From assembly GCA_001179505.1 (NCBI GenBank), contig CDMY01000212.1, forward strand, positions 1 through 64,000: a stretch of DNA of 64,000 nt. The letters run 5' to 3'. The stretch is from Vitrella brassicaformis CCMP3155 (lineage: Eukaryota; Protista; Chromerida). Shown in pieces: positions 1 to 64,000 of the stretch; positions within the stretch are counted from its first letter, which is position 1; every line of letters starts with the position of its first letter. Under the pieces are notes generated by a model. It was not told where the DNA came from and did not search any database. It was given only the letters and a program-made list of their open reading frames with translations. The translations under genes were made by a program, and so were the position numbers.

Positions 1-184
1 GTTTGAGGGGCGGGAGGCAGTCATGGCGTGGTGTTGGGGCGATGGACGGGGCTGGGGTGTTCTCATCGGATGAGTGAGCGTGCCCTTTGTGCATAGGCAT
101 ATGTGGATAGATTCATGGAGGCGATTTGAACAAGCGAGTGCATGGATGCCATCTGTCAATTATCTCTTCCCGAAAAAAAAAATG

Positions 185-550
185 GCAGAGCAGGATAGTG
201 GTGAGAAGGCGAACTTAGAGACTGTGTTGGTGGGTGAGTGATTGTCTCTGCATGATTCATCTGTGTTTTTGGACATTCCATCACTCAATCTGTCGATTGC
301 TCGTCGCATTCCATCATTCATTCGCCAGTGAATCACTACTGCTTGTCTGTCTCGCCCAAGCAACGCTCAAGCACTTGCTTTGCTCGCTCTCCTCATCCTC
401 GCCGCCGGCCGGGTTGCTTTTTTTTCTTTTTTCCGGGCCAAGCTCGATGCCAGGCGAGTCAGGTGACCTGCCGGGATGCCCTGGTGACTCGGACGGGCAA
501 GCAGAAGGCGTGTGAATTGCCCCGAATAAATGGGACAACGGATATATGGG
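185..550. repeat. Direct segmental duplicate, copy 1 (copy 2 at about 4801-5180)
   Basis: The GCAGAG..GATAGTGGTGAGAAGGCGAACTTAGAGACTGTGTTGGTG...AATTGCC..GATAAATGGGACAACGGAT block recurs at about 4801-5180 with scattered substitutions. Confidence 0.9.
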
Positions 551-1055
551 AAAAACGCTATAATATGGGACACCCCCAGTAATATGGGACACCCTGGGCG
601 TGTCCCATTCAGTGTTTTTTCCAAGAGGTTTGACGGTTTGACGAAGGTTGGACGGCGGCATTCGTCAAACCTCTGCGGGTTGGAGTGAGGTTGGACCGTC
701 AAACTTTCAAACCTAGCAGCTCCGGGGAAGAAGGTTTGACGGTTTGACGATTTGGCCTTGATTATCTCTCCTTTTGGTAGGTTTTCCTGTGTGTTTCCTG
801 TCTGTGTGTGCCTGCCAGTGTCTGTATGTGTGTTTGCGTGGCACAAACATTCCAATTCTGGAGCATGGCGTGTCATTTTCCTCTCTTCTCTTCTCCTTGT
901 AGTGTGTCTCCCTCAGGTCGTGGTTTCACCAGCTCATTTTGCGTCCACACGAGGTTTGACGTGTCCAACCTCACTTGCAGCCGGCGGGTTTGACAGAGGT
1001 TTGAAGAAAATTCCTTACGTCGAACACTGGTCCCATTTATCCGAGGCCCACAGTA
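518..1055. mobile_element. MITE-like non-autonomous DNA element with imperfect terminal inverted repeats and internal GGTTTGAC motifs
   Basis: Right end TCCCATTTATCCGAGGCCCACAG-TA (about 1030-1055). The left end GCCCCGAATAAATGGGA is a degenerate reverse complement. Many GGTTTGA/TCAAACC/GGTTGGA motifs lie inside. The same end motif recurs at about 5973-5986 and 10776-10795. Confidence 0.5.
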
Positions 1056-1990
1056 CCCCCCATCTGTGTCACACTCCAAGCGGTACATTGCCAGAAAACT
1101 GACCCAGGGGGGTGGGAAACTGTGTTTCTGTGCGGGGCCCCATGCGGAAAACTGAGCCAGGGGCCCGAACTGGTGATCTGCAATGGAAAATTGGCACATT
1201 CATTGGAAAACTGGCATCGCAAGGGCGCGCGCCCTAACGAAATTTGGGGGTCGACGGGAGTGATAGGTAACGATGGGTGCATCAGGACGCATCGATGCCC
1301 GCCCCCACACAATATGCGTGCGGCCCCCAGTCTCCATCACCTGTCGAGAAAATCGCGATTCGATGCAAGGGCGAAACCCGCCTCGCCAGATAAGCATCGG
1401 ACAAGAACCACGTCCACACCAGCGTGTCAGCGCCATCGCCCTCGCCAATTTAAGCCCACTTTCAGCCCCGTCCGTGACCAGGAGCCAGATCTACGGGCAC
1501 TTCGCATCTTGGGTGGGAGCCAGTTCTCCCCAGCCTTGGGGCCTGGCGCCACGCTACTGCAGGCATGTGAACCGCATTGATGAGAGCTACCATTCGTCTA
1601 TCAACCCACCGCCCCACTCGGCCCGTGACGCCCTCCATCGGACACTCACTATCTTCCAAAGACTCACTCCCCGAGATTGAGCGACCCTGGCCTCGCCTGC
1701 AGGCACCACCCGCACCAGGCTGACCACTGACGCACACTCGATAAGGTGAGGGCCAACACAGGGCAAACGGGCACATCACCATCAATGCGATTTTTCCGTC
1801 TTTTTGTGTGCAGGCAATCACTTCGCCTTGTTTTTGTCGTGTTCCCGGCCTCCCTGCGCCAGCTCTTCTGCCTGTCCTTGTCCATCACTGAGTGCGCCAC
1901 CACATGGTAGACACACCACCACCACACAACCAATCCCTCCTCTGATATGACCATTTTTGTCCATTAATGTCACAGGTACCTTTTCGCTGA

Positions 1991-3655
1991 TTACTCACCG
2001 ACCAAGAGGCCGCCCAGCCCGCCTCCCCAGCCACACTCTGCAGCACCGCAAGGGCCATCAATCCCTGTAAGCAGAAATGGCACACGCGAAATGCATGCCG
2101 TGTGAGTGGCTCGACGATGGGCGGCTGCGATGGCTATCAGCTTCAACAACTCTACTCGGTGGACTCCCTCTGCCGCCCCAGAGCCACGCCCTTGGCTCTG
2201 TGGGTCCGCGTGTGTCGACGATGTGCGGGCCCGACGGCCGTCTTGCACACTCGACTCCACAGTCGCCGACTCCCCCACCTCAACAGTGCCGTGTGCACCC
2301 TGCCTCTGGCCGTCCTGGGCCCCCACCGCTGCTGGTGGGTGGACTGTCGAACCGGCCTCGTTCCCACTCTGAGGCTGTGCATTCGTGGCCGGTCGGCTGC
2401 TCGCTGGTGCTGCCGTCTGCCACTGTGGTACCGTCTCACGGCCCGTCTGAGGTGGTGGCGGGGGTGGGGGCTGGACGGCCAGATGCTGCTAGGCGCCTGT
2501 GCACAGTGGCGCCGTCACAGCCGAGTGGGTGGCCGCGAGATGCTCCCCCTGCCCCCTCATGGGCAGGTCCGCCCCCTGCCGCCCCTTTTCGATGGCGGTG
2601 TTGAGGGTGTCGACCCGCTCATACTGTCGCTGCCGCCATGTCTGGACGTCCATGCAGATCCGGTGCTGTTGCTCTAGCAGCTGCCCCAGCAGTGTTCGGT
2701 CTGTGGCGCCTCGAATATGCTCCTCGATGGCTCGTTGCCTCTCTTCATGGTAGGACACTTGCCAGTCGATGTGAGCCAGATAGGTATCCGACGGCGCCCC
2801 CACTCTCGCTGCCACATCCGCCCTCGCCCGTCGTACCATCTCTGCCTCCGCCGTCGCTGTGGCGGGGTGGATGGGTATGAAGGCTGGCTGAAGGGCTGTC
2901 TGGGATGGGCCTGGGGCTGATGCTGCTGCTGCACCTGGTGCTGCTCCTGTGGACATCTGCTCTGTGGGTGAGGGTCCGGGTGACGGGATGGGGGATGGTT
3001 GGGTTGGTTGGGGTGGTGGGGGTGGTGGTGGGGCATTGGTAACGCCTTCCGGCGCACCGCTCGTGTTGACTGACGAACTGAGGCCGCCGGTGCCTCTTCG
3101 TTGTTCGCCGCCCGCCATGCTCCGTAGGACGCGCTGTTGTATCTCTTCTCGGGTCAGAGTGTAGTTGGCGGGGTCGCTGGGGTCGGCCACCTGCAGGACG
3201 CCGGCAACGTTGGCCCGAAGGTCCTCCAGCTGCTCAGACGACCACTGCTCGGTGGCAAGCGCCGCTGCTAACGCCCTCACTATCGCTTCTCCTGGCCCTT
3301 CGTTCGGCTCTCCATTGAGCCTCGAGGATCGCCCTGACGCCACGGGAGGCTGTGGCGACGTCGACGCACCATACCGATAGCCCTGCACCGCATTCCGTCC
3401 TTGCCGCACCTCTTGGGTCGTCACTGATGTTGGGGGGACTTGTTGAACCCCTGGTGCGGGTGCGATGCGAGAGACCCTCAGTCGTCCGCCGACGAGTGAG
3501 ACTGTCTCGGGTGGGTGGGAGCGGGACGAGTCCGGAGGCTGATCAGCCCCTCGGTCGTCCGCTGTTGCAGCTGGTGCAGGGGTAGGTGGGGTGGGTGAGT
3601 TGAGGTCGATGAGGTCTCCTAGGTCAGCGAACGGGTCTCTGCCGTTGGAGCTCAT
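1991..3655 (-). CDS. Pro/Ala-rich hypothetical protein interrupted by one in-frame TAG at 2489-2491
   Basis: ORF from ATG 3655 (MSSNGRDPF...). After the TAG the same frame continues (QHLAVQPPPPPPPQTGRETV...GAQDGQRQ...) to 1991. Confidence 0.55.
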
Positions 3656-4800
3656 TGGCGTCGTCAGCCTCACTGGTCAGGGGTCGCTGTTGCTGCGCCC
3701 ATGTGGAATGTGAATCCGTCGATGTCGTAGCCGTATGTGACTGTGTGATGAGGGACGTCAGTCGGTCTCAGCTCAACGGTCAACGGCAATATGTAGTAGA
3801 TAACGGTCGATACACGAGTCCCACGAGAGTCATACACGAGTAACTGCACCACCACACCACACACACAAACAAACCACACCAACCACACACAACAGAGGTG
3901 AGCGAGGATGGGTAGGTTAGGTGAATGGGTAGGGGGGTGGTGTGTGAGTGACGTACCGGTGAAGGCGTGTGTGGATGCCCTGTCTGTGTCCCACACGCCG
4001 CTAGTGAGAAAACCAAACCACCCTGCACCACCACAATACGCCCACGCAAAAGGATAGAGGTGAGTGGTGGTAGGCATGTCATACAGTGTGTGTGTGAATG
4101 ACATACCGCATGTGTTGGGTGGTGCTCCACACTGACGGTACCCCAGACCAAACCAACAACACGATACACATGGACCTGAACCACCAGAGGCACACAGTAA
4201 GTGAGAGGCTGGATGGGACGCATCACATGAGTAGGTGCGTACCAGCTAGACGTAGTCAGTGTGTCTCTGATGTCCCGATGTCACCCATGACCGATACGCA
4301 CCACATCACAACCTGCACGCGCCATGAGAGGACACACAAGCCAGTAGTGGGTAAGATCATGGTCAGTGAGTAGGTGGGATAGAGTTCCGTACCGATATGA
4401 GCAGCATGACGACTGAACAGAGGCAGTCCAATGCATGCCATCACTGACGAATACCACAGGCACTCTGCAGCCATGCCAACGTAGGAGAGCGATGAGTGTC
4501 CGTGTAGGAGTATACATGTGGTGTGTATACGTACCTGTAGCATAGTGCATGGCACCCAGGGCGATGGTACGTCGTCAGGCATGGTCATGTGCAGACTGCG
4601 AGCTATGAGCTCCGTGTAACCGGTAGCTGATAGCTTGGCCCACTGAACTGAGCCATGGCCAACATCGCACCAATCGCCAACACAATAGAGCGTGGATACA
4701 ATGGGACCAACCATGATGACATATATGCATAGGCGGCGGTATGTCACCGCGACAATTCGTGAGTGAGGTGGAGCGAGAGATGAATGCCGAGCAAGCTATG

Positions 4801-5180
4801 GCAGAGGAGGATAGTGGTGAGAAGGCGAACTTAGAGACTGTGTTGGTGTGGTGAATGACTGTCTCTGCATGATTCATGTGTGTTTTTGGACATTCCATCA
4901 CTCAATCTATCGATTGCTCGTCGCATTCCATCACTCAATCGCCACTCAATCACCAGTGAATCACTCCTGCTTGTCTGTCTCGCCCGAGCAACGCTCAAGG
5001 TCTTGCTTTGCTCGCTCTCCTCATCCTCGCCACCGGCCGGGTTGCTTTTTTTCTTTTCCGGGCCAAGCTCGGCGCCAGGCGAGTCAGGTGGCCTGCTGGG
5101 ATGCGCTGATGACTCAGACGGACAAGCAGACGGCGTGTGAATTGCCTCGGATAAATGGGACAACGGATAAATGGGAAAAA
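4801..5180. repeat. Direct segmental duplicate, copy 2 of 185-550
   Basis: Colinear sequence match to 185-550, ending in the same CCTCGGATAAATGGGA motif. Confidence 0.9.
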
Positions 5181-5339
5181 CCCTTATATATAACTTACTT
5201 ATATATACTATATACATATACGTATGTATACATATACATATACATACACACACACATCACATAGGTACCGCTTTATCCACACAGGAATGCGGTGCCGCAT
5301 CTCTTTCTGTGTGTCCTTATAGGCAAACTTTATCGTGTG

Positions 5340-5940
5340 TGCGTACAGCGCCACCGATCGCCCGAGTGGATTTTCTGTGACCCTGCACTTCCTCGGGCGC
5401 CTCTGGCCCGCCCTCAAGAGAGGCTGCAAGCTCGTGAGGGGGGAGGGATGGGCGCACACAGCCGCACACTCCCATGTGGGGAAGCTGCCTGCCCATGCCT
5501 CTGTCGTTTCTTCAGGTCTGTGTGACCGACAACAATCGCCCCGAGAGCAAGTGTCCGCATCTCCAACGGCTGGACACAGAGTACGCGGGTAAGGAGGCCA
5601 ACGAGGCGGCGGCGATGCGGCGCGGGCAGCCAGCTGGGGCATCGCCGTCATCGGCTGTCGGGCGTCAGCAGTCTCGGGTGGTCGCGTCGCCAGGGGCGGA
5701 CGCGGCACCTGATGACCATGATGAGGACTACGTGGACGACGAGGAGGTGCGTTCGGAGGAGAGCAGCGAGGCGAGCGACGAGGACACCTTCGATGGTGAG
5801 GGCGGCGGGGGGGCGCGGGAGGGGAGGGCTGGCGAGAGGGGCGTGGTCGGCGGGAGGCCTGCGTCCCAGGAGGGCATGCGGCAAGAGGCTCTCAAGACAC
5901 TCATCGAGGTCAGCAGCACTCCGGCTCAGGGTGGACCGTG
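5340..5940 (+). pseudogene. Gene fragment with a short Cys/His motif and an acidic low-complexity tract, cut off by a repeat end
   Basis: Spliced reading ...GCKL|VCVTDNNRPESKCPHL... then DDHDEDYVDDEE. It abuts ATATGGGACACCCTGGG...CTTATCCGAGGCCC, motifs also seen at about 582-607 and 1037-1050. Confidence 0.35.
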
Positions 5941-5992
5941 TCATATATGGGACACCCTGGGCCGTCTCCCACTTATCCGAGGCCCGTGTTGA

Positions 5993-6200
5993 GATACGTT
6001 AACTCATAGCGCAACGGCAGGCAGAGTCTGGCGGTCTCTCATGTAATGAACTGCATCAACATCGACCAACCCTCAATCATGCGACAAACATGCCAGCACC
6101 ATCCTCAGCGCCCGCCTGGCGTATCTTCCAGCGGCGCCGCCCACCACGCACACACATACTTGCACTACGCGCCAACGCAACAGACAGACGAGCACGAACC
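5993..6200 (-). mobile_element. Fragment matching the 3' non-coding end of the non-LTR element at 33910-35290
   Basis: Reverse-complement similarity to about 35088-35290 (CAGCACCATCCTCAGCGCCCGCCTGGCG...CGCCCACCACGCACACACA). Confidence 0.75.
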
Positions 6201-6343
6201 CACGCCATCACCTGGCCATACGACTTGTCTGCCCACGCAGCCTTGGTGCGCAGCTTCTCAACTAGGCGGCTGAAAAAACCATTGGCCTCTCTGCCCGACA
6301 CACCATCCACCGTGACGCACAAGGGGGTGAAGTGGATGGACTT

Positions 6344-7223
6344 CGCAGCGTCCTGGACCGGTAGTCCGTTTTGGTTGGTTGCCTAACGATGTGCCCATGT
6401 GTTGGGCGTAATCATGGGCATTCAAAATCACCGACCAATGGTGGTGCCGATATGCGAAGCCGGCGAGATACCCATGGGTAACCTTTCAAGGCACACCCCA
6501 ACTTCTCACAGAGAGCTTGCGGCCAAGCAAACATGGGAACCAACTTGTCAGGCGTGTTGCCCTGAACAACGTGCACACCACAACATCCCGCCATGTGCGG
6601 TCCCCGCGGAGAATCACCCATGTCACTTCTATCGGCGAGTCATGGCGCCTCAGCCAAGCCTCCCCACGGCACGCCGTCCACACCACACAGTAGCCCTTGA
6701 CACCCTCTATCCATCGGCCTACCCATCTGCTCCCCAGCGCGACCATCGTCACTTTGACTCAGACCGATTCTGTCTTTCGGCGAACAGATCGGCTCTTTCT
6801 GACAGCCTGTCGGCTCGCTGCGGCCTGCCTTGTACCTTAGCGAGGTCGCCTCGTCACGCCCGACACGGTGAGAGCTCAATCAGATGGGAAGATGACCGTC
6901 AGACGCACTCAAACTCTCACTCTGTGTCTGACTCAGGTCTGTGCGGCGTTTTCTGACCGTTTTGACTGTCATGCGGACTCCTTGCTTCACTCAGCCGATG
7001 ACGGACGACTCACTCACTCACCCAGGTACTCACACACTGACAGGAAGGCCCACTCACACACATCCATGGAGATGTATACATATACACATATGTACACAGG
7101 GTCGATCGACTCATCTGCTGCCTCTTCTGGGTCTCCTGTGTGCCTGCAGGCGCCTCTCTGTGCACCTGAGCGCCTCGCGGACCCCTTCTCTCTCTCTCTC
7201 TCCCCTTCCTCCACCCACCACCC
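6344..7223. repeat. Left arm of a near-identical inverted duplication (right arm 9887-10687, interrupted by an N gap)
   Basis: 6344-6610 is the reverse complement of 10418-10687, and about 6992-7223 is the reverse complement of 9887-10117. Confidence 0.95.
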
Positions 7224-7239
7224 ACTTCTGCCTCCCGAC

Positions 7240-8328
7240 AATGAAGCGACCCGTAGACGAACAACCAGAGATAGAGGAGGAGGAAGAACGGCCACTGCAT
7301 GAGGACGGCCGTCCCAATGCCAATGCCCCGAGGCGCACCCGTCAGCCGCCGCCTCGCCGGTCTCAATATCAAAAGCCACGTCTGAAGCGTCAGAGACCCG
7401 ACACCCAGCCCCCTCCACCACCACCGCCTCCAGCAGCAGCAGCCGCAGCGGCAGCAGCCGTTCCTGCCGCTTCAGAATCAGCCGATGGCGAGAAGGCGAT
7501 GGCGAGAAGGCGATGGATGTGTTCCGGTGGTATGTATATGCCACGGCGCGAGCACCGCTCGTCACGGACGCACAGGTCGTCAGGGACGTGCAAGGTAGGT
7601 CTGCAGATTCCACACAAGGGAGATGGCCCCATGAACACATCGTGTGCTTTCCTACGTTACCTTCTCAGGTTTGTTCGACGAGCTGTCCATTCCGATCGAC
7701 TTCTTGCCGAGGGTTCGGACACGCGCTGCCGGTCAGCAATACGACAACACACGAAAGTCATTCATCCATCTGCTTGTTTGTGTGTTCAGCTAACCGGGTC
7801 TTTGTGTGTGAGGAGGAGTACCAGCAGCTGACCAGGGAGGAACAGGACGACCTGATTCTTGGCCACAAGCTGCCCAAGGACTTCTGTCAGCGCATACAGG
7901 GCAGTCTGCAGGCTCGCGATTTCATGAAGTGGGTGACGCAGATGCATCGCTTCCTCGCCAAGCTCGAGCCGACGCACGAGGAGTGAGACAACCTCTGTCT
8001 GCATCTGTGGCAAATGAAGCTGATCAATTACAGACAGTAAGAAAGCATCGTCACGGCACATCGATGGCATCCATAGGCAGTGTCAAGTTGTCTGTGTGTG
8101 TGTGTGTGTGGCATACACAGCTTGAATGTGCTTGATTTGCACAGCCTGTCGATTCATCAGCTGGAGTGCCACGCGCCGTTCTTCTACACCCTCTGCAAGC
8201 GTGAGCCGGAGTGCCCGCCGTGCGGCCTCGCCTTCAGCATGAACGGCCATGAGGGTCTCAACCATCTGGCGCACACCATCGAGGAGCGACACACGATGAG
8301 GGGAGGCGGGCCGGATTCAGCTGATTGA
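7240..8328 (+). CDS. Multi-exon hypothetical protein with a possible Cys/His zinc-binding motif near the C-terminus
   Basis: Coding-like exons MKRPVDEQPEIEEEEE..., EEEYQQLTREEQDDLILGHKLPKDFCQR... and ECPPCGLAFSMNGHEGLNHLAH, separated by GT-AG introns. Frame continuity was not fully resolved. Confidence 0.45.
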
Positions 8329-8744
8329 GCATCAGCTGAAGACCCATCTGCTGGCGTCGATCGACGAGACCCACCGGCACATTCTGACATACAGCACGAA
8401 GCCATCGAGCCGGATGCTTCCACATGACGAGATGGATCGGTCGCCTCTGCCAGACGTGCCGATCAAGGACTGGACGAAGTTTGTGTCAGTGGAGACGATG
8501 AGAGAGTGGGAGAGGCAGGCGGAAGAGTGGGTGAGGGATGGGCGGATGTGATTATTTGTTCATTCATTCATTCGTTCATTCATTCATTCATTCAGTCATG
8601 CTTTTGTGTGATAGCCACTGTGACTCATTCCATGAATCATTCATTCACTCATTCATTCGTTCATTCATGATGATAGACACTGCGACTCGTTCATGTCATG
8701 TCCAGAATATGTACAGTCTGTCACACGAAACAACACAATCAACC

Positions 8745-9880
8745 AACTCACTCAATCCGACCACCGATGGCTGCGGCATGGGCAATGGCCTCCTCTCCCA
8801 TATCACCCTCGCCCAGCGCAAACCCCTCCATGAATTGGTTGATCTGCTGCTGCCCGTCGGGGTCCTCATGGTCCTCATGCTCGTGCGGATCACCATCCTT
8901 CTGCTCATCGTCGTCTTCGGAATCCATCTCATTCTTGTCGCCCTCCCCCTCAGCGGCAGCGGCAGGCTGGGCGGCGGCGGCAGCAGCAGCAGGCTGGGCG
9001 GGAGGCGGGTCAAGGTTGTCGGCGAGCGCTTGCTGCTGTATGCGAATGTGGCCTCCACAACGGCCGTGGCGCGAAGCGGTGCGACCCGAAGGAACAATGA
9101 GCGCTCCTCATCCACCACCAGACGATTCTGCACACACACAGACATGACACAAGTAAGGGGAGAAATGGGTGAGTGTCGTCATTCTGTGAATGTCGTGGTG
9201 CATGTACCGTTCGTTTGTAGCCGTTGCCGCACATGGTGCACCCCTCCAGGCATCGATCACTATCCAGCAGCACTGCGATGATCTTGTCCATCCCATCCCC
9301 ACAAAACTCGTGCATATTCCATTCTCGACCGAAAATGGCCCTGCGGCGATAGTCAGCTGGAAGGCTGGAGAGGAGGCACGCGCCTCGCCTCCTCACGACG
9401 CGCAGGCCCTGTGCTGTGCTGGCGGCCAAGGGGGGCTGGGTGTGCTCGTTGAGGAAGTGAACGAGCTCGATGGCGGTCTGTCGTTCGACCAGAGAGGCGG
9501 CCACACGCTTCCACCGACCATCCACCCGCAGACCCGGACTGCGGGCAGACCTGGCGACGAGGAAGAGGCTGGAGGGTGCGATGGATGGCATCGTCGAGGG
9601 AAACGAATGCAGCAAACACGCGGGCCAGCTGGTCGGCCTCCCGCGGGTCGTCCTCTGTGGGCTCCAGGGCTTCTTCCAGCCGTTGCCGAGGAAGCCACCT
9701 GCCAGAAGGCCCGTGGCGCTGCCGATCGACAAGAGTGGGAGTGGTGGACCGCCTCGGGGTATCAAATTGAGGGCCTCGGACGACGGATGAGCAGCATCGA
9801 CCCTGCCACGCAGCCGGACCGGGCCGTGTCGCCAGTCGGCAGAGGGCTGGTCAGCTGCAGCGGAACGGGTCCTCTACAGG
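8745..9880 (-). CDS. Multi-exon hypothetical protein, convergent with the previous gene and possibly frameshifted
   Basis: Coding-like segments RWKRVAASLVERQTAIELVHFLNEH...DRCLEGCTMCGNGYK and an acidic tail EGEGDKNEMDSEDDDEQ...GGRIE*. Confidence 0.4.
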
Positions 9881-9886
9881 CTGGAG

Positions 9887-10687
9887 GGGTGGTGGGTGGA
9901 GGAAGGGGAGAGAGAGAGAGAGAAGGGGTCCGCGAGGCGCTCAGGTGCACAGAGAGGCGCCTGCAGGCACACAGGAGACCCAGAAGAGGCAGCAGATGAG
10001 TCGATCGACCTTGTGTACATATGTGTATATGTATACATCTCCATGGATGTGTGTGAGTGGGCCTTCCTGTCAGTGTGTGAGTACCTGGGTGAGTGAGTGA
10101 GTCGTCCGTCATCGGCTNNNNNNNNNNNNNNNNNNNNNNNNNNNNNNNNNNNNNNNNNNNNNNNNNNNNNNNNNNNNNNNNNNNNNNNNNNNNNNNNNNN
10201 NNNNNNNNNNNNNNNNNNNNNNNNNNNNNNNNNNNNNNNNNNNNNNNNNNNNNNNNNNNNNNNNNNNNNNNNNNNNNNNNNNNNNNNNNNNNNNNNNNNN
10301 NNNNNNNNNNNNNNNNNNNNNNNNNNNNNNNNNNNNNNNNNNNNNNNNNNNNNNNNNNNNNNNNNNNNNNNNNNNNNNNNNNNNNNNNNNNNNNNNNNNN
10401 NNNNNNNNNNNNNNNNNTTCTCCGCGGGGACCGCACATGGCGGGATGTTGTGGTGTGCACGTTGTTCAGGGCAACACGCCTGACAAGTTGGTTCCCATGT
10501 TTGCTTGGCCGCAAGCTCTCTGTGAGGAGTTGGGGTGTGCCTTGAAAGGTTACCCATGGGTATCTCGCCGGCTTCGCATATCGGCACCACCATTGGTCGG
10601 TGATTTTGAATGCCCATGATTACGCCCAACACATGGGCACATCGTTAGGCAACCAACCAAAACGGACTACCGGTCCAGGACGCTGCG
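9887..10687. repeat. Right arm of the inverted duplication of 6344-7223
   Basis: See left arm. It contains the 300-N gap at 10118-10417. Confidence 0.95.
10118..10417. other. Assembly gap (300 N)
   Basis: N run. Confidence 1.
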
Positions 10688-10873
10688 CTTGTCCTCGCAC
10701 ACACGGCTGTGGTGGGCCTTCTTGGCCTTGGCCTTGTTCTTGAGGATGGAGGCGGTCGATTGCTTGCGGTAGGACTTATCCGAGGCCCACAGTAGATTAT
10801 TTCACCTGGTGAAATAATATCCATTTATCCATATTGGGCATATCGGGCAGCTACACTTGGTACGTATATACGT

Positions 10874-11776
10874 ATGGTGGGCGATAAGGGTGCGTTGCAA
10901 GCCCTTCTCAAAGGCGAAGACGGTTCCCATAGGTTCAAAATCTATTGTCTTGCATTGCTGCTTTCTTTATCTCTTGTTCTGTGGACGTTTTGGGACAACT
11001 CCTTTTTGGAAGTCCCGGTCCATCTCTCTAGGCTACTCAGGCTCCCACCATCGGGCAATCTCACGAACAGCTGCGGATTCAGTCACGAGTCTGAATCCAT
11101 GCCGGATGCGATACGTCGTGGGTACGTGATGACTCTGCCTGAGGCTGATGGCGAACCCGGACGTTACTCTCGCTTTTTGAGGGAGTGGACAGCCGCATAT
11201 CCCGCACTCGATATGCAGCAAATCAAGACGTTCCGGGCGCCCAGACGAGGGCTGGGAATCCTTGCCGGCAACATCCACGCGGTCGATCGTGCTATCGAAG
11301 ACAACGTTGACACGGCAATCTTTCTCGAAGATGATGCGAAACCCTTCAAGCCTGTCGATGCAGAGACATGGAAGGCACAATTCGACAAGCTTCTGATGCG
11401 ATGGCCCAATAACTCCATGGCTCTGTTCTTGGGCGCACACAATATCAGGCCTCATAGAGTGGATCCAAAGAAGCTGAGTCGTTCTCCGGAACTCCTTGAG
11501 TCCGGTATCATACGCGCGGACGATGCATGGGGCGCGTATGCATATGTGGTGCGAAAATCGCATCTTCGTTGCCTTTCGAAGTACCTCAGGGACTTGGTCG
11601 CTCAGGATAGCAGAGCTTATAGCCACGACGCCGTTTGGTGGAAGGGACTATTTAAGACTGAGACGCCGGCGTATGTGTCAGCCCCACTGCTCGTCGACCA
11701 TCATCCTGGCTTCTCGATGACTTGGGGGAGAAATCGGAGTGATGCTTGGATGGGGAAGAGACAGTGGTGGAAGTAA
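10874..11776 (+). CDS. GT25-like glycosyltransferase, intronless, type II membrane anchor (copy 1)
   Basis: 300-aa ORF with an N-terminal hydrophobic anchor, AIFLEDDA (EDD motif) and WGAYAYVV, typical of family 25 glycosyltransferases. Confidence 0.75.
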   Translation: MVGDKGALQALLKGEDGSHRFKIYCLALLLSLSLVLWTFWDNSFLEVPVHLSRLLRLPPSGNLTNSCGFSHESESMPDAIRRGYVMTLPEADGEPGRYSRFLREWTAAYPALDMQQIKTFRAPRRGLGILAGNIHAVDRAIEDNVDTAIFLEDDAKPFKPVDAETWKAQFDKLLMRWPNNSMALFLGAHNIRPHRVDPKKLSRSPELLESGIIRADDAWGAYAYVVRKSHLRCLSKYLRDLVAQDSRAYSHDAVWWKGLFKTETPAYVSAPLLVDHHPGFSMTWGRNRSDAWMGKRQWWK

Positions 11777-13330
11777 AAAGAAACAGTCCAGTTTTCTTGT
11801 TGTTGGGCCTTCACTTTGCCCCTTCATTACTTCATAAGGGTGTTGCAGCACTCTGTATGGATGAGAGACCATATCCATGAAGGCAAGCCATGACAAGATG
11901 ACTCCTCATGTCAATTTAATTCATTTGTCAATAGATTCATGATATCACTATTCAATGTGAGGCAATTCACCTCGCTTCTGCTGGTTCAGTTTTTTATGTC
12001 ACCCGCTTGTCGTCTGGGACAAGAGGAAGAGAAAGGAGGATGACAGCAGGCATACACCATTTGTCATCATCGTCGAGACATGATGGTGTCACGTATCCAT
12101 TTTTTGTACGAACGCCGACAAGAGCTACCTGTTCATCCCACTCTTGTCTCTCTTGGCTAGACATCGGCTAGTGCTTGTTTTGGATGGAAACCCTACTTTG
12201 TTGGCCTCATTCGCCACACATAACCTTGGAAAAGGTGTGGGAAACATCTCAAAATCGACGAAGTGACAAAAGAGACGGAAATGATCGCATGACATCTGCG
12301 AATGCTCAGCCGGTGCCCAAGTGTCAGCTGAAAAAAGTCAGATATCACGCTTTTTACTGAGTCTCACTCACGGCCCCTTGGTTTCTGTAGGCAGCTGTTG
12401 AGATGTCTGGATGGTGCAACTCATGTTGTCTGCCTTCGGCGGTCTCGACAGCAGCTGGCGTCGGTGGTGCAGGACGAGGTTCAGCCAGCCGCCGCAGCCG
12501 GGTATGTGAAATCCAGGGGTAGTCAAGGGAATCTTGGTGAGCCGGACCCCTCCCTGGTCACTGCAGGATGTCCAGTACTCGCGACCAAATGAATGCCCTG
12601 TGTGCTCATGAGGACGCTCAAATGAATGAACGTCCCCAGCTTTTCTCCCGTCCCAAATTATCGAAGAGAAACGCATGGGTTTCTCTGCTTTTGAGGGTCT
12701 TTTCACACACGGTAACTTCTGTTTGTCTCAATCTTCCCCCTCCTCCCATCATGTATCGTAAGCACAGGTCTGCAAAAAAGACCTGCCACTTGGGATGTGC
12801 GCGACATCAAAATAAGGAAAGGCAGGTACAGGGCGCGGCAGGTAGGAAAAGGCGATTGGAAGGGAAGCGTGAAGAGAAGCACGAAGAGAGACAGACTGGG
12901 ATAGAGGGATGGAGGGACGGCCAAGAAAGACACAATATGAATGCTACACCACCGGTATCCCACCGCTATTGGTCATCACGTACCCACGACGTATCGCACC
13001 CCTGCCTTCCCCTCCCCTCCCCTCCCCTCACAGCCATCCATCAGCCCACCCATCGCGTCGCGCGAGCGACGCGATTTGATGATCATTTCGACTGATGCAT
13101 TCACTGCTGCGGGCGGGGGGCCGGCATGATTTATGTGATTTGCTTGCTGTCATGCCTGCTGTTCACGCCTTTGTGCCGTCACGGACCCACTGGACATCAT
13201 GTTGATGACTCCTCTTCCATGCAAACCAGCTTGTGGAGATCAAGGGTGAATCAGACTCAGGAGACACTCAGGCTCACTGCGAAGGGTTTCGCAGTCACGT
13301 CGACAGGCGGATTGAATGAGTGAATGGCTG

Positions 13331-13470
13331 GTTTTTCGTCGTTTCAGAGTGGTTTTGAGGGGGAAAACAGCTCTGGTGAGTCATTCACGGCGAGAAACCC
13401 CGCAGAAAACAAGGAGAAGATAAACCAATCGCTCGCTTGCGAATATAAACCAACCAAAAGTCTAAGCAAT
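13331..13470. repeat. Dispersed repeat, related copy at 17701-17880
   Basis: Shared GTTTTTCGTCGTTT.AGAGT...GCTCTGGTGAGTCATTCACGGCGAGAAACCCCGCAGAAAACAAG. Confidence 0.85.
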
Positions 13471-13726
13471 CAGCCCTGCTGACCGCATTCATGTGTTGCG
13501 GGAATGCATCTTCATGCGTCGTTCGATGAGTTCGATCACATAGCAGGCACAAAAGTCCGTTTCACGCTGAGAAAAAGTCCGTTTGCCAAGAAAGCGAATT
13601 CTTGCGAAGCCGTGACCACCACCCCACACACATCGACCTCACGACCGAGTCCCGAGACCCAGAAACACATATGTACGCTCTAGTTGCTCTGCTTTCCTTT
13701 GTCACCGTTCTTTGCGTTTTTCATTG

Positions 13727-14856
13727 CTATAAAGATGGCTTTGTCGCCTTCGGCCTCGTTGAAGTCTGATGGGAAATAAAGAAGTGGGATCCGAAGCAAT
13801 GACGTGTATTCAGCCTCTTTGCGGCCACTTGTTCACCTTGGATTTGTGCCATCTGTTTGTCCTTATCGAGATCCTTCCGGAGAATGAACGTGTCAGCCCC
13901 CGGCCCTCCGATCATCGTGTCACCGAAATCTCCATCCAAGTCGGTGATCAGGTCGTCACCTGGGCAACGAAGCCACAAATGCAACTAGGCCCCACTGCAT
14001 CATAAGTATGTGTATATACCTGCACCCCCTTTGACTCGATCAGTGCCACTATTACCGGCCAGGTTGTCGTCACCCGGACCGCCATCCTGCCCGCCACCCA
14101 CGATCGGGAGAGAGCAGTGGCCTGTGCGTCTGCAGGTGAGCTGCTTTGGTCTGCCTCCTCACCACAAGGTCATTGCCATTGTCGGCATTTATGAAATCCT
14201 TCCCATCTCCTCCAAACAGACGATCATCCTGCATGCGCGACGGTGAACAGGGGAAAAACAAGCACGCTTATGCACCAGCAGTAACTGTGTGGCATACCCC
14301 AGATTGTCCAGTGACTTCATCATCCCCCGCTCCGCCTGAATGAACGTACGGAGTCGGATCATGGGAACGATCCCCTCAAGTGTGTGGAGACTGCAATCGA
14401 GAAGCGCTTACCGTCGACTGTATCGTCACCCGCCTGGCCCCGGAGGATCTGAATGTGTGTCACCAATACGTACACACACGGCCCCACCGTGAAATCAGTC
14501 AACGTTCGCCTAGCTTACGTCGTTTCCTTCTCCTCCAAATATCGCATCATCCCCTTTTTTGCCTCGCACGAGATCATCGCCGCCAAGCGCATACATGGTG
14601 TCCGCTAGGTCTGTCCCCTCGAGAGCTTTGTTTCTTGGGTATCCGCCTTTCGAAGCTTCGCCGTCGTCTCCCTCAGTCCCGACGAGGGGCGGCGCAGTGG
14701 TCCCTCCCTGGAGTCGCCGACGGAGGGACGGGTTACAGCTGGAAGGAAGAGCGCATGCCACCGCCACACCTGCCGAGGACAAGTTGCATTGAGCTCGAGG
14801 TTTCTTGAGTCTCATTCCTTCATTAGCTTACACAGAATAATCAGCCCAAAGCGCAT
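13727..14856 (-). CDS. Secreted RTX (hemolysin-type Ca2+-binding nonapeptide repeat) protein, multi-exon
   Basis: Splicing by eye gives signal peptide MRFGLIILCVAVACALP, then repeats GGDDLVRGKKGDDAIFGGEGND, GQAGDDTVDGGAGDDEVTGQSGDDRLFGGDGKD, GGPGDDNLAGNSGTD and GGPGADTFIL, ending DFNEAEGDKAIFI*. All introns are GT-AG. Confidence 0.8.
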
Positions 14857-16296
14857 CTTCGTATAGAGGTCCTAGCAAGAAGAGAGTCTAAAAGTGTCAC
14901 GGTGCGGGTATAGCAAATAGAGTGCAGCACCATACACATCACAACGGCACGCGTCCACAATGGACTAACGCAGAGAACGACACAGCAGCCGAGACATGAC
15001 AAGAATGACACAGCATTGTCACGCTGCCCAATGTCGTATGGACCAGCAAGTTGCGAATGTCATCATCAGCAGGGTCGGTTTGGCGGTGTCTGTGTCTACA
15101 AGGAACCTTCCTTTGTTTCCACTTCTTGCGTGGCAGGAGGGGCACTGAGGAGCTAGAGACCTCATTGACAGCTCTGATGACCGCATTAGTGAGGCAGCCC
15201 ATCCACGCGGCAGGCTTGCATCGGCTTCCTGCACCCTTGCGTGTGTGTCGTTGGTTCGCGCCGTCACGAGCAGTCTCTCTGTCAGTGGTTTTCTGTCTGA
15301 ACTTCGTTTTGGTTGTGCTACCAGTCTCGCTTTCGTTCATTATGTGGCCCTGTCTACACTGCCTGTCGAGGCCTTTGACGTCGAGATGGGAGAAGGGTAT
15401 ACTCGGTCTGTTTAACATGTCCACGAAATCATACACTGGTCTTTTTTCATGATGTGAATTTGTGAAATATACAGAATGAGTTACGGGGACCAGGGCGGCG
15501 AGTCCGGATCACCAAGGTTTCCCCCTTGGCTACCCCTGGGTTTCCGGGAAAAGGCCAGGACTCGTCAGCATGTCGTGGCGTGTCCTGCTGGTATGCTTGG
15601 CCCGGGCCAGGGGAGATGGTGTGCCAAGAATATGTTATGGGTGTGCGTGGGTCTCGCGTGTCAGGTGCCTGTCTCTCCTTCCCTAAACCTTCCTATACAT
15701 GTATGGGCTCTTAATGTTGTCGTTGGTGTGTAGTAGGTTGACTTGTGCGAGTGGATTGATTCTTATGTGATGTGACGTGTCTCCGCCAAAGGCCTGTCCG
15801 TGTCAGAAAGTGGCTATCGGCAGAGAGCCGTATAAACCAATCATTTCTGTAAAGCAATCACCCCGCCCCGATCACTCTGTACACAGTCAAAATCGACCGC
15901 ATAAATCAATCACCTCCCAAAGAGACTCAAATCAGCCATTCGGGCAGACCACTCGTGGCTCAAAATGACCGCAAGAAAATGAAGCACCACTCTGTGAAAG
16001 AGCGGACCGATGAAACAGCGAAGCAACGGAGAAATACAGACATTTTGATGGTCATCCACCGAGATGAACCATTTTCGACGGTGATTTCCGACGAGAGACG
16101 GTTTTACTTCGCGAGCTTGAATCACAATGTAAACGGAAGAGCATTCTGTCGCTCGCGCAGCAATGACGGCGCCGCTGTGACAAACAACCGAGTCATTTGC
16201 GTCATACGATGCATCCAACCACATCTACCCATCCGCAGACACGTTTGAGCGACAAGGAGTGACCAGCAAGCTTCCTTCCCACGCGAGACCCACCCC

Positions 16297-16596
16297 NNNN
16301 NNNNNNNNNNNNNNNNNNNNNNNNNNNNNNNNNNNNNNNNNNNNNNNNNNNNNNNNNNNNNNNNNNNNNNNNNNNNNNNNNNNNNNNNNNNNNNNNNNNN
16401 NNNNNNNNNNNNNNNNNNNNNNNNNNNNNNNNNNNNNNNNNNNNNNNNNNNNNNNNNNNNNNNNNNNNNNNNNNNNNNNNNNNNNNNNNNNNNNNNNNNN
16501 NNNNNNNNNNNNNNNNNNNNNNNNNNNNNNNNNNNNNNNNNNNNNNNNNNNNNNNNNNNNNNNNNNNNNNNNNNNNNNNNNNNNNNNNNNNNNNNN
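16297..16596. other. Assembly gap (300 N)
   Basis: N run. Confidence 1.
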
Positions 16597-16622
16597 AACC
16601 GTACCAAGATCGGCAAGCCGAG

Positions 16623-17380
16623 ATGGTCAATCGACATGCACGCCGGCGCAGGCCGCCAAAAAGGAAGCTGGAGGACGACGTGGCTGACGGCTCAGATGGC
16701 GATGATGCAGCAGCCATGGCAGCCTCGGCACACCAGCCAGCGCAGCAGCCCAAGGGCAGACCCAAGAACAGACCGAAGAGCAAAGCGAAGGGCAGAGCGA
16801 AGGGAAAGGCGAAAACCAAGGCCGCCAACAGCAAAGCCAAGACCAAGGGCGGCGGCGGGCGGGCAGCAGCGGCGCAAGAAGCGTGATGATGATGAGGGTG
16901 AGGGAGAGGCCAAGGGCGAGGAGCAGCACGGTGACGCCAATGGGCTCCAGCAATACGCCGACCAGGCCAAGGAGGCCGAGGTGTCCGCGATCGCAGACGA
17001 GGCCGAGCAGGCAGCAGCAAAGCAGAAGGCGCGTGCCGATGCAGTCGAGAAGAAGGAAGCAAAGAAGAAGCTGCGGGCCGAACACAAGCAAAAGGTACCT
17101 ACAGGCAGGCAGAAATGGGATAGAACATGCATCTCTCACTGCCGCTTTCTCTCTGTGAGTGGTGTGTGTGTGTGTGTGTGTGGTGTGTGTGAAGATGAGG
17201 AGGCCGACACCAATGCCGCTGTTGATAAAGGTAGGTGAGCAGCACGAGCAGCAGATACCACCACACGCCACGTTGCTCGTGCTGCTCCTTCCACTTGTTG
17301 TTGGTGATGCGCAGGCCGCCATGAGGGCAATGGCGGCCGTCGAGCGCTACGTGAGTGCCCACTGCTCGTTACGGCTTCAG
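16623..17380 (+). pseudogene. Lys/Ala/Glu-rich hypothetical gene with an apparent frameshift near 16860
   Basis: Frame 1 KRKLEDDVAD...KAKTKGGG switches to QQRRKKRDDDEGEGEAK...EHKQK at a GGGCGGGC duplication. It is adjacent to an N gap. Confidence 0.35.
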
Positions 17381-17700
17381 AAAGCACTCGCACGACTGAA
17401 GAAAGGCGTCAGAACGGGGGCACAACAAAAGGGACACCTCAAGCGTGCTCCGTGACTGAGTTTGAGTGAGTGAGTCAGTCGTGCTGCCATACCTCATCTA
17501 GGCAGATCTGTCGTTCATGGCTCTGCACCGTTGGTGCGTGACTGTCCATCCATACATCTACTTTTTTGGTGAGTTCGGCGCTAGTTTGCCTCACAGGAAG
17601 GCCACCATCTGCCGCTGGCATCCTCAAAAGTGACTGAAAGGCTCCAGAAATCACCCTCACGAAGGATGGCAACCTTTTCCGTAAATCCATATCATCCATC

Positions 17701-17900
17701 GTTTTTCGTCGTTTTAGAGTCGCTCGAGCGGGGAAAAAAGAGTCAATGTGATGGAGGGTGGCTCTGGTGAGTCATTCACGGCGAGAAACCCCGCAGAAAA
17801 CAAGCAGCAGATAAAGCAATCATTGCCTTGTTCGCATAAACCCATCAAATCCATAAAGCAATCACCCCAGTACTGATTGCCTTATGCGATACTTACTGTA
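17701..17900 (-). mobile_element. Probable Tc1/pogo-type DNA transposon end inserted into the retroelement protease
   Basis: The minus strand reads ...GTGA-TA-CAGTAAG: a TA followed by a CAGT terminus exactly where the protease frame ends. The interior matches the repeat at 13331-13470. Confidence 0.45.
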
Positions 17901-18696
17901 TCACACTGAGGTCAGCACCCGTATCAACAAGCACCTCAGATAATACCCCATTCACCCTCATCAGCACATATGTCTGCCAGCGTACAGTTCGCAAAAGCTC
18001 ACTGTGGTTCTCCTCCTGCTTCTGTGCATCTGTAGGAGCCCTATTGCTTCCACCACAGACTGCATTGACATACGCAGAGACTCCCTGACCATCCTCTCTC
18101 TTATCAGCCACTGGTGGGCCCAGTGCTGCTACACCGACGGCATGCGAAGAAGAAGGCGTCCCCTCTCTTCGCCCACCGTAATCGATGACATCCGAGGAAG
18201 AAGGCGTCCCCTCTTCTCGTCTGCCGCCATCGGGGTTTTTGGCGGAGCTAGCCCCGACCAGCTCCAGCCCTTCGTCAGTTGTCTCGGTGGATGCCCACTC
18301 ACCACCGGCAGTATCCGAGTCGTAGCCCTTATGTGAGACTCGCGCCAACCGACTGTCATTACCAGTGTCCGCTGATGCACCAGGGCGTGCCGTCATGCAC
18401 TGTCGCTTCGCCGATGCACCCCAAGGACCTACCGACCTGGACTGCAAGTTCTCGCCCAGTCCGCATCTGTCTGCGTCCCCCAGGCAATCCCTTGGCCCAG
18501 CCGCCGGGACAAAATTGTGGTCAGTATCTCTCGTATCGACAGCTATATTGGAATGGGGTTCCCTCTGTGCCTGCACACTCAGAGCGTCAGCCGAGCCTGT
18601 CTCCTTCAAAAATGATCTCTTCATCAAAGAATGCGCATGTAGGGCGTCGTGTGCCGATGCTGTGTCCTCTCGCCCGCCCTGAAGCGGAGGACTCAT
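17893..18696 (-). CDS. Retroelement pro frame (-1 relative to gag), truncated just after the aspartic protease active site
   Basis: The C-terminus VLVDTGADLSVIQ* carries the retropepsin DTGA motif. No RT, RNase H or integrase follows. Confidence 0.8.
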   Translation of the reverse strand: MSPPLQGGREDTASAHDALHAHSLMKRSFLKETGSADALSVQAQREPHSNIAVDTRDTDHNFVPAAGPRDCLGDADRCGLGENLQSRSVGPWGASAKRQCMTARPGASADTGNDSRLARVSHKGYDSDTAGGEWASTETTDEGLELVGASSAKNPDGGRREEGTPSSSDVIDYGGRREGTPSSSHAVGVAALGPPVADKREDGQGVSAYVNAVCGGSNRAPTDAQKQEENHSELLRTVRWQTYVLMRVNGVLSEVLVDTGADLSVIQ

Positions 18697-18705
18697 CCGT
18701 TTCCC
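18664..18705 (-). promoter_or_regulatory. -1 programmed ribosomal frameshift signal (G GGA AAC heptamer plus downstream hairpin)
   Basis: Minus strand: ctG GGA AAC in gag phase, a 6-nt spacer GGATGA, then GTCCTC-CGC-loop-GCG-A-GAGGAC. Confidence 0.7.
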
Positions 18706-20030
18706 AGCTGCGGGAGGTCAGGAGCAGGGAGCGCTTTAGCTTGAACAGTGTTTGCCCCTGTTAGTGTCGCTCCTCGCATTTGCTCAGGGGAAGGTGTCCA
18801 TCCCTTCGGTCGCTTTCTACATCGGGCCCACTTGTGTCCATAGATGCCGCAGTAGAGACATCTGCCTGGGAACTTTCCTGCCCACCTATTAGTCCTCTTG
18901 TCTGGGTCTTGTGTCTCTGCTCTCTCTTGTCTTCTGTGTCTGCCCGACGCATCGCGTTGCCCCTTCAGGTCGGCCACTTCCGCCTTGAGCTCATTAATGG
19001 ATGCAGTGAGAGAGTCCCGGCTCTCTGTCTCTTTCTGCTTGTCAATGCCATCTGCAGGTCTCCCACCGACCGCACCGATCTCAAATCGTGCACGTTTCGA
19101 CGGTCTTGTCCTCTCGGCATCGCTCTCGCCATCGTCGTCACCGTGGCCATTGCCGCGCTTGCGTGTCCGCAACAGCCATACCTCGGCACTCAGCCCGAGC
19201 TCCTTCACGGCGCTGAATGTGTGGGGGTCGTCGTCTTTGCGGTATATTTCGTCTTTCAGTCTAGGTAGCAGGCCATCGATGAATAACTCGACTGCCTCTC
19301 TTTCCGATTTCTGCGTCCGTGCCTTCTGGTAGATGTCGTTGAACTCATTGAACGCATCTTGGAACGATTGATCGGGCTTCTGTTGCCATGTCTTCATTTG
19401 CTCAGCTACGGCGATTGTCTGCGCCTGTTTCTGGCCAAACTCTTGAGCCAAGAAGTCCAAGAGCGTCTCCAGCTGTACGGCTTGGCTGTTGTCTCCCCAT
19501 CCTGCCTGTGTGCTCATCCATCGAGTGACGCGAGTGCGTGCAGTGCCCCGTAAGGCGCTCATGATGTATGGAAGTATCTGGCCTCCTTTCAGATGGTACA
19601 TGTTCTCAGCCGCCCTGACTTCAGCAATGAATGCCTCCACAGTATGCTCTGCGCCTCCATCGAACGACTGGATGGACACCGATGGTTTCTGTAGGCCGTT
19701 TGGTATATTCCAGGCATCTGGCTTCGACGGCAGCTCACTCAACTCTGCCTGCGACTGCGTCTGGCTTGAATGTGAGCTGCTTGCTTCGTGTGTCAGTGCA
19801 GGTCCTTCATCTGGCAGCACCACGATGTCGGTGGTGTCGCCACTGCGATTGTATGTTGGTGAGACATCAGCGTCTCTTTCACGCCTTGCATTCGCCACAC
19901 GCCGTGGCTGTCTCTTCATGGCTTTCTTGCCACGCTTCAGCACCTGCAGCGCACGCTTTCGTGTCAATCCGCTCTCCGCCCGTGCGGGAGGTGCTGATTC
20001 CGTGCTCAGACCGCTTCGTGTCCTCGCCAT
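18693..20030 (-). CDS. Ty3/Gypsy-like Gag with CCHC zinc knuckle
   Basis: 445-aa intronless ORF with a retrotransposon-gag-like core (WQQKPDQSFQDAFNEF...FIDGLLPRLK) and CLYCGIYGHKWARC (CX2CX4HX4C). Confidence 0.9.
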   Translation of the reverse strand: MARTRSGLSTESAPPARAESGLTRKRALQVLKRGKKAMKRQPRRVANARRERDADVSPTYNRSGDTTDIVVLPDEGPALTHEASSSHSSQTQSQAELSELPSKPDAWNIPNGLQKPSVSIQSFDGGAEHTVEAFIAEVRAAENMYHLKGGQILPYIMSALRGTARTRVTRWMSTQAGWGDNSQAVQLETLLDFLAQEFGQKQAQTIAVAEQMKTWQQKPDQSFQDAFNEFNDIYQKARTQKSEREAVELFIDGLLPRLKDEIYRKDDDPHTFSAVKELGLSAEVWLLRTRKRGNGHGDDDGESDAERTRPSKRARFEIGAVGGRPADGIDKQKETESRDSLTASINELKAEVADLKGQRDASGRHRRQERAETQDPDKRTNRWAGKFPGRCLYCGIYGHKWARCRKRPKGWTPSPEQMRGATLTGANTVQAKALPAPDLPQLGNG

Positions 20031-20211
20031 GATAGTGTCTCAAGTGTCACTTCACGGACTTCTCCGAGTTGCTTCACGGCAGATGCACCAGAGAATGCTC
20101 GCCGCCTGTGTATGAGCTGTCTTTGAGACGAGCTGTGCCTAGTGGAGAACGATATGTGAAGTGATTGTCCGTTGGTTGACGATTTGGAGACACGAAGAAG
20201 AGGCTTTCACT

Positions 20212-20461
20212 TGTAACACACGGAGGTCTGTCCACACGCTACGCACACAGTGTCACGCACAAGAACACGCACGCTATGTCAATCACAGTATCAGTGAGGC
20301 GCGTCGGCAGCCACGCAGAATTCGAATCGACTCTCTCTCTCGTCTTGAGAGTCGCCAGGGAAGGTCGTTTGGAACGACGGGAGAGAGAGGTGAGAGGCAA
20401 GATCACTATCAGATATCGCCCGGGATTACTGGGATGGCCACCAATCGTGGTGGGAACAACA
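20212..20461 (-). mobile_element. Candidate 5' LTR of the Gypsy remnant
   Basis: A 250-bp segment upstream of gag that begins TGTTG and ends TGTTACA on the minus strand. No second LTR or clear tRNA PBS was seen. Confidence 0.3.
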
Positions 20462-21329
20462 AAGAAAGGCTAGAATGATCACCGGAAGGGAAAACAAACG
20501 AAAGAACGCTCGTTTGTTGTAGATTGGTTAGTTCGTAGCCGAAAATCTGCTGAGCTCGCTCGATCTCCCTAGCAGCTCGCAAATGAGCGATGTGGAAATT
20601 CACATCGCCTTTTTGGCGAGCTTTTCCTTCCGTTTCTCCCCGCCCTAAGCACTGTGCGTACATGTGGGAGGATGGCTCGGGAGAGCCGTGTCCTTCCACT
20701 TTTATGCCAAACGCACCAACGAGGAAGCAACAGTGGCAGGAAGGCCGCGCACTGATGGATGGAACGACAATGGCGGCCCAGAGTCTTCCCTCCCTTCATC
20801 AGCGCAGCGGTATACATCTCGACATGCGCTCGGAAACCCCTTGATTCACTCCCATACTATTGATTGATACCAACTCATGCACCCTGCAACACGGCACAAC
20901 TGATGCACGTAGAGATCTCATGCAAGCGACATCAGCGACGCACACAGCCAGATGGTCGTCATGTGGAAGGCACGATGCCTCCTTGTTTGCCCTTGTTTAC
21001 CTGGCTTTGCCATTCTTTGCCATCGGGCAAGCGAGTGGGCCGTTTACCAAAAGCCTTCTTAACTTCGAGTGCGCAGCCACTTGAGGGTGTTCTTACATCT
21101 AGAGTGCGCAGCCACTTGACCGTGTTCGTATCCCCAGGAAGTTACGACCGAAGTCGCCTGATTCTTATGTAATGGATGTAATGGTAGGAGAGGAGGGGTA
21201 AGGGTGGATTTATTGCCTGCAGCAGACAGGCACGCACAAAGCACCACAGGCACGGGATGGATGAAAGCCTTCTTAAGGCCTGCCAACCATTGTCTTTTGC
21301 TTAGTCGTATTCTGGTCGACACCGACCAA

Positions 21330-21725
21330 TGCGAAGGCGAGGCGCGAAGCGCCGAGCCGAGCATCGACTAGCCACCCTTGACTGTCAATTGCCAATGTGG
21401 AGGGCACCGTTGACTGTTCTGCGACGGTTCCATCACTCACAGTCACCCCACTCCTCCGTGCATGCAGGGCCTCAACTAGTCTTTGATATACATGATCCAT
21501 CAGTTGGTCATGGGTGTCGTAGCTTGGCAGTCTGACAAAGGGTGGCTGTATCGCAGCTGCTGCGCCATCTTCAGTATCGTCCGAATCTCTCAAGTCGAGC
21601 GACTGTGGGGTTGGCGGGCGTCTCTTCCCACAAAGGTTCACAGTGGTTCGCAGCCAGCCAAAACGAGGGGGCATCAAAACCTCGGCTAGTGCAGCCGGAT
21701 TCAGGTTTTGACGTTCACAGGGTCA
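21330..21725. repeat. Dispersed repeat, inverted copy at about 31365-31810
   Basis: Reverse-complement match. Both copies read as similar short ORFs (MMPPRFGWLRT...DSDDTEDGAAAAIQ...VYQRLVEALHARRSG). Confidence 0.9.
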
Positions 21726-21891
21726 AGTACAGGGTTCCCGGTCGGTGGTGAAACTGAGGAACAACGGATGATGTAGCCCTCAACGGAATCATTCTATTCA
21801 ATTCCTGGGTGGAAACTCGCTAACGGTATTTGTATTATTATTTGGGAGGAGGGCACGTCTCATATGTCCGTTTTTTCTGTATGTATATTGT

Positions 21892-24313
21892 ATGTATATG
21901 CGGGTCGGCTTTTCATCACTGACCTGGTTCTCCGTCTTCCTGGTGTCCCTCAGCTTATGGTTCAATTTGTGGGGCGGACCTTCCACCAGCAACAACAGAA
22001 AGTTCATCACGGATGCCCTGATGCACCTTCGGATGAGAGCACAAGAGAAGGCGAGCATCACCAGGTTTCTTTCAAGTGGACAAGACGATAGCGCCTTCGC
22101 TGATCTGAGGGCGTTCGAGGCCGATCTCGAGGTGCCCTTCTTTATATTGGACACACCTGCGCTGGTGGAGCTTCATCGTATGTGCCAGGAGACTGCACAG
22201 AGCATTCTCAACGGCGACTGGCCTTCTGAGCTTGTTCTGGATGACAAGAAGAACATCAACGAGGTGTACTGGCTCCATCAATTGTGGACCGACCCCTGGC
22301 GGACACGCGACCCAGACAAAGCTCTCATCTTCGTCTTGCCTGTGTATCCAGGTGGGCACTGCATCGCAGATGGATCGCTGATAACACACGTAGGTGTGTA
22401 TGGAGTGTGGGCAGTGCTGTTGCTGGGGAGGGCGTGTGGGGAGAAGGATCGGAAGAAGGTCCACAAGCTGGGTGCACAGGCAGTTAAGGAGGTGAGAGAA
22501 AGCGTTCTTGTTAGAGGTGTCTTATTCGATGTCGGCCTTCGATTCAGGTGACCCAGCTGCCTGCCTGGCACAGGAATGGCGGCGTTGATCACGTGATGGT
22601 GGTGAGTATGCCGATGCATCAACCGCTGTATTCGTGTGATCATTTAATCAGGCGACTGACTGGCAGTTCAAGGTGCCTGGCGGCTTCCAGAGGGCGCTGG
22701 GCAAGACCTTCGCTAACTTTGCCAGGAACGTCACATGGGGGCGACACGTCACCGACAACCGTTCGTGCGGATAAAGAGAGGATCAGACTCTAGTGATGCA
22801 ATGCTCGAGTGTCCGCTGCTTCTCAGATAGAGGCCTCTTCGGCTGCGCCGTCACCATTCCCCATACGTACACATCCGTACATACCAGTCTGCGAGCACCA
22901 TGTGTGTATCTGCCTGTCCGTGTGGCTGTGTGGGTCTGCAGGTCGTCGATGACGGCGCTACAGCCTGCCTACCAGCCCTTTGAAAAGGAGAGTCTGCTGG
23001 AGAGGGGTCTGATCGACGCCGCGGATGTGTTCGAGGATGACAGGCTTGATGTTGCATTCGACCCGCCCTCGCGGCTCGACTGGTTTGCCAGAGACTACAC
23101 CATGTTCTTCCAAGGTAGCTCCCCTCACGTATTTGCAAACGTGCTTTTCTGATCAAGGCAGTTTGCATACAAATATGCTCAACATACGCCACACACACAT
23201 GATGTCTGCATGTGTGAGTGTGTCCAGGTACAGTTGATGGCATGCGGCCGTTCAGAATACTGGCACTGAAGCAGTTGGCGGGCTGGCACCACCGTCCAGC
23301 CTCATGTCACGACTGCACACCCGCCAACAATGTTTTCGTCTCCACCACCAACGTGGCTGGTGTCGAGCGGAAAGGGAAAATGCCAGATTGCCCGCGCGAA
23401 CAGAAGAAGCTGCGCGTTCAGAGGGTCGTTCAGAGGGTCGAAATGGGCAAGTTCGAGGGGTGTCGCGCCCCTTCCGACCAGAAGAAGCGACATCCGCTCT
23501 ACGCGGAGGCATCATTCATGCATCGGCTTGCAAATTCCAAAGTAAACCTCTGCTTCCGCGGGACAGATGTGACGAGTTCGAGGAATGTGGACGGCTTCTG
23601 GACGGGGACGCTCAACGTGCTGATTACCGAAGTGGAAGACATGTATAAGTACGCCATAGCGTTTCAATGCGAGATACCGTGGAGGTGACCACTTTAGCAT
23701 CAAACCAAAGACACGCACTCGCACACGTCATGCAGCAGCTGCATGATTATTCTGCATGGGAGGAGAATGAGGCAGAGACATGTCTGTCGCGTGTGTGTAC
23801 GTGTGCAGGAACTTCACATATGCCATCGAGGGCTCTGCGTTCAAGGAGGATCCGCGAAGAGCACTTAGGCCTGTCTTAGACGAGCTGTTTCTGCACCCTG
23901 CGTCCATCCGTGAGAAGCTTCGACTGATGGAGTACTACAGTAGGAAAGTGCTGTGGAACGCACCCAACAGCACAGCGGCCAGGAGCACGCTGCGCGCCAT
24001 GACGCGACAGTGCCTCACTGACGAGATGAAAATGGAATGGCTGCAGCGAACACACATAGAAGATGGTGAGTGGTCTGACCTGATTCACGGTATGAGGTGT
24101 GTGTGCGTGGGTTGGATGGATGCAGGTGGTGATCGATATGGCGATCATCCACTCTTCTCTCGCTGCGCCTTCCCGGACACCTCAGCGACGCGCGAGGAGC
24201 AGAGAGAGCCGTGCGTCAGCTGCTGGGTTGGCTACAAGACACCCACCAAGAAGCCGCCCTCCACAGCCGACGAACACCACACCACCAGTGCACAACTGGA
24301 GGTGCAGATGTGA
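21892..24313 (+). CDS. Exostosin-family (GT47) glycosyltransferase, multi-exon
   Basis: N-terminal TM anchor; WRTRDPDKALIFVLP, PAWHRNGGVDHVMV and SKVNLCFRGTDVTSSRNVDGFWTGTLNVLI...IPW match exostosin motifs. Introns are GT-AG. Confidence 0.85.
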
Positions 24314-24780
24314 CTCGCTTGTGGATGGGGCTGCTTGGCCGTCATCAGTTTTGGCATGGAAATACTAATCAATGCCACACACGGCTCAAGGGCCGAGTGA
24401 CCGGGCCTCTCTGGGCCAAAACACAATCCATAGATGCAAGCGGCGCCCCCAAGTAAAGGAAATACCAGGGCAAATGCGAAAGGGAGAGGAGGTAGGATGA
24501 GCCCGCTGCTGTCGAGGCCGGTGAAGCCAGACAACATAAGTTACAATGAATGACCCAGCAACCAGTCAACATATCAACAGCTCCCGTCATAACACAGTAA
24601 GACGCATGATATTTGACCTGTTTTTACGCGTACAAGCTGTGAGAAAAATGAGATCGCTTGCTCACGTTTTGCAGATGGACTAGGTGCTTCCTTTCCGTTT
24701 CCTTTTCTCAAATTCTGCAAAAAATTTATATGGGAATTGCCTCCCCCTAAATTCCCTCCCCCTTTGTATGTTCTTAATTG

Positions 24781-26179
24781 TTAGAAACGACTGTAGTTCT
24801 TAATAAGGGGTACCAAGAGCTCATCAACCCTGCCGACATTGTTCCCGTCCTCGTCAACTACAATGGCATTCGACTTGACCTTTCTAAAGAACAGGGGGTG
24901 TCTGCTGCTAATCAATTCCGCCAACTTGGTGAGTTTTAGCTTATGGAAACACAGTGGCCCCAGTGGTGAGCAACGCCGAGCGCTCCCGTAGCCGCAGGCA
25001 TCTCTTGAGCCTTTCCAGCAGAGGCGGGTATCGCAGAATTCTTCTTGGATGTCTGGATCAAGCTGTCCAACGTGGTCAGTGCGGAGGCCGCCGTTTACCT
25101 GTAATGCATGAACATGTGAGGACGCCTCTGACCGTGAAACATAGCTGCCTACTTGTCTCCATATCTCTCGGTTGCCAAGTGTACGGCGAAGAACATGGTG
25201 TGGAAACCATTCATCGGACATTCCTGTCATCTTGCCGGATCGGCGTCGTGGCGCACGGTGAGAACGTGTACGATCAAGGCCCTGTGCGGCCACAATTGTC
25301 GCATGATATCGATTGTAGATTCGCCACTGCATGTGCTTGACATCTACACACAAAAATGACGGGAGATATTGCTGCACTTCCTTTCCGCCTGTAAGATACC
25401 ATATCCATCCCTTTCCGCATCTTGACACGTCAGGTTCTGGCTCCCTGCTTCGTCTGCCACTTCTCGGTCGGGTTCCATCTCCCACAGTCGACGTGGATTG
25501 TAGCTGAGTACAGCATAAAACGTAAACCCGACTGGCTACACGTCTATCCTTCATACCAGAATCTGGATGTCGGCAGACCACTTTCGCTCACTCGATGCTC
25601 AAACAAAACGTCATACAACACGTCAGGATGAGCCAGCGGGATGTGCGAAACACTCAACAGTGCCATCATTTGGTTGCACGGGTCATTCAGAGAGGCTTCC
25701 CACAACGAATTCTCGGCCGCAATGAATTCGCCATATTTCATCCGAGCCGGTTTGGCGTGTTTGGTTCGCTTTGACGCAGTCACTCCACTCACATTGTGAT
25801 GCAAATGGACGTATACAGCGAACCGTTGCCTGTCGCTGGCCAGGGCGAGCCACTCCTCCCACAAAGGAGCGAAAGGCTCCTTGTCCTTTACAAGAAATAG
25901 TAGAGCAACTTTTGGTGGCCCATTACAATCGCTGCAGCCTCCGATAGCAGCTGGCTTGCTTGATTTCCTCACACAATAAAATTGCAAAGGCGAATCTGTT
26001 GTCTTGAGGGGCACAAAATGCCTTTCTCTAAACTCCTCCAGCTGAGATTGTAGCTGACAGTCCCGATCCCTCTTCGACAACAGGAATCGGTGGTCGAAGT
26101 CGGAGTCGAGGAAGACCAGACACCCTGGCAACGCCAGGACCAGCGCTGAAGCCGTCAGCGCGAGAAGGGATAACCTCAT
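24781..26179 (-). CDS. Core-2/I-branching-like (GT14-related) glycosyltransferase, multi-exon
   Basis: KVALLFL...PLWEEW...FAVYVH, YGEFIAAENSLWEASLNDPCNQMMALLSVSHIPL, KHMQWRIYNRYHA, SDEWFPHHVL and LFFRKV follow the Branch-family motif order. There is an N-terminal anchor. Confidence 0.8.
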
Positions 26180-26312
26180 GACAGCTATACACACGTAAGC
26201 TACACACAATTTGCGTTCACACAATATGCGTTACACACAAGATACAAGTAACAACTTACAATTTGCGTTCACCCCTTGCTTGCGTACTAATCGGAACCGG
26301 GCACTGCCCCCA
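26180..26312. promoter_or_regulatory. Short divergent (bidirectional) promoter between the GT14-like and GT43 genes
   Basis: 133 bp lie between the opposed ATGs, and AATTTGCGTTCAC occurs twice. Confidence 0.55.
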
Positions 26313-27572
26313 ATGGGTTATGTCATTCCTGCAATTCTGCTGGTGGTTTTTATCTTGTGGCATAAACTGGACAGCGTCAGCCTTCTCCTGAACGGCACCA
26401 AGCACCCCAGCTTACGGCGGAGTCAGCGTGGGGCTGAAGTGCTATGCAGCCCGACAAATTCATTGACGGGCCACACCTTTCGTGAGTCAGCGTCACCCTC
26501 CCTCTTCCCAAGCAGCCGATGGGTACCTGGGCTGCGGTGGGTGTTTGTCGTGACGCCGACGTACAGACGTGTGACGCAGCGTCTTGACCTTACGCGGCTT
26601 TTCAATACATTCGCTCTGTTCGCTAACGTGCACGTGATAGTTGTGGAAGACAGCCTCAACAGAACGGCCAAGGTTGACAACATATTGGGGAGCAGCCTCC
26701 TACTGCATTGGTCACACAGGTGAGTGCCACGTGGCATGACCTCCCATGGTGGAATACGTTTGGGAGGCTTCGCTGGGTCCCTCGCTGTCCAGGTATATCA
26801 AAAGTTCTCGTAGATTGAAAGTCAGGGGGAGCGAGCAGAGGAATGAGGGCATTCGCGCGATACGAGAAATCGTGTTCGGTGAGGCGGACGCAGAGCTCAG
26901 GAACGCATATGAGGTAAACTGAAGTTAAGACTTCAACAGCCGTCGTGTCTCTTCCTAACTTTCAGGATGCCGTCGTGTATTTTGCTGATGACGACAACGC
27001 ATATGACGTTCGGATCCTGGACGAACTGCGGAAGGTCCGTAATGTTGGCACCTGGCCGGTTGCGCTCTCGGGGCGTAAGATCGCCGAGAGATGCGAAGTC
27101 GACACGTCAACGGGAAGGATCAAAGGCTATAACTCTGCCCTGGTGGGTGTCAACTCGAGAGCCAGAAAGAGGAGGTGCTGGAGCGATAATGCTCATCTCT
27201 CTTCGATGTATGTGCGGTGTGTGCGTGTGTGAGTGGGTAAAGAAATGGCGTCCGTATCCGATTGACACTGCAGGGTATGGCCTGCACGTGAGGTACTTCC
27301 TCAAACACGAGCCGCCATTGATGTTCAACCCCCTTAGCAAGATCTACCACCTCGAAAGCGACTTCCTGAAGATGACGAATATCAGCAAATACGATTTTGA
27401 GCCACTCGCGGACAATTGCACAAAGGTACTTGGACAGCTTATGCAGAGGCTACACACTCAAGTGCATGTCAACTTGCTACGCCGCCAGGTGTACACCTGG
27501 CACGTGTCTTCGGACATAAAGTGGGGTAGGAAGAAGCCGCCGCTAGACTTCGACGTGGAGCTTGACATCTAG
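26313..27572 (+). CDS. GT43 glycosyltransferase (B3GAT/GlcAT-I or IRX9/14-like), multi-exon
   Basis: VVTPTY..., VIVVED, QRNEGIR, VVYFADDDNAYD (DDD motif), VGTWPV, YPIDTAG, LESDFL and NCTKV..WH are GT43 hallmarks. Confidence 0.92.
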
Positions 27573-28526
27573 AAAGCCGGGCATGTATTCACGACACACA
27601 GACTTTCTGGCATTCTGCACGTGTCTGGACACTTCTGTGGCTGTGGGAGGCTGCCGGACATGTCAGCATGCTCCCAAAAGCACTACATCTGTCAGAAAGA
27701 AGGGACACAGCGCACTTTCCCTCCTGTGGGAGTGGATGACGATCAACAGTACGCAACGTTGAACCAGTGTTCTCTTATGCCAATCTCCCCTGGGTTCATG
27801 ATCAGTGATGGTGCCTTTTTGTATAACTACTCCCCCCCTTATCACCCCTGTCCAGCTGGCAAAGTACTATGGGCAAACCCCCCACCCCTGCTTCCTCCCA
27901 CCGAATACTGCTCGTCCGCCCACAAATACGTGTTGGATATGCAGGTAAGACTTAGAACACGCACCATTTTGAGCATGTCTCCAGCTCATTCTCAGTGAAG
28001 TTCTCAGTGGAATGACGCTTCGCTGATAAAGGGAGGGAGGTGTTTTCGCAGCGCCTGACCTCACTCCGGTAGCTAGACGGGCATCCTATTGCATTGCATT
28101 GCATTGGATGGTACTCATTCTGAGGACTCGACGTTGGGAACTGTGTGCGGGTCGCTTTCACCCACTGCATGACGGAGCCATCTGTATCTGTCTGTGTAGC
28201 TAGAGGTGCGTGCGAGTGTATGAGACCCATATCTATTCAGGCAGCGCACACATCGAAGACGGAGGGAGGGAGGGAGGGAGGGAGAGAGGGTTGGTGGATT
28301 GCTCTCTCTTTCCGCTCTCCCTCTCTGTGTATTAGGTAGTGCATCGTACATGTTGGTAGGGGTGCGCAGTCGTCGACCAGTGATGAAACCGATTCTTTTA
28401 TGTAAACCATCTGTTCGTCTGTGTGTGCCTGTGAGTGTACGTGACCCCACAGCGAATCAGATCAATCGACACACATCCATCAGTCTGACGACCGTCACTT
28501 CATCGACTGAGTCCATTAGACATACA

Positions 28527-28560
<34 letters not shown>

Positions 28561-29817
28561 TATGTCCGTCCTTGACAGAATGAATTAGTGCATGTGATGT
28601 CGGGCATTAACACACCCAGCATCGATCAGTCGAGGCACTTCACCCACCTCACCCCGCTCGCATGTCACCCACATCTGTGTTGAGAAAGACGACATGCAGC
28701 CCTCATTTGATAGCCTCTCTGGACCGCACACACGCCAGGCCTATACCGTTGTGTGGCTGATGAATAGATTAATGTTCCCCCCCAATGTGTGCTGTGGGTA
28801 CATTTGGCGGCTCTCACGTACAGTACATCAATCTGTCAGATCATGACATCGTACCAGGGGCCTGCATACACACATATGCGACTCATATGCCACTCATATG
28901 CAGCACAGAGGAAAAGGGAGAGAGAGCAAGACGAAGAAAGAAAGAAAAACACACACGACACGCACGCAGCCGTCAGTCCGCCCAAAGACACCCATGGATG
29001 CATGCATCAAACGATAGATTTAGAGGCTGACGTGTTGTGTCTGGAAAAAAAAGAAAAACGACACACACACACACACACCGCAACCCATCCAACAGACGCA
29101 ACTGATTGTGCCCTCTACCTGTCTGTCTGCGTGTCGCTGATCAATTGCCCCCCTCCCTCCCTCCCTCCCTCCCTAGATGGACTGTGCACAAGAGTGTTGG
29201 TGCATTGCACGGGTCGTTGGTGTATGCAAAGGAGCGCAGCGGCCAAGGAGACCCCAAACACACAACGCATCAGACCACTGCAGACGGACATAACTGCATA
29301 TTCCCCTCCCCTGCAGTTATGTCCCTCACACACAGGGACAGTGAGACAGACGCGTCGTCTCACTGACCATCGCCTAACCATTGACACGAGTGGTTCTTCC
29401 CTTGCTCTCTCTGTGTATCTGTGGCCGGCTGATGAACGAATCAATCGCCTCCCCCTCCCCCCTGTACGGGCTGTAGATATGTGCATTCTCCGTTTCCCGC
29501 ACATATCAATCGCTGCATACACACGTATGAAAAAAAGAGGAACAAAGAAAACTAGACATACCGACTTGGCTGCTCGCACATATACGAGACAGACAGACAG
29601 ACAGGCAGAAAAACACGCAAAGACGACGGGGCTGTGTGTTTGGGGGTGAGTGCACATCATGTCACATGTGTCTTCGTCCATACATCGAACATCAATCGCC
29701 ACATCTGTCCCACACGACAAAGATATCTTGCCTTCCTGGATACGGTCTCTCATCCATACAGAGAGAGTGCTGCGACACCCTTATGCAGTAACAACAAGAA
29801 GACTGGACTGTTTCTTT

Positions 29818-30723
29818 TTACTTCCACCACTGTCTCTTCCCCATCCAAGCATCACTCCGATTCCTCCCCCAAGTCACCGAGAAGCCAGGATGACGGTCGA
29901 CGAGCAGTGGGGCTGCCACATACCCCGGCGTCTCAGTCTTAAATAGTCCCTTCCACCAAACGGCGTCGTGGCCATAAGCTCTGCTATCCTGAGCAATCAG
30001 ATCCCTGAGGTACTTCGAAAGGCAACGAAGATGTGATTTTCGCACCACATAAGCATACGCGCCCCATGCATCGTCCGCGCGTATGATACCGGGCTCAAGG
30101 AGTTCCGGAGAACGACTCAGCTTCTTTGGATCCACTCTATGAGGCCTGATATTGTGTGCGCCCAAGAAGAGAGCCATGGAGTTATTGGGCCACCGCAAAA
30201 GAAGCTTGTCGAATTGTGCCTTCCATGTCTCTGCATCGACAGGCTCGAAGGGTGGTTTCGCATCATCTTCGAGAAAGATTGCCGTGTCAACGTTGTCTTC
30301 GATAGCACGATCGACCGCGTGGATGTTGCCGGCAAGGATTCCCAGCCCTCGTCTGGGCGCCCGGAACGTCTTGATTTGCTGCATATCGAGTGCGGGATAT
30401 GCGGCTGTCCACTCCCTCAAAAAGCGAGAGTAACGTCCGGGTTCGCCATCAGCCTCAGGCAGCGTCATCACGTACCCACGACGTATCGCATCCGGCATGG
30501 ATTCAGACTCGTGGCTGAATCCGCAGCTGTTCGTGAAGTTGCCCGATGGTGGGAGCCTAAATAGCCTAGAGAGATGGACCGAGACTTCCAAAAAGGAGTT
30601 GTCCCAAAACGTCCACAGAACAAGAGATAAAGAAAGCAGCAAAGCAAGACAATAGATTTTGAACCTATGGGAACCGTCTTCGCCTTTGAGAAGGGCTTGC
30701 AACGCACCTTTATCGCCCACCAT
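29818..30723 (-). CDS. GT25-like glycosyltransferase, intronless (copy 2, inverted relative to copy 1)
   Basis: Near-identical to 10874-11776, with about a dozen amino-acid differences counted by eye and one extra codon. The 3' flank is also shared. Confidence 0.75.
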   Translation of the reverse strand: MVGDKGALQALLKGEDGSHRFKIYCLALLLSLSLVLWTFWDNSFLEVSVHLSRLFRLPPSGNFTNSCGFSHESESMPDAIRRGYVMTLPEADGEPGRYSRFLREWTAAYPALDMQQIKTFRAPRRGLGILAGNIHAVDRAIEDNVDTAIFLEDDAKPPFEPVDAETWKAQFDKLLLRWPNNSMALFLGAHNIRPHRVDPKKLSRSPELLEPGIIRADDAWGAYAYVVRKSHLRCLSKYLRDLIAQDSRAYGHDAVWWKGLFKTETPGYVAAPLLVDRHPGFSVTWGRNRSDAWMGKRQWWK

Positions 30724-31364
30724 ACGTATTCGTACCAATATTTATGATTGTATATTATTTCACCAATTCGATATCTGAGAGGGATTGGAGCGCGAAGGCC
30801 GATTGACCATCCAATTGGCTCTCGGGCTGGCCGACCGGAGGCCGCACAGGGTGCATAGATGGTCGGAGCGAGGGAAGCGCAGACCTTCCTTCTTCTGCTC
30901 TGCTCACGCTCAGCCCGATATAGAAGAGCCTTTCCAGGACAGCCACGTCCCTGCAGAAGAACACAAGAGTTGCACATCTCGATATCCGTAAGCCACGAAC
31001 ACGCTTGCATGCATACGGGGCAACCCGGGATTCTCACATAGCGCGTGGCAACCCGGTACCCTCACACATCACGCGGGGCAGCCCGGCAATTAGACTGAGA
31101 AACGAGGCGACGGAGGGTGTGCATGCAGCTCATTTCTTATTGCGGGAGGGGGAGGGGGAAGGGGGGAGGGAGACAGGAAGGAGGGAGGGGAAGAGAGACA
31201 GACCACCTGACACGACAAGAGAGACGGGGGCCACACACATCACCACACACACACACACAGGGCAGAGGGGGGGAGGAAGGAGGGGAGGTAGACAGATGGA
31301 CACATCATGAGTTTGGTGCTTTCTTTGCTCTGCCGTTCGTACGTCAAAAACCTCTGGGTCAGCT

Positions 31365-31810
31365 TTTAACCCTGTGAACGTCAAAACCTGAACCCGGCTG
31401 CACTGGCCGAGGTTTTGATGCCCCCTCGTTTTGGCTGGCTGCGAACGTTAACCACTGTGAGCCTTTGTGGAAAGAGACGCTCGCCAACCCCACTCCATTT
31501 GAGAGATTCGGACGATACTGAAGATGGCGCAGCAGCTGCGATACAGCTACCTTTTGTCAGATTGCCAAGCCATGACACCCATGGGTGTCATGGCCTCTTG
31601 CTAGCCATGCCATGCCATGACACCCATCAGAGGGCCAACATGCATGTATATCAAAGACTAGTTGAGGCCCTGCATGCACGGAGGAGTGGGGTGACTGTGA
31701 GTGATGCGACCGTCGCAGAACAGTCAGCGGTGCCCTCCACATTGGCAATTGACAGTCAACGGTACCCCCGCTCGGCGCTTCGCGCCTCGACTGCATTGGT
31801 CGGTGAGTCG
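31365..31810. repeat. Inverted copy of 21330-21725 containing a 26-bp perfect palindrome
   Basis: Reverse-complement match. GCCATGACACCCATGGGTGTCATGGC lies at 31569-31594. Confidence 0.9.
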
Positions 31811-32483
31811 ACATGCATCAGCGACCCTCGTGGCATGAGCTGGCAAGAGGTGCATCATGCACGAGGGTCGCTGAGGAACACTGGTGACCGCCACTGCGTG
31901 TACCATTGCCTGCCTGTGGTCAGGGGCGCTGTCCCCCCCAAGGAGACGTCCAGGCCTCTTGGACGCTGTCTCACCAAAGACAGAACAGTCGGTTTTGGAG
32001 GATTGTTTTTTGAGACGGCAACAGTTCACCCATGGGAATACAGCCGACAGTGCTGAATGCTGCCGCTATCAAGACGCGATTAGAATGATTCCCAAACAAT
32101 GGCAGCATTCTTTTAGAGGTCTTCGAGATGCTCATATCACTACTCCCCGCTCGACAAGATACAAAATACCGTAGCACACGTCATCCATCCATTGACACTG
32201 CCCAGGGTTTGCATGCATGAATCCCGTGGAGCATGCATCCACGTACGTACACGGACAGATACCCGCAAAGCAAACCACGCATGGGACCGCAGCAAAACAC
32301 GCGGACAGACAGAGACAAGGGATGGATCCCATTAATTGCCCCACCCAACCACCCCCACCACGCCTCCGCTCGTTTGTCTAGCTGGTCAGCAGGTATGTGT
32401 CACGCATCCACAATCGGACAGGAAAGGGAAAGAGATCGGCGATGGTAAGACAGAAGGACCTGGTGTCCACTTGATGCCCACAT

Positions 32484-33581
32484 TCACCTCTTTGGAAACA
32501 AGGGCCACGGAAAGGCTGCAAACAGTGCACGGTAATCAAAGTCGACAACTGGAGGCATCGGTCCCATGTCCAATGCTTCTTGGTACGAGGTCGCTAGCTG
32601 AAAACTCCGATTCGTTGCATAATAGTAATCCTTGTACTTGTGAAGCCGTCCATTCGAGTTTGTCTCCAACATCAGCCGCGAAGGAATCCCAAATGATTCA
32701 GCAATGATCAACCCATGCAGTGACGAGCTCACGACAAACGCGCACTTGACCAGCTCGCCCAGCACTACCTTCCAGTCCTGCATCGGTGTGATCACGTGAC
32801 CGGGATACTCGGATTCATTGAGGCCCCGGCGAATCTCCTTAATTTGAGGGACATAACAAACATCGTATTTGGGTGGCCAGTGAAGTTTGAATTCGGGGAA
32901 AAGACATGGTACGAGCATGCCCGCATCGCCATACACCACAGGCAGAGCCTCCACATCACCATGTTTATTCTGCAGCAAAAAGCTTCGTGTCTCGGGACCT
33001 CGAATGGCAAACAGAGTCACATTGCTTGGGAGCGGTCGCCTGAGCGTCTGTTCGCCCAGCATTCCAATCGACCAGCCGTAATCGCCAGAGCGGACAAAAT
33101 GCAGTACAGAGCCAATGGGAAGTAAACACTTTCCTCCTCGACGGCTTCGCAGGTTTCGCCACGGAAGTTGGAAGCGGCGACCGAGCATTCTCTCAACCAG
33201 AGCCAGCCCAATGTCATCGCCGAAATTCTTTTCGTTGGAGTATGTGCAGACGGCAAATCCCAAATCAAGTGGGAGGGATATGCATGAGGCATTTGCCAGT
33301 GACTCTTCGAGGCCTGGCACCTGGACACTCTGGCGCACACACCCTGGAATCGGTGCCGAGGATGCTCCTGGGACGCCTGTGTCTGGCGTAGCTTTGGAAC
33401 CCTCACTGAACCTGTTCGTAAAATTGCCGAGTACTGACGATCTGAATAAAAGAGGGAGAGGGACCGGCGATATGAGATACCGCAGCTCCTCCCGAAAACA
33501 CAATGTCCACAGGACAAGAACCGAAGCAGACAGCAGAGTAAAACAGTAAGACAAAGACAGCATCAGCATGTTGTCTGCCAT
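32484..33581 (-). CDS. Polysaccharide pyruvyltransferase-family (ExoV-like) protein, intronless, with N-terminal membrane anchor
   Basis: NFGDDIG, IGSVL, AIRGPET, YGDAG and VVSSSLHGLIIAESFGIP match the pyruvyltransferase fold. The start could be 33602 or 33581. Confidence 0.85.
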   Translation of the reverse strand: MADNMLMLSLSYCFTLLSASVLVLWTLCFREELRYLISPVPLPLLFRSSVLGNFTNRFSEGSKATPDTGVPGASSAPIPGCVRQSVQVPGLEESLANASCISLPLDLGFAVCTYSNEKNFGDDIGLALVERMLGRRFQLPWRNLRSRRGGKCLLPIGSVLHFVRSGDYGWSIGMLGEQTLRRPLPSNVTLFAIRGPETRSFLLQNKHGDVEALPVVYGDAGMLVPCLFPEFKLHWPPKYDVCYVPQIKEIRRGLNESEYPGHVITPMQDWKVVLGELVKCAFVVSSSLHGLIIAESFGIPSRLMLETNSNGRLHKYKDYYYATNRSFQLATSYQEALDMGPMPPVVDFDYRALFAAFPWPLFPKR

Positions 33582-33909
33582 TCCTGTCTGTACATAAAGC
33601 ACTGATGACCACTCTACAGTGCTTTATGTACCGCCAGAAGGCGACCGTTAACGCACAGACTTCCTTCAGCTTTGACTTGATATTTGTGTGAGCGTCTGTG
33701 AAGCAGCATCTCGAAGACCTCTCAAAAAGATGCTGCCATTGTTTGGGAATCATTCTAATCCCGTCTTGATAATGGCTGAAATTCAGCGATGAGTAGGAAT
33801 AGCACAGTGCACTCCCAACCAGTAACACGTCATGACATTTCGTCTCAAGCGTGGTGGACGGAAATCAGCATTGAAGATTCGCCCATCCATATAGAACGCT
33901 GCCGTCTCT

Positions 33910-35290
33910 GAGGTGATCGGCCCCTCCTTCTCCCTCCCCTCTCTCCAGGACCTTCTCTCGAGACCGCAGGTTCGGCTACAGCAGCGCCTGACCGATCAAC
34001 TGCACAAGTTCCCCTTCAACGAGCTCTTCAACTCCCTCTCCCCCGACAGCAGAGCCCGCGCCCGTCTTCTGAGCTGCCAAGGGCCTCTTTCGTCTGGTTG
34101 GCTGTCAGCAATCCCTTCCAGCGATAGCAAGATACTGAACAATTTCCAGTATCGTCATGCCGTCGCCGGGTGTCTCGGCTTTGCCGTCCCGCACGCAACC
34201 GTCTCGCAGCGATGCATCTGCGGCGGGGAGGTCGGCAATTTTGGCGATCACTACTACGTGTCTCACACGGGCCGTGAGCGGGTCACGAAACACAGCAACA
34301 TGCGCAACTTGTTTGTTCGCATCCTGGCTGAGGCAGCTGTTCTTTCCAATGTGGAGGTGTCTCTGCACAGCCTCGGCATCACCCCGCCTGACGACAGCCC
34401 CAACAGCTAGCGGATGGACATCTATTGTGTGATCGACGGCAGTGACTACCCCTGCCGGCCTGACGACTCCCTCACTCCCTTCCACCCAACAGTCAGCCGG
34501 CGCAGTGCACAGCTTCCGGGTGGCAAGGCGGCGCAGCTTGCGGAGAATGACAAGATCGACAAGTATGGCCCGACCGCCCAAGCAGCCGGCTTCCGCTTTG
34601 TGCCTCTCGCTGCGGAGACATTCGGCAGATGGGGAGAGAAGACCATGGACTTTCTCAAGATGCTCGCCAAGCGGAAGCCCCGCCCCACATCCATTCCCAC
34701 GGAGGAGGACACAGCTTTCCGAGAGAGCGTCAACAACCATTGGAGCCAGCTTCTGTCCGTCGAGCTGATGAAGCACAACGCGTTTCGAGTGGCGAGTCGT
34801 GCGCAGCGCGCGGCGGCCGCCAGAGGGCCACGGAGGGCCAGCGCGTTTCTTGAGGATGTTATGGTGTGCTTGTGATAGCCACTTGGGGGTGGTGCTTCTG
34901 CAGTCAGAGAGACATTGGTGTGAGGCGTGCATGGCGAGTCTCTGGCAGCCTCGTGAGGGAGGCCTTTGCATTGGCCTCGAGAGCATTGCAAATACGGCCT
35001 CTTGTCGTTCTCACCGGCTTGACAGCCATGGATGCACGACGCGCACACACATCAAGGAGCACAGGAGGGTGCATGTTTGTCTGGGGTGGTCCGTGCTCGT
35101 TTGTCTTTTGCGTTGGCACGCAGTGCGAGTTTGTGTGTGCGTGGTGGGCGACGCCACTGGAGGATTCGCCAGGCGGGCGCTGAGGATGGTGCTGCATGTT
35201 TGTCGCGTGAGTGAGAGTTGGTCGATTGATACAGTCCATTTCATGAGACCGACAGACTTTTCCTGTCGTTCTGCTATGTGTTAGTCCATC
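33910..35290 (+). mobile_element. 5'-truncated non-LTR retrotransposon with Zn-knuckle and restriction-like endonuclease C-terminus (CRE/R2-like), with an in-frame TAG at 34408-34410
   Basis: SSGWLSAIP, CICG..GDH..., then RMD...ENDKIDKY...FVPLAAETFGRWG, the typical RLE domain. It is followed by a long 3' non-coding region that has a second copy at about 5993-6200. Confidence 0.85.
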
Positions 35291-36945
35291 TCCCCCCACC
35301 TGCACACGAGTGGACCGCAACATATATTGCAATGGCAGACACACACTGACGACAGTCGAGTGTATGCACAGACGCGAAAAGCAACCCACGTCACACGACT
35401 TCTGAGTCCCTGATAGGCGGGAAGCCGTGGTTTCGTCGAATAAAGCGGAAAGGGAGGAACATGTATTCTCTGCATGTGCGCACGTTTTCAGAATTTTTTC
35501 TTGTGACAGTGCGTTTCTCGTCTGCGTGACCTGTTGAAATGTGAGAGCTTGCTATCTGAAGTATTACATTGTAATGAAGTGATTTTGCGAGACGATGGCA
35601 TTCATGAACTATTTACCTTGCCCTACATCGGTCAACACGCTCCACTGACTGTTCCTTTTTTTAGAGACCACACTATATATTCACACACACCGCGCATCAG
35701 TGCAACGTCATACCACACGTTCGCCACGCTATCCATGCTCGTTTCACATCCGGATGGTGTGAGCTAAGAAAGTGTCCCACGCGCAACCTTGGGTCAAAGA
35801 CCCAGGACACACGTACACACTCCTTGTCTGCACACGAACTGAAGCGAGGGCACCCACACGATCAGCCAGACTCCTCCCTGCGATCTAATTGCTGCGATCA
35901 ACAACCCCCGTCTCCTCCCCTCCCCAAGACCGGAGGAAATACTTACAGAAATGTAGTGGAAAGTATCATGCAGGAGGGCACACAGAGAGAGGAGGGCAAT
36001 ACACATTTGCCGCCTATCTGCCTGCCTACATCTCAGGCGCACAGGGACGAGATATGCACTTATGACATGTCTCTAAGCGAAAAGTCACCAAATCACGAAA
36101 GCGAGAGCACAGCCAGCACCTACCCAACATCCTTCTCTCCAGCACCCGCCCCTTGCCACCATTTGACGCCAGCGAAGGTGGAACCACCTCCACAACTGGC
36201 AACTGACCACTAGAAACTGACCGCTACGTGAAATTACTAAGAGTGAGCTTCGACTGTGAATGAATGAATAGAAAGTATGACGAGACAGCTGTGCACCACT
36301 CGTACGTGAAGATGAAATCTACGACAAAATCTACGATAAGACGTTTGCCAGCCTCTGCCTAGACGTAGCACAGCGATACAAACGCCACTGCCTGTGTGGG
36401 GCTCTCAAGCAGAGTATAGGCAGGGACGCAGGACACATACAATTCTTCTCTGTACACGAAAAATCAGAGCACGGTCACGGTCTGCAGTCTACAGAGAAAA
36501 ACACCAGAATGGAATCAGTCCCCCGATAACACACAAAGGAAATGGCGGCGAATGTGGTGGGAAAGAATCATGCAGGCACACAGAAAGCAAAACACATGTG
36601 TGAGACAACCTCTTTAGGCAGCCAGCCACTGTCTGCAATCAACGTCCGAATCTCGGATGGAGTAAAAAAGCAAGACCCAAAATCTGGAGGGTGGTGAAGG
36701 CAGTCGTGCGCTCCCGGACAAACGGGATCGTCAAGCACACAGAGGTGTAGGAAACGGAAGGTGGAGAAGACAAGGACAAAACGACAGCCGCAATAGTGAG
36801 ACAGCAGGGGGGGTATAGGGTTAGGCTCGTCACGACGGAGATGGACATTTAGCCTCATCACGACGATGAGCCCGAGAATGTCAAAATCAACCGTATCCAC
36901 AGCATCCCAACAAGAGGGGGCTGTGACCGACCATAGAGCGTCGGA

Positions 36946-38340
36946 TCAATTCTGCTTTCTGTGCTTCTGTTCCTTCTTGCCCTTCTTGTGGTTCTTATGC
37001 TTCTCCAACATCTTCTCGAAGCATAAGAACCATAAGACCGGCCCTCTTCTCTTTCCTTTCGCATTTGCCGCACAGTTAGCGGGCTACACATCACACGACA
37101 TAGGATGCATATCTATTCCTCCTGTCATGTAACTCACCCCGCAACCGGCAAGGCCTAAGCCGGGTTCATTTCGCTTCCCCTTATTCGCCCTGCTGTTCAA
37201 TATGACCTTGCCCTTCGCCTGGCCAAGCACGCCAATCCAGAAGAATAGAGCGCCCTTTCGGTTGTTGTTGAAGTCGTCGGGGTCCAGGCTGCAAACATAT
37301 CGACCGTTGCTTGCAAGAACGCAAGCAAATGTGTATCGCCTTGAGGCGTACCAGCACGAGCCAATGCTGTAAAATAACGCCGCACCGTCCGTGCCGTCCG
37401 AAAAAATTCAGTGGCAGGGCAGGTGCCTGGCAAGACAACACAAGGCAAGGAACATACGACAAAAGCTGGCATGACGTAACCACTGACCACTGCAGCACTC
37501 CTGGTTGTTGAAGCCGAAGATTACATGATCCTCGAACTGAAGAGACAAGCACATGCAGAAAATGAAGACATACATTATTGTCACTTACGTCATCGTCACT
37601 GTCTGGGTGGATACTAATCTGCGCAGCGCGACAAGGACATGATGTTTGTTGATGTATCGGATCGATGTTCACTGAGTTTACTTAGCTTACCTCCCACGCG
37701 ACGTCGATGACGAAATCTGGACCCTCCCCCGACAAGGATGCCTTGACGACATCTTCGCGCTCCCCATCCTCGTTGACGACGAGGAAGTTCTGTCGAGAGA
37801 CTACCGCGTCGCGCAACGTAGGGTCGCAAATGTCAACTTTGCGTCCTCAGGAGGGTCGTTAAAGAAGCTGAAGAAGTCTGCATCACACACAGAAGGAAAA
37901 ATTGGCTTCCTCTGCCTAGGATCCCGCCTCACCAATGCCACATATGCTAGCTGGTATAGCTGGTGGATGTGGCTCGGGGACAGGGTACTCAGCCGGGGTT
38001 ATGTCGATGCTCTTATCGACATAACCTTGACAGGCACATCAACGAGGCAGGCATAGAAGGCGAAGAGGAAACATGTACGTGTGTGTACCAGGCAAGCGGA
38101 CTGGGGTAGTGTCGAGGAATTTGACGACCGCCACATCGCCATCCTCTTCCAGGCTGTCGACGAGTGGGGTATAAAGGTCGAAGAAGCCATCCTTCACTGT
38201 AGTAACGGAGTCTGGGCACGTTAGCTGCGGCCAAACCCACCAGAAATGACCTCTTCTGAAGAAACCGTCACTGTGTTAACTTGCCTTACCTTCGTCCCAG
38301 ACTCCTCCTCAGGCGGATCCAACAGGGCTTCGGTGTTCTA
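36946..38340 (-). pseudogene. Multi-exon acidic/Cys-rich hypothetical gene with two apparent 1-nt frameshifts at homopolymers
   Basis: GT-AG exons join as LTCPDSVTTVKDGFFDLYTP...DVAWE|ISIHPDSDDD|FEDHVIFGFNNQECCSGTCPAT...SCC|NGRYVCSLD...KHRKQN*. One base must be added near 37838 and one near 37403. Confidence 0.5.
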
Positions 38341-38966
38341 ATGATGCACATCATTCCCTGAATCATTCGTGACTCTTTATGTTCTCGTGTCTTCAGTTGC
38401 TGCTGGCGCGGGGGGCAGTCTGCAGCACGCAAGGTAAGAGAGCGCGTGGGGACACCATGCCTTTACTCTTACTTGAGAAGAAACACTCGCCATCCAAGGA
38501 TTGCTTCATGGCAATATCGTCCCTCAAAGCCCGATGGAAACGCCAAACGTCGACGAAACACATTCCGCTGCGGTACAATCCTCCTCTAGCACTTCGTTTC
38601 CGGCAGAGGATGGGATGCAACGCTCGTCCATCGAATTATGTCTCCGCTCATCTTAGCGATCGTGGTCGTACTCAGGGCTGCGTGCCCTCGCGAATTCGCA
38701 GTTGTGCACGCCGTCGATTTGATTTTGTGTGTCTCGGCCAATGCGCGTTCCGGGGACGCTGGGGGAGAACGAAGCTCTCTTCGTCGGAGTGCAGCAGCGC
38801 CAATTTAGCGGTCTTAAGCATGCCATCGCCGATTTGCGGCTGCTTAGACTATTGACTTACACGTCTTGACCTGGGCGCGCCGTGGGGCACGATGTCTTGT
38901 CCGTCGCTTCACAACATTCAAGGCAGCGCGCTCGTGTCAGGTCCATTGTGCAATTGCCATTGTGCG

Positions 38967-39045
38967 TCGATGGGCCTCGCCGCGAACGCGGCTCGACGAA
39001 CGGTTACGAGGGGGGAGGGGCCCCCGAGTAATGGGAGGCGATCGG
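38967..39045. repeat. Inverted repeat, left copy (right copy 44450-44528)
   Basis: GTTACGAGGGGGGAGGGGCCCCCGAGTAATGGGAGGCGATCGG is matched exactly by the reverse complement at about 44450-44492, with looser extension beyond. Confidence 0.9.
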
Positions 39046-42000
39046 GAAGGGACACCAGGCAAAATGTTGCACCAAAGTCGATTATATACACTAAACCAGT
39101 GATCGCGATTGGCCACGGGCTGAGGTTTAGGGTAGACCGTGAAAGGGAGGTTGCAAGAGCCACGACGATTTGACTGTATTTTGCAAGGATCCGGGGAGAG
39201 CGAATGAGGAGGACTCAGTCATTAGCGGTAGAACTGGTCCAGAAGCCGACCATCGACTGTTTTTGATGGGTGATTGCAGTGAACTCACATCCTGTGAAGT
39301 CAGATGTTTGTGCGGACCATGCAATGTTGCCCCCTCCCCCTTGAACGGGGGAGGGGGCTCCTTGAACGGGGGAGGGGGCTTCAAAAAACAAGCTTCGATG
39401 GGTCAATGTTCATAGGTGGGAGACACTATGACAGTCGCACACACATTGCAGTTGGAAAGCCGTCTGAAGACTCGTTGTGCTGGGGGGAGAGGCAGACAGA
39501 CAAAGTTGGGCCTTGCACGCGCGAGTACATGCCAAGAAAGCATGAATTCACCTCATGCTTCCTCCTCGATCATTAAGTCCGAGTCGATTTCGGGTGCATC
39601 GTCGGGCGAGACCATACGTCTTCACAATCTCATGTTCTGCGTGTGTCACAAAGTGTGGCTGCGTCACGCGCCGGCTCGTGGGCGAAGGTATGGGTGTTGT
39701 GGAGCTGCGCGCCTTCCGTCGATCTCAGTTGGGATTAACAAAAGCCTCCGTCCAATCGTTTGTCCTCTGCCGTGCGAGGCTCGGTCTTGTTATCGGTGCG
39801 AGGGTGTGTGGCTTATCGAGTCGAGACGCGAGTCGACGACGAAGACGCAACGATAGTGCGTGCTCTGTCGAGCGGAAGGGGAGAAGTCGTCGTCAAACGG
39901 GATTCCTTTTTATTGTCGCGTCGGCGTCGGAGAGGTCTTCGACAGGTCTCGTATTGTCGCATCGCCCCTATCATCTCTGCGAAGATCTCTTTCGTCGTCA
40001 TCGTTGTGAAGCTCTGTTTCTTGTTCAGCCCCTTCCCTTGTCTGTTGCAGCGAGCTAACCCTATGATGAATGCAACTCGGCGTGTTTGTTGGGGGACAAC
40101 GAATTCATGGCGAGGCGAAGCGGCATGTCCCGTGCGTCTCTGGCTACGCACCGGTCGACTGTCGGGCACGTGCCCGGGCGCGATTGTGTCGCCCTCTATC
40201 GACACAGCCACGTCGTCGAGGGGAAGCGAGGGTTTCTCACCAACTCACTGTCTGTGAGCTTATCGTGCGTGTGCGCCACGTCATCGATTTCAAGGTCCTA
40301 GCTGTATGCTCAGTCTCTGACACGACTATTGGCGTCCTGAGGCTCAAAGCTACTGCGTCGTGTCGTCTCGTGCAGCTACTAACAGCTGTCGATGGTACTT
40401 GATCGTCGTGGGATTTGGGCGTATATTGTGGTCGTCGTATGAGGGCCGCATGCCTCTGCTGTCGTTGGCAACCTCGTTTCTCGACCTGTGAAGCCTCGCT
40501 ATCCTCATTCATGATCCATAACGTCTTCCGGTCCGTCAACGAGACATACCTCCCCAGCTGCCTGAGCTTTTTCTCTGCGCTTTCGATCGTGACCATGCTG
40601 CCTGACAAAGTGGCGCATGATTGCGGAGTCGTACTATTTTTTACGCGTTGGGTCTCTCGCATCTCTCGTGTCTCTCGTGTCTCTCGTTTCTCTTCAATGC
40701 CTGGACGCTTTGGGCTTGCTCATCGCAACCAATAGCATCGTTGTAGCCCTCCGCCCGCACGGTTCCAAGAGGCAAATGGCCGTGTAGGGGCCCCTTTTTT
40801 CCCAGGTTTTCCTGTTAGGCCGTCCAGTTCCCATCTATGGCTTCGCCATCCCGCGACTCCCTTCATTCATACACTAAGTGCCCCTCCTTAATCGGCCATG
40901 CCTGCTCATCGCCAGAGCGTCACAGGGACGAGGCATGTCGAGCTAGGCTGCATTCACCTCCGCCTGCAATTGCACAGTATGCAGGATCCAGCACTGAGCG
41001 TCGGGAACATCCCACGCGTGAAGCAACACGACCCCTGTCGCGATGCAGAAGTCCCCCAATCTCCCCTAAGGAATCGATGATCAGCTGGGACATGGCAGAA
41101 GGGATCGGTGTCAGGTCGTGAGAGACGTCGGTGGCCATCAAGATGGCCACCTTTACCTTCACCAGCGGCGGCTGGTTTCCGTGCGGGGCTATCTTCCGTT
41201 TCCCGATGTGGTTAGAGTGCATACGCACTCCTGCCGGCATGTAAGGTATTTCAGAGTCTGTTCCAGGTCGTCTCGTCTATACAATCATGCAAGAGTCTTC
41301 ATGTAATATGTCATCTCGTCACGAACGGCTCCTCCTCCTCTACGGGGTTTCCACCCCTGTTGCTCCGTGACCTTTTCTTTATCGTCCGTTACGTGCGATT
41401 CTTCATCCACACGCATTGAAAGCCTTGGTCAGGTCTGTCTGGGCATCATCAAAATCGCCATGGGGCTGCGGCATCACGCGCCACGGTGCCTCACATGGGT
41501 CGTCACTTCCATGAACCGCGCCTCGCCATCCGTCCATCGTTCGCACCCTCACATTCTTTCATGCATCCGTCAACAGACCTTAAAGAAGTGAGTGGTCAGC
41601 CTCAGTAGCCATCCGTTTCCGTCAGCAGCATCAGCATCATCGCCACCCGCAGCCCCTGACTCCTTCGCTCTCACATGCTCTCACTCTCTCTCACGCTCTC
41701 TCGCTCTCTCGTGCCCGTCAGCCCACGACATATGCACCCCTGATACCCTCCATATCCTCCGTGGTTGAGCACTTCGCCTGGCATCAGGCTCGGCTCGTTG
41801 ATGGCATCCCCGGCAGACTTCGGCAGTTTCGACTAGCACATGGGCAGACTCCCTGTCAGATGGGCAAGCCCATCAGACAGGTGAAGGGAAGGAGAGCCGT
41901 CCCGTGGGTGTCTAGTCGCTCATCATGGCGCCCTCGCCTGCGGTCTTCGGCCCCTGCTGGCCGGCTGGGATGATCACGGTGGGGTGAGGTGTTGGACGGA

Positions 42001-43058
42001 GAGACACGGAGACACCGCTCCGTGCAGTGGGCTTGCTGACGACGGTTGAGAGCACAAGTACCTCTGGGGGGCACGGAAGGCTCGGATGCTTGAAATCGAC
42101 TAAGACAAAAGATGGATCTCGATGGGTCGGAAAATGGATGACCAGATGAAGCAAATGCGGCAGGAATGGGTCCTTTCGATAAGGAAGTCCTTACTCGATA
42201 AGGACTTACTTACTCGCGATAAGGGGTTCCTAACTCATAATGGTTTCACGATGCGAGCTTACGGACCTAAAGCGCCACACCCATTTTTCTTGTCTGAGAA
42301 AAGGACTCATCGCTTCGCTTTTTCCTTTCAGAATTGTGAAAGACGAGGGCTACAATCGTGAGTCGTCGAGTGCAAGCGAGCGGGGGTTGCGTGCGCTGGT
42401 GTGCGACCGAATGTGCCGAAACGTCTTACTTCTTCCCCGCGGCTGCTCCAGAATCCGCGCGCCCGTCACTCTGTCGCCTAATCCCGATGTTCCACTCGTG
42501 TTGTCGTGGACCAGTCACAATTGCCTCACTGTCTTCGCATCGGCGGCGGCGCTCACGAGTCATAATGACTGCCAATCCATTCTGTCTCTCGCCGCGCCTT
42601 CTTGCGCCACGCCGACAATCAGAGATTGCCGAGACCTGCCTGTGCGTCTGCACCTTCCAACCGTCGGGGCCGTCGATGAATCACAGCATCGAACACATAG
42701 TGTATCCATCCGTTATGAGTCGTCCGTATCGTGTACGTATTTTGACTCATGCAAATCGTTATAGGAAGCATCGAAGAGGATGGCGGCGAGCTTTGGTGGA
42801 GCTCGCGGCGAGTGAACGGCAGCACGCGAACTGGCATTGTGTCTTCCTCCCCCCCCTTGGCTTTCACTTTGTTGTATTGCGTGTTATTGACTCACACATG
42901 AGTGTTTGTCTGATGGATGCAGACGAAAGCTTAACGTGTCTCTGTTTCGCTACGTGTCTCTGTTGCAACCAGCATATACCTTTACGTGCACATGGTGCAG
43001 GCTTGTGTCTGGAGTGACTGGCTCGAGTTGCTGTCTTGTCTGCTTGTGTTTTGTATGT

Positions 43059-43382
43059 CTAAGTCTGGCGGAGCATGGCGAGCAGGACATTGGTGAGCAT
43101 TGCCATGTTTTCAAAGGCGTTCGTCACCTCGCCGACCAGCTTGAGAACGTCTCTTCGCCATCCCACGCATCGCTGCTCTCGAGACGGGTCCTCTTCCTCA
43201 GGCTGTTCCCGATCTTCAGAATCTTGGTCTGCCGCATCAGTCTGAAGCTCGTGAGTTTTTTTCGACGTCTCGGGCACAAAATCATCATTTGACCCGTGAC
43301 GCTTACCAGCCGACAAATCATCATCTGAGTCCAACGAGCCGTCAACAAAATCGCCACTAGACAGTGACAGCTGATCCTCCAT
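43059..43382 (-). CDS. Short acidic hypothetical ORF or exon
   Basis: MEDQLSLSSGDFVDGSLDSDDD...WRRDVLKLVGEVTNAFENMA. The composition looks coding but no family was recognised. Confidence 0.3.
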   Translation of the reverse strand: MEDQLSLSSGDFVDGSLDSDDDLSAGKRHGSNDDFVPETSKKTHELQTDAADQDSEDREQPEEEDPSREQRCVGWRRDVLKLVGEVTNAFENMAMLTNVLLAMLRQT

Positions 43383-43863
43383 AACGCTGAAAGACCCCAC
43401 ATACACACACGGATCCAGATCTGCAGCGCACAGGTGTGTGGTTGTGTAGGCTTCATCTTCACCTTATGAATGGCAGCGAATGCCGATTACCTTTCTAATC
43501 CTCGTTCTAATCGATATCCTGCGAACGCAATACGATAAATCAATCAGTGCAAAGATGACCGTACGTGATAGCTCTATACGTCTGTGGCCTACGCAGATGC
43601 AGGCGCAAGTCGAACGTGCGTTGACGATGCGAAATCAATGAGAAACTGAGCATATCCACAAGTTTCTCGAGCCACAAGTCGCCGGAAACAGCTTGAACCA
43701 CACAAAAAGGTCTCATTCACGTCTGAGGCAAGACGCATCACGAGCGCGCAGTCTCGCAAGCTCCACCGATACCAATGCCTGCCGTCCTACCGAAATGCGC
43801 TCGTCTTCCTATGCATCATCGTCTGCCTCGAAGACCTACTTGTCTGCCCTTTAACCCCCCCCC

Positions 43864-44163
43864 NNNNNNNNNNNNNNNNNNNNNNNNNNNNNNNNNNNNN
43901 NNNNNNNNNNNNNNNNNNNNNNNNNNNNNNNNNNNNNNNNNNNNNNNNNNNNNNNNNNNNNNNNNNNNNNNNNNNNNNNNNNNNNNNNNNNNNNNNNNNN
44001 NNNNNNNNNNNNNNNNNNNNNNNNNNNNNNNNNNNNNNNNNNNNNNNNNNNNNNNNNNNNNNNNNNNNNNNNNNNNNNNNNNNNNNNNNNNNNNNNNNNN
44101 NNNNNNNNNNNNNNNNNNNNNNNNNNNNNNNNNNNNNNNNNNNNNNNNNNNNNNNNNNNNNNN
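43864..44163. other. Assembly gap (300 N) flanked by a C-run and a G-run
   Basis: N run. Confidence 1.
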
Positions 44164-44449
44164 GGGGGGGGGGGGGGATTGCAGCGCTCCTCTCGTCGAA
44201 GCCACCGTAATTGCAGCCTTCCTATTCCCCAACACTCGCCGCATGCACTCAGCAAACAGACCGATAAACTTGGAACAAAGCCAATTTCCGTGCACCACAC
44301 GTGAATTCTGCCGAAACCTCTGGCGTCTCCTCTTGTCCAGCCCTTCTAAATTACGTACTCAATCTCACTCAACCTCAAGGCGACCAAAAATCACTCTCGG
44401 AAAACTGTGTATATTTGTTGCCCGCCATTTTCCTATGCTCTCCGTCTGG

Positions 44450-44528
44450 CCGATCGCCTCCCATTACTCGGGGGCCCCTCCCCCCTCGTAACAGTTCGTC
44501 GACACGCATTCGCGTGGGGTCCCATCGA
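44450..44528. repeat. Inverted repeat, right copy of 38967-39045
   Basis: See left copy. Confidence 0.9.
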
Positions 44529-45899
44529 TCCTGCGAGCTCAGAAGTTGCTCAGAAGCTCGGAAAAAAGTTCCATTCCTCCCCGTTCCAAAGGGTCTGAGG
44601 ACCCGGAATCTCTCATTGTTGTGTCATTTGCACTGTGTCCCCTGTTCCTCCCCTCCCCGTTGTATGGTGTGGACTGTGGACCGTCACGTGGGTATGGCGC
44701 ACGTCATGGCGCCTGTTGCATCACCGGTTTCCGTGTCAACAATGCTGCCTGTGTGTACATGGACGTCCATTCAATTAGTGGGACCGGTGATGTGATGAGT
44801 CTGGGCATGGCATGGTATGCATGTCGGTCTGTGCAAAAAGGCAGTGTCCACCCGACCAGCACCCCTTTCACTCACGTCATGATGATGGCAGTGTAAGCAC
44901 CCACACACCCACACACAGACCGGTGGCATCCACTCACATCAGACAAACGGACGGCTCATGCAGCCAAAAATGCACCACCGCCGCATTGCATTGCGTTGTC
45001 TGTCAACCAGCTTATGTTCACGACCACACACTCAATAGGTAGATACACACAGATGTGGCACGTACAGCAAGGGATGACTCACCCACCATCGACCCCCCTA
45101 CCTCCGCCCGTGGGGCACGCGTGAAGGCTGTCAGGCAGCGACCCCGACGCACCCTTCGGATCGTCGAAGGGTGCAACGATGTCGCGGCTCTGCTACCGAA
45201 ACACGTGCACGTGAAGGCAGCAGGGGTAATTTCACTCACCACACGTGATACAACAGCATCAGTCAAGGCGACCACCTCACCCTGACACACACACACACAC
45301 ACACATGGAAGAGACAACATGACGATTGACTCCCTCTGCCGCCTGCCTGTCTGTCTGTTCTTCCCACTCACTGACCGTCTGTTGGGTCAGCAGGTGACGC
45401 CTCGCGTCATCCACATCGCTCTCACTCAGTGTCCCTCGTGCGCCTCCGGTTATCAGGGCGCGGCGCAGCGAGGTGACGATCAACGTCGTCCGTGACAGAC
45501 CGATCATTCGTTCGTGTGTCCCTTTCCTAGCTATGTGTGGCTCATTCTATGCAATAGTGACCAGACATTCGCACGTCCGTTCTATACAAGAGTCAGACCA
45601 AACCATTCACACACTTAGCAGCCGCCGACATAGGCAGTCAGTCGTGCACACACAACGTATACTATGCAGTCCAGTAAGCCATGGAAGAGCACGAACCAGC
45701 GGGAAGACAGTGGTCCATCAGAAAAAAAAGAAGGAAAAGAACGTCCACCACTAGCTTCCCTCCCTCCCTCACCCCGTATCCCCCTCCCCTCCTTTTCTCC
45801 TCCTCCTTGCCACGCCGCTTTCACCCGCGCTCTCCCGTCTTGCACGGTCGCCCGCCGGGCCGCCTGTGGGCAGCAAAGATGATGGTCCACCACGCAAAC

Positions 45900-46319
45900 A
45901 CGATGTCCCTTTTTGGGCGGTGCTATTGGCCGGCACTGCATTGGCCGCGGGAGGGGTGTCCCCATGATTCGCGTGATGCCTGATTGAGCGCAACACAGAA
46001 AGGCCTGAGTGAGTGAGCAACGAGTGGCATCCCATCCCCTGTTGTCCAACCTTCCACATGGCGCTTGCCGACGATTGCACTTTTGGTCCTCAGCAACGCC
46101 TTCAATGACCTCTTTCAGCGCGTAGATGGAGAACGGGGTAAGTTTGCCTTCTTGATCCACTTCGGTCAGGAGCGTGATGAGGGAGAAGTTCCTCTCGCTA
46201 AGACAGGAGCCCAGCCAAAGAGGAAGATCCGCACACCCACCCTGGCTGTCGTCCTGCCGCATCTTGGCAATCAGCTGCTCGTACTTCCAACGAATCTCCT
46301 CCCTCCGACTCACATCCAT
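45900..46319 (-). pseudogene. Hypothetical gene fragment with a paralogous segment at about 62900-63090 (+)
   Basis: ALKEVIEGVAEDQKCNRRQAPCGR resembles TLEEVIEREEDRCKRLAAPSGR. Both are followed by GGAAGGT.GGACAACAGGGGATGGGAT and CTCAATCAGGC.TCACGCGA.TCATGGGGAC. Confidence 0.45.
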
Positions 46320-46511
46320 CTCGCTTGAGCGTTTTTCCTCGTTTCTTCTTTGGCGAGCTAAGACCCCGCCTTCGGTCGCCAGAGGCCACTGGTCTTAGCT
46401 CGCACTTCCGACTCTCTGAATTGATAGGCTGGACGTGCCTCTGCAGCGTGTCCCAGCACCTGGCAGGGTCACTCGTACGGCCGCACCCACCCACGCTGCG
46501 CCACCCGAGCC

Positions 46512-48156
46512 ATGCTGCGCGACCTGGCCCGTTCATCGCTGGGCGGCCTTCGTGCAGCCATACGGCCAATGGCATCAGCAGCAGCACTCACGCCTTTCGC
46601 CCCGGCAGGACTCGCCGGCGCGGCACGCACACTGACAATGGGCGTGCCCAAGGAAAGTAAGCAACCACACGAACGAAATGCACACACACAGCGTACGAGC
46701 CCATTGCCCATCTCTGCCCGGCCCTCTGTGTGTGATTATGTGTGTGGTTATGCATTAGTAAAGAAGAACGAGAACCGCGTGGGCATGACGCCTGCGAAGG
46801 TGTCGGAGCTGACGCGCCGAGGCCACAAGGTGCTGGTGGAGTCGAATGCTGGGGCGGGGTCAGGCTTCGAGGATGAGGACTTCGCCGCCATGGGGGCGAC
46901 CATCGTCCCGACGTGCGTGGACGTGTACCAACAGGCTGACATGATTGTCAAGGTCAGTCAGTCAGTCCATCAGGGCACACAAAACGAGAGAGAGAAGTGG
47001 ATGGGATCTGTGTGTTGGTGCCTGCAGGTGAAGGAGCCTTTGGCGCCCGAGTACACCCTCATCCGTGAGGGCCAGGTGGTCTTCACCTACTTCCACTTCG
47101 CGTCATCCAAGGAGCTCACCGAGGCCATGATCCAAAACAAATCGGTCCGTCAGGCTCGCCTTCTCACAAACAGCCCAGCCCTCTCTCCATCTCTTCCTGC
47201 CTCCTTGCCTCCTTGCGACACGCAGATATGCATATCATATGAGACGGTGGCCAAGTCGGACGGTTCGCTGCCTTTGCTCATCCCCATGTCCGAGATCGCC
47301 GGCCGCATGAGTGTGCAGCAGGGCGCCAAGTACCTCGAGGCGCCAATGGGCGGCCGCGGCGTGCTGCTGGGGGGCGTTCCGGGCGTGCGAAGGTAAGATC
47401 ATCCAGCGCCATACCATACACACATGTCTGTATGTCTGCATTTACGATTGATTGCCGTGTGTGTATGGTATTGTACACACACACAGAGGTTTTGTGCTGG
47501 TGCTTGGAGGCGGCATAGTGGGCACGCACGCGGCCAAGCTGGCGGCAGGGTTGGGTGCGGAGGTGACTATCATGGACCTGAACCTGCAGCGGCTGCGGTA
47601 CCTCAACGACATCATGCCGGCCAATGTGGAGACGAGGTACAGCAACGAGAGCACCATCCGGGACCTCCTGAGACTCGCTGACCTCGTTATTGGCGCGGTG
47701 CTCATCCCTGGTATGTCTGTCAATCAGCCAGATGACGGATGGTTGGTGCACAGGCGTGGTGTCCTCATGTGTGTGTGGATGTGTGTGTGTCGTGGATGTG
47801 TGGGTGTAGGTGCGCGTGCTCCCAAGTTGGTGACCCGGGAAATGCTGTCGATCATGCGGCCGGGGAGTGTCGTCATCGATGTGGCCGTCGACCAGGTAGG
47901 TAGACGACCACACACATGCACACCTGCAGGCAGGGAGACACACTGGATGTGCGATACGCCCCAGGGTGGGTGCATCGAGACGTGCAAGGCCACCACCCAC
48001 GACGAGCCGACGTATGTGGTGGACAACGTGCTGCACTACTGCGTGGCCAACATGCCCGGCGCCGTCCCCTACACATCCACCATCGCACTCACAAACGCCA
48101 CACTCCCGTAAGCAAGCACCCGTAGACCCACGTGTGTGTCTGAACCTTCCTTTCCA

Positions 48157-48190
<34 letters not shown>

Positions 48191-48475
48191 CGTGTGTGAT
48201 GGGTGGTTTGATCGCTCAGGTACACGATAGCGTTAGCCGAGAAGGGGTGGCGGCGCGCGTGTGCGGACAATGCCGAGCTCAAGGGCGGGCTCAACATCAT
48301 CGAAGTGAGTGAGGCAGGCAGATGACCAGCCTCATATGCACACGGCACGGGTAAGCTCTTTGTGACATGTGTCTGTGTGGATGTGCAGGGCAAGGTGGTG
48401 CACGAGGGCGTGGCGTCGGCATTTGACCTCCCGTACGAACCGGTGGAGAACTTCATCGCATCACATAGACACTAA
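46512..48475 (+). CDS. ald: NAD-dependent alanine dehydrogenase with an N-terminal mitochondrial-type presequence, multi-exon
   Basis: [75 protein letters not shown] and [16 protein letters not shown] form the classic AlaDH motif series. The leader is Arg/Ser/Ala-rich and acid-poor. Confidence 0.95.
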
Positions 48476-49846
48476 GCGAGCGAGGGAGGGGCGGAGAGAG
48501 AGACAGGTAGAGGTATAGCCGTAGGTGTGTGTGTGCATGTTTTTTCCATCTTGGTGCACAGGGTGTGCGCCACGACACCAACCAAACCAGCTTTTGCCTT
48601 AGTGCTTACACGATCCACTCAAACAGATGGGGAGGGAGAGGGAGAGAGAGAGAGAGGTGTCACTGCCGTGCATGCGTCGTGCGTGTGTATCGCTCCATTC
48701 CATGTGGTGGGCATGGCATTTATGCGTATGTGTGTATCTGCCTGCCTGCCTTGTGTTGTGTGTTGTGTGGCAATTTTGAGAATGAATGATGTCTCTGTGT
48801 GTGTGTGGATGCGTTCCTGTCTGTCGTTGTTGGCTGCGTGCATGGCTGGCTGGCCTTTTTGACCGACCACACGGCCACCGCACCGCCAGCAAGCAAGCAT
48901 GAGTGTCTGTGTGTGTACAGAGAGGGGCAGCGATCGATCGTCTTTCTTCGATAAGGGCGTGTGGGGTGGGTCGGTGTACAGGTGGGCTCGCATAGCGAAG
49001 CACAGCCCGTGTGTGTGTGTCTGCGTGTGTGTGTGTCTGTGTGTGTGGTGAGTGAGGTGAGTGTCGTCAGTCTATTTTTGGCGTGCAGGTCGGTGCATTC
49101 TGTCTGTCTGTGTGCACATGCTCCCTCTGCATGTCCCTCCCCCCTCCCCTCCCTCCACCCCCACACCCACCTCTTCATGCATCACACATACATGGTGCGG
49201 TGCATGTGGGTGTGGTGTGCACGCATACGCACCTGTGTGTGTGTGAGAGGTCTTCCTTCCCTGTGCCCCCCTTTTTCGTGCGCTGTTGTTGCAACCGACA
49301 TAGCGTGGGTTAGGTAGGTACCTTGATGGTCGACGGACTTTTTACGTATGCGTGTATGGGTGTGTGTGTGTATGTGTGTGTGTGTGAGATATGGACTGAT
49401 TCGACGGACAGGGGGTTGAATGAATGCACCACACCACACAGCATGTCGGACTGACCAAGTACACGGCGAGCACGGTAGAGAGACGGGCTCACGCACTCAC
49501 CGACACACACCAACGAGAGACCTGCTCTACCCAAACAGACAGTGGTGCAACACACTGTCTCGGGGGTAACACATTTCCGTCGCCGGCAAGTGCCTGGGAG
49601 CGGCTGCAGGCGAAGCAAGGACGTCACAGGCACTGGTACGTATCAACAGTTCATCGCCAGAGCCCTCCATCGTACACAAATCCTCTCAATCATCGTACCA
49701 AGGGCGCCACTGTTGGTAGACACTCACACACATCCGTGACCGGGTGCACCACAGACACTGGTGCACCCGGCGCCGGAGGCCAGCGACATGCTACCAACAG
49801 TGGTGCACCGGACCCTCACTCAAAACAAGTAGGCACTTTGATTCAT

Positions 49847-52294
49847 TCATTGATCCTGAGAGTCCACCACCATCTCCTCATTGCCCCCCTGCTGCCCACC
49901 GCCCATCCCATCACTCACAGGCTCAACAATCCGCACCCTCTTCACACCCTTACCCCCACCCCCACCTCTGCCCCCATCAACACCATTAACCTCGGGCCCG
50001 TCATCCGGCCCGCGCTTCCCACAAGCAGCAGCACCAGCAGCAGCAGCAGCCGAGACGCCATCTTTGCTCTCACCGTCAGCGGCAGGAGCAGCAGCTGCCG
50101 CCGCTGCGGTCTCTTCTGCGGGGGGTGTGGGGGGTTCTGGGGGCGACATGAGCTTCCGTGAGCCGGGATGACGGCCAGGTAGGGTGCTCGCGGGACCTCT
50201 TTGCAGCCTCAGGAACCCCATGCGCAGCGCCGGAGCTGTCGCATCCGCCGAACTCGCTGAGAGAGAGAGAGAAGAGAAACCAATGACAGAGAGCGATAGA
50301 TGAGTGTTCTTGTGTTATGGCATGCATGTAATGTACCCTTTTTGGGTGCGGGTGTGGATGTCCTGCTCGGTGGGACGGTGGGCTGCCTGTTGGGCCTCGC
50401 GGCTTTGAGCGGCAGAGTGCGGGTGAAGTTGGCCATGCGGGGCGGGGCGTACTGAGTGGGCGGCCGGTCACTCTGAGGCACCAGCGCCTCACCCTCATCG
50501 CCAGGCAACGACCGACCCCTAATCGGTCGATCACACAGAACAAACACACACTCACGTCGACGGAACGGCCAGGTGTTGTCCTCTTCTTTTCACCCACTCA
50601 CTCACCAGAACCGTGTGGTGCAGTCCTGCCCGCCCGACGCGACAATGGGTCCTAGCGGATGCCACGCGAGGCTCAGCACGCAGTGGTCGTGTGCGTTGGG
50701 GACGGTGGCCATGGGGCTGCCCGACGGATCGCTGACGTCCCAGTAGGCCAGGTGGCCGCCGTAGTCGCCTGTGGCGACGATGCTCTGGTGGTAGGGGTGC
50801 CATGCCGCCGCCGTGACGTCGGCCTGATGGCCCCTGAGGGTGTGCGCCACGCTGAGGGTGCGCAGATCGACCACCTTGATGGACTGATCCTTGCCGCACG
50901 TCAACAAATAGTCACCGGAGGGGCTCCATCTGAGTGAGACATACACGTGGGCAGGGAGGATTGTGTGTTCTGTGCTGTGTGTGCGTATGTGTGCACTGTC
51001 TGACTTGACTTTGGTGAGTGCGTTCTTGTGTAGGTGCATGCTGTTGATGGGGTTCTCACTCCGGGGGTCCCACAGCTGGACCTGAGCACTCTTGGAACCT
51101 GTGTGCAGGAAACAACACACGACACACACAGACATCATACATGATGTATTCCGTTTCCTGTCACAGTGCCGCCCCGCCCCGCCCTGGTTGCTTCTGCGTG
51201 CGCCAACCTGAAGCGATGAGGCCCTTGTGTGGATGCCACTCGCAGCACACCACATCATAGCCGTGACCTGAGCAGACAAGACAAGAAAGTGACAGAAACA
51301 TCTGGGCTGTGTTGGCTGTGTTGATCTATTTGTCAGTGTACCGGTGAAGCTTCGGTCGGCCGTGCCTCTGTGGAGGTCCCACAGAATGCTGTGGGAGTCG
51401 TCGGCAGCCGTCACAAACTTGAGGTCCGTCGGCGCCAGGCTGATGTCGCGAATCATCGACTTGTGCGCCTGAACAACACCACACAATGGACATGAGCGAA
51501 TGAATAACCGACTGCTTCTGGCTGTGGCTGCGTGTGTGTGCGTGCCTGAATGATGTTGATGGACAGCAGCTGTGGCGTGTACAGGTGGACCTCCCCCGTG
51601 TAGTTGCCCGATATCAGCGTCTTCTCCGAATGCGTCCACGTCAAGGCACCCACCGCACTGTGGTTCAACTAACACATCGAACCACACCACACACCACAAA
51701 ACATATGGACACACATGAATGAATGACTGAGTCAGCACGCCCGCCCGCATGCACTTCCCACCCACTTGTTTGAGGTCGAAGAAGCCAAAGTCGATTCCGT
51801 CCCAGAGGGTGAAGTCGCCATTGGACGTGCCTGTGATGAGCCGCCGGCCGTCAGGGAACCACTGCAGGCAGTTGACGGTGCCCCTGGACTTGGACACACA
51901 GCACTTGAGAAACCGCGTGCACAGACAGTCATACGGCGACTCGCGAGTCGCAAATGGAGGCAGCAGCTGCATGAGCGCACACGCAACACAACACGCAACA
52001 CACACAGAGTGACGCCTGTCTGGACCGATGCGATGCGGCTTCTCATTCTCATCTCCTACTGCGTACGTCGCGTGTCGACGAGGGATGTGCCAGCAGTGCC
52101 GGGCTGTCCGACAGCCGGCGGCAGTGAATCGTGGAGCCGAAGAACTGCACAACTGCAACACACATGCGATCTCTGCATGCGCTCCTCAAGCGTGTGTGCG
52201 TGTGCGTGCGTCCTGACAGACCTGTGGGCGTGAAGTCGATGGCCTCCCTCACGGCAGGCCGCCGCGGAGGCCGCGGACCCTCATAGTCCATCAC
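49847..52294 (-). CDS. WDR33: WD40 pre-mRNA 3'-end processing factor WDR33/Pfs2/FY, multi-exon
   Basis: VNCLQWFPDGRRLITGTSNGDFTLW, AHKSMIRDISLAPTDLKFVTAADD, CEWHPHKGLIASG, LWDPRS, AAAWHP, LAWHPLGPIVASGGQDCTTRFWGR.LPGD. Confidence 0.9.
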
Positions 52295-52481
52295 TCACAA
52301 ACAACGGATGCAGCAGACGGCTCTGGTGATCGGATCTACTGTGATTTGTCCATAGGAGCGTCACACGGACCCAGATCTGCCGTTTTTTCTCTCTTCTTCG
52401 CGCGAGCTTGTCTGCGAGCTCAAACAGGACGACTCTCCCGCCGCGGAAGCAAACGACGCAGCATTTCTGCTTTTGCTAGGC

Positions 52482-54165
52482 ATGCCCTCTTCTTACTTCG
52501 TTGTGGCATTGCTTTCACCGCTGTTCGTCTTCGACCCGCAGTCAGCGCTGGCCTTCCAAGGCCTCCTTTCAGGACCCATCAGATCTGCGCAGCGGCAGCG
52601 TCCCCGGCTGCATCGTCTACCAGCAGAAAACACAAAGAGTGCAGCTCTCAAGAGAAGCGGAGATGATGTGCAGCGGCCTCCCCCATCCGGCGACGAGTCT
52701 TTCTCACTGCAGAAAGACCCGCCAGCAGATCCCTCAGGCATCATCGGTGCCGTCTACCGTCTGCTTGGCCGCGCCTTCAAGTTCAAGGACATGCGGCGGG
52801 AGATAAGGGAGGGCGGTGACATCGTCCCACTAATAGGGGCGCGACCTGGGTGGGCGGCCATTCGAGAGAACATGTTTCGCAAGGGCGTCTATCCAGGTCA
52901 GGGATGGAGGGAGCACACAAACATGCGGCGTTGTGATGTTCTGGTGTGTGTCTGGTCTGGTTGTGTGTGCAGGTGTTGACTATCGTGTGGAGAGGATCGA
53001 CGTGCGTGCGAATGGTGATCCGATAAGGGATGCGGTGATCACTGTCAGGCCACGATACCGTTTAGTAGACAAACTTGAGAGGCAGTGGCCCGTCACCATC
53101 GCAATGTCCGCGTGTGCGACACACCCACACACAGACAGTGTCCGGTGTTTTCGTGGAGAATTGCACAGTCACTCGTCCGTGTGTGCCTCTTTGCCTGTGT
53201 GCAGGAGTGAGGTGCCAATCTTCTTGACGCCCCGCATGTACAATACCGCCACGCTCATATCCACCCTGTTGTCAGCAGCGCAGCTGCTTGCCGTCGCTCT
53301 CGTCGCGAGGTAGCTGAGATCGATCCGGCCCCTGACACGCACCCATCTGCTGTGGATCCTGTCATTCTTGCCGTCTATGCAGCCAATTTTGTTCTCTTTA
53401 CTACATTCCGTCCTACTCGATGGAGCCAACACTTCACAAAGGGTGGGCAACACAAGACAGCCAACCAGCTACACGCTGCAATATGTACATCTGCGCCACG
53501 TGTCTGTGTATGTCTGTCTATCTATCTATCTGTCTGTGTATCAGGGATGTGCTTTTAGTTGAGAAGGTCAGCCGTTTGGTGCGGCCGCCGAAAAATGGCG
53601 ACATCGTGCTCTTCAATCCGCCAGAACAGCTGAGGACCTTTGTGCGCCAAGTGAGGGACTGACCCAAGACACGCAGACGAAGCCAAGCCCACACGCATCC
53701 ATCCGCTATTCTCTCGTGTTCGTTGTGCTGTGCCTGGCTGTCTGTCACATGCAGGCTGGCGGCCAGCTGGCGCCTGGTGATCTGTTCGTGAAGCGAGTGG
53801 CTGCGACCCAGGGAGACAGGGTCACGGTCGACAACGGCCTGCCGACCATCAATGGTCACACATACGTCTACCCCGAGCCCGAAGAGCCACCGACGATAGG
53901 CAGCGACGCGCCACCAGCACGGGCCGATGGGTCGATGCAACGTCTGGCGATCGGCCGGGGGTTCGCATGGCCGTATGCCGGTGAGGCGCCCTCGCAGTGG
54001 GTGGCGGATGAGTGTGTGCTGGGGAGCGGCGCCGTATATGTGTTGGGTGACAATCCAGTCAGGAGTGTCGACAGCCGATTGTGGGGCGAGCTGAGGGAGA
54101 GTGAGATTGTCGGTCATCCGGTCATACGGCTCTTTCCATGGGGCCGATTTGGGCCTGTGCGATGA
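52482..54165 (+). CDS. Signal peptidase I (S26), probably a plastid thylakoid processing peptidase, multi-exon, with a long N-terminal extension
   Basis: YIPSYSMEPTL (catalytic Ser), DIVLFNPP, FVKRV (catalytic Lys) and VLGDNPVRSVDSRLWG. The bipartite leader has a hydrophobic signal ending SALA-F. Confidence 0.88.
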
Positions 54166-54458
54166 CTGGATGTGTGATGTCGACAGTGTGCATGCTACGT
54201 CAGTCTGCTGGCAGGCGGCTGGGGGGGTGGGTCGAGACGCAGTCAATGGTGGTGGTGGTGGTGGTTGATCTAACCCCGAGAGCTCGGGCCGCAACGGGGC
54301 TGGTAACGGGCCGCAACGGCCAGGGGAGTGAATTTACTGACTGGCGAGCGTACAGCCGCTGCGGCAACCTCTGTCTGTCTTTGCTCGACCTTTCCTTCTA
54401 TCTCTCAACTCTCTGCACAAGCACCAAAAGCAGCGTCCCCTTCCCTCACAGCTGTGAT

Positions 54459-55278
54459 GATGCGCGTGATTGGTGTTCTGGTCATTGTGGCTCTCGCCGG
54501 CGTCGCCCACTGCCAGCTCCTCGCCTCTAGGCAAGGTGGCAAATGTGACCCGACGGACCTGGCCTGTGCGCCCCTGAAGCCTGGAAGTGAGCGCTGGGGG
54601 GTTGCTGAGTTGCAATCCATGAGCTCCTTCTCTGTGTCTGTCTCTCTGTCTCTCTGTGTGTTGTGTGCAGCCATCCGTTACATCAACCCTGTGTAGGGGC
54701 AGATCAACGGCACCGGCAACTTCAGTAGGCAATCAGGAGGCGTCATCTGTGTGCACCGGGTGAAGTCATGTTTGCCTGTTTGTGTCTGTTGGTCGTGCAG
54801 CTGCAGGCGCTGAGCGTGCGATTCGGAACTGCGACGGAGACGAGTGCACCACGGCCGCACATCTTCCAGGTCTGGTCTAGGAGTGTGTGGCTTCCTGTTG
54901 ATTCTTAGTCCCCTCTGTCTCTCCTCTCTCTGCTGCAGCATCCATCCCCAACCCGCGGGTGGGCGGGCTGCATGTCGATAGGTGTGGGATGAACCATATG
55001 CGACGTTGTGGCGAAGACGCAGCTGATGTAAGGAAGCGACGCACTCGAAGTGATGGATATGGCGTTCATCAATGTTTTTGTGCCTTTCGTCGCAGGAATA
55101 CTGCAGAACTTACGAGCATGGGACTGCAGCAGCCGACTGGGACACCAACTGGGACTGCGACGACTCGCAAGGGAATGAGCGACGAATGATCCGCATCATG
55201 GATAACACCATTTGCGACCCAGGTGCTTACTGGGGCCTCCAGGACTGTGACTGTTTCAGCCGTATTGATTGTGTATGA
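54459..55278 (+). pseudogene. Secreted Cys-rich protein, tandem copy 1, with a premature TAG at 54694-54696
   Basis: Signal peptide MMRVIGVLVIVALAGVAHC. The exon structure matches 57926-58765, where the corresponding codon is TGG. Confidence 0.7.
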
Positions 55279-55329
55279 TGAACTCGCTCTTCAATCCTTG
55301 GGGGTGTTTTCTTTCTGAATGATGACCGG

Positions 55330-58300
55330 TGTTTTCTTTCTCTGCGATCCCTATGTGTGCTGATTTCTCGCTCTCGCTCTCTCTCCCCTTCTCTCTCTCT
55401 GTGTGTGCGTGTGTGTGTGTCTTTGTGTGTGCATTGCCCATGTGTGTCCGCAAGACGCATTGCACGTGTGTGTCTTCCGGACATCCAATTAGTCATCCAG
55501 AGGCGTCTGATGTGACTGACCTGCGCATTTTTGGTCCGCCTAGTCCATGTGGGATACGGGACAGAGAGAAACAGATCATGCTCTATTGTTTGTTTTGTTT
55601 GTTTTGCTTTGTTCATATCTTCTTCCCTCCTTCCTTCCTTCCTTCTGTCTGTCTCTCTGTCTCTTTGTCTGTCTGTCTGTATGTCTTTCTTTCTTTCTTT
55701 CTTCCTTTTTCTGATTCTACACGGAAGGGTCGTCATAGCATCCATTCAGTGCAAACCTGAGGACGTGCCCTGATGGGGGAGCAAGGCATCAGCACACCTG
55801 CACGACACCAAACAGAGCACATGCACAGCGAGACCGAGGGCCAGCAGCTCGTTCTTTCTGGGACGGGTCTCTCTCTTCGACTGGTATCTTCCCTCTGTAT
55901 TCTCTCTCTCTCTCTCTCTGTGTGTGCGTGCGTGCGCGTGTGTGTGTGTGTGTGTCTTTGTGTGTGCATTGCCCATGTGTGTCCGCAAGACGCATTGCAC
56001 GTGTGTGTCTTCCGGACATCCAACTAGCCATGCAATGCAGAGGCGTCTGACTGACCTGCGTGTTTTCGGTCTGACTGATCTATGTGTGGCAACAAAGAGA
56101 GAGAGAGAGAGAGAGCGGGCGCCTTGCTAGAGTGTTGTTCCATGCATTCCTTCCTTCTTTCTTTCCCTTTGTGTTGTTTTGTTTTGTTTTCTGTGTTTCG
56201 TTTTGTTTGTTTTGCTGGCCCTTTTCTACACGACTTGTGTCCTTCGTCTGTCTGATTGTCTGTCTTTCTTGCACACACGGTTTGCCACAGTGAGTCGACT
56301 GCCGGGGATGGTATTCGCAGAGAGTCTGGTAGTCGGCCGAATGGGCCCACGTGCTGTGGTGTGCATACGCTGCACTCGTGCAGATGGCTGTGCACACACC
56401 ACCGTCAAAGTGGCAGGTGCATGTGGGGTTGGCTGTCTGTCAGCGTGGAGACTGAGCCGGTGCGTAGTGTGAAATGAACACTCTCGGATGCGGTCACGTC
56501 CGCTGACCTGTTGTCACCACACACGACACAACCAGTCAATGGATCCACTTGTCAACGGAACACAATCATCGCCTGCACAGTCCCGTGCTGCATGTATGTA
56601 GATTCATTCAATGGGAACGAGAAGCGATCATGATGGCACTGCATCGATCAACACCAACCCACACACACGCGCCGTCATCTATGGACAGACGGACAGCGTT
56701 CGCGGATCTGCTTGCCTACCAATCTGCCGCCCCACCCATTCCATCCACACACGTCCCATCTGACGGACGGGCCGGTGGGTGGTGGGGCTGTTGGCTGTTG
56801 GCGCGTCTGTTCATGCGATCCCTATGTGTGCTCATTTCTCGCTCTCGTTCTCCCTCTCTCCCCTTCTCTCTCTCTCCTTCTCTCTCTCTGGGTGGGTGTC
56901 GGTGATGGTTGTATGGATGTGTATTTGTGTGTGCATTGCACATGTGTGTCCGCAAGACGCATTACACGTGTGCGTCTTCCGAACATCCAATTAGCCATGC
57001 AATGCAGAGGCGTCTCGTCTGACTGACCTGCGTGTTTTCGGTCTGACTGATCTATGTGTGGCAACACCGGACAGAGAGAGACAGAGCATGCTCTATTGTT
57101 TCTTCTGTTTGTTTTACCGACACGCGCTTCTCTGCACGAGTTTACTTCTGTCGTCTCTCTCTCTGTCTGTCTGTCTGTCTGTGAATCGTGCAACGAATCG
57201 CCAGGGACAGTGGTGGGGCTGCCGTCATGTGCTTTGTCTAGTGACTTGAAGCAATACAGAGAATGACGGCAGAGAGTCTGAGAGTCGGCCGAATGGGCCC
57301 ACGTGCTGTGGTGTGCATACGCTGCCCCTGTGCAGATGGCTGTGCACACGCCACCGTCGAAAAGGCAGATGCATGTGGGGTTGGCTGCCTATCACGTGGA
57401 GACTGAGCCGCTGCGTAATGTGAAGTGCAGACTTCCATGTGGTCACGTCCGCTGACCTGTTGTCTATTGCCTGTTGTCACCACTGGCATCATCAATGGAT
57501 CCACTTTGTCAACGGATGGCTGACAGACGTTAGACAATCATCCCCGGCACAGTCCCCTCCCTCCCTAGTAGGGCCACAGCTTGTCATGCTGCATGTGTGC
57601 ATTCATGGCACTGCATCATCAACGCCTAGCCACGCGAACGCGGACGCTTCAACGCACTGCCACCCGCCGATCTTCGGAAAGACGGACAGCGTTCGCGGAT
57701 CTGCCTGCCTACCAATCTGCCGCCCCACTCAGTAACCCCATCCACACACGTCCCATCTGACGGACGGGACGGGAGAGCCAGGCATCGTAAATTCATATAT
57801 GATTCGTACAGCCGTTGCCGGCCAAACAAAGAATCCTCTGTCTTCAAGTTCTCGCTCCTTTCCTTCGTTCTCTCAACTCTCTGCGCCAAGCACCAAAAGC
57901 AGCGTCTTCTCCCCTCTCCCCAACAATGATGATGCGGGTGTTTGGTGGGCTGGTTCTGTTGGCTCTCGCCGGCGTCGCCCACTGCCAGCTCCTGGGTACT
58001 GAGGAACACAGTGAATGTGACCCGACTGACCTGACCTGTGCGCCCCTGGAGCCTGGAGGTGAGCGCTGGGGGGTTGCTGAGTTGCAATCCATGAGCTCCC
58101 TATCTGTGTCTGTCTGTCTGTCTCTGTGTGTGCAGAAATCCGTTACATCAATCCCATGTGGGTGCAGATCGACGGCACCGGCAACTACAGTAGGCAATCA
58201 GGAGGCGTCATCTGTGTGCACGGGGTGAAGTCATTGCTCGTCTGTTCCTGTGTGTTCGTCGTGCAGCTGCAGGCGCTGAGCGTGTGATTCGGAACTGCGA

Positions 58301-59600
58301 CGGAGACGAGGAATGCGCTGCGGTCGAGAGTAGGTGGTGATTCCAGGAATGCGTGGCTTCCTGTTGATATGGTCACTGATCGACTCTCTCTGTGTCTCTC
58401 TCTGTCTGCTGCAGAGAATATTCCCGACCCAGAAGAGCACGGGCGTCGGATTGATTGGTGTGGGAAAGTCTGGTGGAGGGACTGGGACAGATCAACTTGT
58501 GGCCAAGAGGCAGCTCAGGTAAGCAAGCAACGCAGACTTAAGTGATGGATGCATATGCAATCCATTCATGAGTGTTCTTCTCTGTCGTCGTCAACAGTAT
58601 TGGTGCGAAAATTACAAATCGATAGATAAAACCGCAACGAACTGGAAAAAGAACGACGGCTGCGACGGCGAAGACACGATCCGCCTCATGGACATGTCCG
58701 AGTGCGACCAGACGTGGTACCGGGAGTGTGACTGCTTCGAGTATATTCAGTGCAAACAAACCTGAGTATCTGCCCTGATGGGGGGAGGAAAGCACCAACA
58801 CACCTGCACGACACCAAACAGAGCACATGGGCGTGTTGCGCGTCGACATGAGGGCCAGCAGCTCGCTCATTCTGGGATAAGTCTGTTTATTCGACTAGTA
58901 TCTTCCCTCTTTATTCTCTTTCTCTCTCTCTCTGTGTGTGTGTGTGTGTGTGTATGCATGTGATGGTTGTGTATTTGTGTGTGCATTGCCCGTGTGTGTC
59001 CGCAAGACGCATTACACGTGTGTGTCTTCCGGACATCCAATTAGCCATCCAGAGGCGTCTTGTCTGACTGACCTACGTATTTTTGGCCTGACTAATCTAT
59101 GTGTGGCTACACCAGACAGAGAGAGACAGAGCACCACCGTAGTGAGTTTTCAGTGAGAACAGATCGGTGCCTGTCTAACTGTCCGGAAAGACAAACTACA
59201 GAGGCGTCTGATGTGACTGACCTGCGTATTTTTGGTCCGCCTAGTCCATGTGTGATACGGGACAGAGAGGGAGAGCGAGCACGGCTGCTTTGCATGCATG
59301 CTTCGCCATCTGTTGCTACCCACGACTTTATTTGTCTTTCTTTCTCTTACACACAGCGCCTGTCATGACATGAATCATGCAATGGTTCGCCAGGGACAGT
59401 GATGGGGCTGCCGTAATGCGATTTGAGGCCATACAGAGAATGACCGCAGAGAGTCTGATAGTCGGCCGAGTGGTGGGCCCTCGTGTTGTGCTGTGCAGAT
59501 GGCTGTGCACACGCCGCCGTCAAGATGGCAGGTGCATGTGGGCGGGCTGTCTGTCAGCGTGGAGACTGAGCCGGTGCGCAATGTGAATGAACACGCTTCA
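55330..59600. repeat. Complex array of interleaved dispersed and tandem repeat modules
   Basis: GTGTGCATTGCCCATGTGTGTCCGCAAGACGCATT...GGACATCCAA recurs at about 55430, 55960, 56930 and 58980. GCAGAGAGTCTG...GGAGACTGAGCCG recurs at about 56315, 57270 and 59445. Confidence 0.9.
57926..58765 (+). CDS. Secreted Cys-rich protein, tandem copy 2 (apparently intact), multi-exon
   Basis: Signal peptide MMMRVFGGLVLLALAGVAHC. Spliced product ...CDPTDLTCAP...IRNCDGDEEC...IPDPEEHGRRIDWCG...CGQEAAQYWC...CDQTWYRECDCFEYIQCKQT*. Confidence 0.7.
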
Positions 59601-59970
59601 AATGATGCGAACACATCCTTAAAGCTTGACCTGTCGTCACCAGAGCCACCCCACACCCGCTACAATCCAATGCATGTGAGCCACATTGGTTCATTGAGAT
59701 TTAGTAGAGCGACAGGGTCCAACGGGCAGGTCGACGATTTCAATGGAATGCATTCGACCCGCTCCATTCCATTTTGCAAGGGTGTCTCACATACACGTCT
59801 GCCTGCCTGTCTTCTGTCTGTCTTCTGTGTCTCAGCTATGTCTCTCTTCGTTTTCTTTTGCAGTGTGTTTGGATGTGTCTCTGGGCAGCGCATTGCTCGG
59901 AGGGGGGTAAGGCATGCCCGCAGACTGGGGGCTGGGGGCCTCCGCCTGAAGTTCTGCGTCTCAGAGGTCT

Positions 59971-61341
59971 GATGCAGTCTCTCATCCCAATTCTAATCCT
60001 CCTGTGCCAGCTGTGGCAGCATGCCTCGTCGTCGCGTGTCACTGTTACAGATGAGGTGACGTGTTCCAAGCCGCCCCGTGATCTGCCTGAGAAGCCAATC
60101 GACATCGGGTAGAAAGGGAAAGGGAGGGAGAGACTCGACAATACGGCTTTCTTCAAAATTTGTTTCTTCTCTTGGCCGCTGCAATGGGTGGCTGGATGGG
60201 CAGTTGCTCCGTGAAGGTCGCCGAGGCCTTCCGCCATCGGGTGCAGCCAGATCTCAGGGACAAGCACACGCTGGATGTGGTCCTGCGGCTGCGAAAAAAG
60301 GGAACAGGCGACATCGCTCAGCTTCAAATCTCACTGCAGAAGGTCGAGGCAATCGACGTCACAAATGGTTGGTGTCGCCTGGATTATCGCTTGCCTTGGC
60401 AAAAGGAGGACTACTGCTTCTTGGAAAAGTAGCGCAGCGCTGAACACACAAGCTGTCACCTCTTTTCTCTGTCCGCACAATTTCATGCAGTGTTCACAAA
60501 GACGACCGGCTGAGCGGCAATTCTCTTGTGGTCTCGATGCTGTCATGGCTTGATACATACGGGAAGCACTGGGGCTGCACCAAGGTGACACTGACCAAGG
60601 TGACACTGACCGACAGCAGCAGCATCAAGGAGCTGTATCTTCTCTCACATGCAAGTACACAGACATCCATATGCATTCAGGAAAATGGCCCTGCGTGGCT
60701 TCAGTCACGTCCTGATTGATTGATTCTCTTTGTCTGCCTGCCTGCCTGTGTCTCAGGCTTCTACTACCAGTCGTTCGGGTTCAAATACGCACCTAAGATG
60801 GACGAAGAGGAGATCGACAGCTGCCAGGCACATGACGAGCTCACTTCTCAGCAAGACCGGGGTCCTGTCACCCATCAAACCCGATGTCCAGTTGGCGGGG
60901 GAATCAATCGATGAGAGAGAGCACATGGACGACGAGACGCGCTTGTTCTTCGAGATCCAAAACGCATGGCCCGAGCTGCAGAAGATGAGTCGGGAATGCA
61001 TGTCGAAGAAAGAGAGGACTCGTGACGGCCGGATCAATCCCCAAGCCCGTCTGCTGCCCCACCTGCCCCCAAAAGTTACCATCGATCCCATCTTCCCGCC
61101 CGGCGGCACCGCTCACGAGGCCATGTGTCTGATCCAGTCGGCCGGGCTTATGCTCATGACACATGCAGACAAGAAGCGATGGCAGGGGATTCTCAGGCAG
61201 CCGGACACTCCTCCATCCCTCAGTCTGCTGCTCTTCAGCTTGCCCGAAGGCCCTGCGGAATGTTTTGGCAATCGAGACGCGGTGCGGCAGCTGGGAGACA
61301 CGCATCGCTACACACTCGTGGAGGAGTTTCCACCTCGTTAA
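59971..61341 (+). CDS. Secreted or membrane-anchored hypothetical protein with a GNAT-like segment and an apparent frameshift near 60830
   Basis: Signal-like MQSLIPILILLCQLWQHA. Exons give LSGNSLVVSMLSWLDTYGKHWGCTKVTL..DSSSIKELYLLSHAS|FYYQSFGFKY. The downstream coding-like frame is shifted. Confidence 0.45.
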
Positions 61342-61597
61342 GACAGGGAGACGCAGAAAGCTGAGTGAGGGGACAAGCAGACACTGGACACATGCGTGAG
61401 TCACTACAAAAAATCGAGTGATACGGCCGACGGACACGGTTGTTTCCATTCCACTGAATCAGCTCACTCAGTGTATCGTTGAGCCAGCCATGGTCAGTCC
61501 ATCCCACATATGCATGGACACGCACGGACGGGTCCCACTTTCATGCACCAGAACGTTGATGACGGTACCCATCCTCCCCTAACCCCCTGTCCCAAGC

Positions 61598-62825
61598 TCA
61601 CATAGTGAAGGCGCTAGCCTGCATACTTCTCTGGCTCGGCTGGCCACCCGCCCCTTTGTGTGGGTTGAGGGTTGAGGCCAAGAAGTTGACACATGCAGCA
61701 AAGTCCGTCGCCTTTTGAGCGGTGGGGAAAACCAATACCAACTGAATCGACAAAGAGGGACACACACATACTCCATCGATTCCGTGCATGTGTCCCAGCC
61801 CTCACCTTTTTCTTCTGCAAAAGCCCCGGCACGCGTCTCATGTTGACGGTGACGACGCTCTCGACGTACGTCCGGCTCCTGGTCACTGACCCCCTCCTTT
61901 GGATGATCACACTGCCCCTCCGCTGCCCCTGCTCTTGAATGGTCTCCCTGTTGTCCAGTGTGACCTCCATCATCTCAGAAAAGGGGTAGCGTGAGGCGCC
62001 CTTTGCCCCCTGCAGCACCAAGGCCCGCCTGTCCATATCGAGGTACACCCTTCGGCGGTAGTAGGCATGGCTGCCAACCAGCTTTTGCAGCATCACGCCG
62101 GGCGTGTATGTGCGGACAAACTCCTCCATCTGCCGCTGCACCTGCACTTTAAGGAAGAGCTGGTTGGAGTCGCCGTCGATGCCTCCCGACAGACCCAAAG
62201 CCTCCATCTCCTCAGTCTCGCCCTCACGCAGCGTCCGCTTCCGTCGCCTTCTCCCCCCGCCCAGCAACAGAATGGGATCCTCGACATCAGTGACTCGGAC
62301 GGGTGCCTGTAGGAGAGGCAAAGCGGGGTCGTTGACGCTAGCCGTCTTGACGGAAAGCAGCGCATCGAACTTGACCAGCTCCCCGGGCTCTTGCGGCACT
62401 TGCTGCTGGGGCTTTGCCAATGTTGCGGCGAGGAGGATGGCCCCCGTTGCTTTTTTGAGCCCGCCTCTCCGAGTCGGCTGGTCTGATGAAGGGGTGGGAG
62501 CCGATGGGGCCTCCTCGCCAGGTGTCAGGAACCTCACATGCTCCTTCTGTTCAGGCTTTTTGTCTTCCTCGTCGCTTTTGGGTTCGCTGAAGCCCACCGA
62601 CTTGTCGCCCCCTCGAACGTCCTCTCCGTCTTCTTTCCTCACAGCTGAGTCCGACGCAGGCTCTTCGGGCCTCCGATGACGCCTGAAGCTCCTTCTTGCG
62701 TCAGATTTGCCGGTTCGTGCCTCTGGTGGCCGCCATGTGTTGAGCCCGGCGGCATCTTTGACGCTACCTTTGATCAGCAGTTCGTCGTCCTTGTCTGGCT
62801 TACTGATGCGGCACAAGGCAAACAT
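61598..62825 (-). CDS. Hypothetical protein with a C-terminal PH-like domain, one intron seen
   Basis: Long ORF with EEFVRTYTPGVMLQKL...RRRVYLDMDRRALVL...YPFSEMMEV, and a last exon LVLVFPTAQKATDFAACVNFL (terminal helix typical of the PH fold). Confidence 0.55.
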
Positions 62826-63699
62826 GACTTTCCGAGACTGGGGGGCGAGCTCGCATGGCCAGTTGGCCGGCGGCCTGGATCTGCCGGGAGAAGGACGCTT
62901 GAAGAGGTCATTGAACGGGAAGAAGACCGTTGCAAGCGTCTGGCGGCACCATCAGGAAGGTAGGACAACAGGGGATGGGATACACACCTTTCTCACTTCG
63001 GCCTTCTTGTGATACTCAATCAGGCGTCACGCGAGTCATGGGGACGCCTCTGCCGCCGATGCCCAGCGCCCGCCAAAAGCACCGATGGCAGTTCGATATC
63101 GTATTACCACAACGGTATACCATCCTTACTGCAGAAAGGCGGTCCGACAGGGAGCGTCCGAAGCAGCCAGACACACAAAGCGAACCGCCCGACATAGTGA
63201 ATTTCATCTCTGATCAGCTCCCAGACACTCATGCAAGCCTTCTTCTTCTGTACTGTGCACACTGTACAAGTCAGTCGTCTGGGAAAAACAGGAAAAATCT
63301 TCTACACAACATCCACTCACACGCCCCTCAACCTATCTGGAAGTCCGCCGATAGGTGCCTATCTAGCGCATCTTGCTCAGCGCCCGACGCGCCTCGCGCC
63401 CCCCGTGGAATAAGGGACAAATGGAATCTATCATGCGTCGCGGGCTGCACCATGTTGAGTGCTGTCAGGTTGGTGAGCTGCTTGCCGAGCCGAAATGCCG
63501 CCTTAGGTGTCGTCGTGTCCCCAGCGGAGCAGCCAAAGGGCCGCACGAAGGACGCAGGAGAGCGGCGAGAAGAGGGTAGACAGCTCACGAGTGGTCGTCG
63601 CCGAGGCGATCCACGGCCTACCAATGGCCCGCATCACACCAAACGAATGCATGTGGTGGACGCGACATAATCATTTCCGTGAGTGAGTGGTGGACCTTC

Positions 63700-64000
63700 T
63701 TGCATCTTCCTTCTCCAGGGGCCTCTCATTGCAGTCGATACTGCGCAGCCAGCCCGTGCGCGGCACAGCGGTGTTGAAGTCGGACGGTCAAACCTGTGCG
63801 TCCTCCTCCAGTAAGGGCACAGTCAGGCTATCCTCCGTCATGTTGCGGCGTGTCGGCCGCAGCTTCGTCGCTGGTTGGTGAGAGGCTGCCGCTCTGTTGG
63901 GAAGCCTTGCAGAGTACGCCGATCTGGCAGCGGTTGATGATGGCTCCAACAACTGCACTGAGGAAGGCACTGCCGCAGCCGATGAAGAGGCCCCGCCAGA
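63700..64000 (-). pseudogene. Gene fragment running off the window end with an in-frame TGA at 63788-63790
   Basis: ...MTEDSLTVPLLEEDAQV*PSDFNTAVPRTGWLRSIDCNERPLEKEDARR, then a GT donor. Confidence 0.3.

What the first reader, a model, noticed from the sequence alone, without database searches (positions are those of the whole stretch)
10874..33602. Candidate eukaryotic glycan-biosynthesis gene cluster (GT47, GT14-like, GT43, GT25-like x2, pyruvyltransferase)
Seen: six glycan-modifying genes from five unrelated families. Five lie within about 12 kb (21.9-33.6 kb) and a second GT25-like copy is at 10.9 kb. All carry N-terminal membrane anchors. Established: GT43 plus GT47 build xylan backbones in plants and glycosaminoglycan linkers/chains in animals, Branch/GT14 enzymes add branches, and pyruvyltransferases cap glycans in bacteria and fission yeast. 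Inference: these genes may jointly make one pyruvylated wall, cyst or extracellular polysaccharide. Unrelated families co-located like this are not explained by tandem duplication, and I do not know of such a cluster in alveolates.
Basis: partly seen in the sequence, partly recalled or inferred. Interest (0 to 1): 0.85.

Follow-up and report, generated by a model that had tools for sequence, protein, structure and literature searches.

The report
Sugar-enzyme gene neighbourhood in Vitrella
Six genes for five unrelated kinds of sugar-chain-building enzymes really do sit side by side in the coral-associated alga Vitrella brassicaformis, and parts of this arrangement recur elsewhere in its genome, but nothing yet shows that they build one pyruvate-capped polymer together.

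Summary
The window is Vitrella brassicaformis CCMP3155, contig CDMY01000212.1.

- **Families confirmed by Pfam:** GT47 (21892-24313 +), GT14/Branch (24781-26179 -), GT43 (26313-27572 +) and a pyruvyltransferase (32484-33581 -).
- **The two 'GT25-like' genes** (10874-11776 +, 29818-30723 -) get no Pfam hit. They model as a GT-A fold closest to GT25, and they are inverted duplicates, about 94% identical in DNA.
- **Expression:** spliced RNA contigs from four runs show GT47, GT14 and GT43 transcribed, and give longer gene models than GenBank's. GT25-like copy a is also transcribed. Copy b and the pyruvyltransferase are unannotated and their expression is untested.
- **Gap:** the 16297-16596 gap touches none of the genes.
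- **Not simple chance:** GT47 next to GT14 recurs on another contig in the same layout with equal divergence (about 50%). GT47 next to GT43 recurs on a third contig. GT14 and GT43 share a divergent promoter.
- **Against a fixed unit:** four other GT47 paralogues have no such neighbours.
- **Pyruvyltransferase:** its catalytic domain is closest to bacterial enzymes. Its membrane anchor and stem resemble those of the GT25-like genes.

A single pyruvylated product remains unproven. The scan has noted similar neighbourhoods elsewhere in this genome (s1-226914, s1-218522, s1-231044).

The parts
10874..11776 (+). GT25-like glycosyltransferase, copy a. Single exon, 300 aa, with an N-terminal anchor and an EDD motif at 152-154. 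Its transcript spans 10710-11995.
   Evidence: Three transcript-sized contigs from independent samples match 10710-11995 at 100%. Fold and feature evidence as for copy b.
16297..16596 (.). Assembly gap, a 300-N placeholder, between copy a and the core cluster. It lies in none of the six genes.
   Evidence: The flanks do not overlap. Continuity was not testable here.
21315..21726 (.). Repeat R1. An inverted copy lies at 31366-31812, 79% identical over 465 nt. The two copies bracket the core from GT47 to GT25-like copy b.
   Evidence: Self-BLAST. Its ORFs have no Pfam hit.
21892..24313 (+). GT47 (exostosin-type) gene: 9 exons, 604 aa, transcript 21851-24697. Exons: 21851-22348, 22412-22489, 22546-22600, 22651-22760, 22827-22866, 22942-23112, 23226-23682, 23807-24064, 24125-24697.
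   Evidence: Eight GT..AG joints in spliced RNA contigs. Gene model. The GenBank product P0144 equals residues 44-604 of the model and scores 46.3 bits on Pfam PF03016.
24781..26179 (-). GT14/Branch gene: 4 exons, 411 aa, transcript 24734-26241. It lies tail to tail with GT47 (3' ends 36 nt apart) and head to head with GT43.
   Evidence: Three joints. Pfam Branch 29.6 bits. It is 49% identical to a Pfam-positive Branch gene beside a GT47 paralogue on another contig.
26313..27572 (+). GT43 gene: 5 exons, 323 aa, transcript from 26255. DDD motif at 184-186. Its start codon is 133 nt from that of GT14.
   Evidence: Four joints. Pfam PF03360 at 66 and 31.9 bits. Motif.
29818..30723 (-). GT25-like glycosyltransferase, copy b. 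Single exon, 301 aa, an intact ORF. Not annotated in GenBank, and expression is untested.
   Evidence: Inverted duplicate of copy a. The copies differ at 13 synonymous and 12 non-synonymous codons. GT-A fold closest to GT25. No gene is called here.
32484..33581 (-). Polysaccharide pyruvyltransferase. Single exon, 365 aa. Residues from about 115 to 365 form a bacterial-type catalytic domain. Residues 11-67 form an anchor and stem similar to the GT25-like N-terminus. Not annotated in GenBank.
   Evidence: Pfam PF04230 at 33 bits. It is 39-42% identical to bacterial enzymes, with the NFGD, GSxLH, RGPxT, YGD and SSLHG motifs kept. N-terminal similarity scores 84, z=12.9.
32052..32132 (.). 83-nt repeat. 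Its inverted partner lies at 33705-33787 (89% identical). The pair flanks the pyruvyltransferase gene.
   Evidence: Self-BLAST.

Best explanation
This is a real and non-random neighbourhood of Golgi-type (type II membrane) glycan-building enzymes in Vitrella brassicaformis.

Its core is a GT47-GT14-GT43 cassette. I think the three enzymes act in one pathway on a secreted or wall glycan. By analogy with plant xylan synthesis and animal glycosaminoglycan synthesis, that glycan would most likely be an acidic xylan-like or glycosaminoglycan/arabinogalactan-like chain. In this scheme GT43 and GT47 extend the chain and GT14 starts or branches it.

GT14 and GT43 are driven from one short divergent promoter. 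GT47 partner pairs have been copied as blocks within the genome.

Beside the core lies a tailoring pair. One member is a GT25-like enzyme, probably a beta-galactosyltransferase. The other is a pyruvyltransferase of bacterial ancestry that carries a related membrane anchor and stem. The shared anchor could place the two enzymes in the same Golgi compartment, so that a galactose cap is added and then pyruvylated.

Shown: gene identities, splicing, transcription of four genes, the duplications, and the recurrence of the pairs. Inferred: the joint pathway, the sugars and the pyruvylated product.
For: - Families confirmed.
- GT47, GT14 and GT43 are spliced and present in all four RNA-type runs, which come from at least three studies.
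- The 5' ends of the GT14 and GT43 transcripts are 13 nt apart and their start codons 133 nt apart.
- Locus L020 has a GT47 paralogue on the + strand followed by a Branch gene on the - strand, the same layout as here. The divergence is matched: 50% for GT47 and 49% for GT14.
- Locus L001 has a GT47 paralogue next to GT43, with a PLOD-type glycosyltransferase and an arylsulfotransferase within 10 kb.
- The N-termini of the pyruvyltransferase and the GT25-like proteins are 47% identical over 53 residues; 0 of 300 shuffles reached the score.
- Catalytic motifs are intact: DDD in GT43, EDD invariant in the GT25-like family, and the pyruvyltransferase motifs.
- The two GT25-like copies differ by as many synonymous as non-synonymous codons (13 against 12). 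I estimate this gives dN/dS of about 0.3.
- The wall of the sister species Chromera velia contains 4-linked and 2,4-linked xylose and several galactose linkages (PMC9293442).
Against: - No co-expression data. Contig depths cannot rank genes.
- The pyruvyltransferase and GT25-like copy b are not annotated, and no exact product is on record.
- Four of seven GT47 paralogue contexts show no neighbouring glycosyltransferase.
- The GT47 subfamily is a Vitrella-only expansion of about 15 genes. Its activity therefore cannot be read from plant or animal members.
- Nothing is known about pyruvate or uronic acids in chromerid walls.
- The region carries repeats and retroelement remnants, which favour shuffling without any functional reason.
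Confidence: 0.45

Rival explanations
1. Historical by-product. The genes are neighbours because new Golgi enzymes in this genome arise locally, by block duplication, inversion, and reuse of a neighbour's promoter and anchor module for a new catalytic domain. No shared pathway or co-regulation is being selected. Each enzyme serves its own glycan.
For: - Inverted duplication of the GT25-like gene, the R1 repeat pair, and the 83-nt inverted repeat around the pyruvyltransferase.
- A retroelement gag-like ORF lies at 18696-20039.
- An anchor and stem module is shared between a bacterial-type pyruvyltransferase and the GT25-like gene.
- All the families are lineage-specific expansions.
- Four of seven GT47 paralogues stand alone.
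- Earlier notes report an N-terminal module shared among neighbouring glycan enzymes elsewhere in this genome (s1-231044; not checked here).
Against: - The GT47-GT14 layout has been kept after about 50% protein divergence.
- GT47-GT43 adjacency occurs at two loci.
- The GT14/GT43 promoter arrangement is very tight.
- The same family set (GT47, GT43, GT14-like, GT25/PLOD-like) is reported on contig CDMY01000682.1.
Confidence: 0.4
2. The cluster is partly an artefact or decayed. GT25-like copy b and/or the pyruvyltransferase would be silent pseudogene-like copies, or one GT25-like copy would be a mis-joined allele. The real cluster would then be only GT47-GT14-GT43.
For: - No gene is called at 29.8-33.6 kb in GenBank.
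- Exact products are absent from the protein collection.
- Copy a sits 190 nt from a stretch that is a near-perfect inverted copy of 6344-7233 around another 300-N gap, which suggests local assembly trouble.
- Gap 16297-16596 separates copy a from the core.
Against: - Both ORFs are intact, at 301 and 365 codons, and keep their catalytic motifs.
- The two copies differ by about 6% in DNA with an excess of synonymous change per site.
- Copy a matches three independent transcript contigs at 100% and copy b does not, so they are distinct loci.
- The pyruvyltransferase has an expressed 71% paralogue, so the family is a genuine Vitrella family.
Confidence: 0.12
3. Foreign DNA: a bacterial contaminant or a giant-virus insertion that carries a glycosylation cluster.
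For: - The closest relatives of the pyruvyltransferase outside Vitrella are bacterial.
- The GT25-like model resembles Mimivirus R655 and virus-rich GT25 clusters.
Against: - Fifteen GT..AG spliceosomal introns occur in the three core genes.
- Transcripts are present in eukaryotic transcriptomes.
- Viral relatives of the pyruvyltransferase are only 23-28% identical, and no viral relative of the GT25-like protein was found.
- Base composition does not differ from the rest of the window.
- The window shares repeats with other Vitrella contigs.
Confidence: 0.03

Closest known systems
Plant xylan synthase set (IRX9/IRX14 of GT43 with IRX10 of GT47) and animal glycosaminoglycan machinery (XylT of GT14, GlcAT-I of GT43, EXT of GT47/GT64). 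From my own knowledge of these families.
   Same: The same three families of Golgi type II membrane enzymes occur together. GT43 keeps the DDD nucleotide-sugar/metal motif. Xylose linkages of the xylan type exist in the wall of the sister species Chromera (PMC9293442).
   Different: In plants and animals these genes are dispersed, not adjacent. The Vitrella GT47 belongs to a species-specific expansion whose C-terminal half is not recognised by Pfam. Donor and acceptor sugars cannot be inferred. No orthology to IRX or EXT genes was tested.
Fungal galactosaminoglycan biosynthetic cluster of Aspergillus fumigatus (five co-regulated genes). From my own knowledge.
   Same: It is a eukaryotic group of unrelated, adjacent genes for making and tailoring one extracellular polysaccharide.
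   Different: The enzyme set is entirely different. The fungal cluster has shown co-regulation and genetics, and here neither exists. The Vitrella locus shows block-duplicated enzyme pairs and anchor sharing, which the fungal cluster is not known for.
Bacterial polysaccharide pyruvyltransferases (Pfam PF04230; CsaB/WcaK/EpsO type) and fission-yeast Pvg1
   Same: The catalytic domain is 39-42% identical to bacterial family members and keeps their motifs. Like Pvg1, it would act in the secretory pathway behind a membrane anchor.
   Different: It carries an N-terminal anchor and stem of about 110 residues that bacterial enzymes lack, related to that of the neighbouring GT25-like gene. No PDB relative was found by sequence. 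The substrate is unknown.
GT25 galactosyltransferases (human COLGALT1; bacterial LgtB/Lic2B type; Mimivirus R655)
   Same: GT-A fold with best structural matches to these enzymes (Z 13.7 and 13.2) and an invariant EDD motif at the DxD position.
   Different: No Pfam PF01755 hit even at E<=5. Only four relatives were found in 5.8 billion proteins: the other copy in this window, two MMETSP transcripts (65% and 40% identical) and one amoebozoan, Gocevia fonbrunei. The margin over other GT-A families is only about 2 Z units.
Other glycosyltransferase neighbourhoods of the same genome noted by this scan (s1-226914 on CDMY01000682.1; s1-218522; s1-231044)
   Same: They show the same kind of side-by-side unrelated Golgi glycan enzymes. 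s1-226914 holds paralogues of the GT47 and GT43 genes of this window.
   Different: This locus adds a pyruvyltransferase and a GT25-like pair. It lacks the sulfotransferases and methyltransferases reported at those loci.

Membership tests
GT47 / Exostosin (Pfam PF03016) | Whole-protein score above Pfam's gathering cut-off (33.4 bits) | tested here: met
   P0144, the GenBank product of this gene, equals residues 44-604 of the RNA-based model and scores 46.3 bits, E=4.6e-12. The closest paralogue, P0132, scores 50.7 bits.
GT14 / Branch (Pfam PF02485) | Score above the gathering cut-off (23.4 bits) | tested here: met
   29.6 bits on the exon-1 ORF, covering profile positions 1-115 of 250 only. 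The later exons gave no hit as separate pieces. The spliced protein could not be submitted by reference. It is 49% identical to a Pfam-positive Branch gene in L020.
GT43 (Pfam PF03360) | Score above the cut-off (27 bits) and the DDD motif | tested here: met
   66 and 31.9 bits on two exon ORFs. DDD at residues 184-186 of the model. The GenBank model is also flagged PF03360.
Polysaccharide pyruvyltransferase (Pfam PF04230) | Score above the cut-off (25.3 bits) and conserved motifs across the catalytic domain | tested here: met
   33.1 bits. It aligns with bacterial members over residues from about 115 to 365, with N119, F120, G121, D122, G157, S158, R194, G195, P196 and T198 invariant.
Polysaccharide pyruvyltransferase (Pfam PF04230) | Transfer of pyruvate from PEP to a sugar as a ketal | not testable with these tools
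   Needs an enzyme assay or glycan NMR.
GT25 (Pfam PF01755) | Sequence-profile match to PF01755 | tested here: not met
   No family at E<=5 for either copy or for three relatives. The genes are therefore filed as 'GT25-like GT-A fold', not as members.
GT25 (Pfam PF01755) | GT-A fold closest to solved GT25 enzymes, with an acidic DxD-type motif | tested here: met
   COLGALT1 at Z 13.7, rmsd 3.3 over 173 aligned residues. Atlas fold matches to GT25 clusters at TM 0.54. EDD 152-154 is invariant. Model quality is moderate (pLDDT 60).
Biosynthetic gene cluster (functional sense) | Adjacent non-homologous genes | tested here: met
   Five families lie within 11.7 kb. I recognised no other gene between them, and GenBank calls none.
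Biosynthetic gene cluster (functional sense) | Co-regulation | tested here: inconclusive
   GT47, GT14 and GT43 are all present and spliced in four runs, and GT14 and GT43 are divergent with 5' ends 13 nt apart. There is no quantitative or stage-resolved data and nothing for the pyruvyltransferase or copy b.
Biosynthetic gene cluster (functional sense) | Linkage conserved beyond one locus | tested here: inconclusive
   Paralogous GT47-GT14 (L020) and GT47-GT43 (L001) pairs exist. Four other GT47 paralogues have no such neighbour. Synteny in other species could not be tested.
Biosynthetic gene cluster (functional sense) | Genes act in one pathway on one product | not testable with these tools
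   Needs genetics, enzymology and glycan analysis.

The most novel reading that the evidence does not exclude
Vitrella builds extracellular or wall polysaccharides from true eukaryotic polysaccharide loci that resemble bacterial EPS loci. A GT47-GT14-GT43 cassette would be copied as a unit and diversified. Tailoring enzymes captured from bacteria (here a pyruvyltransferase) would be plugged in by grafting a neighbour's Golgi anchor and stem, giving a pyruvylated acidic glycan not yet described in any alveolate.
Probability: 0.2. Interest if true: 0.8.

Novelty: new variant of a known kind. Interest (0 to 1): 0.5.

Why it matters
Genes for wall and matrix polysaccharides are usually scattered in eukaryotes, which makes pathways hard to assign. 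If the Vitrella neighbourhoods are functional units, they give ready-made hypotheses for which enzymes work together in chromerids, the closest photosynthetic relatives of apicomplexan parasites. Chromerid wall chemistry is barely known.

The locus also suggests a way that new Golgi enzymes arise: a foreign or duplicated catalytic domain is placed behind a neighbour's anchor module.

In practice the work corrects three GenBank gene models and adds two unannotated genes.

Tried and rejected
- **Exact-product look-ups.** Look-ups of the pyruvyltransferase and GT25-like copy b found nothing. This does not show silence, because GenBank did not call the genes and the collection is not exhaustive.
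- **Metagenome scans.** I ran two exact-pattern scans of metagenome contigs, one for the pyruvyltransferase and one positive control shared by both GT25-like copies. Both were blank. The control should have hit the transcriptome sample that holds copy a, so the collection evidently lacks that sample and the negative result means nothing.
- **Solved structures.** PDB sequence searches with the pyruvyltransferase and a GT47 exon gave nothing useful.
- **Giant viruses.** A viral origin is rejected: viral relatives are absent or only 23-28% identical.
- **Spliced proteins.** Spliced GT14 and GT43 proteins could not be submitted to Pfam, fold or homology tools, because they have no reference and I did not type long sequences. 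They were tested exon by exon and through paralogues.
- **Codon-usage scan.** A scan trained on the six genes was used only to look for further genes in the window. It is circular for the six genes themselves.
- **Genome-wide statistics.** No count of glycosyltransferases in Vitrella was found in the literature, so no proper clustering test could be made. Among 34 called neighbours of six GT47 paralogues, 3 were Pfam-recognisable glycosyltransferases. This sample is biased.
- **Gap.** Continuity across the 16297-16596 gap could not be tested.

Full report
**Source of the DNA.** The window has spliceosomal introns and about 54% G+C. Relatives of its GT47 gene are named Vitrella brassicaformis CCMP3155 by NCBI. 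The GenBank product of the window's own GT47 gene is P0144 (CEL94220.1). It lies on contig CDMY01000212.1 of assembly GCA_001179505.1, and contig coordinates equal window coordinates.

**Gaps.** The three gaps in the window are each exactly 300 N and their flanks do not overlap. The gap at 16297-16596 lies between GT25-like copy a and the five-gene core, inside none of the six genes. I could not test continuity across it. Only the linkage and distance of copy a depend on it.

**Gene models.** Contigs of four public runs lie on 21800-27700 with 15 clean GT..AG (or CT..AC) joints, so they are RNA assemblies. They give three spliced models:
- GT47: 9 exons, CDS 21892-24313, 604 aa.
- GT14: 4 exons on the minus strand, CDS 26179 down to 24781, 411 aa.
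- GT43: 5 exons, CDS 26313-27572, 323 aa.

These differ from GenBank in several ways:
- GenBank's GT47 model lacks the first 43 residues, which hold the hydrophobic N-terminus.
- Its GT14 model is cut to 241 aa.
- It calls no gene at all between 27.6 and 34.3 kb, so GT25-like copy b and the pyruvyltransferase are unannotated.

Some transcripts retain the last GT47 intron, which is 60 nt and in frame.

**Family checks.**
- GT43, Branch/GT14, PS_pyruv_trans and Exostosin_GT47 all pass Pfam's curated cut-offs.
- The Branch hit rests on exon 1 only. The whole protein is 49% identical to a Pfam-positive Branch gene elsewhere in the genome.
- The GT25-like genes fail Pfam PF01755 outright.
- They have only four relatives in 5.8 billion proteins. 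One of these is from the amoebozoan Gocevia.
- Their features point to GT25 clusters.
- A moderate-quality model (pLDDT 60, core 70-90) has a GT-A fold.
- That fold is closest to the catalytic domain of human COLGALT1 (Z 13.7) and to Mimivirus R655 (Z 13.2). Other GT-A families follow at Z of about 11.6.
- An EDD motif is invariant in the family.
- 'GT25-like' is therefore a fair label, but not a proven membership.

**Membrane anchors.** Five proteins have a clear N-terminal hydrophobic anchor. The anchor of GT47 is weaker.

**Local architecture.**
- The order is GT47 (+), GT14 (-), GT43 (+), then about 2.2 kb of low-complexity sequence, then GT25-like b (-) and the pyruvyltransferase (-).
- GT47 and GT14 are tail to tail, with transcript ends 36 nt apart.
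- GT14 and GT43 are head to head, with transcript 5' ends 13 nt apart and start codons 133 nt apart.
- The two GT25-like genes are an inverted duplication, 93.6% identical over 1038 nt.
- They differ at 13 synonymous and 12 non-synonymous codons, which by my estimate means purifying selection with dN/dS of about 0.3.
- Copy a matches three independent transcript contigs at 100% and copy b does not. They are therefore separate loci, and copy a is expressed.
- A 79%-identical repeat pair (21315-21726 and 31366-31812) and an 83-nt inverted repeat around the pyruvyltransferase (32052-32132 and 33705-33787) show a history of rearrangement.
- A gag-like ORF lies at 18696-20039.

**The pyruvyltransferase.**
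- Outside Vitrella its best relatives are bacterial polysaccharide pyruvyltransferases, 39-42% identical over the catalytic two thirds with the family motifs intact.
- Viral relatives are far weaker.
- A 71% paralogue (P0009) occurs in the same transcriptome sample that holds the exact transcript of copy a. The family is therefore truly Vitrella's.
- The first 110 or so residues have no bacterial counterpart.
- Residues 11-67 resemble residues 23-78 of the GT25-like proteins: 25 of 53 residues identical, score 84, z=12.9, and none of 300 shuffles reached the score. No other pair of the six proteins shows this.
- This confirms the separate note s1-233315. It suggests that a foreign catalytic domain was placed behind a local anchor and stem module.

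**Is the co-location more than chance?**
- I could not run a genome-wide test.
- The GT47 gene belongs to a Vitrella-only expansion. All 18 hits were from Vitrella or its transcriptomes, so glycosyltransferase genes are numerous here.
- I looked at six paralogue contexts. L020 has GT47 (+) followed by Branch (-), the same layout as the window. The divergence is matched at 50% and 49%, as expected if the pair was copied as a block and stayed linked.
- L001 has GT47 beside GT43, plus a PLOD-type glycosyltransferase and an arylsulfotransferase.
- L002, L009, L010 and L019 show no other glycosyltransferase by Pfam or tblastn.
- Earlier notes of this scan describe further glycosyltransferase-rich neighbourhoods in the genome. 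One of them (s1-226914) is the contig of L001.
- So clustering of unrelated glycan enzymes recurs in this genome, and this locus is one instance.

**Function.**
- Nothing here shows a common product.
- The wall of the sister species Chromera velia is mostly cellulose. It also holds 4- and 2,4-linked xylose and several galactose linkages, read as heteroxylans, galactans and others. Uronic acids and pyruvate are not among the residues reported (PMC9293442).
- A xylan-like or acidic chain made by GT43, GT47 and GT14, with a galactose cap that is pyruvylated, is a reasonable model by analogy with plant, animal and fission-yeast enzymes. Every step of it is inference.
- The main rival is that the neighbourhood only records how these genes were born, by local duplication and module reuse.
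- I put the functional reading at 0.45 and the by-product reading at 0.40.
- The remainder goes to partial decay or artefact (0.12) and foreign DNA (0.03). The introns and transcripts largely exclude foreign DNA.

**Literature.** Searches found no description of such clusters in chromerids or other alveolates.

Noticed in passing
window 6344-7233 and 9878-10687: The stretch around the 300-N gap at 10118-10417 is a near-perfect (98-100%) inverted copy of 6344-6613 and 6993-7233. It is probably an assembly artefact or a palindrome. It ends 190 nt before GT25-like copy a.
   Followed up: partly
window 32052-32132 and 33705-33787: An 83-nt inverted repeat (89% identical) brackets the single-exon pyruvyltransferase gene. 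It was not seen in about 100 kb of other Vitrella loci. It could mark a past insertion or inversion.
   Followed up: partly
window 33381-33551 (PvT residues 11-67) and 30490-30657 (GT25-like copy b residues 23-78): The pyruvyltransferase and the GT25-like proteins share a related anchor and stem (47% identity over 53 residues), although their catalytic domains are unrelated. This matches note s1-233315.
   Followed up: yes
window 26108-26179 (first 24 codons of GT14) and P0132 (contig CDMY01000206.1): The first 24 residues of GT14 are 71% identical to the N-terminus of a GT47 paralogue on another contig. This may be another shared anchor, but the segment is short and leucine/alanine-rich, so chance is possible.
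   Followed up: no
window 21892-27572 and 29818-33581: GenBank annotation problems: the GT47 model lacks 43 N-terminal residues, GT14 is truncated to 241 aa, GT43 has a different start, and GT25-like copy b and the pyruvyltransferase are not called.
   Followed up: yes
window 24065-24124: The last GT47 intron (60 nt, in frame) is retained in some transcript assemblies (protein P0141). This adds 20 residues near the C-terminus.
   Followed up: partly
window 13680-14856 (-): GenBank calls a 230-aa gene here with RTX-type calcium-binding repeats (HemolysinCabind). This is a bacterial-style repeat in a eukaryotic gene.
   Followed up: no
window 18696-20039 (-) and 33895-34872 (+): A gag-like ORF with a zinc knuckle (Pfam Retrotrans_gag at 19.3 bits, below the cut-off) lies at 18696-20039. 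At 33895-34872 are further ORFs with coding-like codon use but no Pfam hit, which might be mobile-element remnants. The two stretches flank the core.
   Followed up: partly
window 54389-59642: A block of dispersed and tandem repeats, 71-97% identical, several hundred nt each.
   Followed up: no
window 46428-47393 (+) and 53563-54162 (+): Ordinary genes elsewhere in the window: an alanine dehydrogenase/transhydrogenase-type N-domain (126 bits) and a signal peptidase S26 (50 bits).
   Followed up: partly
window 21800-27700: Marine sediment metagenome runs hold up to 39% of the sampled words of this stretch. Vitrella or a very close relative may therefore occur in sediments.
   Followed up: no

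Follow-up and report, generated by a model that had tools for sequence, protein, structure and literature searches.

Pvg1p of Schizosaccharomyces pombe is a Golgi pyruvyltransferase of the PF04230 family (PMC4872226). The gene analysed in this study, from the chromerid Vitrella brassicaformis CCMP3155, likewise encodes a eukaryotic PS_pyruv_trans enzyme behind an N-terminal membrane anchor, and by analogy its predicted role would be the pyruvylation of a terminal sugar within the secretory pathway. However, the Vitrella pyruvyltransferase has no sequence match to any PDB chain, Pvg1p included, its catalytic domain is nearest to bacterial enzymes, and its anchor appears to be second-hand, coming from a GT-A enzyme. 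The family closest to that GT-A enzyme is GT25, as human COLGALT1/GLT25D1 and bacterial beta-1,4-galactosyltransferases are the best structural matches of the Vitrella glycosyltransferase (GT), whose E-D-D motif (residues 152-154) is invariant at E152 and D153 and nearly so at D154. In contrast to GT25 proper, the Vitrella GT is not matched by PF01755, and its ~199 relatives make up an unnamed family.

Young chimeric genes are formed by segmental duplication or ectopic recombination, through which the body of one gene receives its 5′ coding segment from a different gene. The Vitrella case resembles this class in that a donor fragment was left over and the locus was duplicated later, and it differs in that the transferred part is a signal-anchor with its stalk, which appears to have replaced an existing anchor. 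It is not a case of intron-mediated exon shuffling, since both partners are intronless (transcripts colinear with the genome). Swaps of cytoplasmic-transmembrane-stem regions between Golgi glycosyltransferases have also been engineered. There, too, the anchor and stem of one enzyme are combined with the catalytic domain of another, whereas the Vitrella event is natural, proceeded without the cytoplasmic tail, and leads to a Golgi location that is predicted.

Two glyco-enzyme families on scaffold C212

The window, i.e., the whole stretch of DNA analysed here (64,000 nucleotides), belongs to scaffold C212 of the published genome, which comprises 72,700,666 bases in 1064 pieces (PMC4501334), and all genome searches reported below span these 72.7 Mb. 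The C212 region is eukaryotic and repeat-rich, and its contents include a gag-like ORF, a WD40 gene and several glyco-enzyme ORFs (Table 1). Two of the latter lie between the GT copies; the GT14 "Branch" ORF is divided between two frames, and its anchor is unrelated to the module described below.

Table 1. Positions of the features discussed in the text, numbered from the first letter of the window
Feature	Position	Strand	Remarks
GT copy A	10874-11776	+	300 aa; type II-like, GT-A, GT25-like
Shared module in GT copy A	10943-11106	+	codons 24-78; DNA and protein alignment
GT47-like ORF	21892-22551	+	between GT copies A and B; anchor unrelated to module
GT14 "Branch" ORF	24781-26224	-	PF02485, E 6.5e-7, domain at 25544-26224; between GT copies A and B
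GT copy B	29818-30738	-	inverted duplicate of copy A; 1.7 kb downstream of chimera, same strand
Shared module in GT copy B	30491-30654	-	DNA alignment
GT remnant	32419-32469	-	14 nt past pyruvyltransferase stop; W-T-P-G-P-S-V-L-P-S-P-I-S-F-P-F-L
Pyruvyltransferase ORF	32484-33602	-	ATGs begin at 33581, 33569 and 33563; 365 aa from the first
Junction/linker	33349-33381	-	T-G-V-P-G-A-S-S-A-P-I; between end of GT homology (33382) and start of C953 homology (33349/33347)
Shared module in chimeric pyruvyltransferase	33382-33548	-	~55 codons: membrane helix and ~40-residue stalk
Transposable-element fragment	33913-34407, on to about 34875	+	~330 nt upstream of first ATG of chimera

The pyruvyltransferase gene is chimeric, and a second copy of it is located on scaffold C608, where the ATG at 33563 is also found. 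Residues 195-309 match PF04230 with 33 bits against a gathering cut-off of 25.3 (E 7.8e-8), and the body of the protein has about 160 homologues, most of which carry PF04230. The non-Vitrella homologues are mostly bacterial proteins of ~270 aa with 30-42% identity, and the bacterial ones at 39-42% identity align only with the C-terminal ~67% of the chimera; judged from these alignments, the catalytic domain is probably closest to bacterial enzymes. In an alignment of 24 sequences, both chimeric copies included, these copies kept all of the family-invariant columns (25/25), e.g., N115, G117, D118, H285, K311 and D314. A third, distant pyruvyltransferase-like frame (28% identity, E 6e-8) was observed at G000:C608:11939-12562 (+), about 2 kb from the C608 chimera.

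Copies A and B of the GT are inverted relative to one another and match over about 940 nt with 96-98% identity and a dN/dS of 0.23. The RNA of copy A is unspliced and takes in the module, as three transcript-like contigs follow positions 10710-11995 colinearly at 100%, gapless and with the module included. The MMETSP peptide P0124, compared with window positions 10874-11776 and 29821-30723, equals copy A except for three copy-B-type substitutions in the module (P48S, L55F and L63F), and may represent either a mosaic assembled from two expressed copies or an allele produced by gene conversion. Just upstream of the transcript start at 10710, two 100% complementary inverted-repeat pairs (6344-6613/10418-10687 and 6993-7223/9887-10117) flank N runs; their appearance suggests a palindrome created in scaffolding or assembly and not a biological feature.

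Pfam searches at E up to 10 gave no match for GT copy A, P0002 or P0003, PF01755 included, and a PF01755 search of the whole genome gave 0 matches, while 2/60 GT relatives were matched weakly by this profile (best E 0.0014). Two relatives were retrieved by word search and 199 by exhaustive profile search. The closest source-named relatives are from the protists Aplanochytrium, Pirum and Gocevia, all five named relatives being protists, and most relatives bear N-terminal hydrophobic anchors of their own, unrelated to the module. The family, which counts about 200 proteins and lies outside Pfam, therefore appears by sequence to be eukaryotic and not bacterial. An AF2 model of the GT built with 60 sequences reached a pLDDT of 88.7 and predicted a helix at residues 17-41, an earlier model from a 5-sequence alignment having reached only 41. 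The top PDB matches of the model in Foldseek were COLGALT1 (9evk, 8zgc) and a beta-1,4-GalT (8xkd), with E values of 2.5e-9 to 1e-7, and the language-model neighbours of the GT are labelled GT25; sequence searches of the PDB gave nothing useful. As the fold matches GT25 and PF01755 is absent or weak, the GT was assigned to an unnamed GT25-related family of GT-A enzymes. No similarity was detectable between the catalytic domains of the pyruvyltransferase and the GT (BLASTP E 0.15), one belonging to PF04230 and the other being a GT-A domain nearest to GT25, in agreement with the unrelated folds claimed in an initial reading of the letters alone (hereafter the sequence-only reading).

Fragments of another GT type, represented by a paralogue on scaffold C647, are scattered at L024 (C861) 3525-4661, L022 (C953) about 6343-6477, C647:4165-4524, C288:82526-82870 and C254:3552-3752. 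Stop codons occur in some of the fragments, and one fragment forms an in-frame fusion downstream of a segment judged by eye to be a copia-type integrase. The C647-type gene seems to have been repeatedly captured or broken by transposons.

An anchor and stalk common to both families

The chimera and the GT each have a single N-terminal hydrophobic helix and no other membrane segment, and the Kyte-Doolittle 19-residue maximum over this helix is the global maximum in both proteins (1.94 at residues 21-39 of the GT; 2.04 at residues 5-23 of the chimera). In the GT, a basic tail (H-R-F-K) precedes a helix of 18-19 residues, and a stalk rich in proline, serine and leucine follows it, a layout predicted to be that of a type II enzyme of the secretory pathway. 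The chimera has 0 basic residues before the helix, where the GT has H-R-F-K, and R-E-E after it.

Helix and stalk together make up a module that is homologous in the two families. In the chimera the helix runs from Y-C-F-T-L-L to L-W-T-L-C-F, and the stalk contains a G-N-F-T-N sequon and ends in T-P-D. Pyruvyltransferase and GT have 41% of residues and 60% of bases of the module in common, and BLASTP of the two 81-aa N-termini gave 24/59 identities (E 3e-5). One might suspect a chance or convergent likeness of two leucine/serine-rich anchors here, as the helix is biased in composition and the block is short, but the controls argue strongly against it. The Smith-Waterman score of the N-termini was 80 against 23.8 +/- 4.4 for shuffled sequences (z 12.8; 0/5000 reached 80), and shuffles in 12-residue blocks, which hold the hydrophobic segment in place, gave z values of 7.6-8.6, with 0/2000 reaching the observed score. 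Taken separately, the helix gave a z of 4.9 and the stalk a z of 7.4, neither being reached by any of 5000 shuffles. Five real N-terminal anchors used as controls (those of the C953 pyruvyltransferase paralogue, the C647 GT paralogue, the orthologue-like P0003, and the GT47-like and GT14-like ORFs of the window) scored 17-28, i.e., at chance level. At the DNA level, local alignment within stretches of 800-900 nt around the gene starts paired 33548-33382 (-) with 10943-11106 (+). Bases were identical in 104/173 columns (60%), and the score was 194, whereas locally shuffled sequence scored 81 +/- 11 and never more than 130 (z about 10). We therefore regard a fortuitous likeness as extremely improbable.

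The DNA homology stops at both edges of the module (33548 and 33382), without extension on either side. Counted on the alignment, about 74% of the bases in the helix codons are identical between chimera and GT, and the G-N-x-T-N sequon of the stalk is conserved in all five module copies. The N-terminal sequences quoted in the sequence-only reading are present at the positions it gave, and its proposal of a colinear, homologous anchor and stem was borne out by the BLASTP, shuffling and DNA comparisons above. Its coordinates for the block, 33414-33548, are otherwise right, but the shared block reaches about 32 nt further 3′, to 33382.

A profile of the module searched against all six frames of the 72.7 Mb genome found five loci only, and every one of them belongs to the pyruvyltransferase or the GT family: the chimeric pyruvyltransferase gene on C212 and its copy on C608, the GT copies A and B, and a GT remnant on C608. 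Because the module was found in five loci from two families, where three or more unrelated families had been set as the mark of a general targeting cassette, we do not consider it to be one. A sixth profile match (C791, E 0.47) was discarded as a chance match in a non-genic frame. The C953 anchor was also considered as a diverged copy of the module and rejected at a score of 28 (z 1.3), as was ongoing gene conversion between the neighbours at a DNA identity of 60%. A word search with residues 1-66 gave no match at E up to 10 among 5.8 billion proteins, and was underpowered because a match of ~25 bits cannot reach E 10 in a collection of this size.

Direction and history of the transfer

Three lines of evidence, from a paralogue, a motif and a remnant, point to the GT as the source of the module and the pyruvyltransferase as its recipient. 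The first comes from the pyruvyltransferase paralogue on C953 (P0004), which is 72% identical to the chimera from residue 64 on. It has a different N-terminus with a hydrophobic segment of its own, and it is found in a transcriptome contig that is colinear with the genome and has no introns. The DNA homology between the chimera and this paralogue starts at 33349, 33 nt downstream of the end of the GT homology at 33382. As the paralogue is already anchored, the chimera would represent the replacement of one anchor by another.

The second line of evidence is the 3′ end of the shared block, F-S-x2-S-x3-P-D, which aligns with the GT motif C-G-F-S-x3-E-x-M-P. In the GT alignment this motif (C-G-F/L-S-x3-E-x-M/A-P) is invariant at C67, G68, S70, E74 and P77, and it is present in the C647 paralogue, in P0003 and in the Aplanochytrium protein P0125, while no counterpart was found in the 24-sequence alignment of pyruvyltransferases. 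The overlap of the module end with a motif of the GT family suggests that the module belonged to the GT from the start and that the pyruvyltransferase received a copy of it. On the other side, the helix and stalk that precede the C-G-F-S motif in the C647-type GT paralogue are unrelated to the module, so that the origin of its first ~40 residues within the GT family is not proven.

The third line is the GT remnant directly behind the chimera, which on both scaffolds starts 14 nt past the stop codon, at the W-T codons of the membrane-helix end. In the window it is broken off at 32418 and is near-identical to its C608 counterpart, with one indel at the break; on C608 it runs in frame through the stalk into the GT catalytic domain (residues 36-201, 78% identity). 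The C608 remnant stalk is intermediate between those of the chimera and the GT, the nucleotide identity of the chimera stalk being 65-66% with the adjacent remnant and 57-60% with copies A/B. In the motif stretch, 19/24 bases of the pyruvyltransferase DNA are identical to the adjacent C608 remnant (counted on the alignment).

These observations also bear on the model of the sequence-only reading, in which a single anchor cassette, existing on its own, was attached in separate events to two foreign catalytic domains of bacterial type, as a general way of bringing such enzymes into the secretory pathway. The sharp bounds of the block at 33548 and 33382 would suit such a cassette, as would the nearest paralogue in each family, which has no module upstream of its catalytic domain, and the three stalk lineages, which are about equidistant (57-66% nt) against GT catalytic parts that are ~89% identical. 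Nevertheless, we consider independent grafting improbable, since the block contains a GT-family motif kept in other protists, the closest named GT relatives are eukaryotic and each has its own N-terminal anchor, the pyruvyltransferase lineage already had an anchor, and the genome search found no third family, the GT47-like and GT14-like neighbours included. In consequence, the "bacterial-type" label holds for the pyruvyltransferase and not for the GT. The intronless structure it described is supported by the transcripts of GT copy A and, on the pyruvyltransferase side, of the C953 paralogue, both colinear with the genome. The notions of a single cassette grafted twice, of a route that brings foreign enzymes into the secretory pathway, and of modularity in general are not supported, in view of the module end lying in the GT motif, the expressed non-chimeric paralogue that is already anchored, and the restriction of the profile matches to two families, respectively.

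Transfer in the reverse direction was considered as well, in which the module was born in the pyruvyltransferase lineage and acquired by GT copies A/B, e.g., through a stalk-to-stalk deletion at a locus like that on C608. A deletion between the chimera module and the downstream remnant would indeed recreate an intact GT with the module, and nothing detectable is common to the N-termini of GT A/B and the C647-type GT upstream of the C-G-F-S motif. This course would need a GT stalk already in place downstream, however, and the GT copy bears a basic cytoplasmic tail and an expressed 5′ UTR, while the 3′ end of the block matches the GT-family motif and nothing in pyruvyltransferases; we hold it to be unlikely.

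Window positions 32418-35710 are colinear with C608:14720-17996 at 90.5% identity. Since this segment contains both the chimera and the remnant, both are older than the duplication. The dS is ~0.38 between GT copy A and the C608 remnant, 1.6 for the split of the C953 paralogue and 1.4 for that of the C647 paralogue. The identity of about 74% in the helix codons is similar to neutral divergence at a dS of ~0.38, which suggests that the fusion is much younger than either paralogue split.

The transposon fragment upstream of the chimera has the same placement in the C608 copy, as part of the colinear duplication. Genome-wide, this element was matched at 101 or more places, of which some lie within open frames of 1262-2191 codons, and it has no Pfam match; it is probably a retroelement-associated domain present in high copy number. 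In addition, an inverted duplication of ~85 nt (32040-32140 and 33705-33787) brackets the chimeric gene. Its sequence occurs three times only in the genome, the third occurrence being the C608 counterpart of the upstream arm, and with only three copies it was taken as the scar of a local rearrangement and not as a MITE.

We propose that the anchor was replaced by local rearrangement in a transposon-rich cluster of glyco-genes and that the result was later copied to a second scaffold, a reading to which we give a probability of roughly 70%. According to this proposal, the module would have originated as the signal-anchor (one helix) and lumenal stalk of a lineage-specific GT-A enzyme of the GT25-like type. 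A local rearrangement would then have joined GT codons ~24-78 to a pyruvyltransferase copy without its own first ~54 codons, giving a product composed of GT anchor and stalk, an 11-residue linker and the pyruvyltransferase catalytic domain. Immediately behind this new gene, the 3′ portion of the broken GT gene would have persisted as a dead remnant, and the entire locus would have been duplicated afterwards to give the C212 and C608 copies. As to the exact mechanism, the candidates are an insertion with duplication of codons 36-78, integration through stalk homology, and deletion within a tandem array. The GT cytoplasmic tail and 5′ UTR were not found upstream of the chimera module, where the alignment halts at the helix start, so a simple insertion into the GT gene would need a second event; this event, replacing the original 5′ end, was probably a transposon insertion. 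The chimera would thus have inherited the helix and stalk and not the tail. If translated, it would be expected to insert as a type II protein whose catalytic domain faces the secretory-pathway lumen, presumably in the Golgi, like the donor GT.

Selection, expression and significance of the chimera

Purifying selection acts on the catalytic domain of the chimera, where dN/dS between the C212 and C608 copies is 0.29 (binomial p 0.002). The coding sequences of the two copies are 96.6% identical against 88.6% for the upstream flank, and both copies have an intact open frame of 359-365 codons. The only later ATG lies inside the catalytic domain, which means that any functional start must be upstream of the module. 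Within the module, the two chimeras differ by 7 amino-acid and about 1 synonymous changes (dN/dS 2.5, small numbers), which fits relaxed constraint.

Among 5.8 billion proteins, none was closer to the chimera than the C953 paralogue (71-72%), and exact look-ups of the protein and transcript in public collections, for every possible start, gave no record, whereas GT copy A and the C953 paralogue both have transcript records. A scan of metagenome contigs found 0 chimera transcripts but missed the known paralogue transcript too and is therefore uninformative. It is possible, though doubtful, that the chimera is an unexpressed by-product of transposon-driven rearrangement, i.e., a young pseudogene that is still open and in which the module has no function; such a fate would be compatible with the origin proposed above. 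The lack of a record would be explained in this way, and the transposon fragment upstream, the GT remnant downstream and the inverted duplication around the gene, together with a module that evolves freely between the two copies, are in line with it. The open frames of both copies, the constraint on the catalytic part, the higher conservation of the coding sequence than of its flanks and the retention of all invariant residues speak against a pseudogene.

For the anchor replacement itself, a functional reason may be sought in the substrates. The GT25-like (probably galactosyl-) transferase and then the pyruvyltransferase could act on the same glycan to build a pyruvylated galactose cap like that of fission yeast, and the anchor transfer could have been selected since it brings the two enzymes together in one Golgi cisterna. 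We put this forward tentatively and think it rather unlikely; if true, the locus would be a natural experiment in which the identity of anchor and stalk encodes a sub-Golgi address in an alveolate. The weight of the finding is modest, because there is no general cassette and expression of the chimera is unproven. Anchor replacement as proposed here would nonetheless constitute a clean and datable natural exchange of a signal-anchor between different folds, with the junctions and the donor leftover still visible, and would show how a small local rearrangement can give a glyco-enzyme a new address within the secretory pathway. Moreover, the locus physically links a pyruvyltransferase to a GT25-like transferase in a chromerid, a relative of the apicomplexan parasites whose glycans are almost unstudied.
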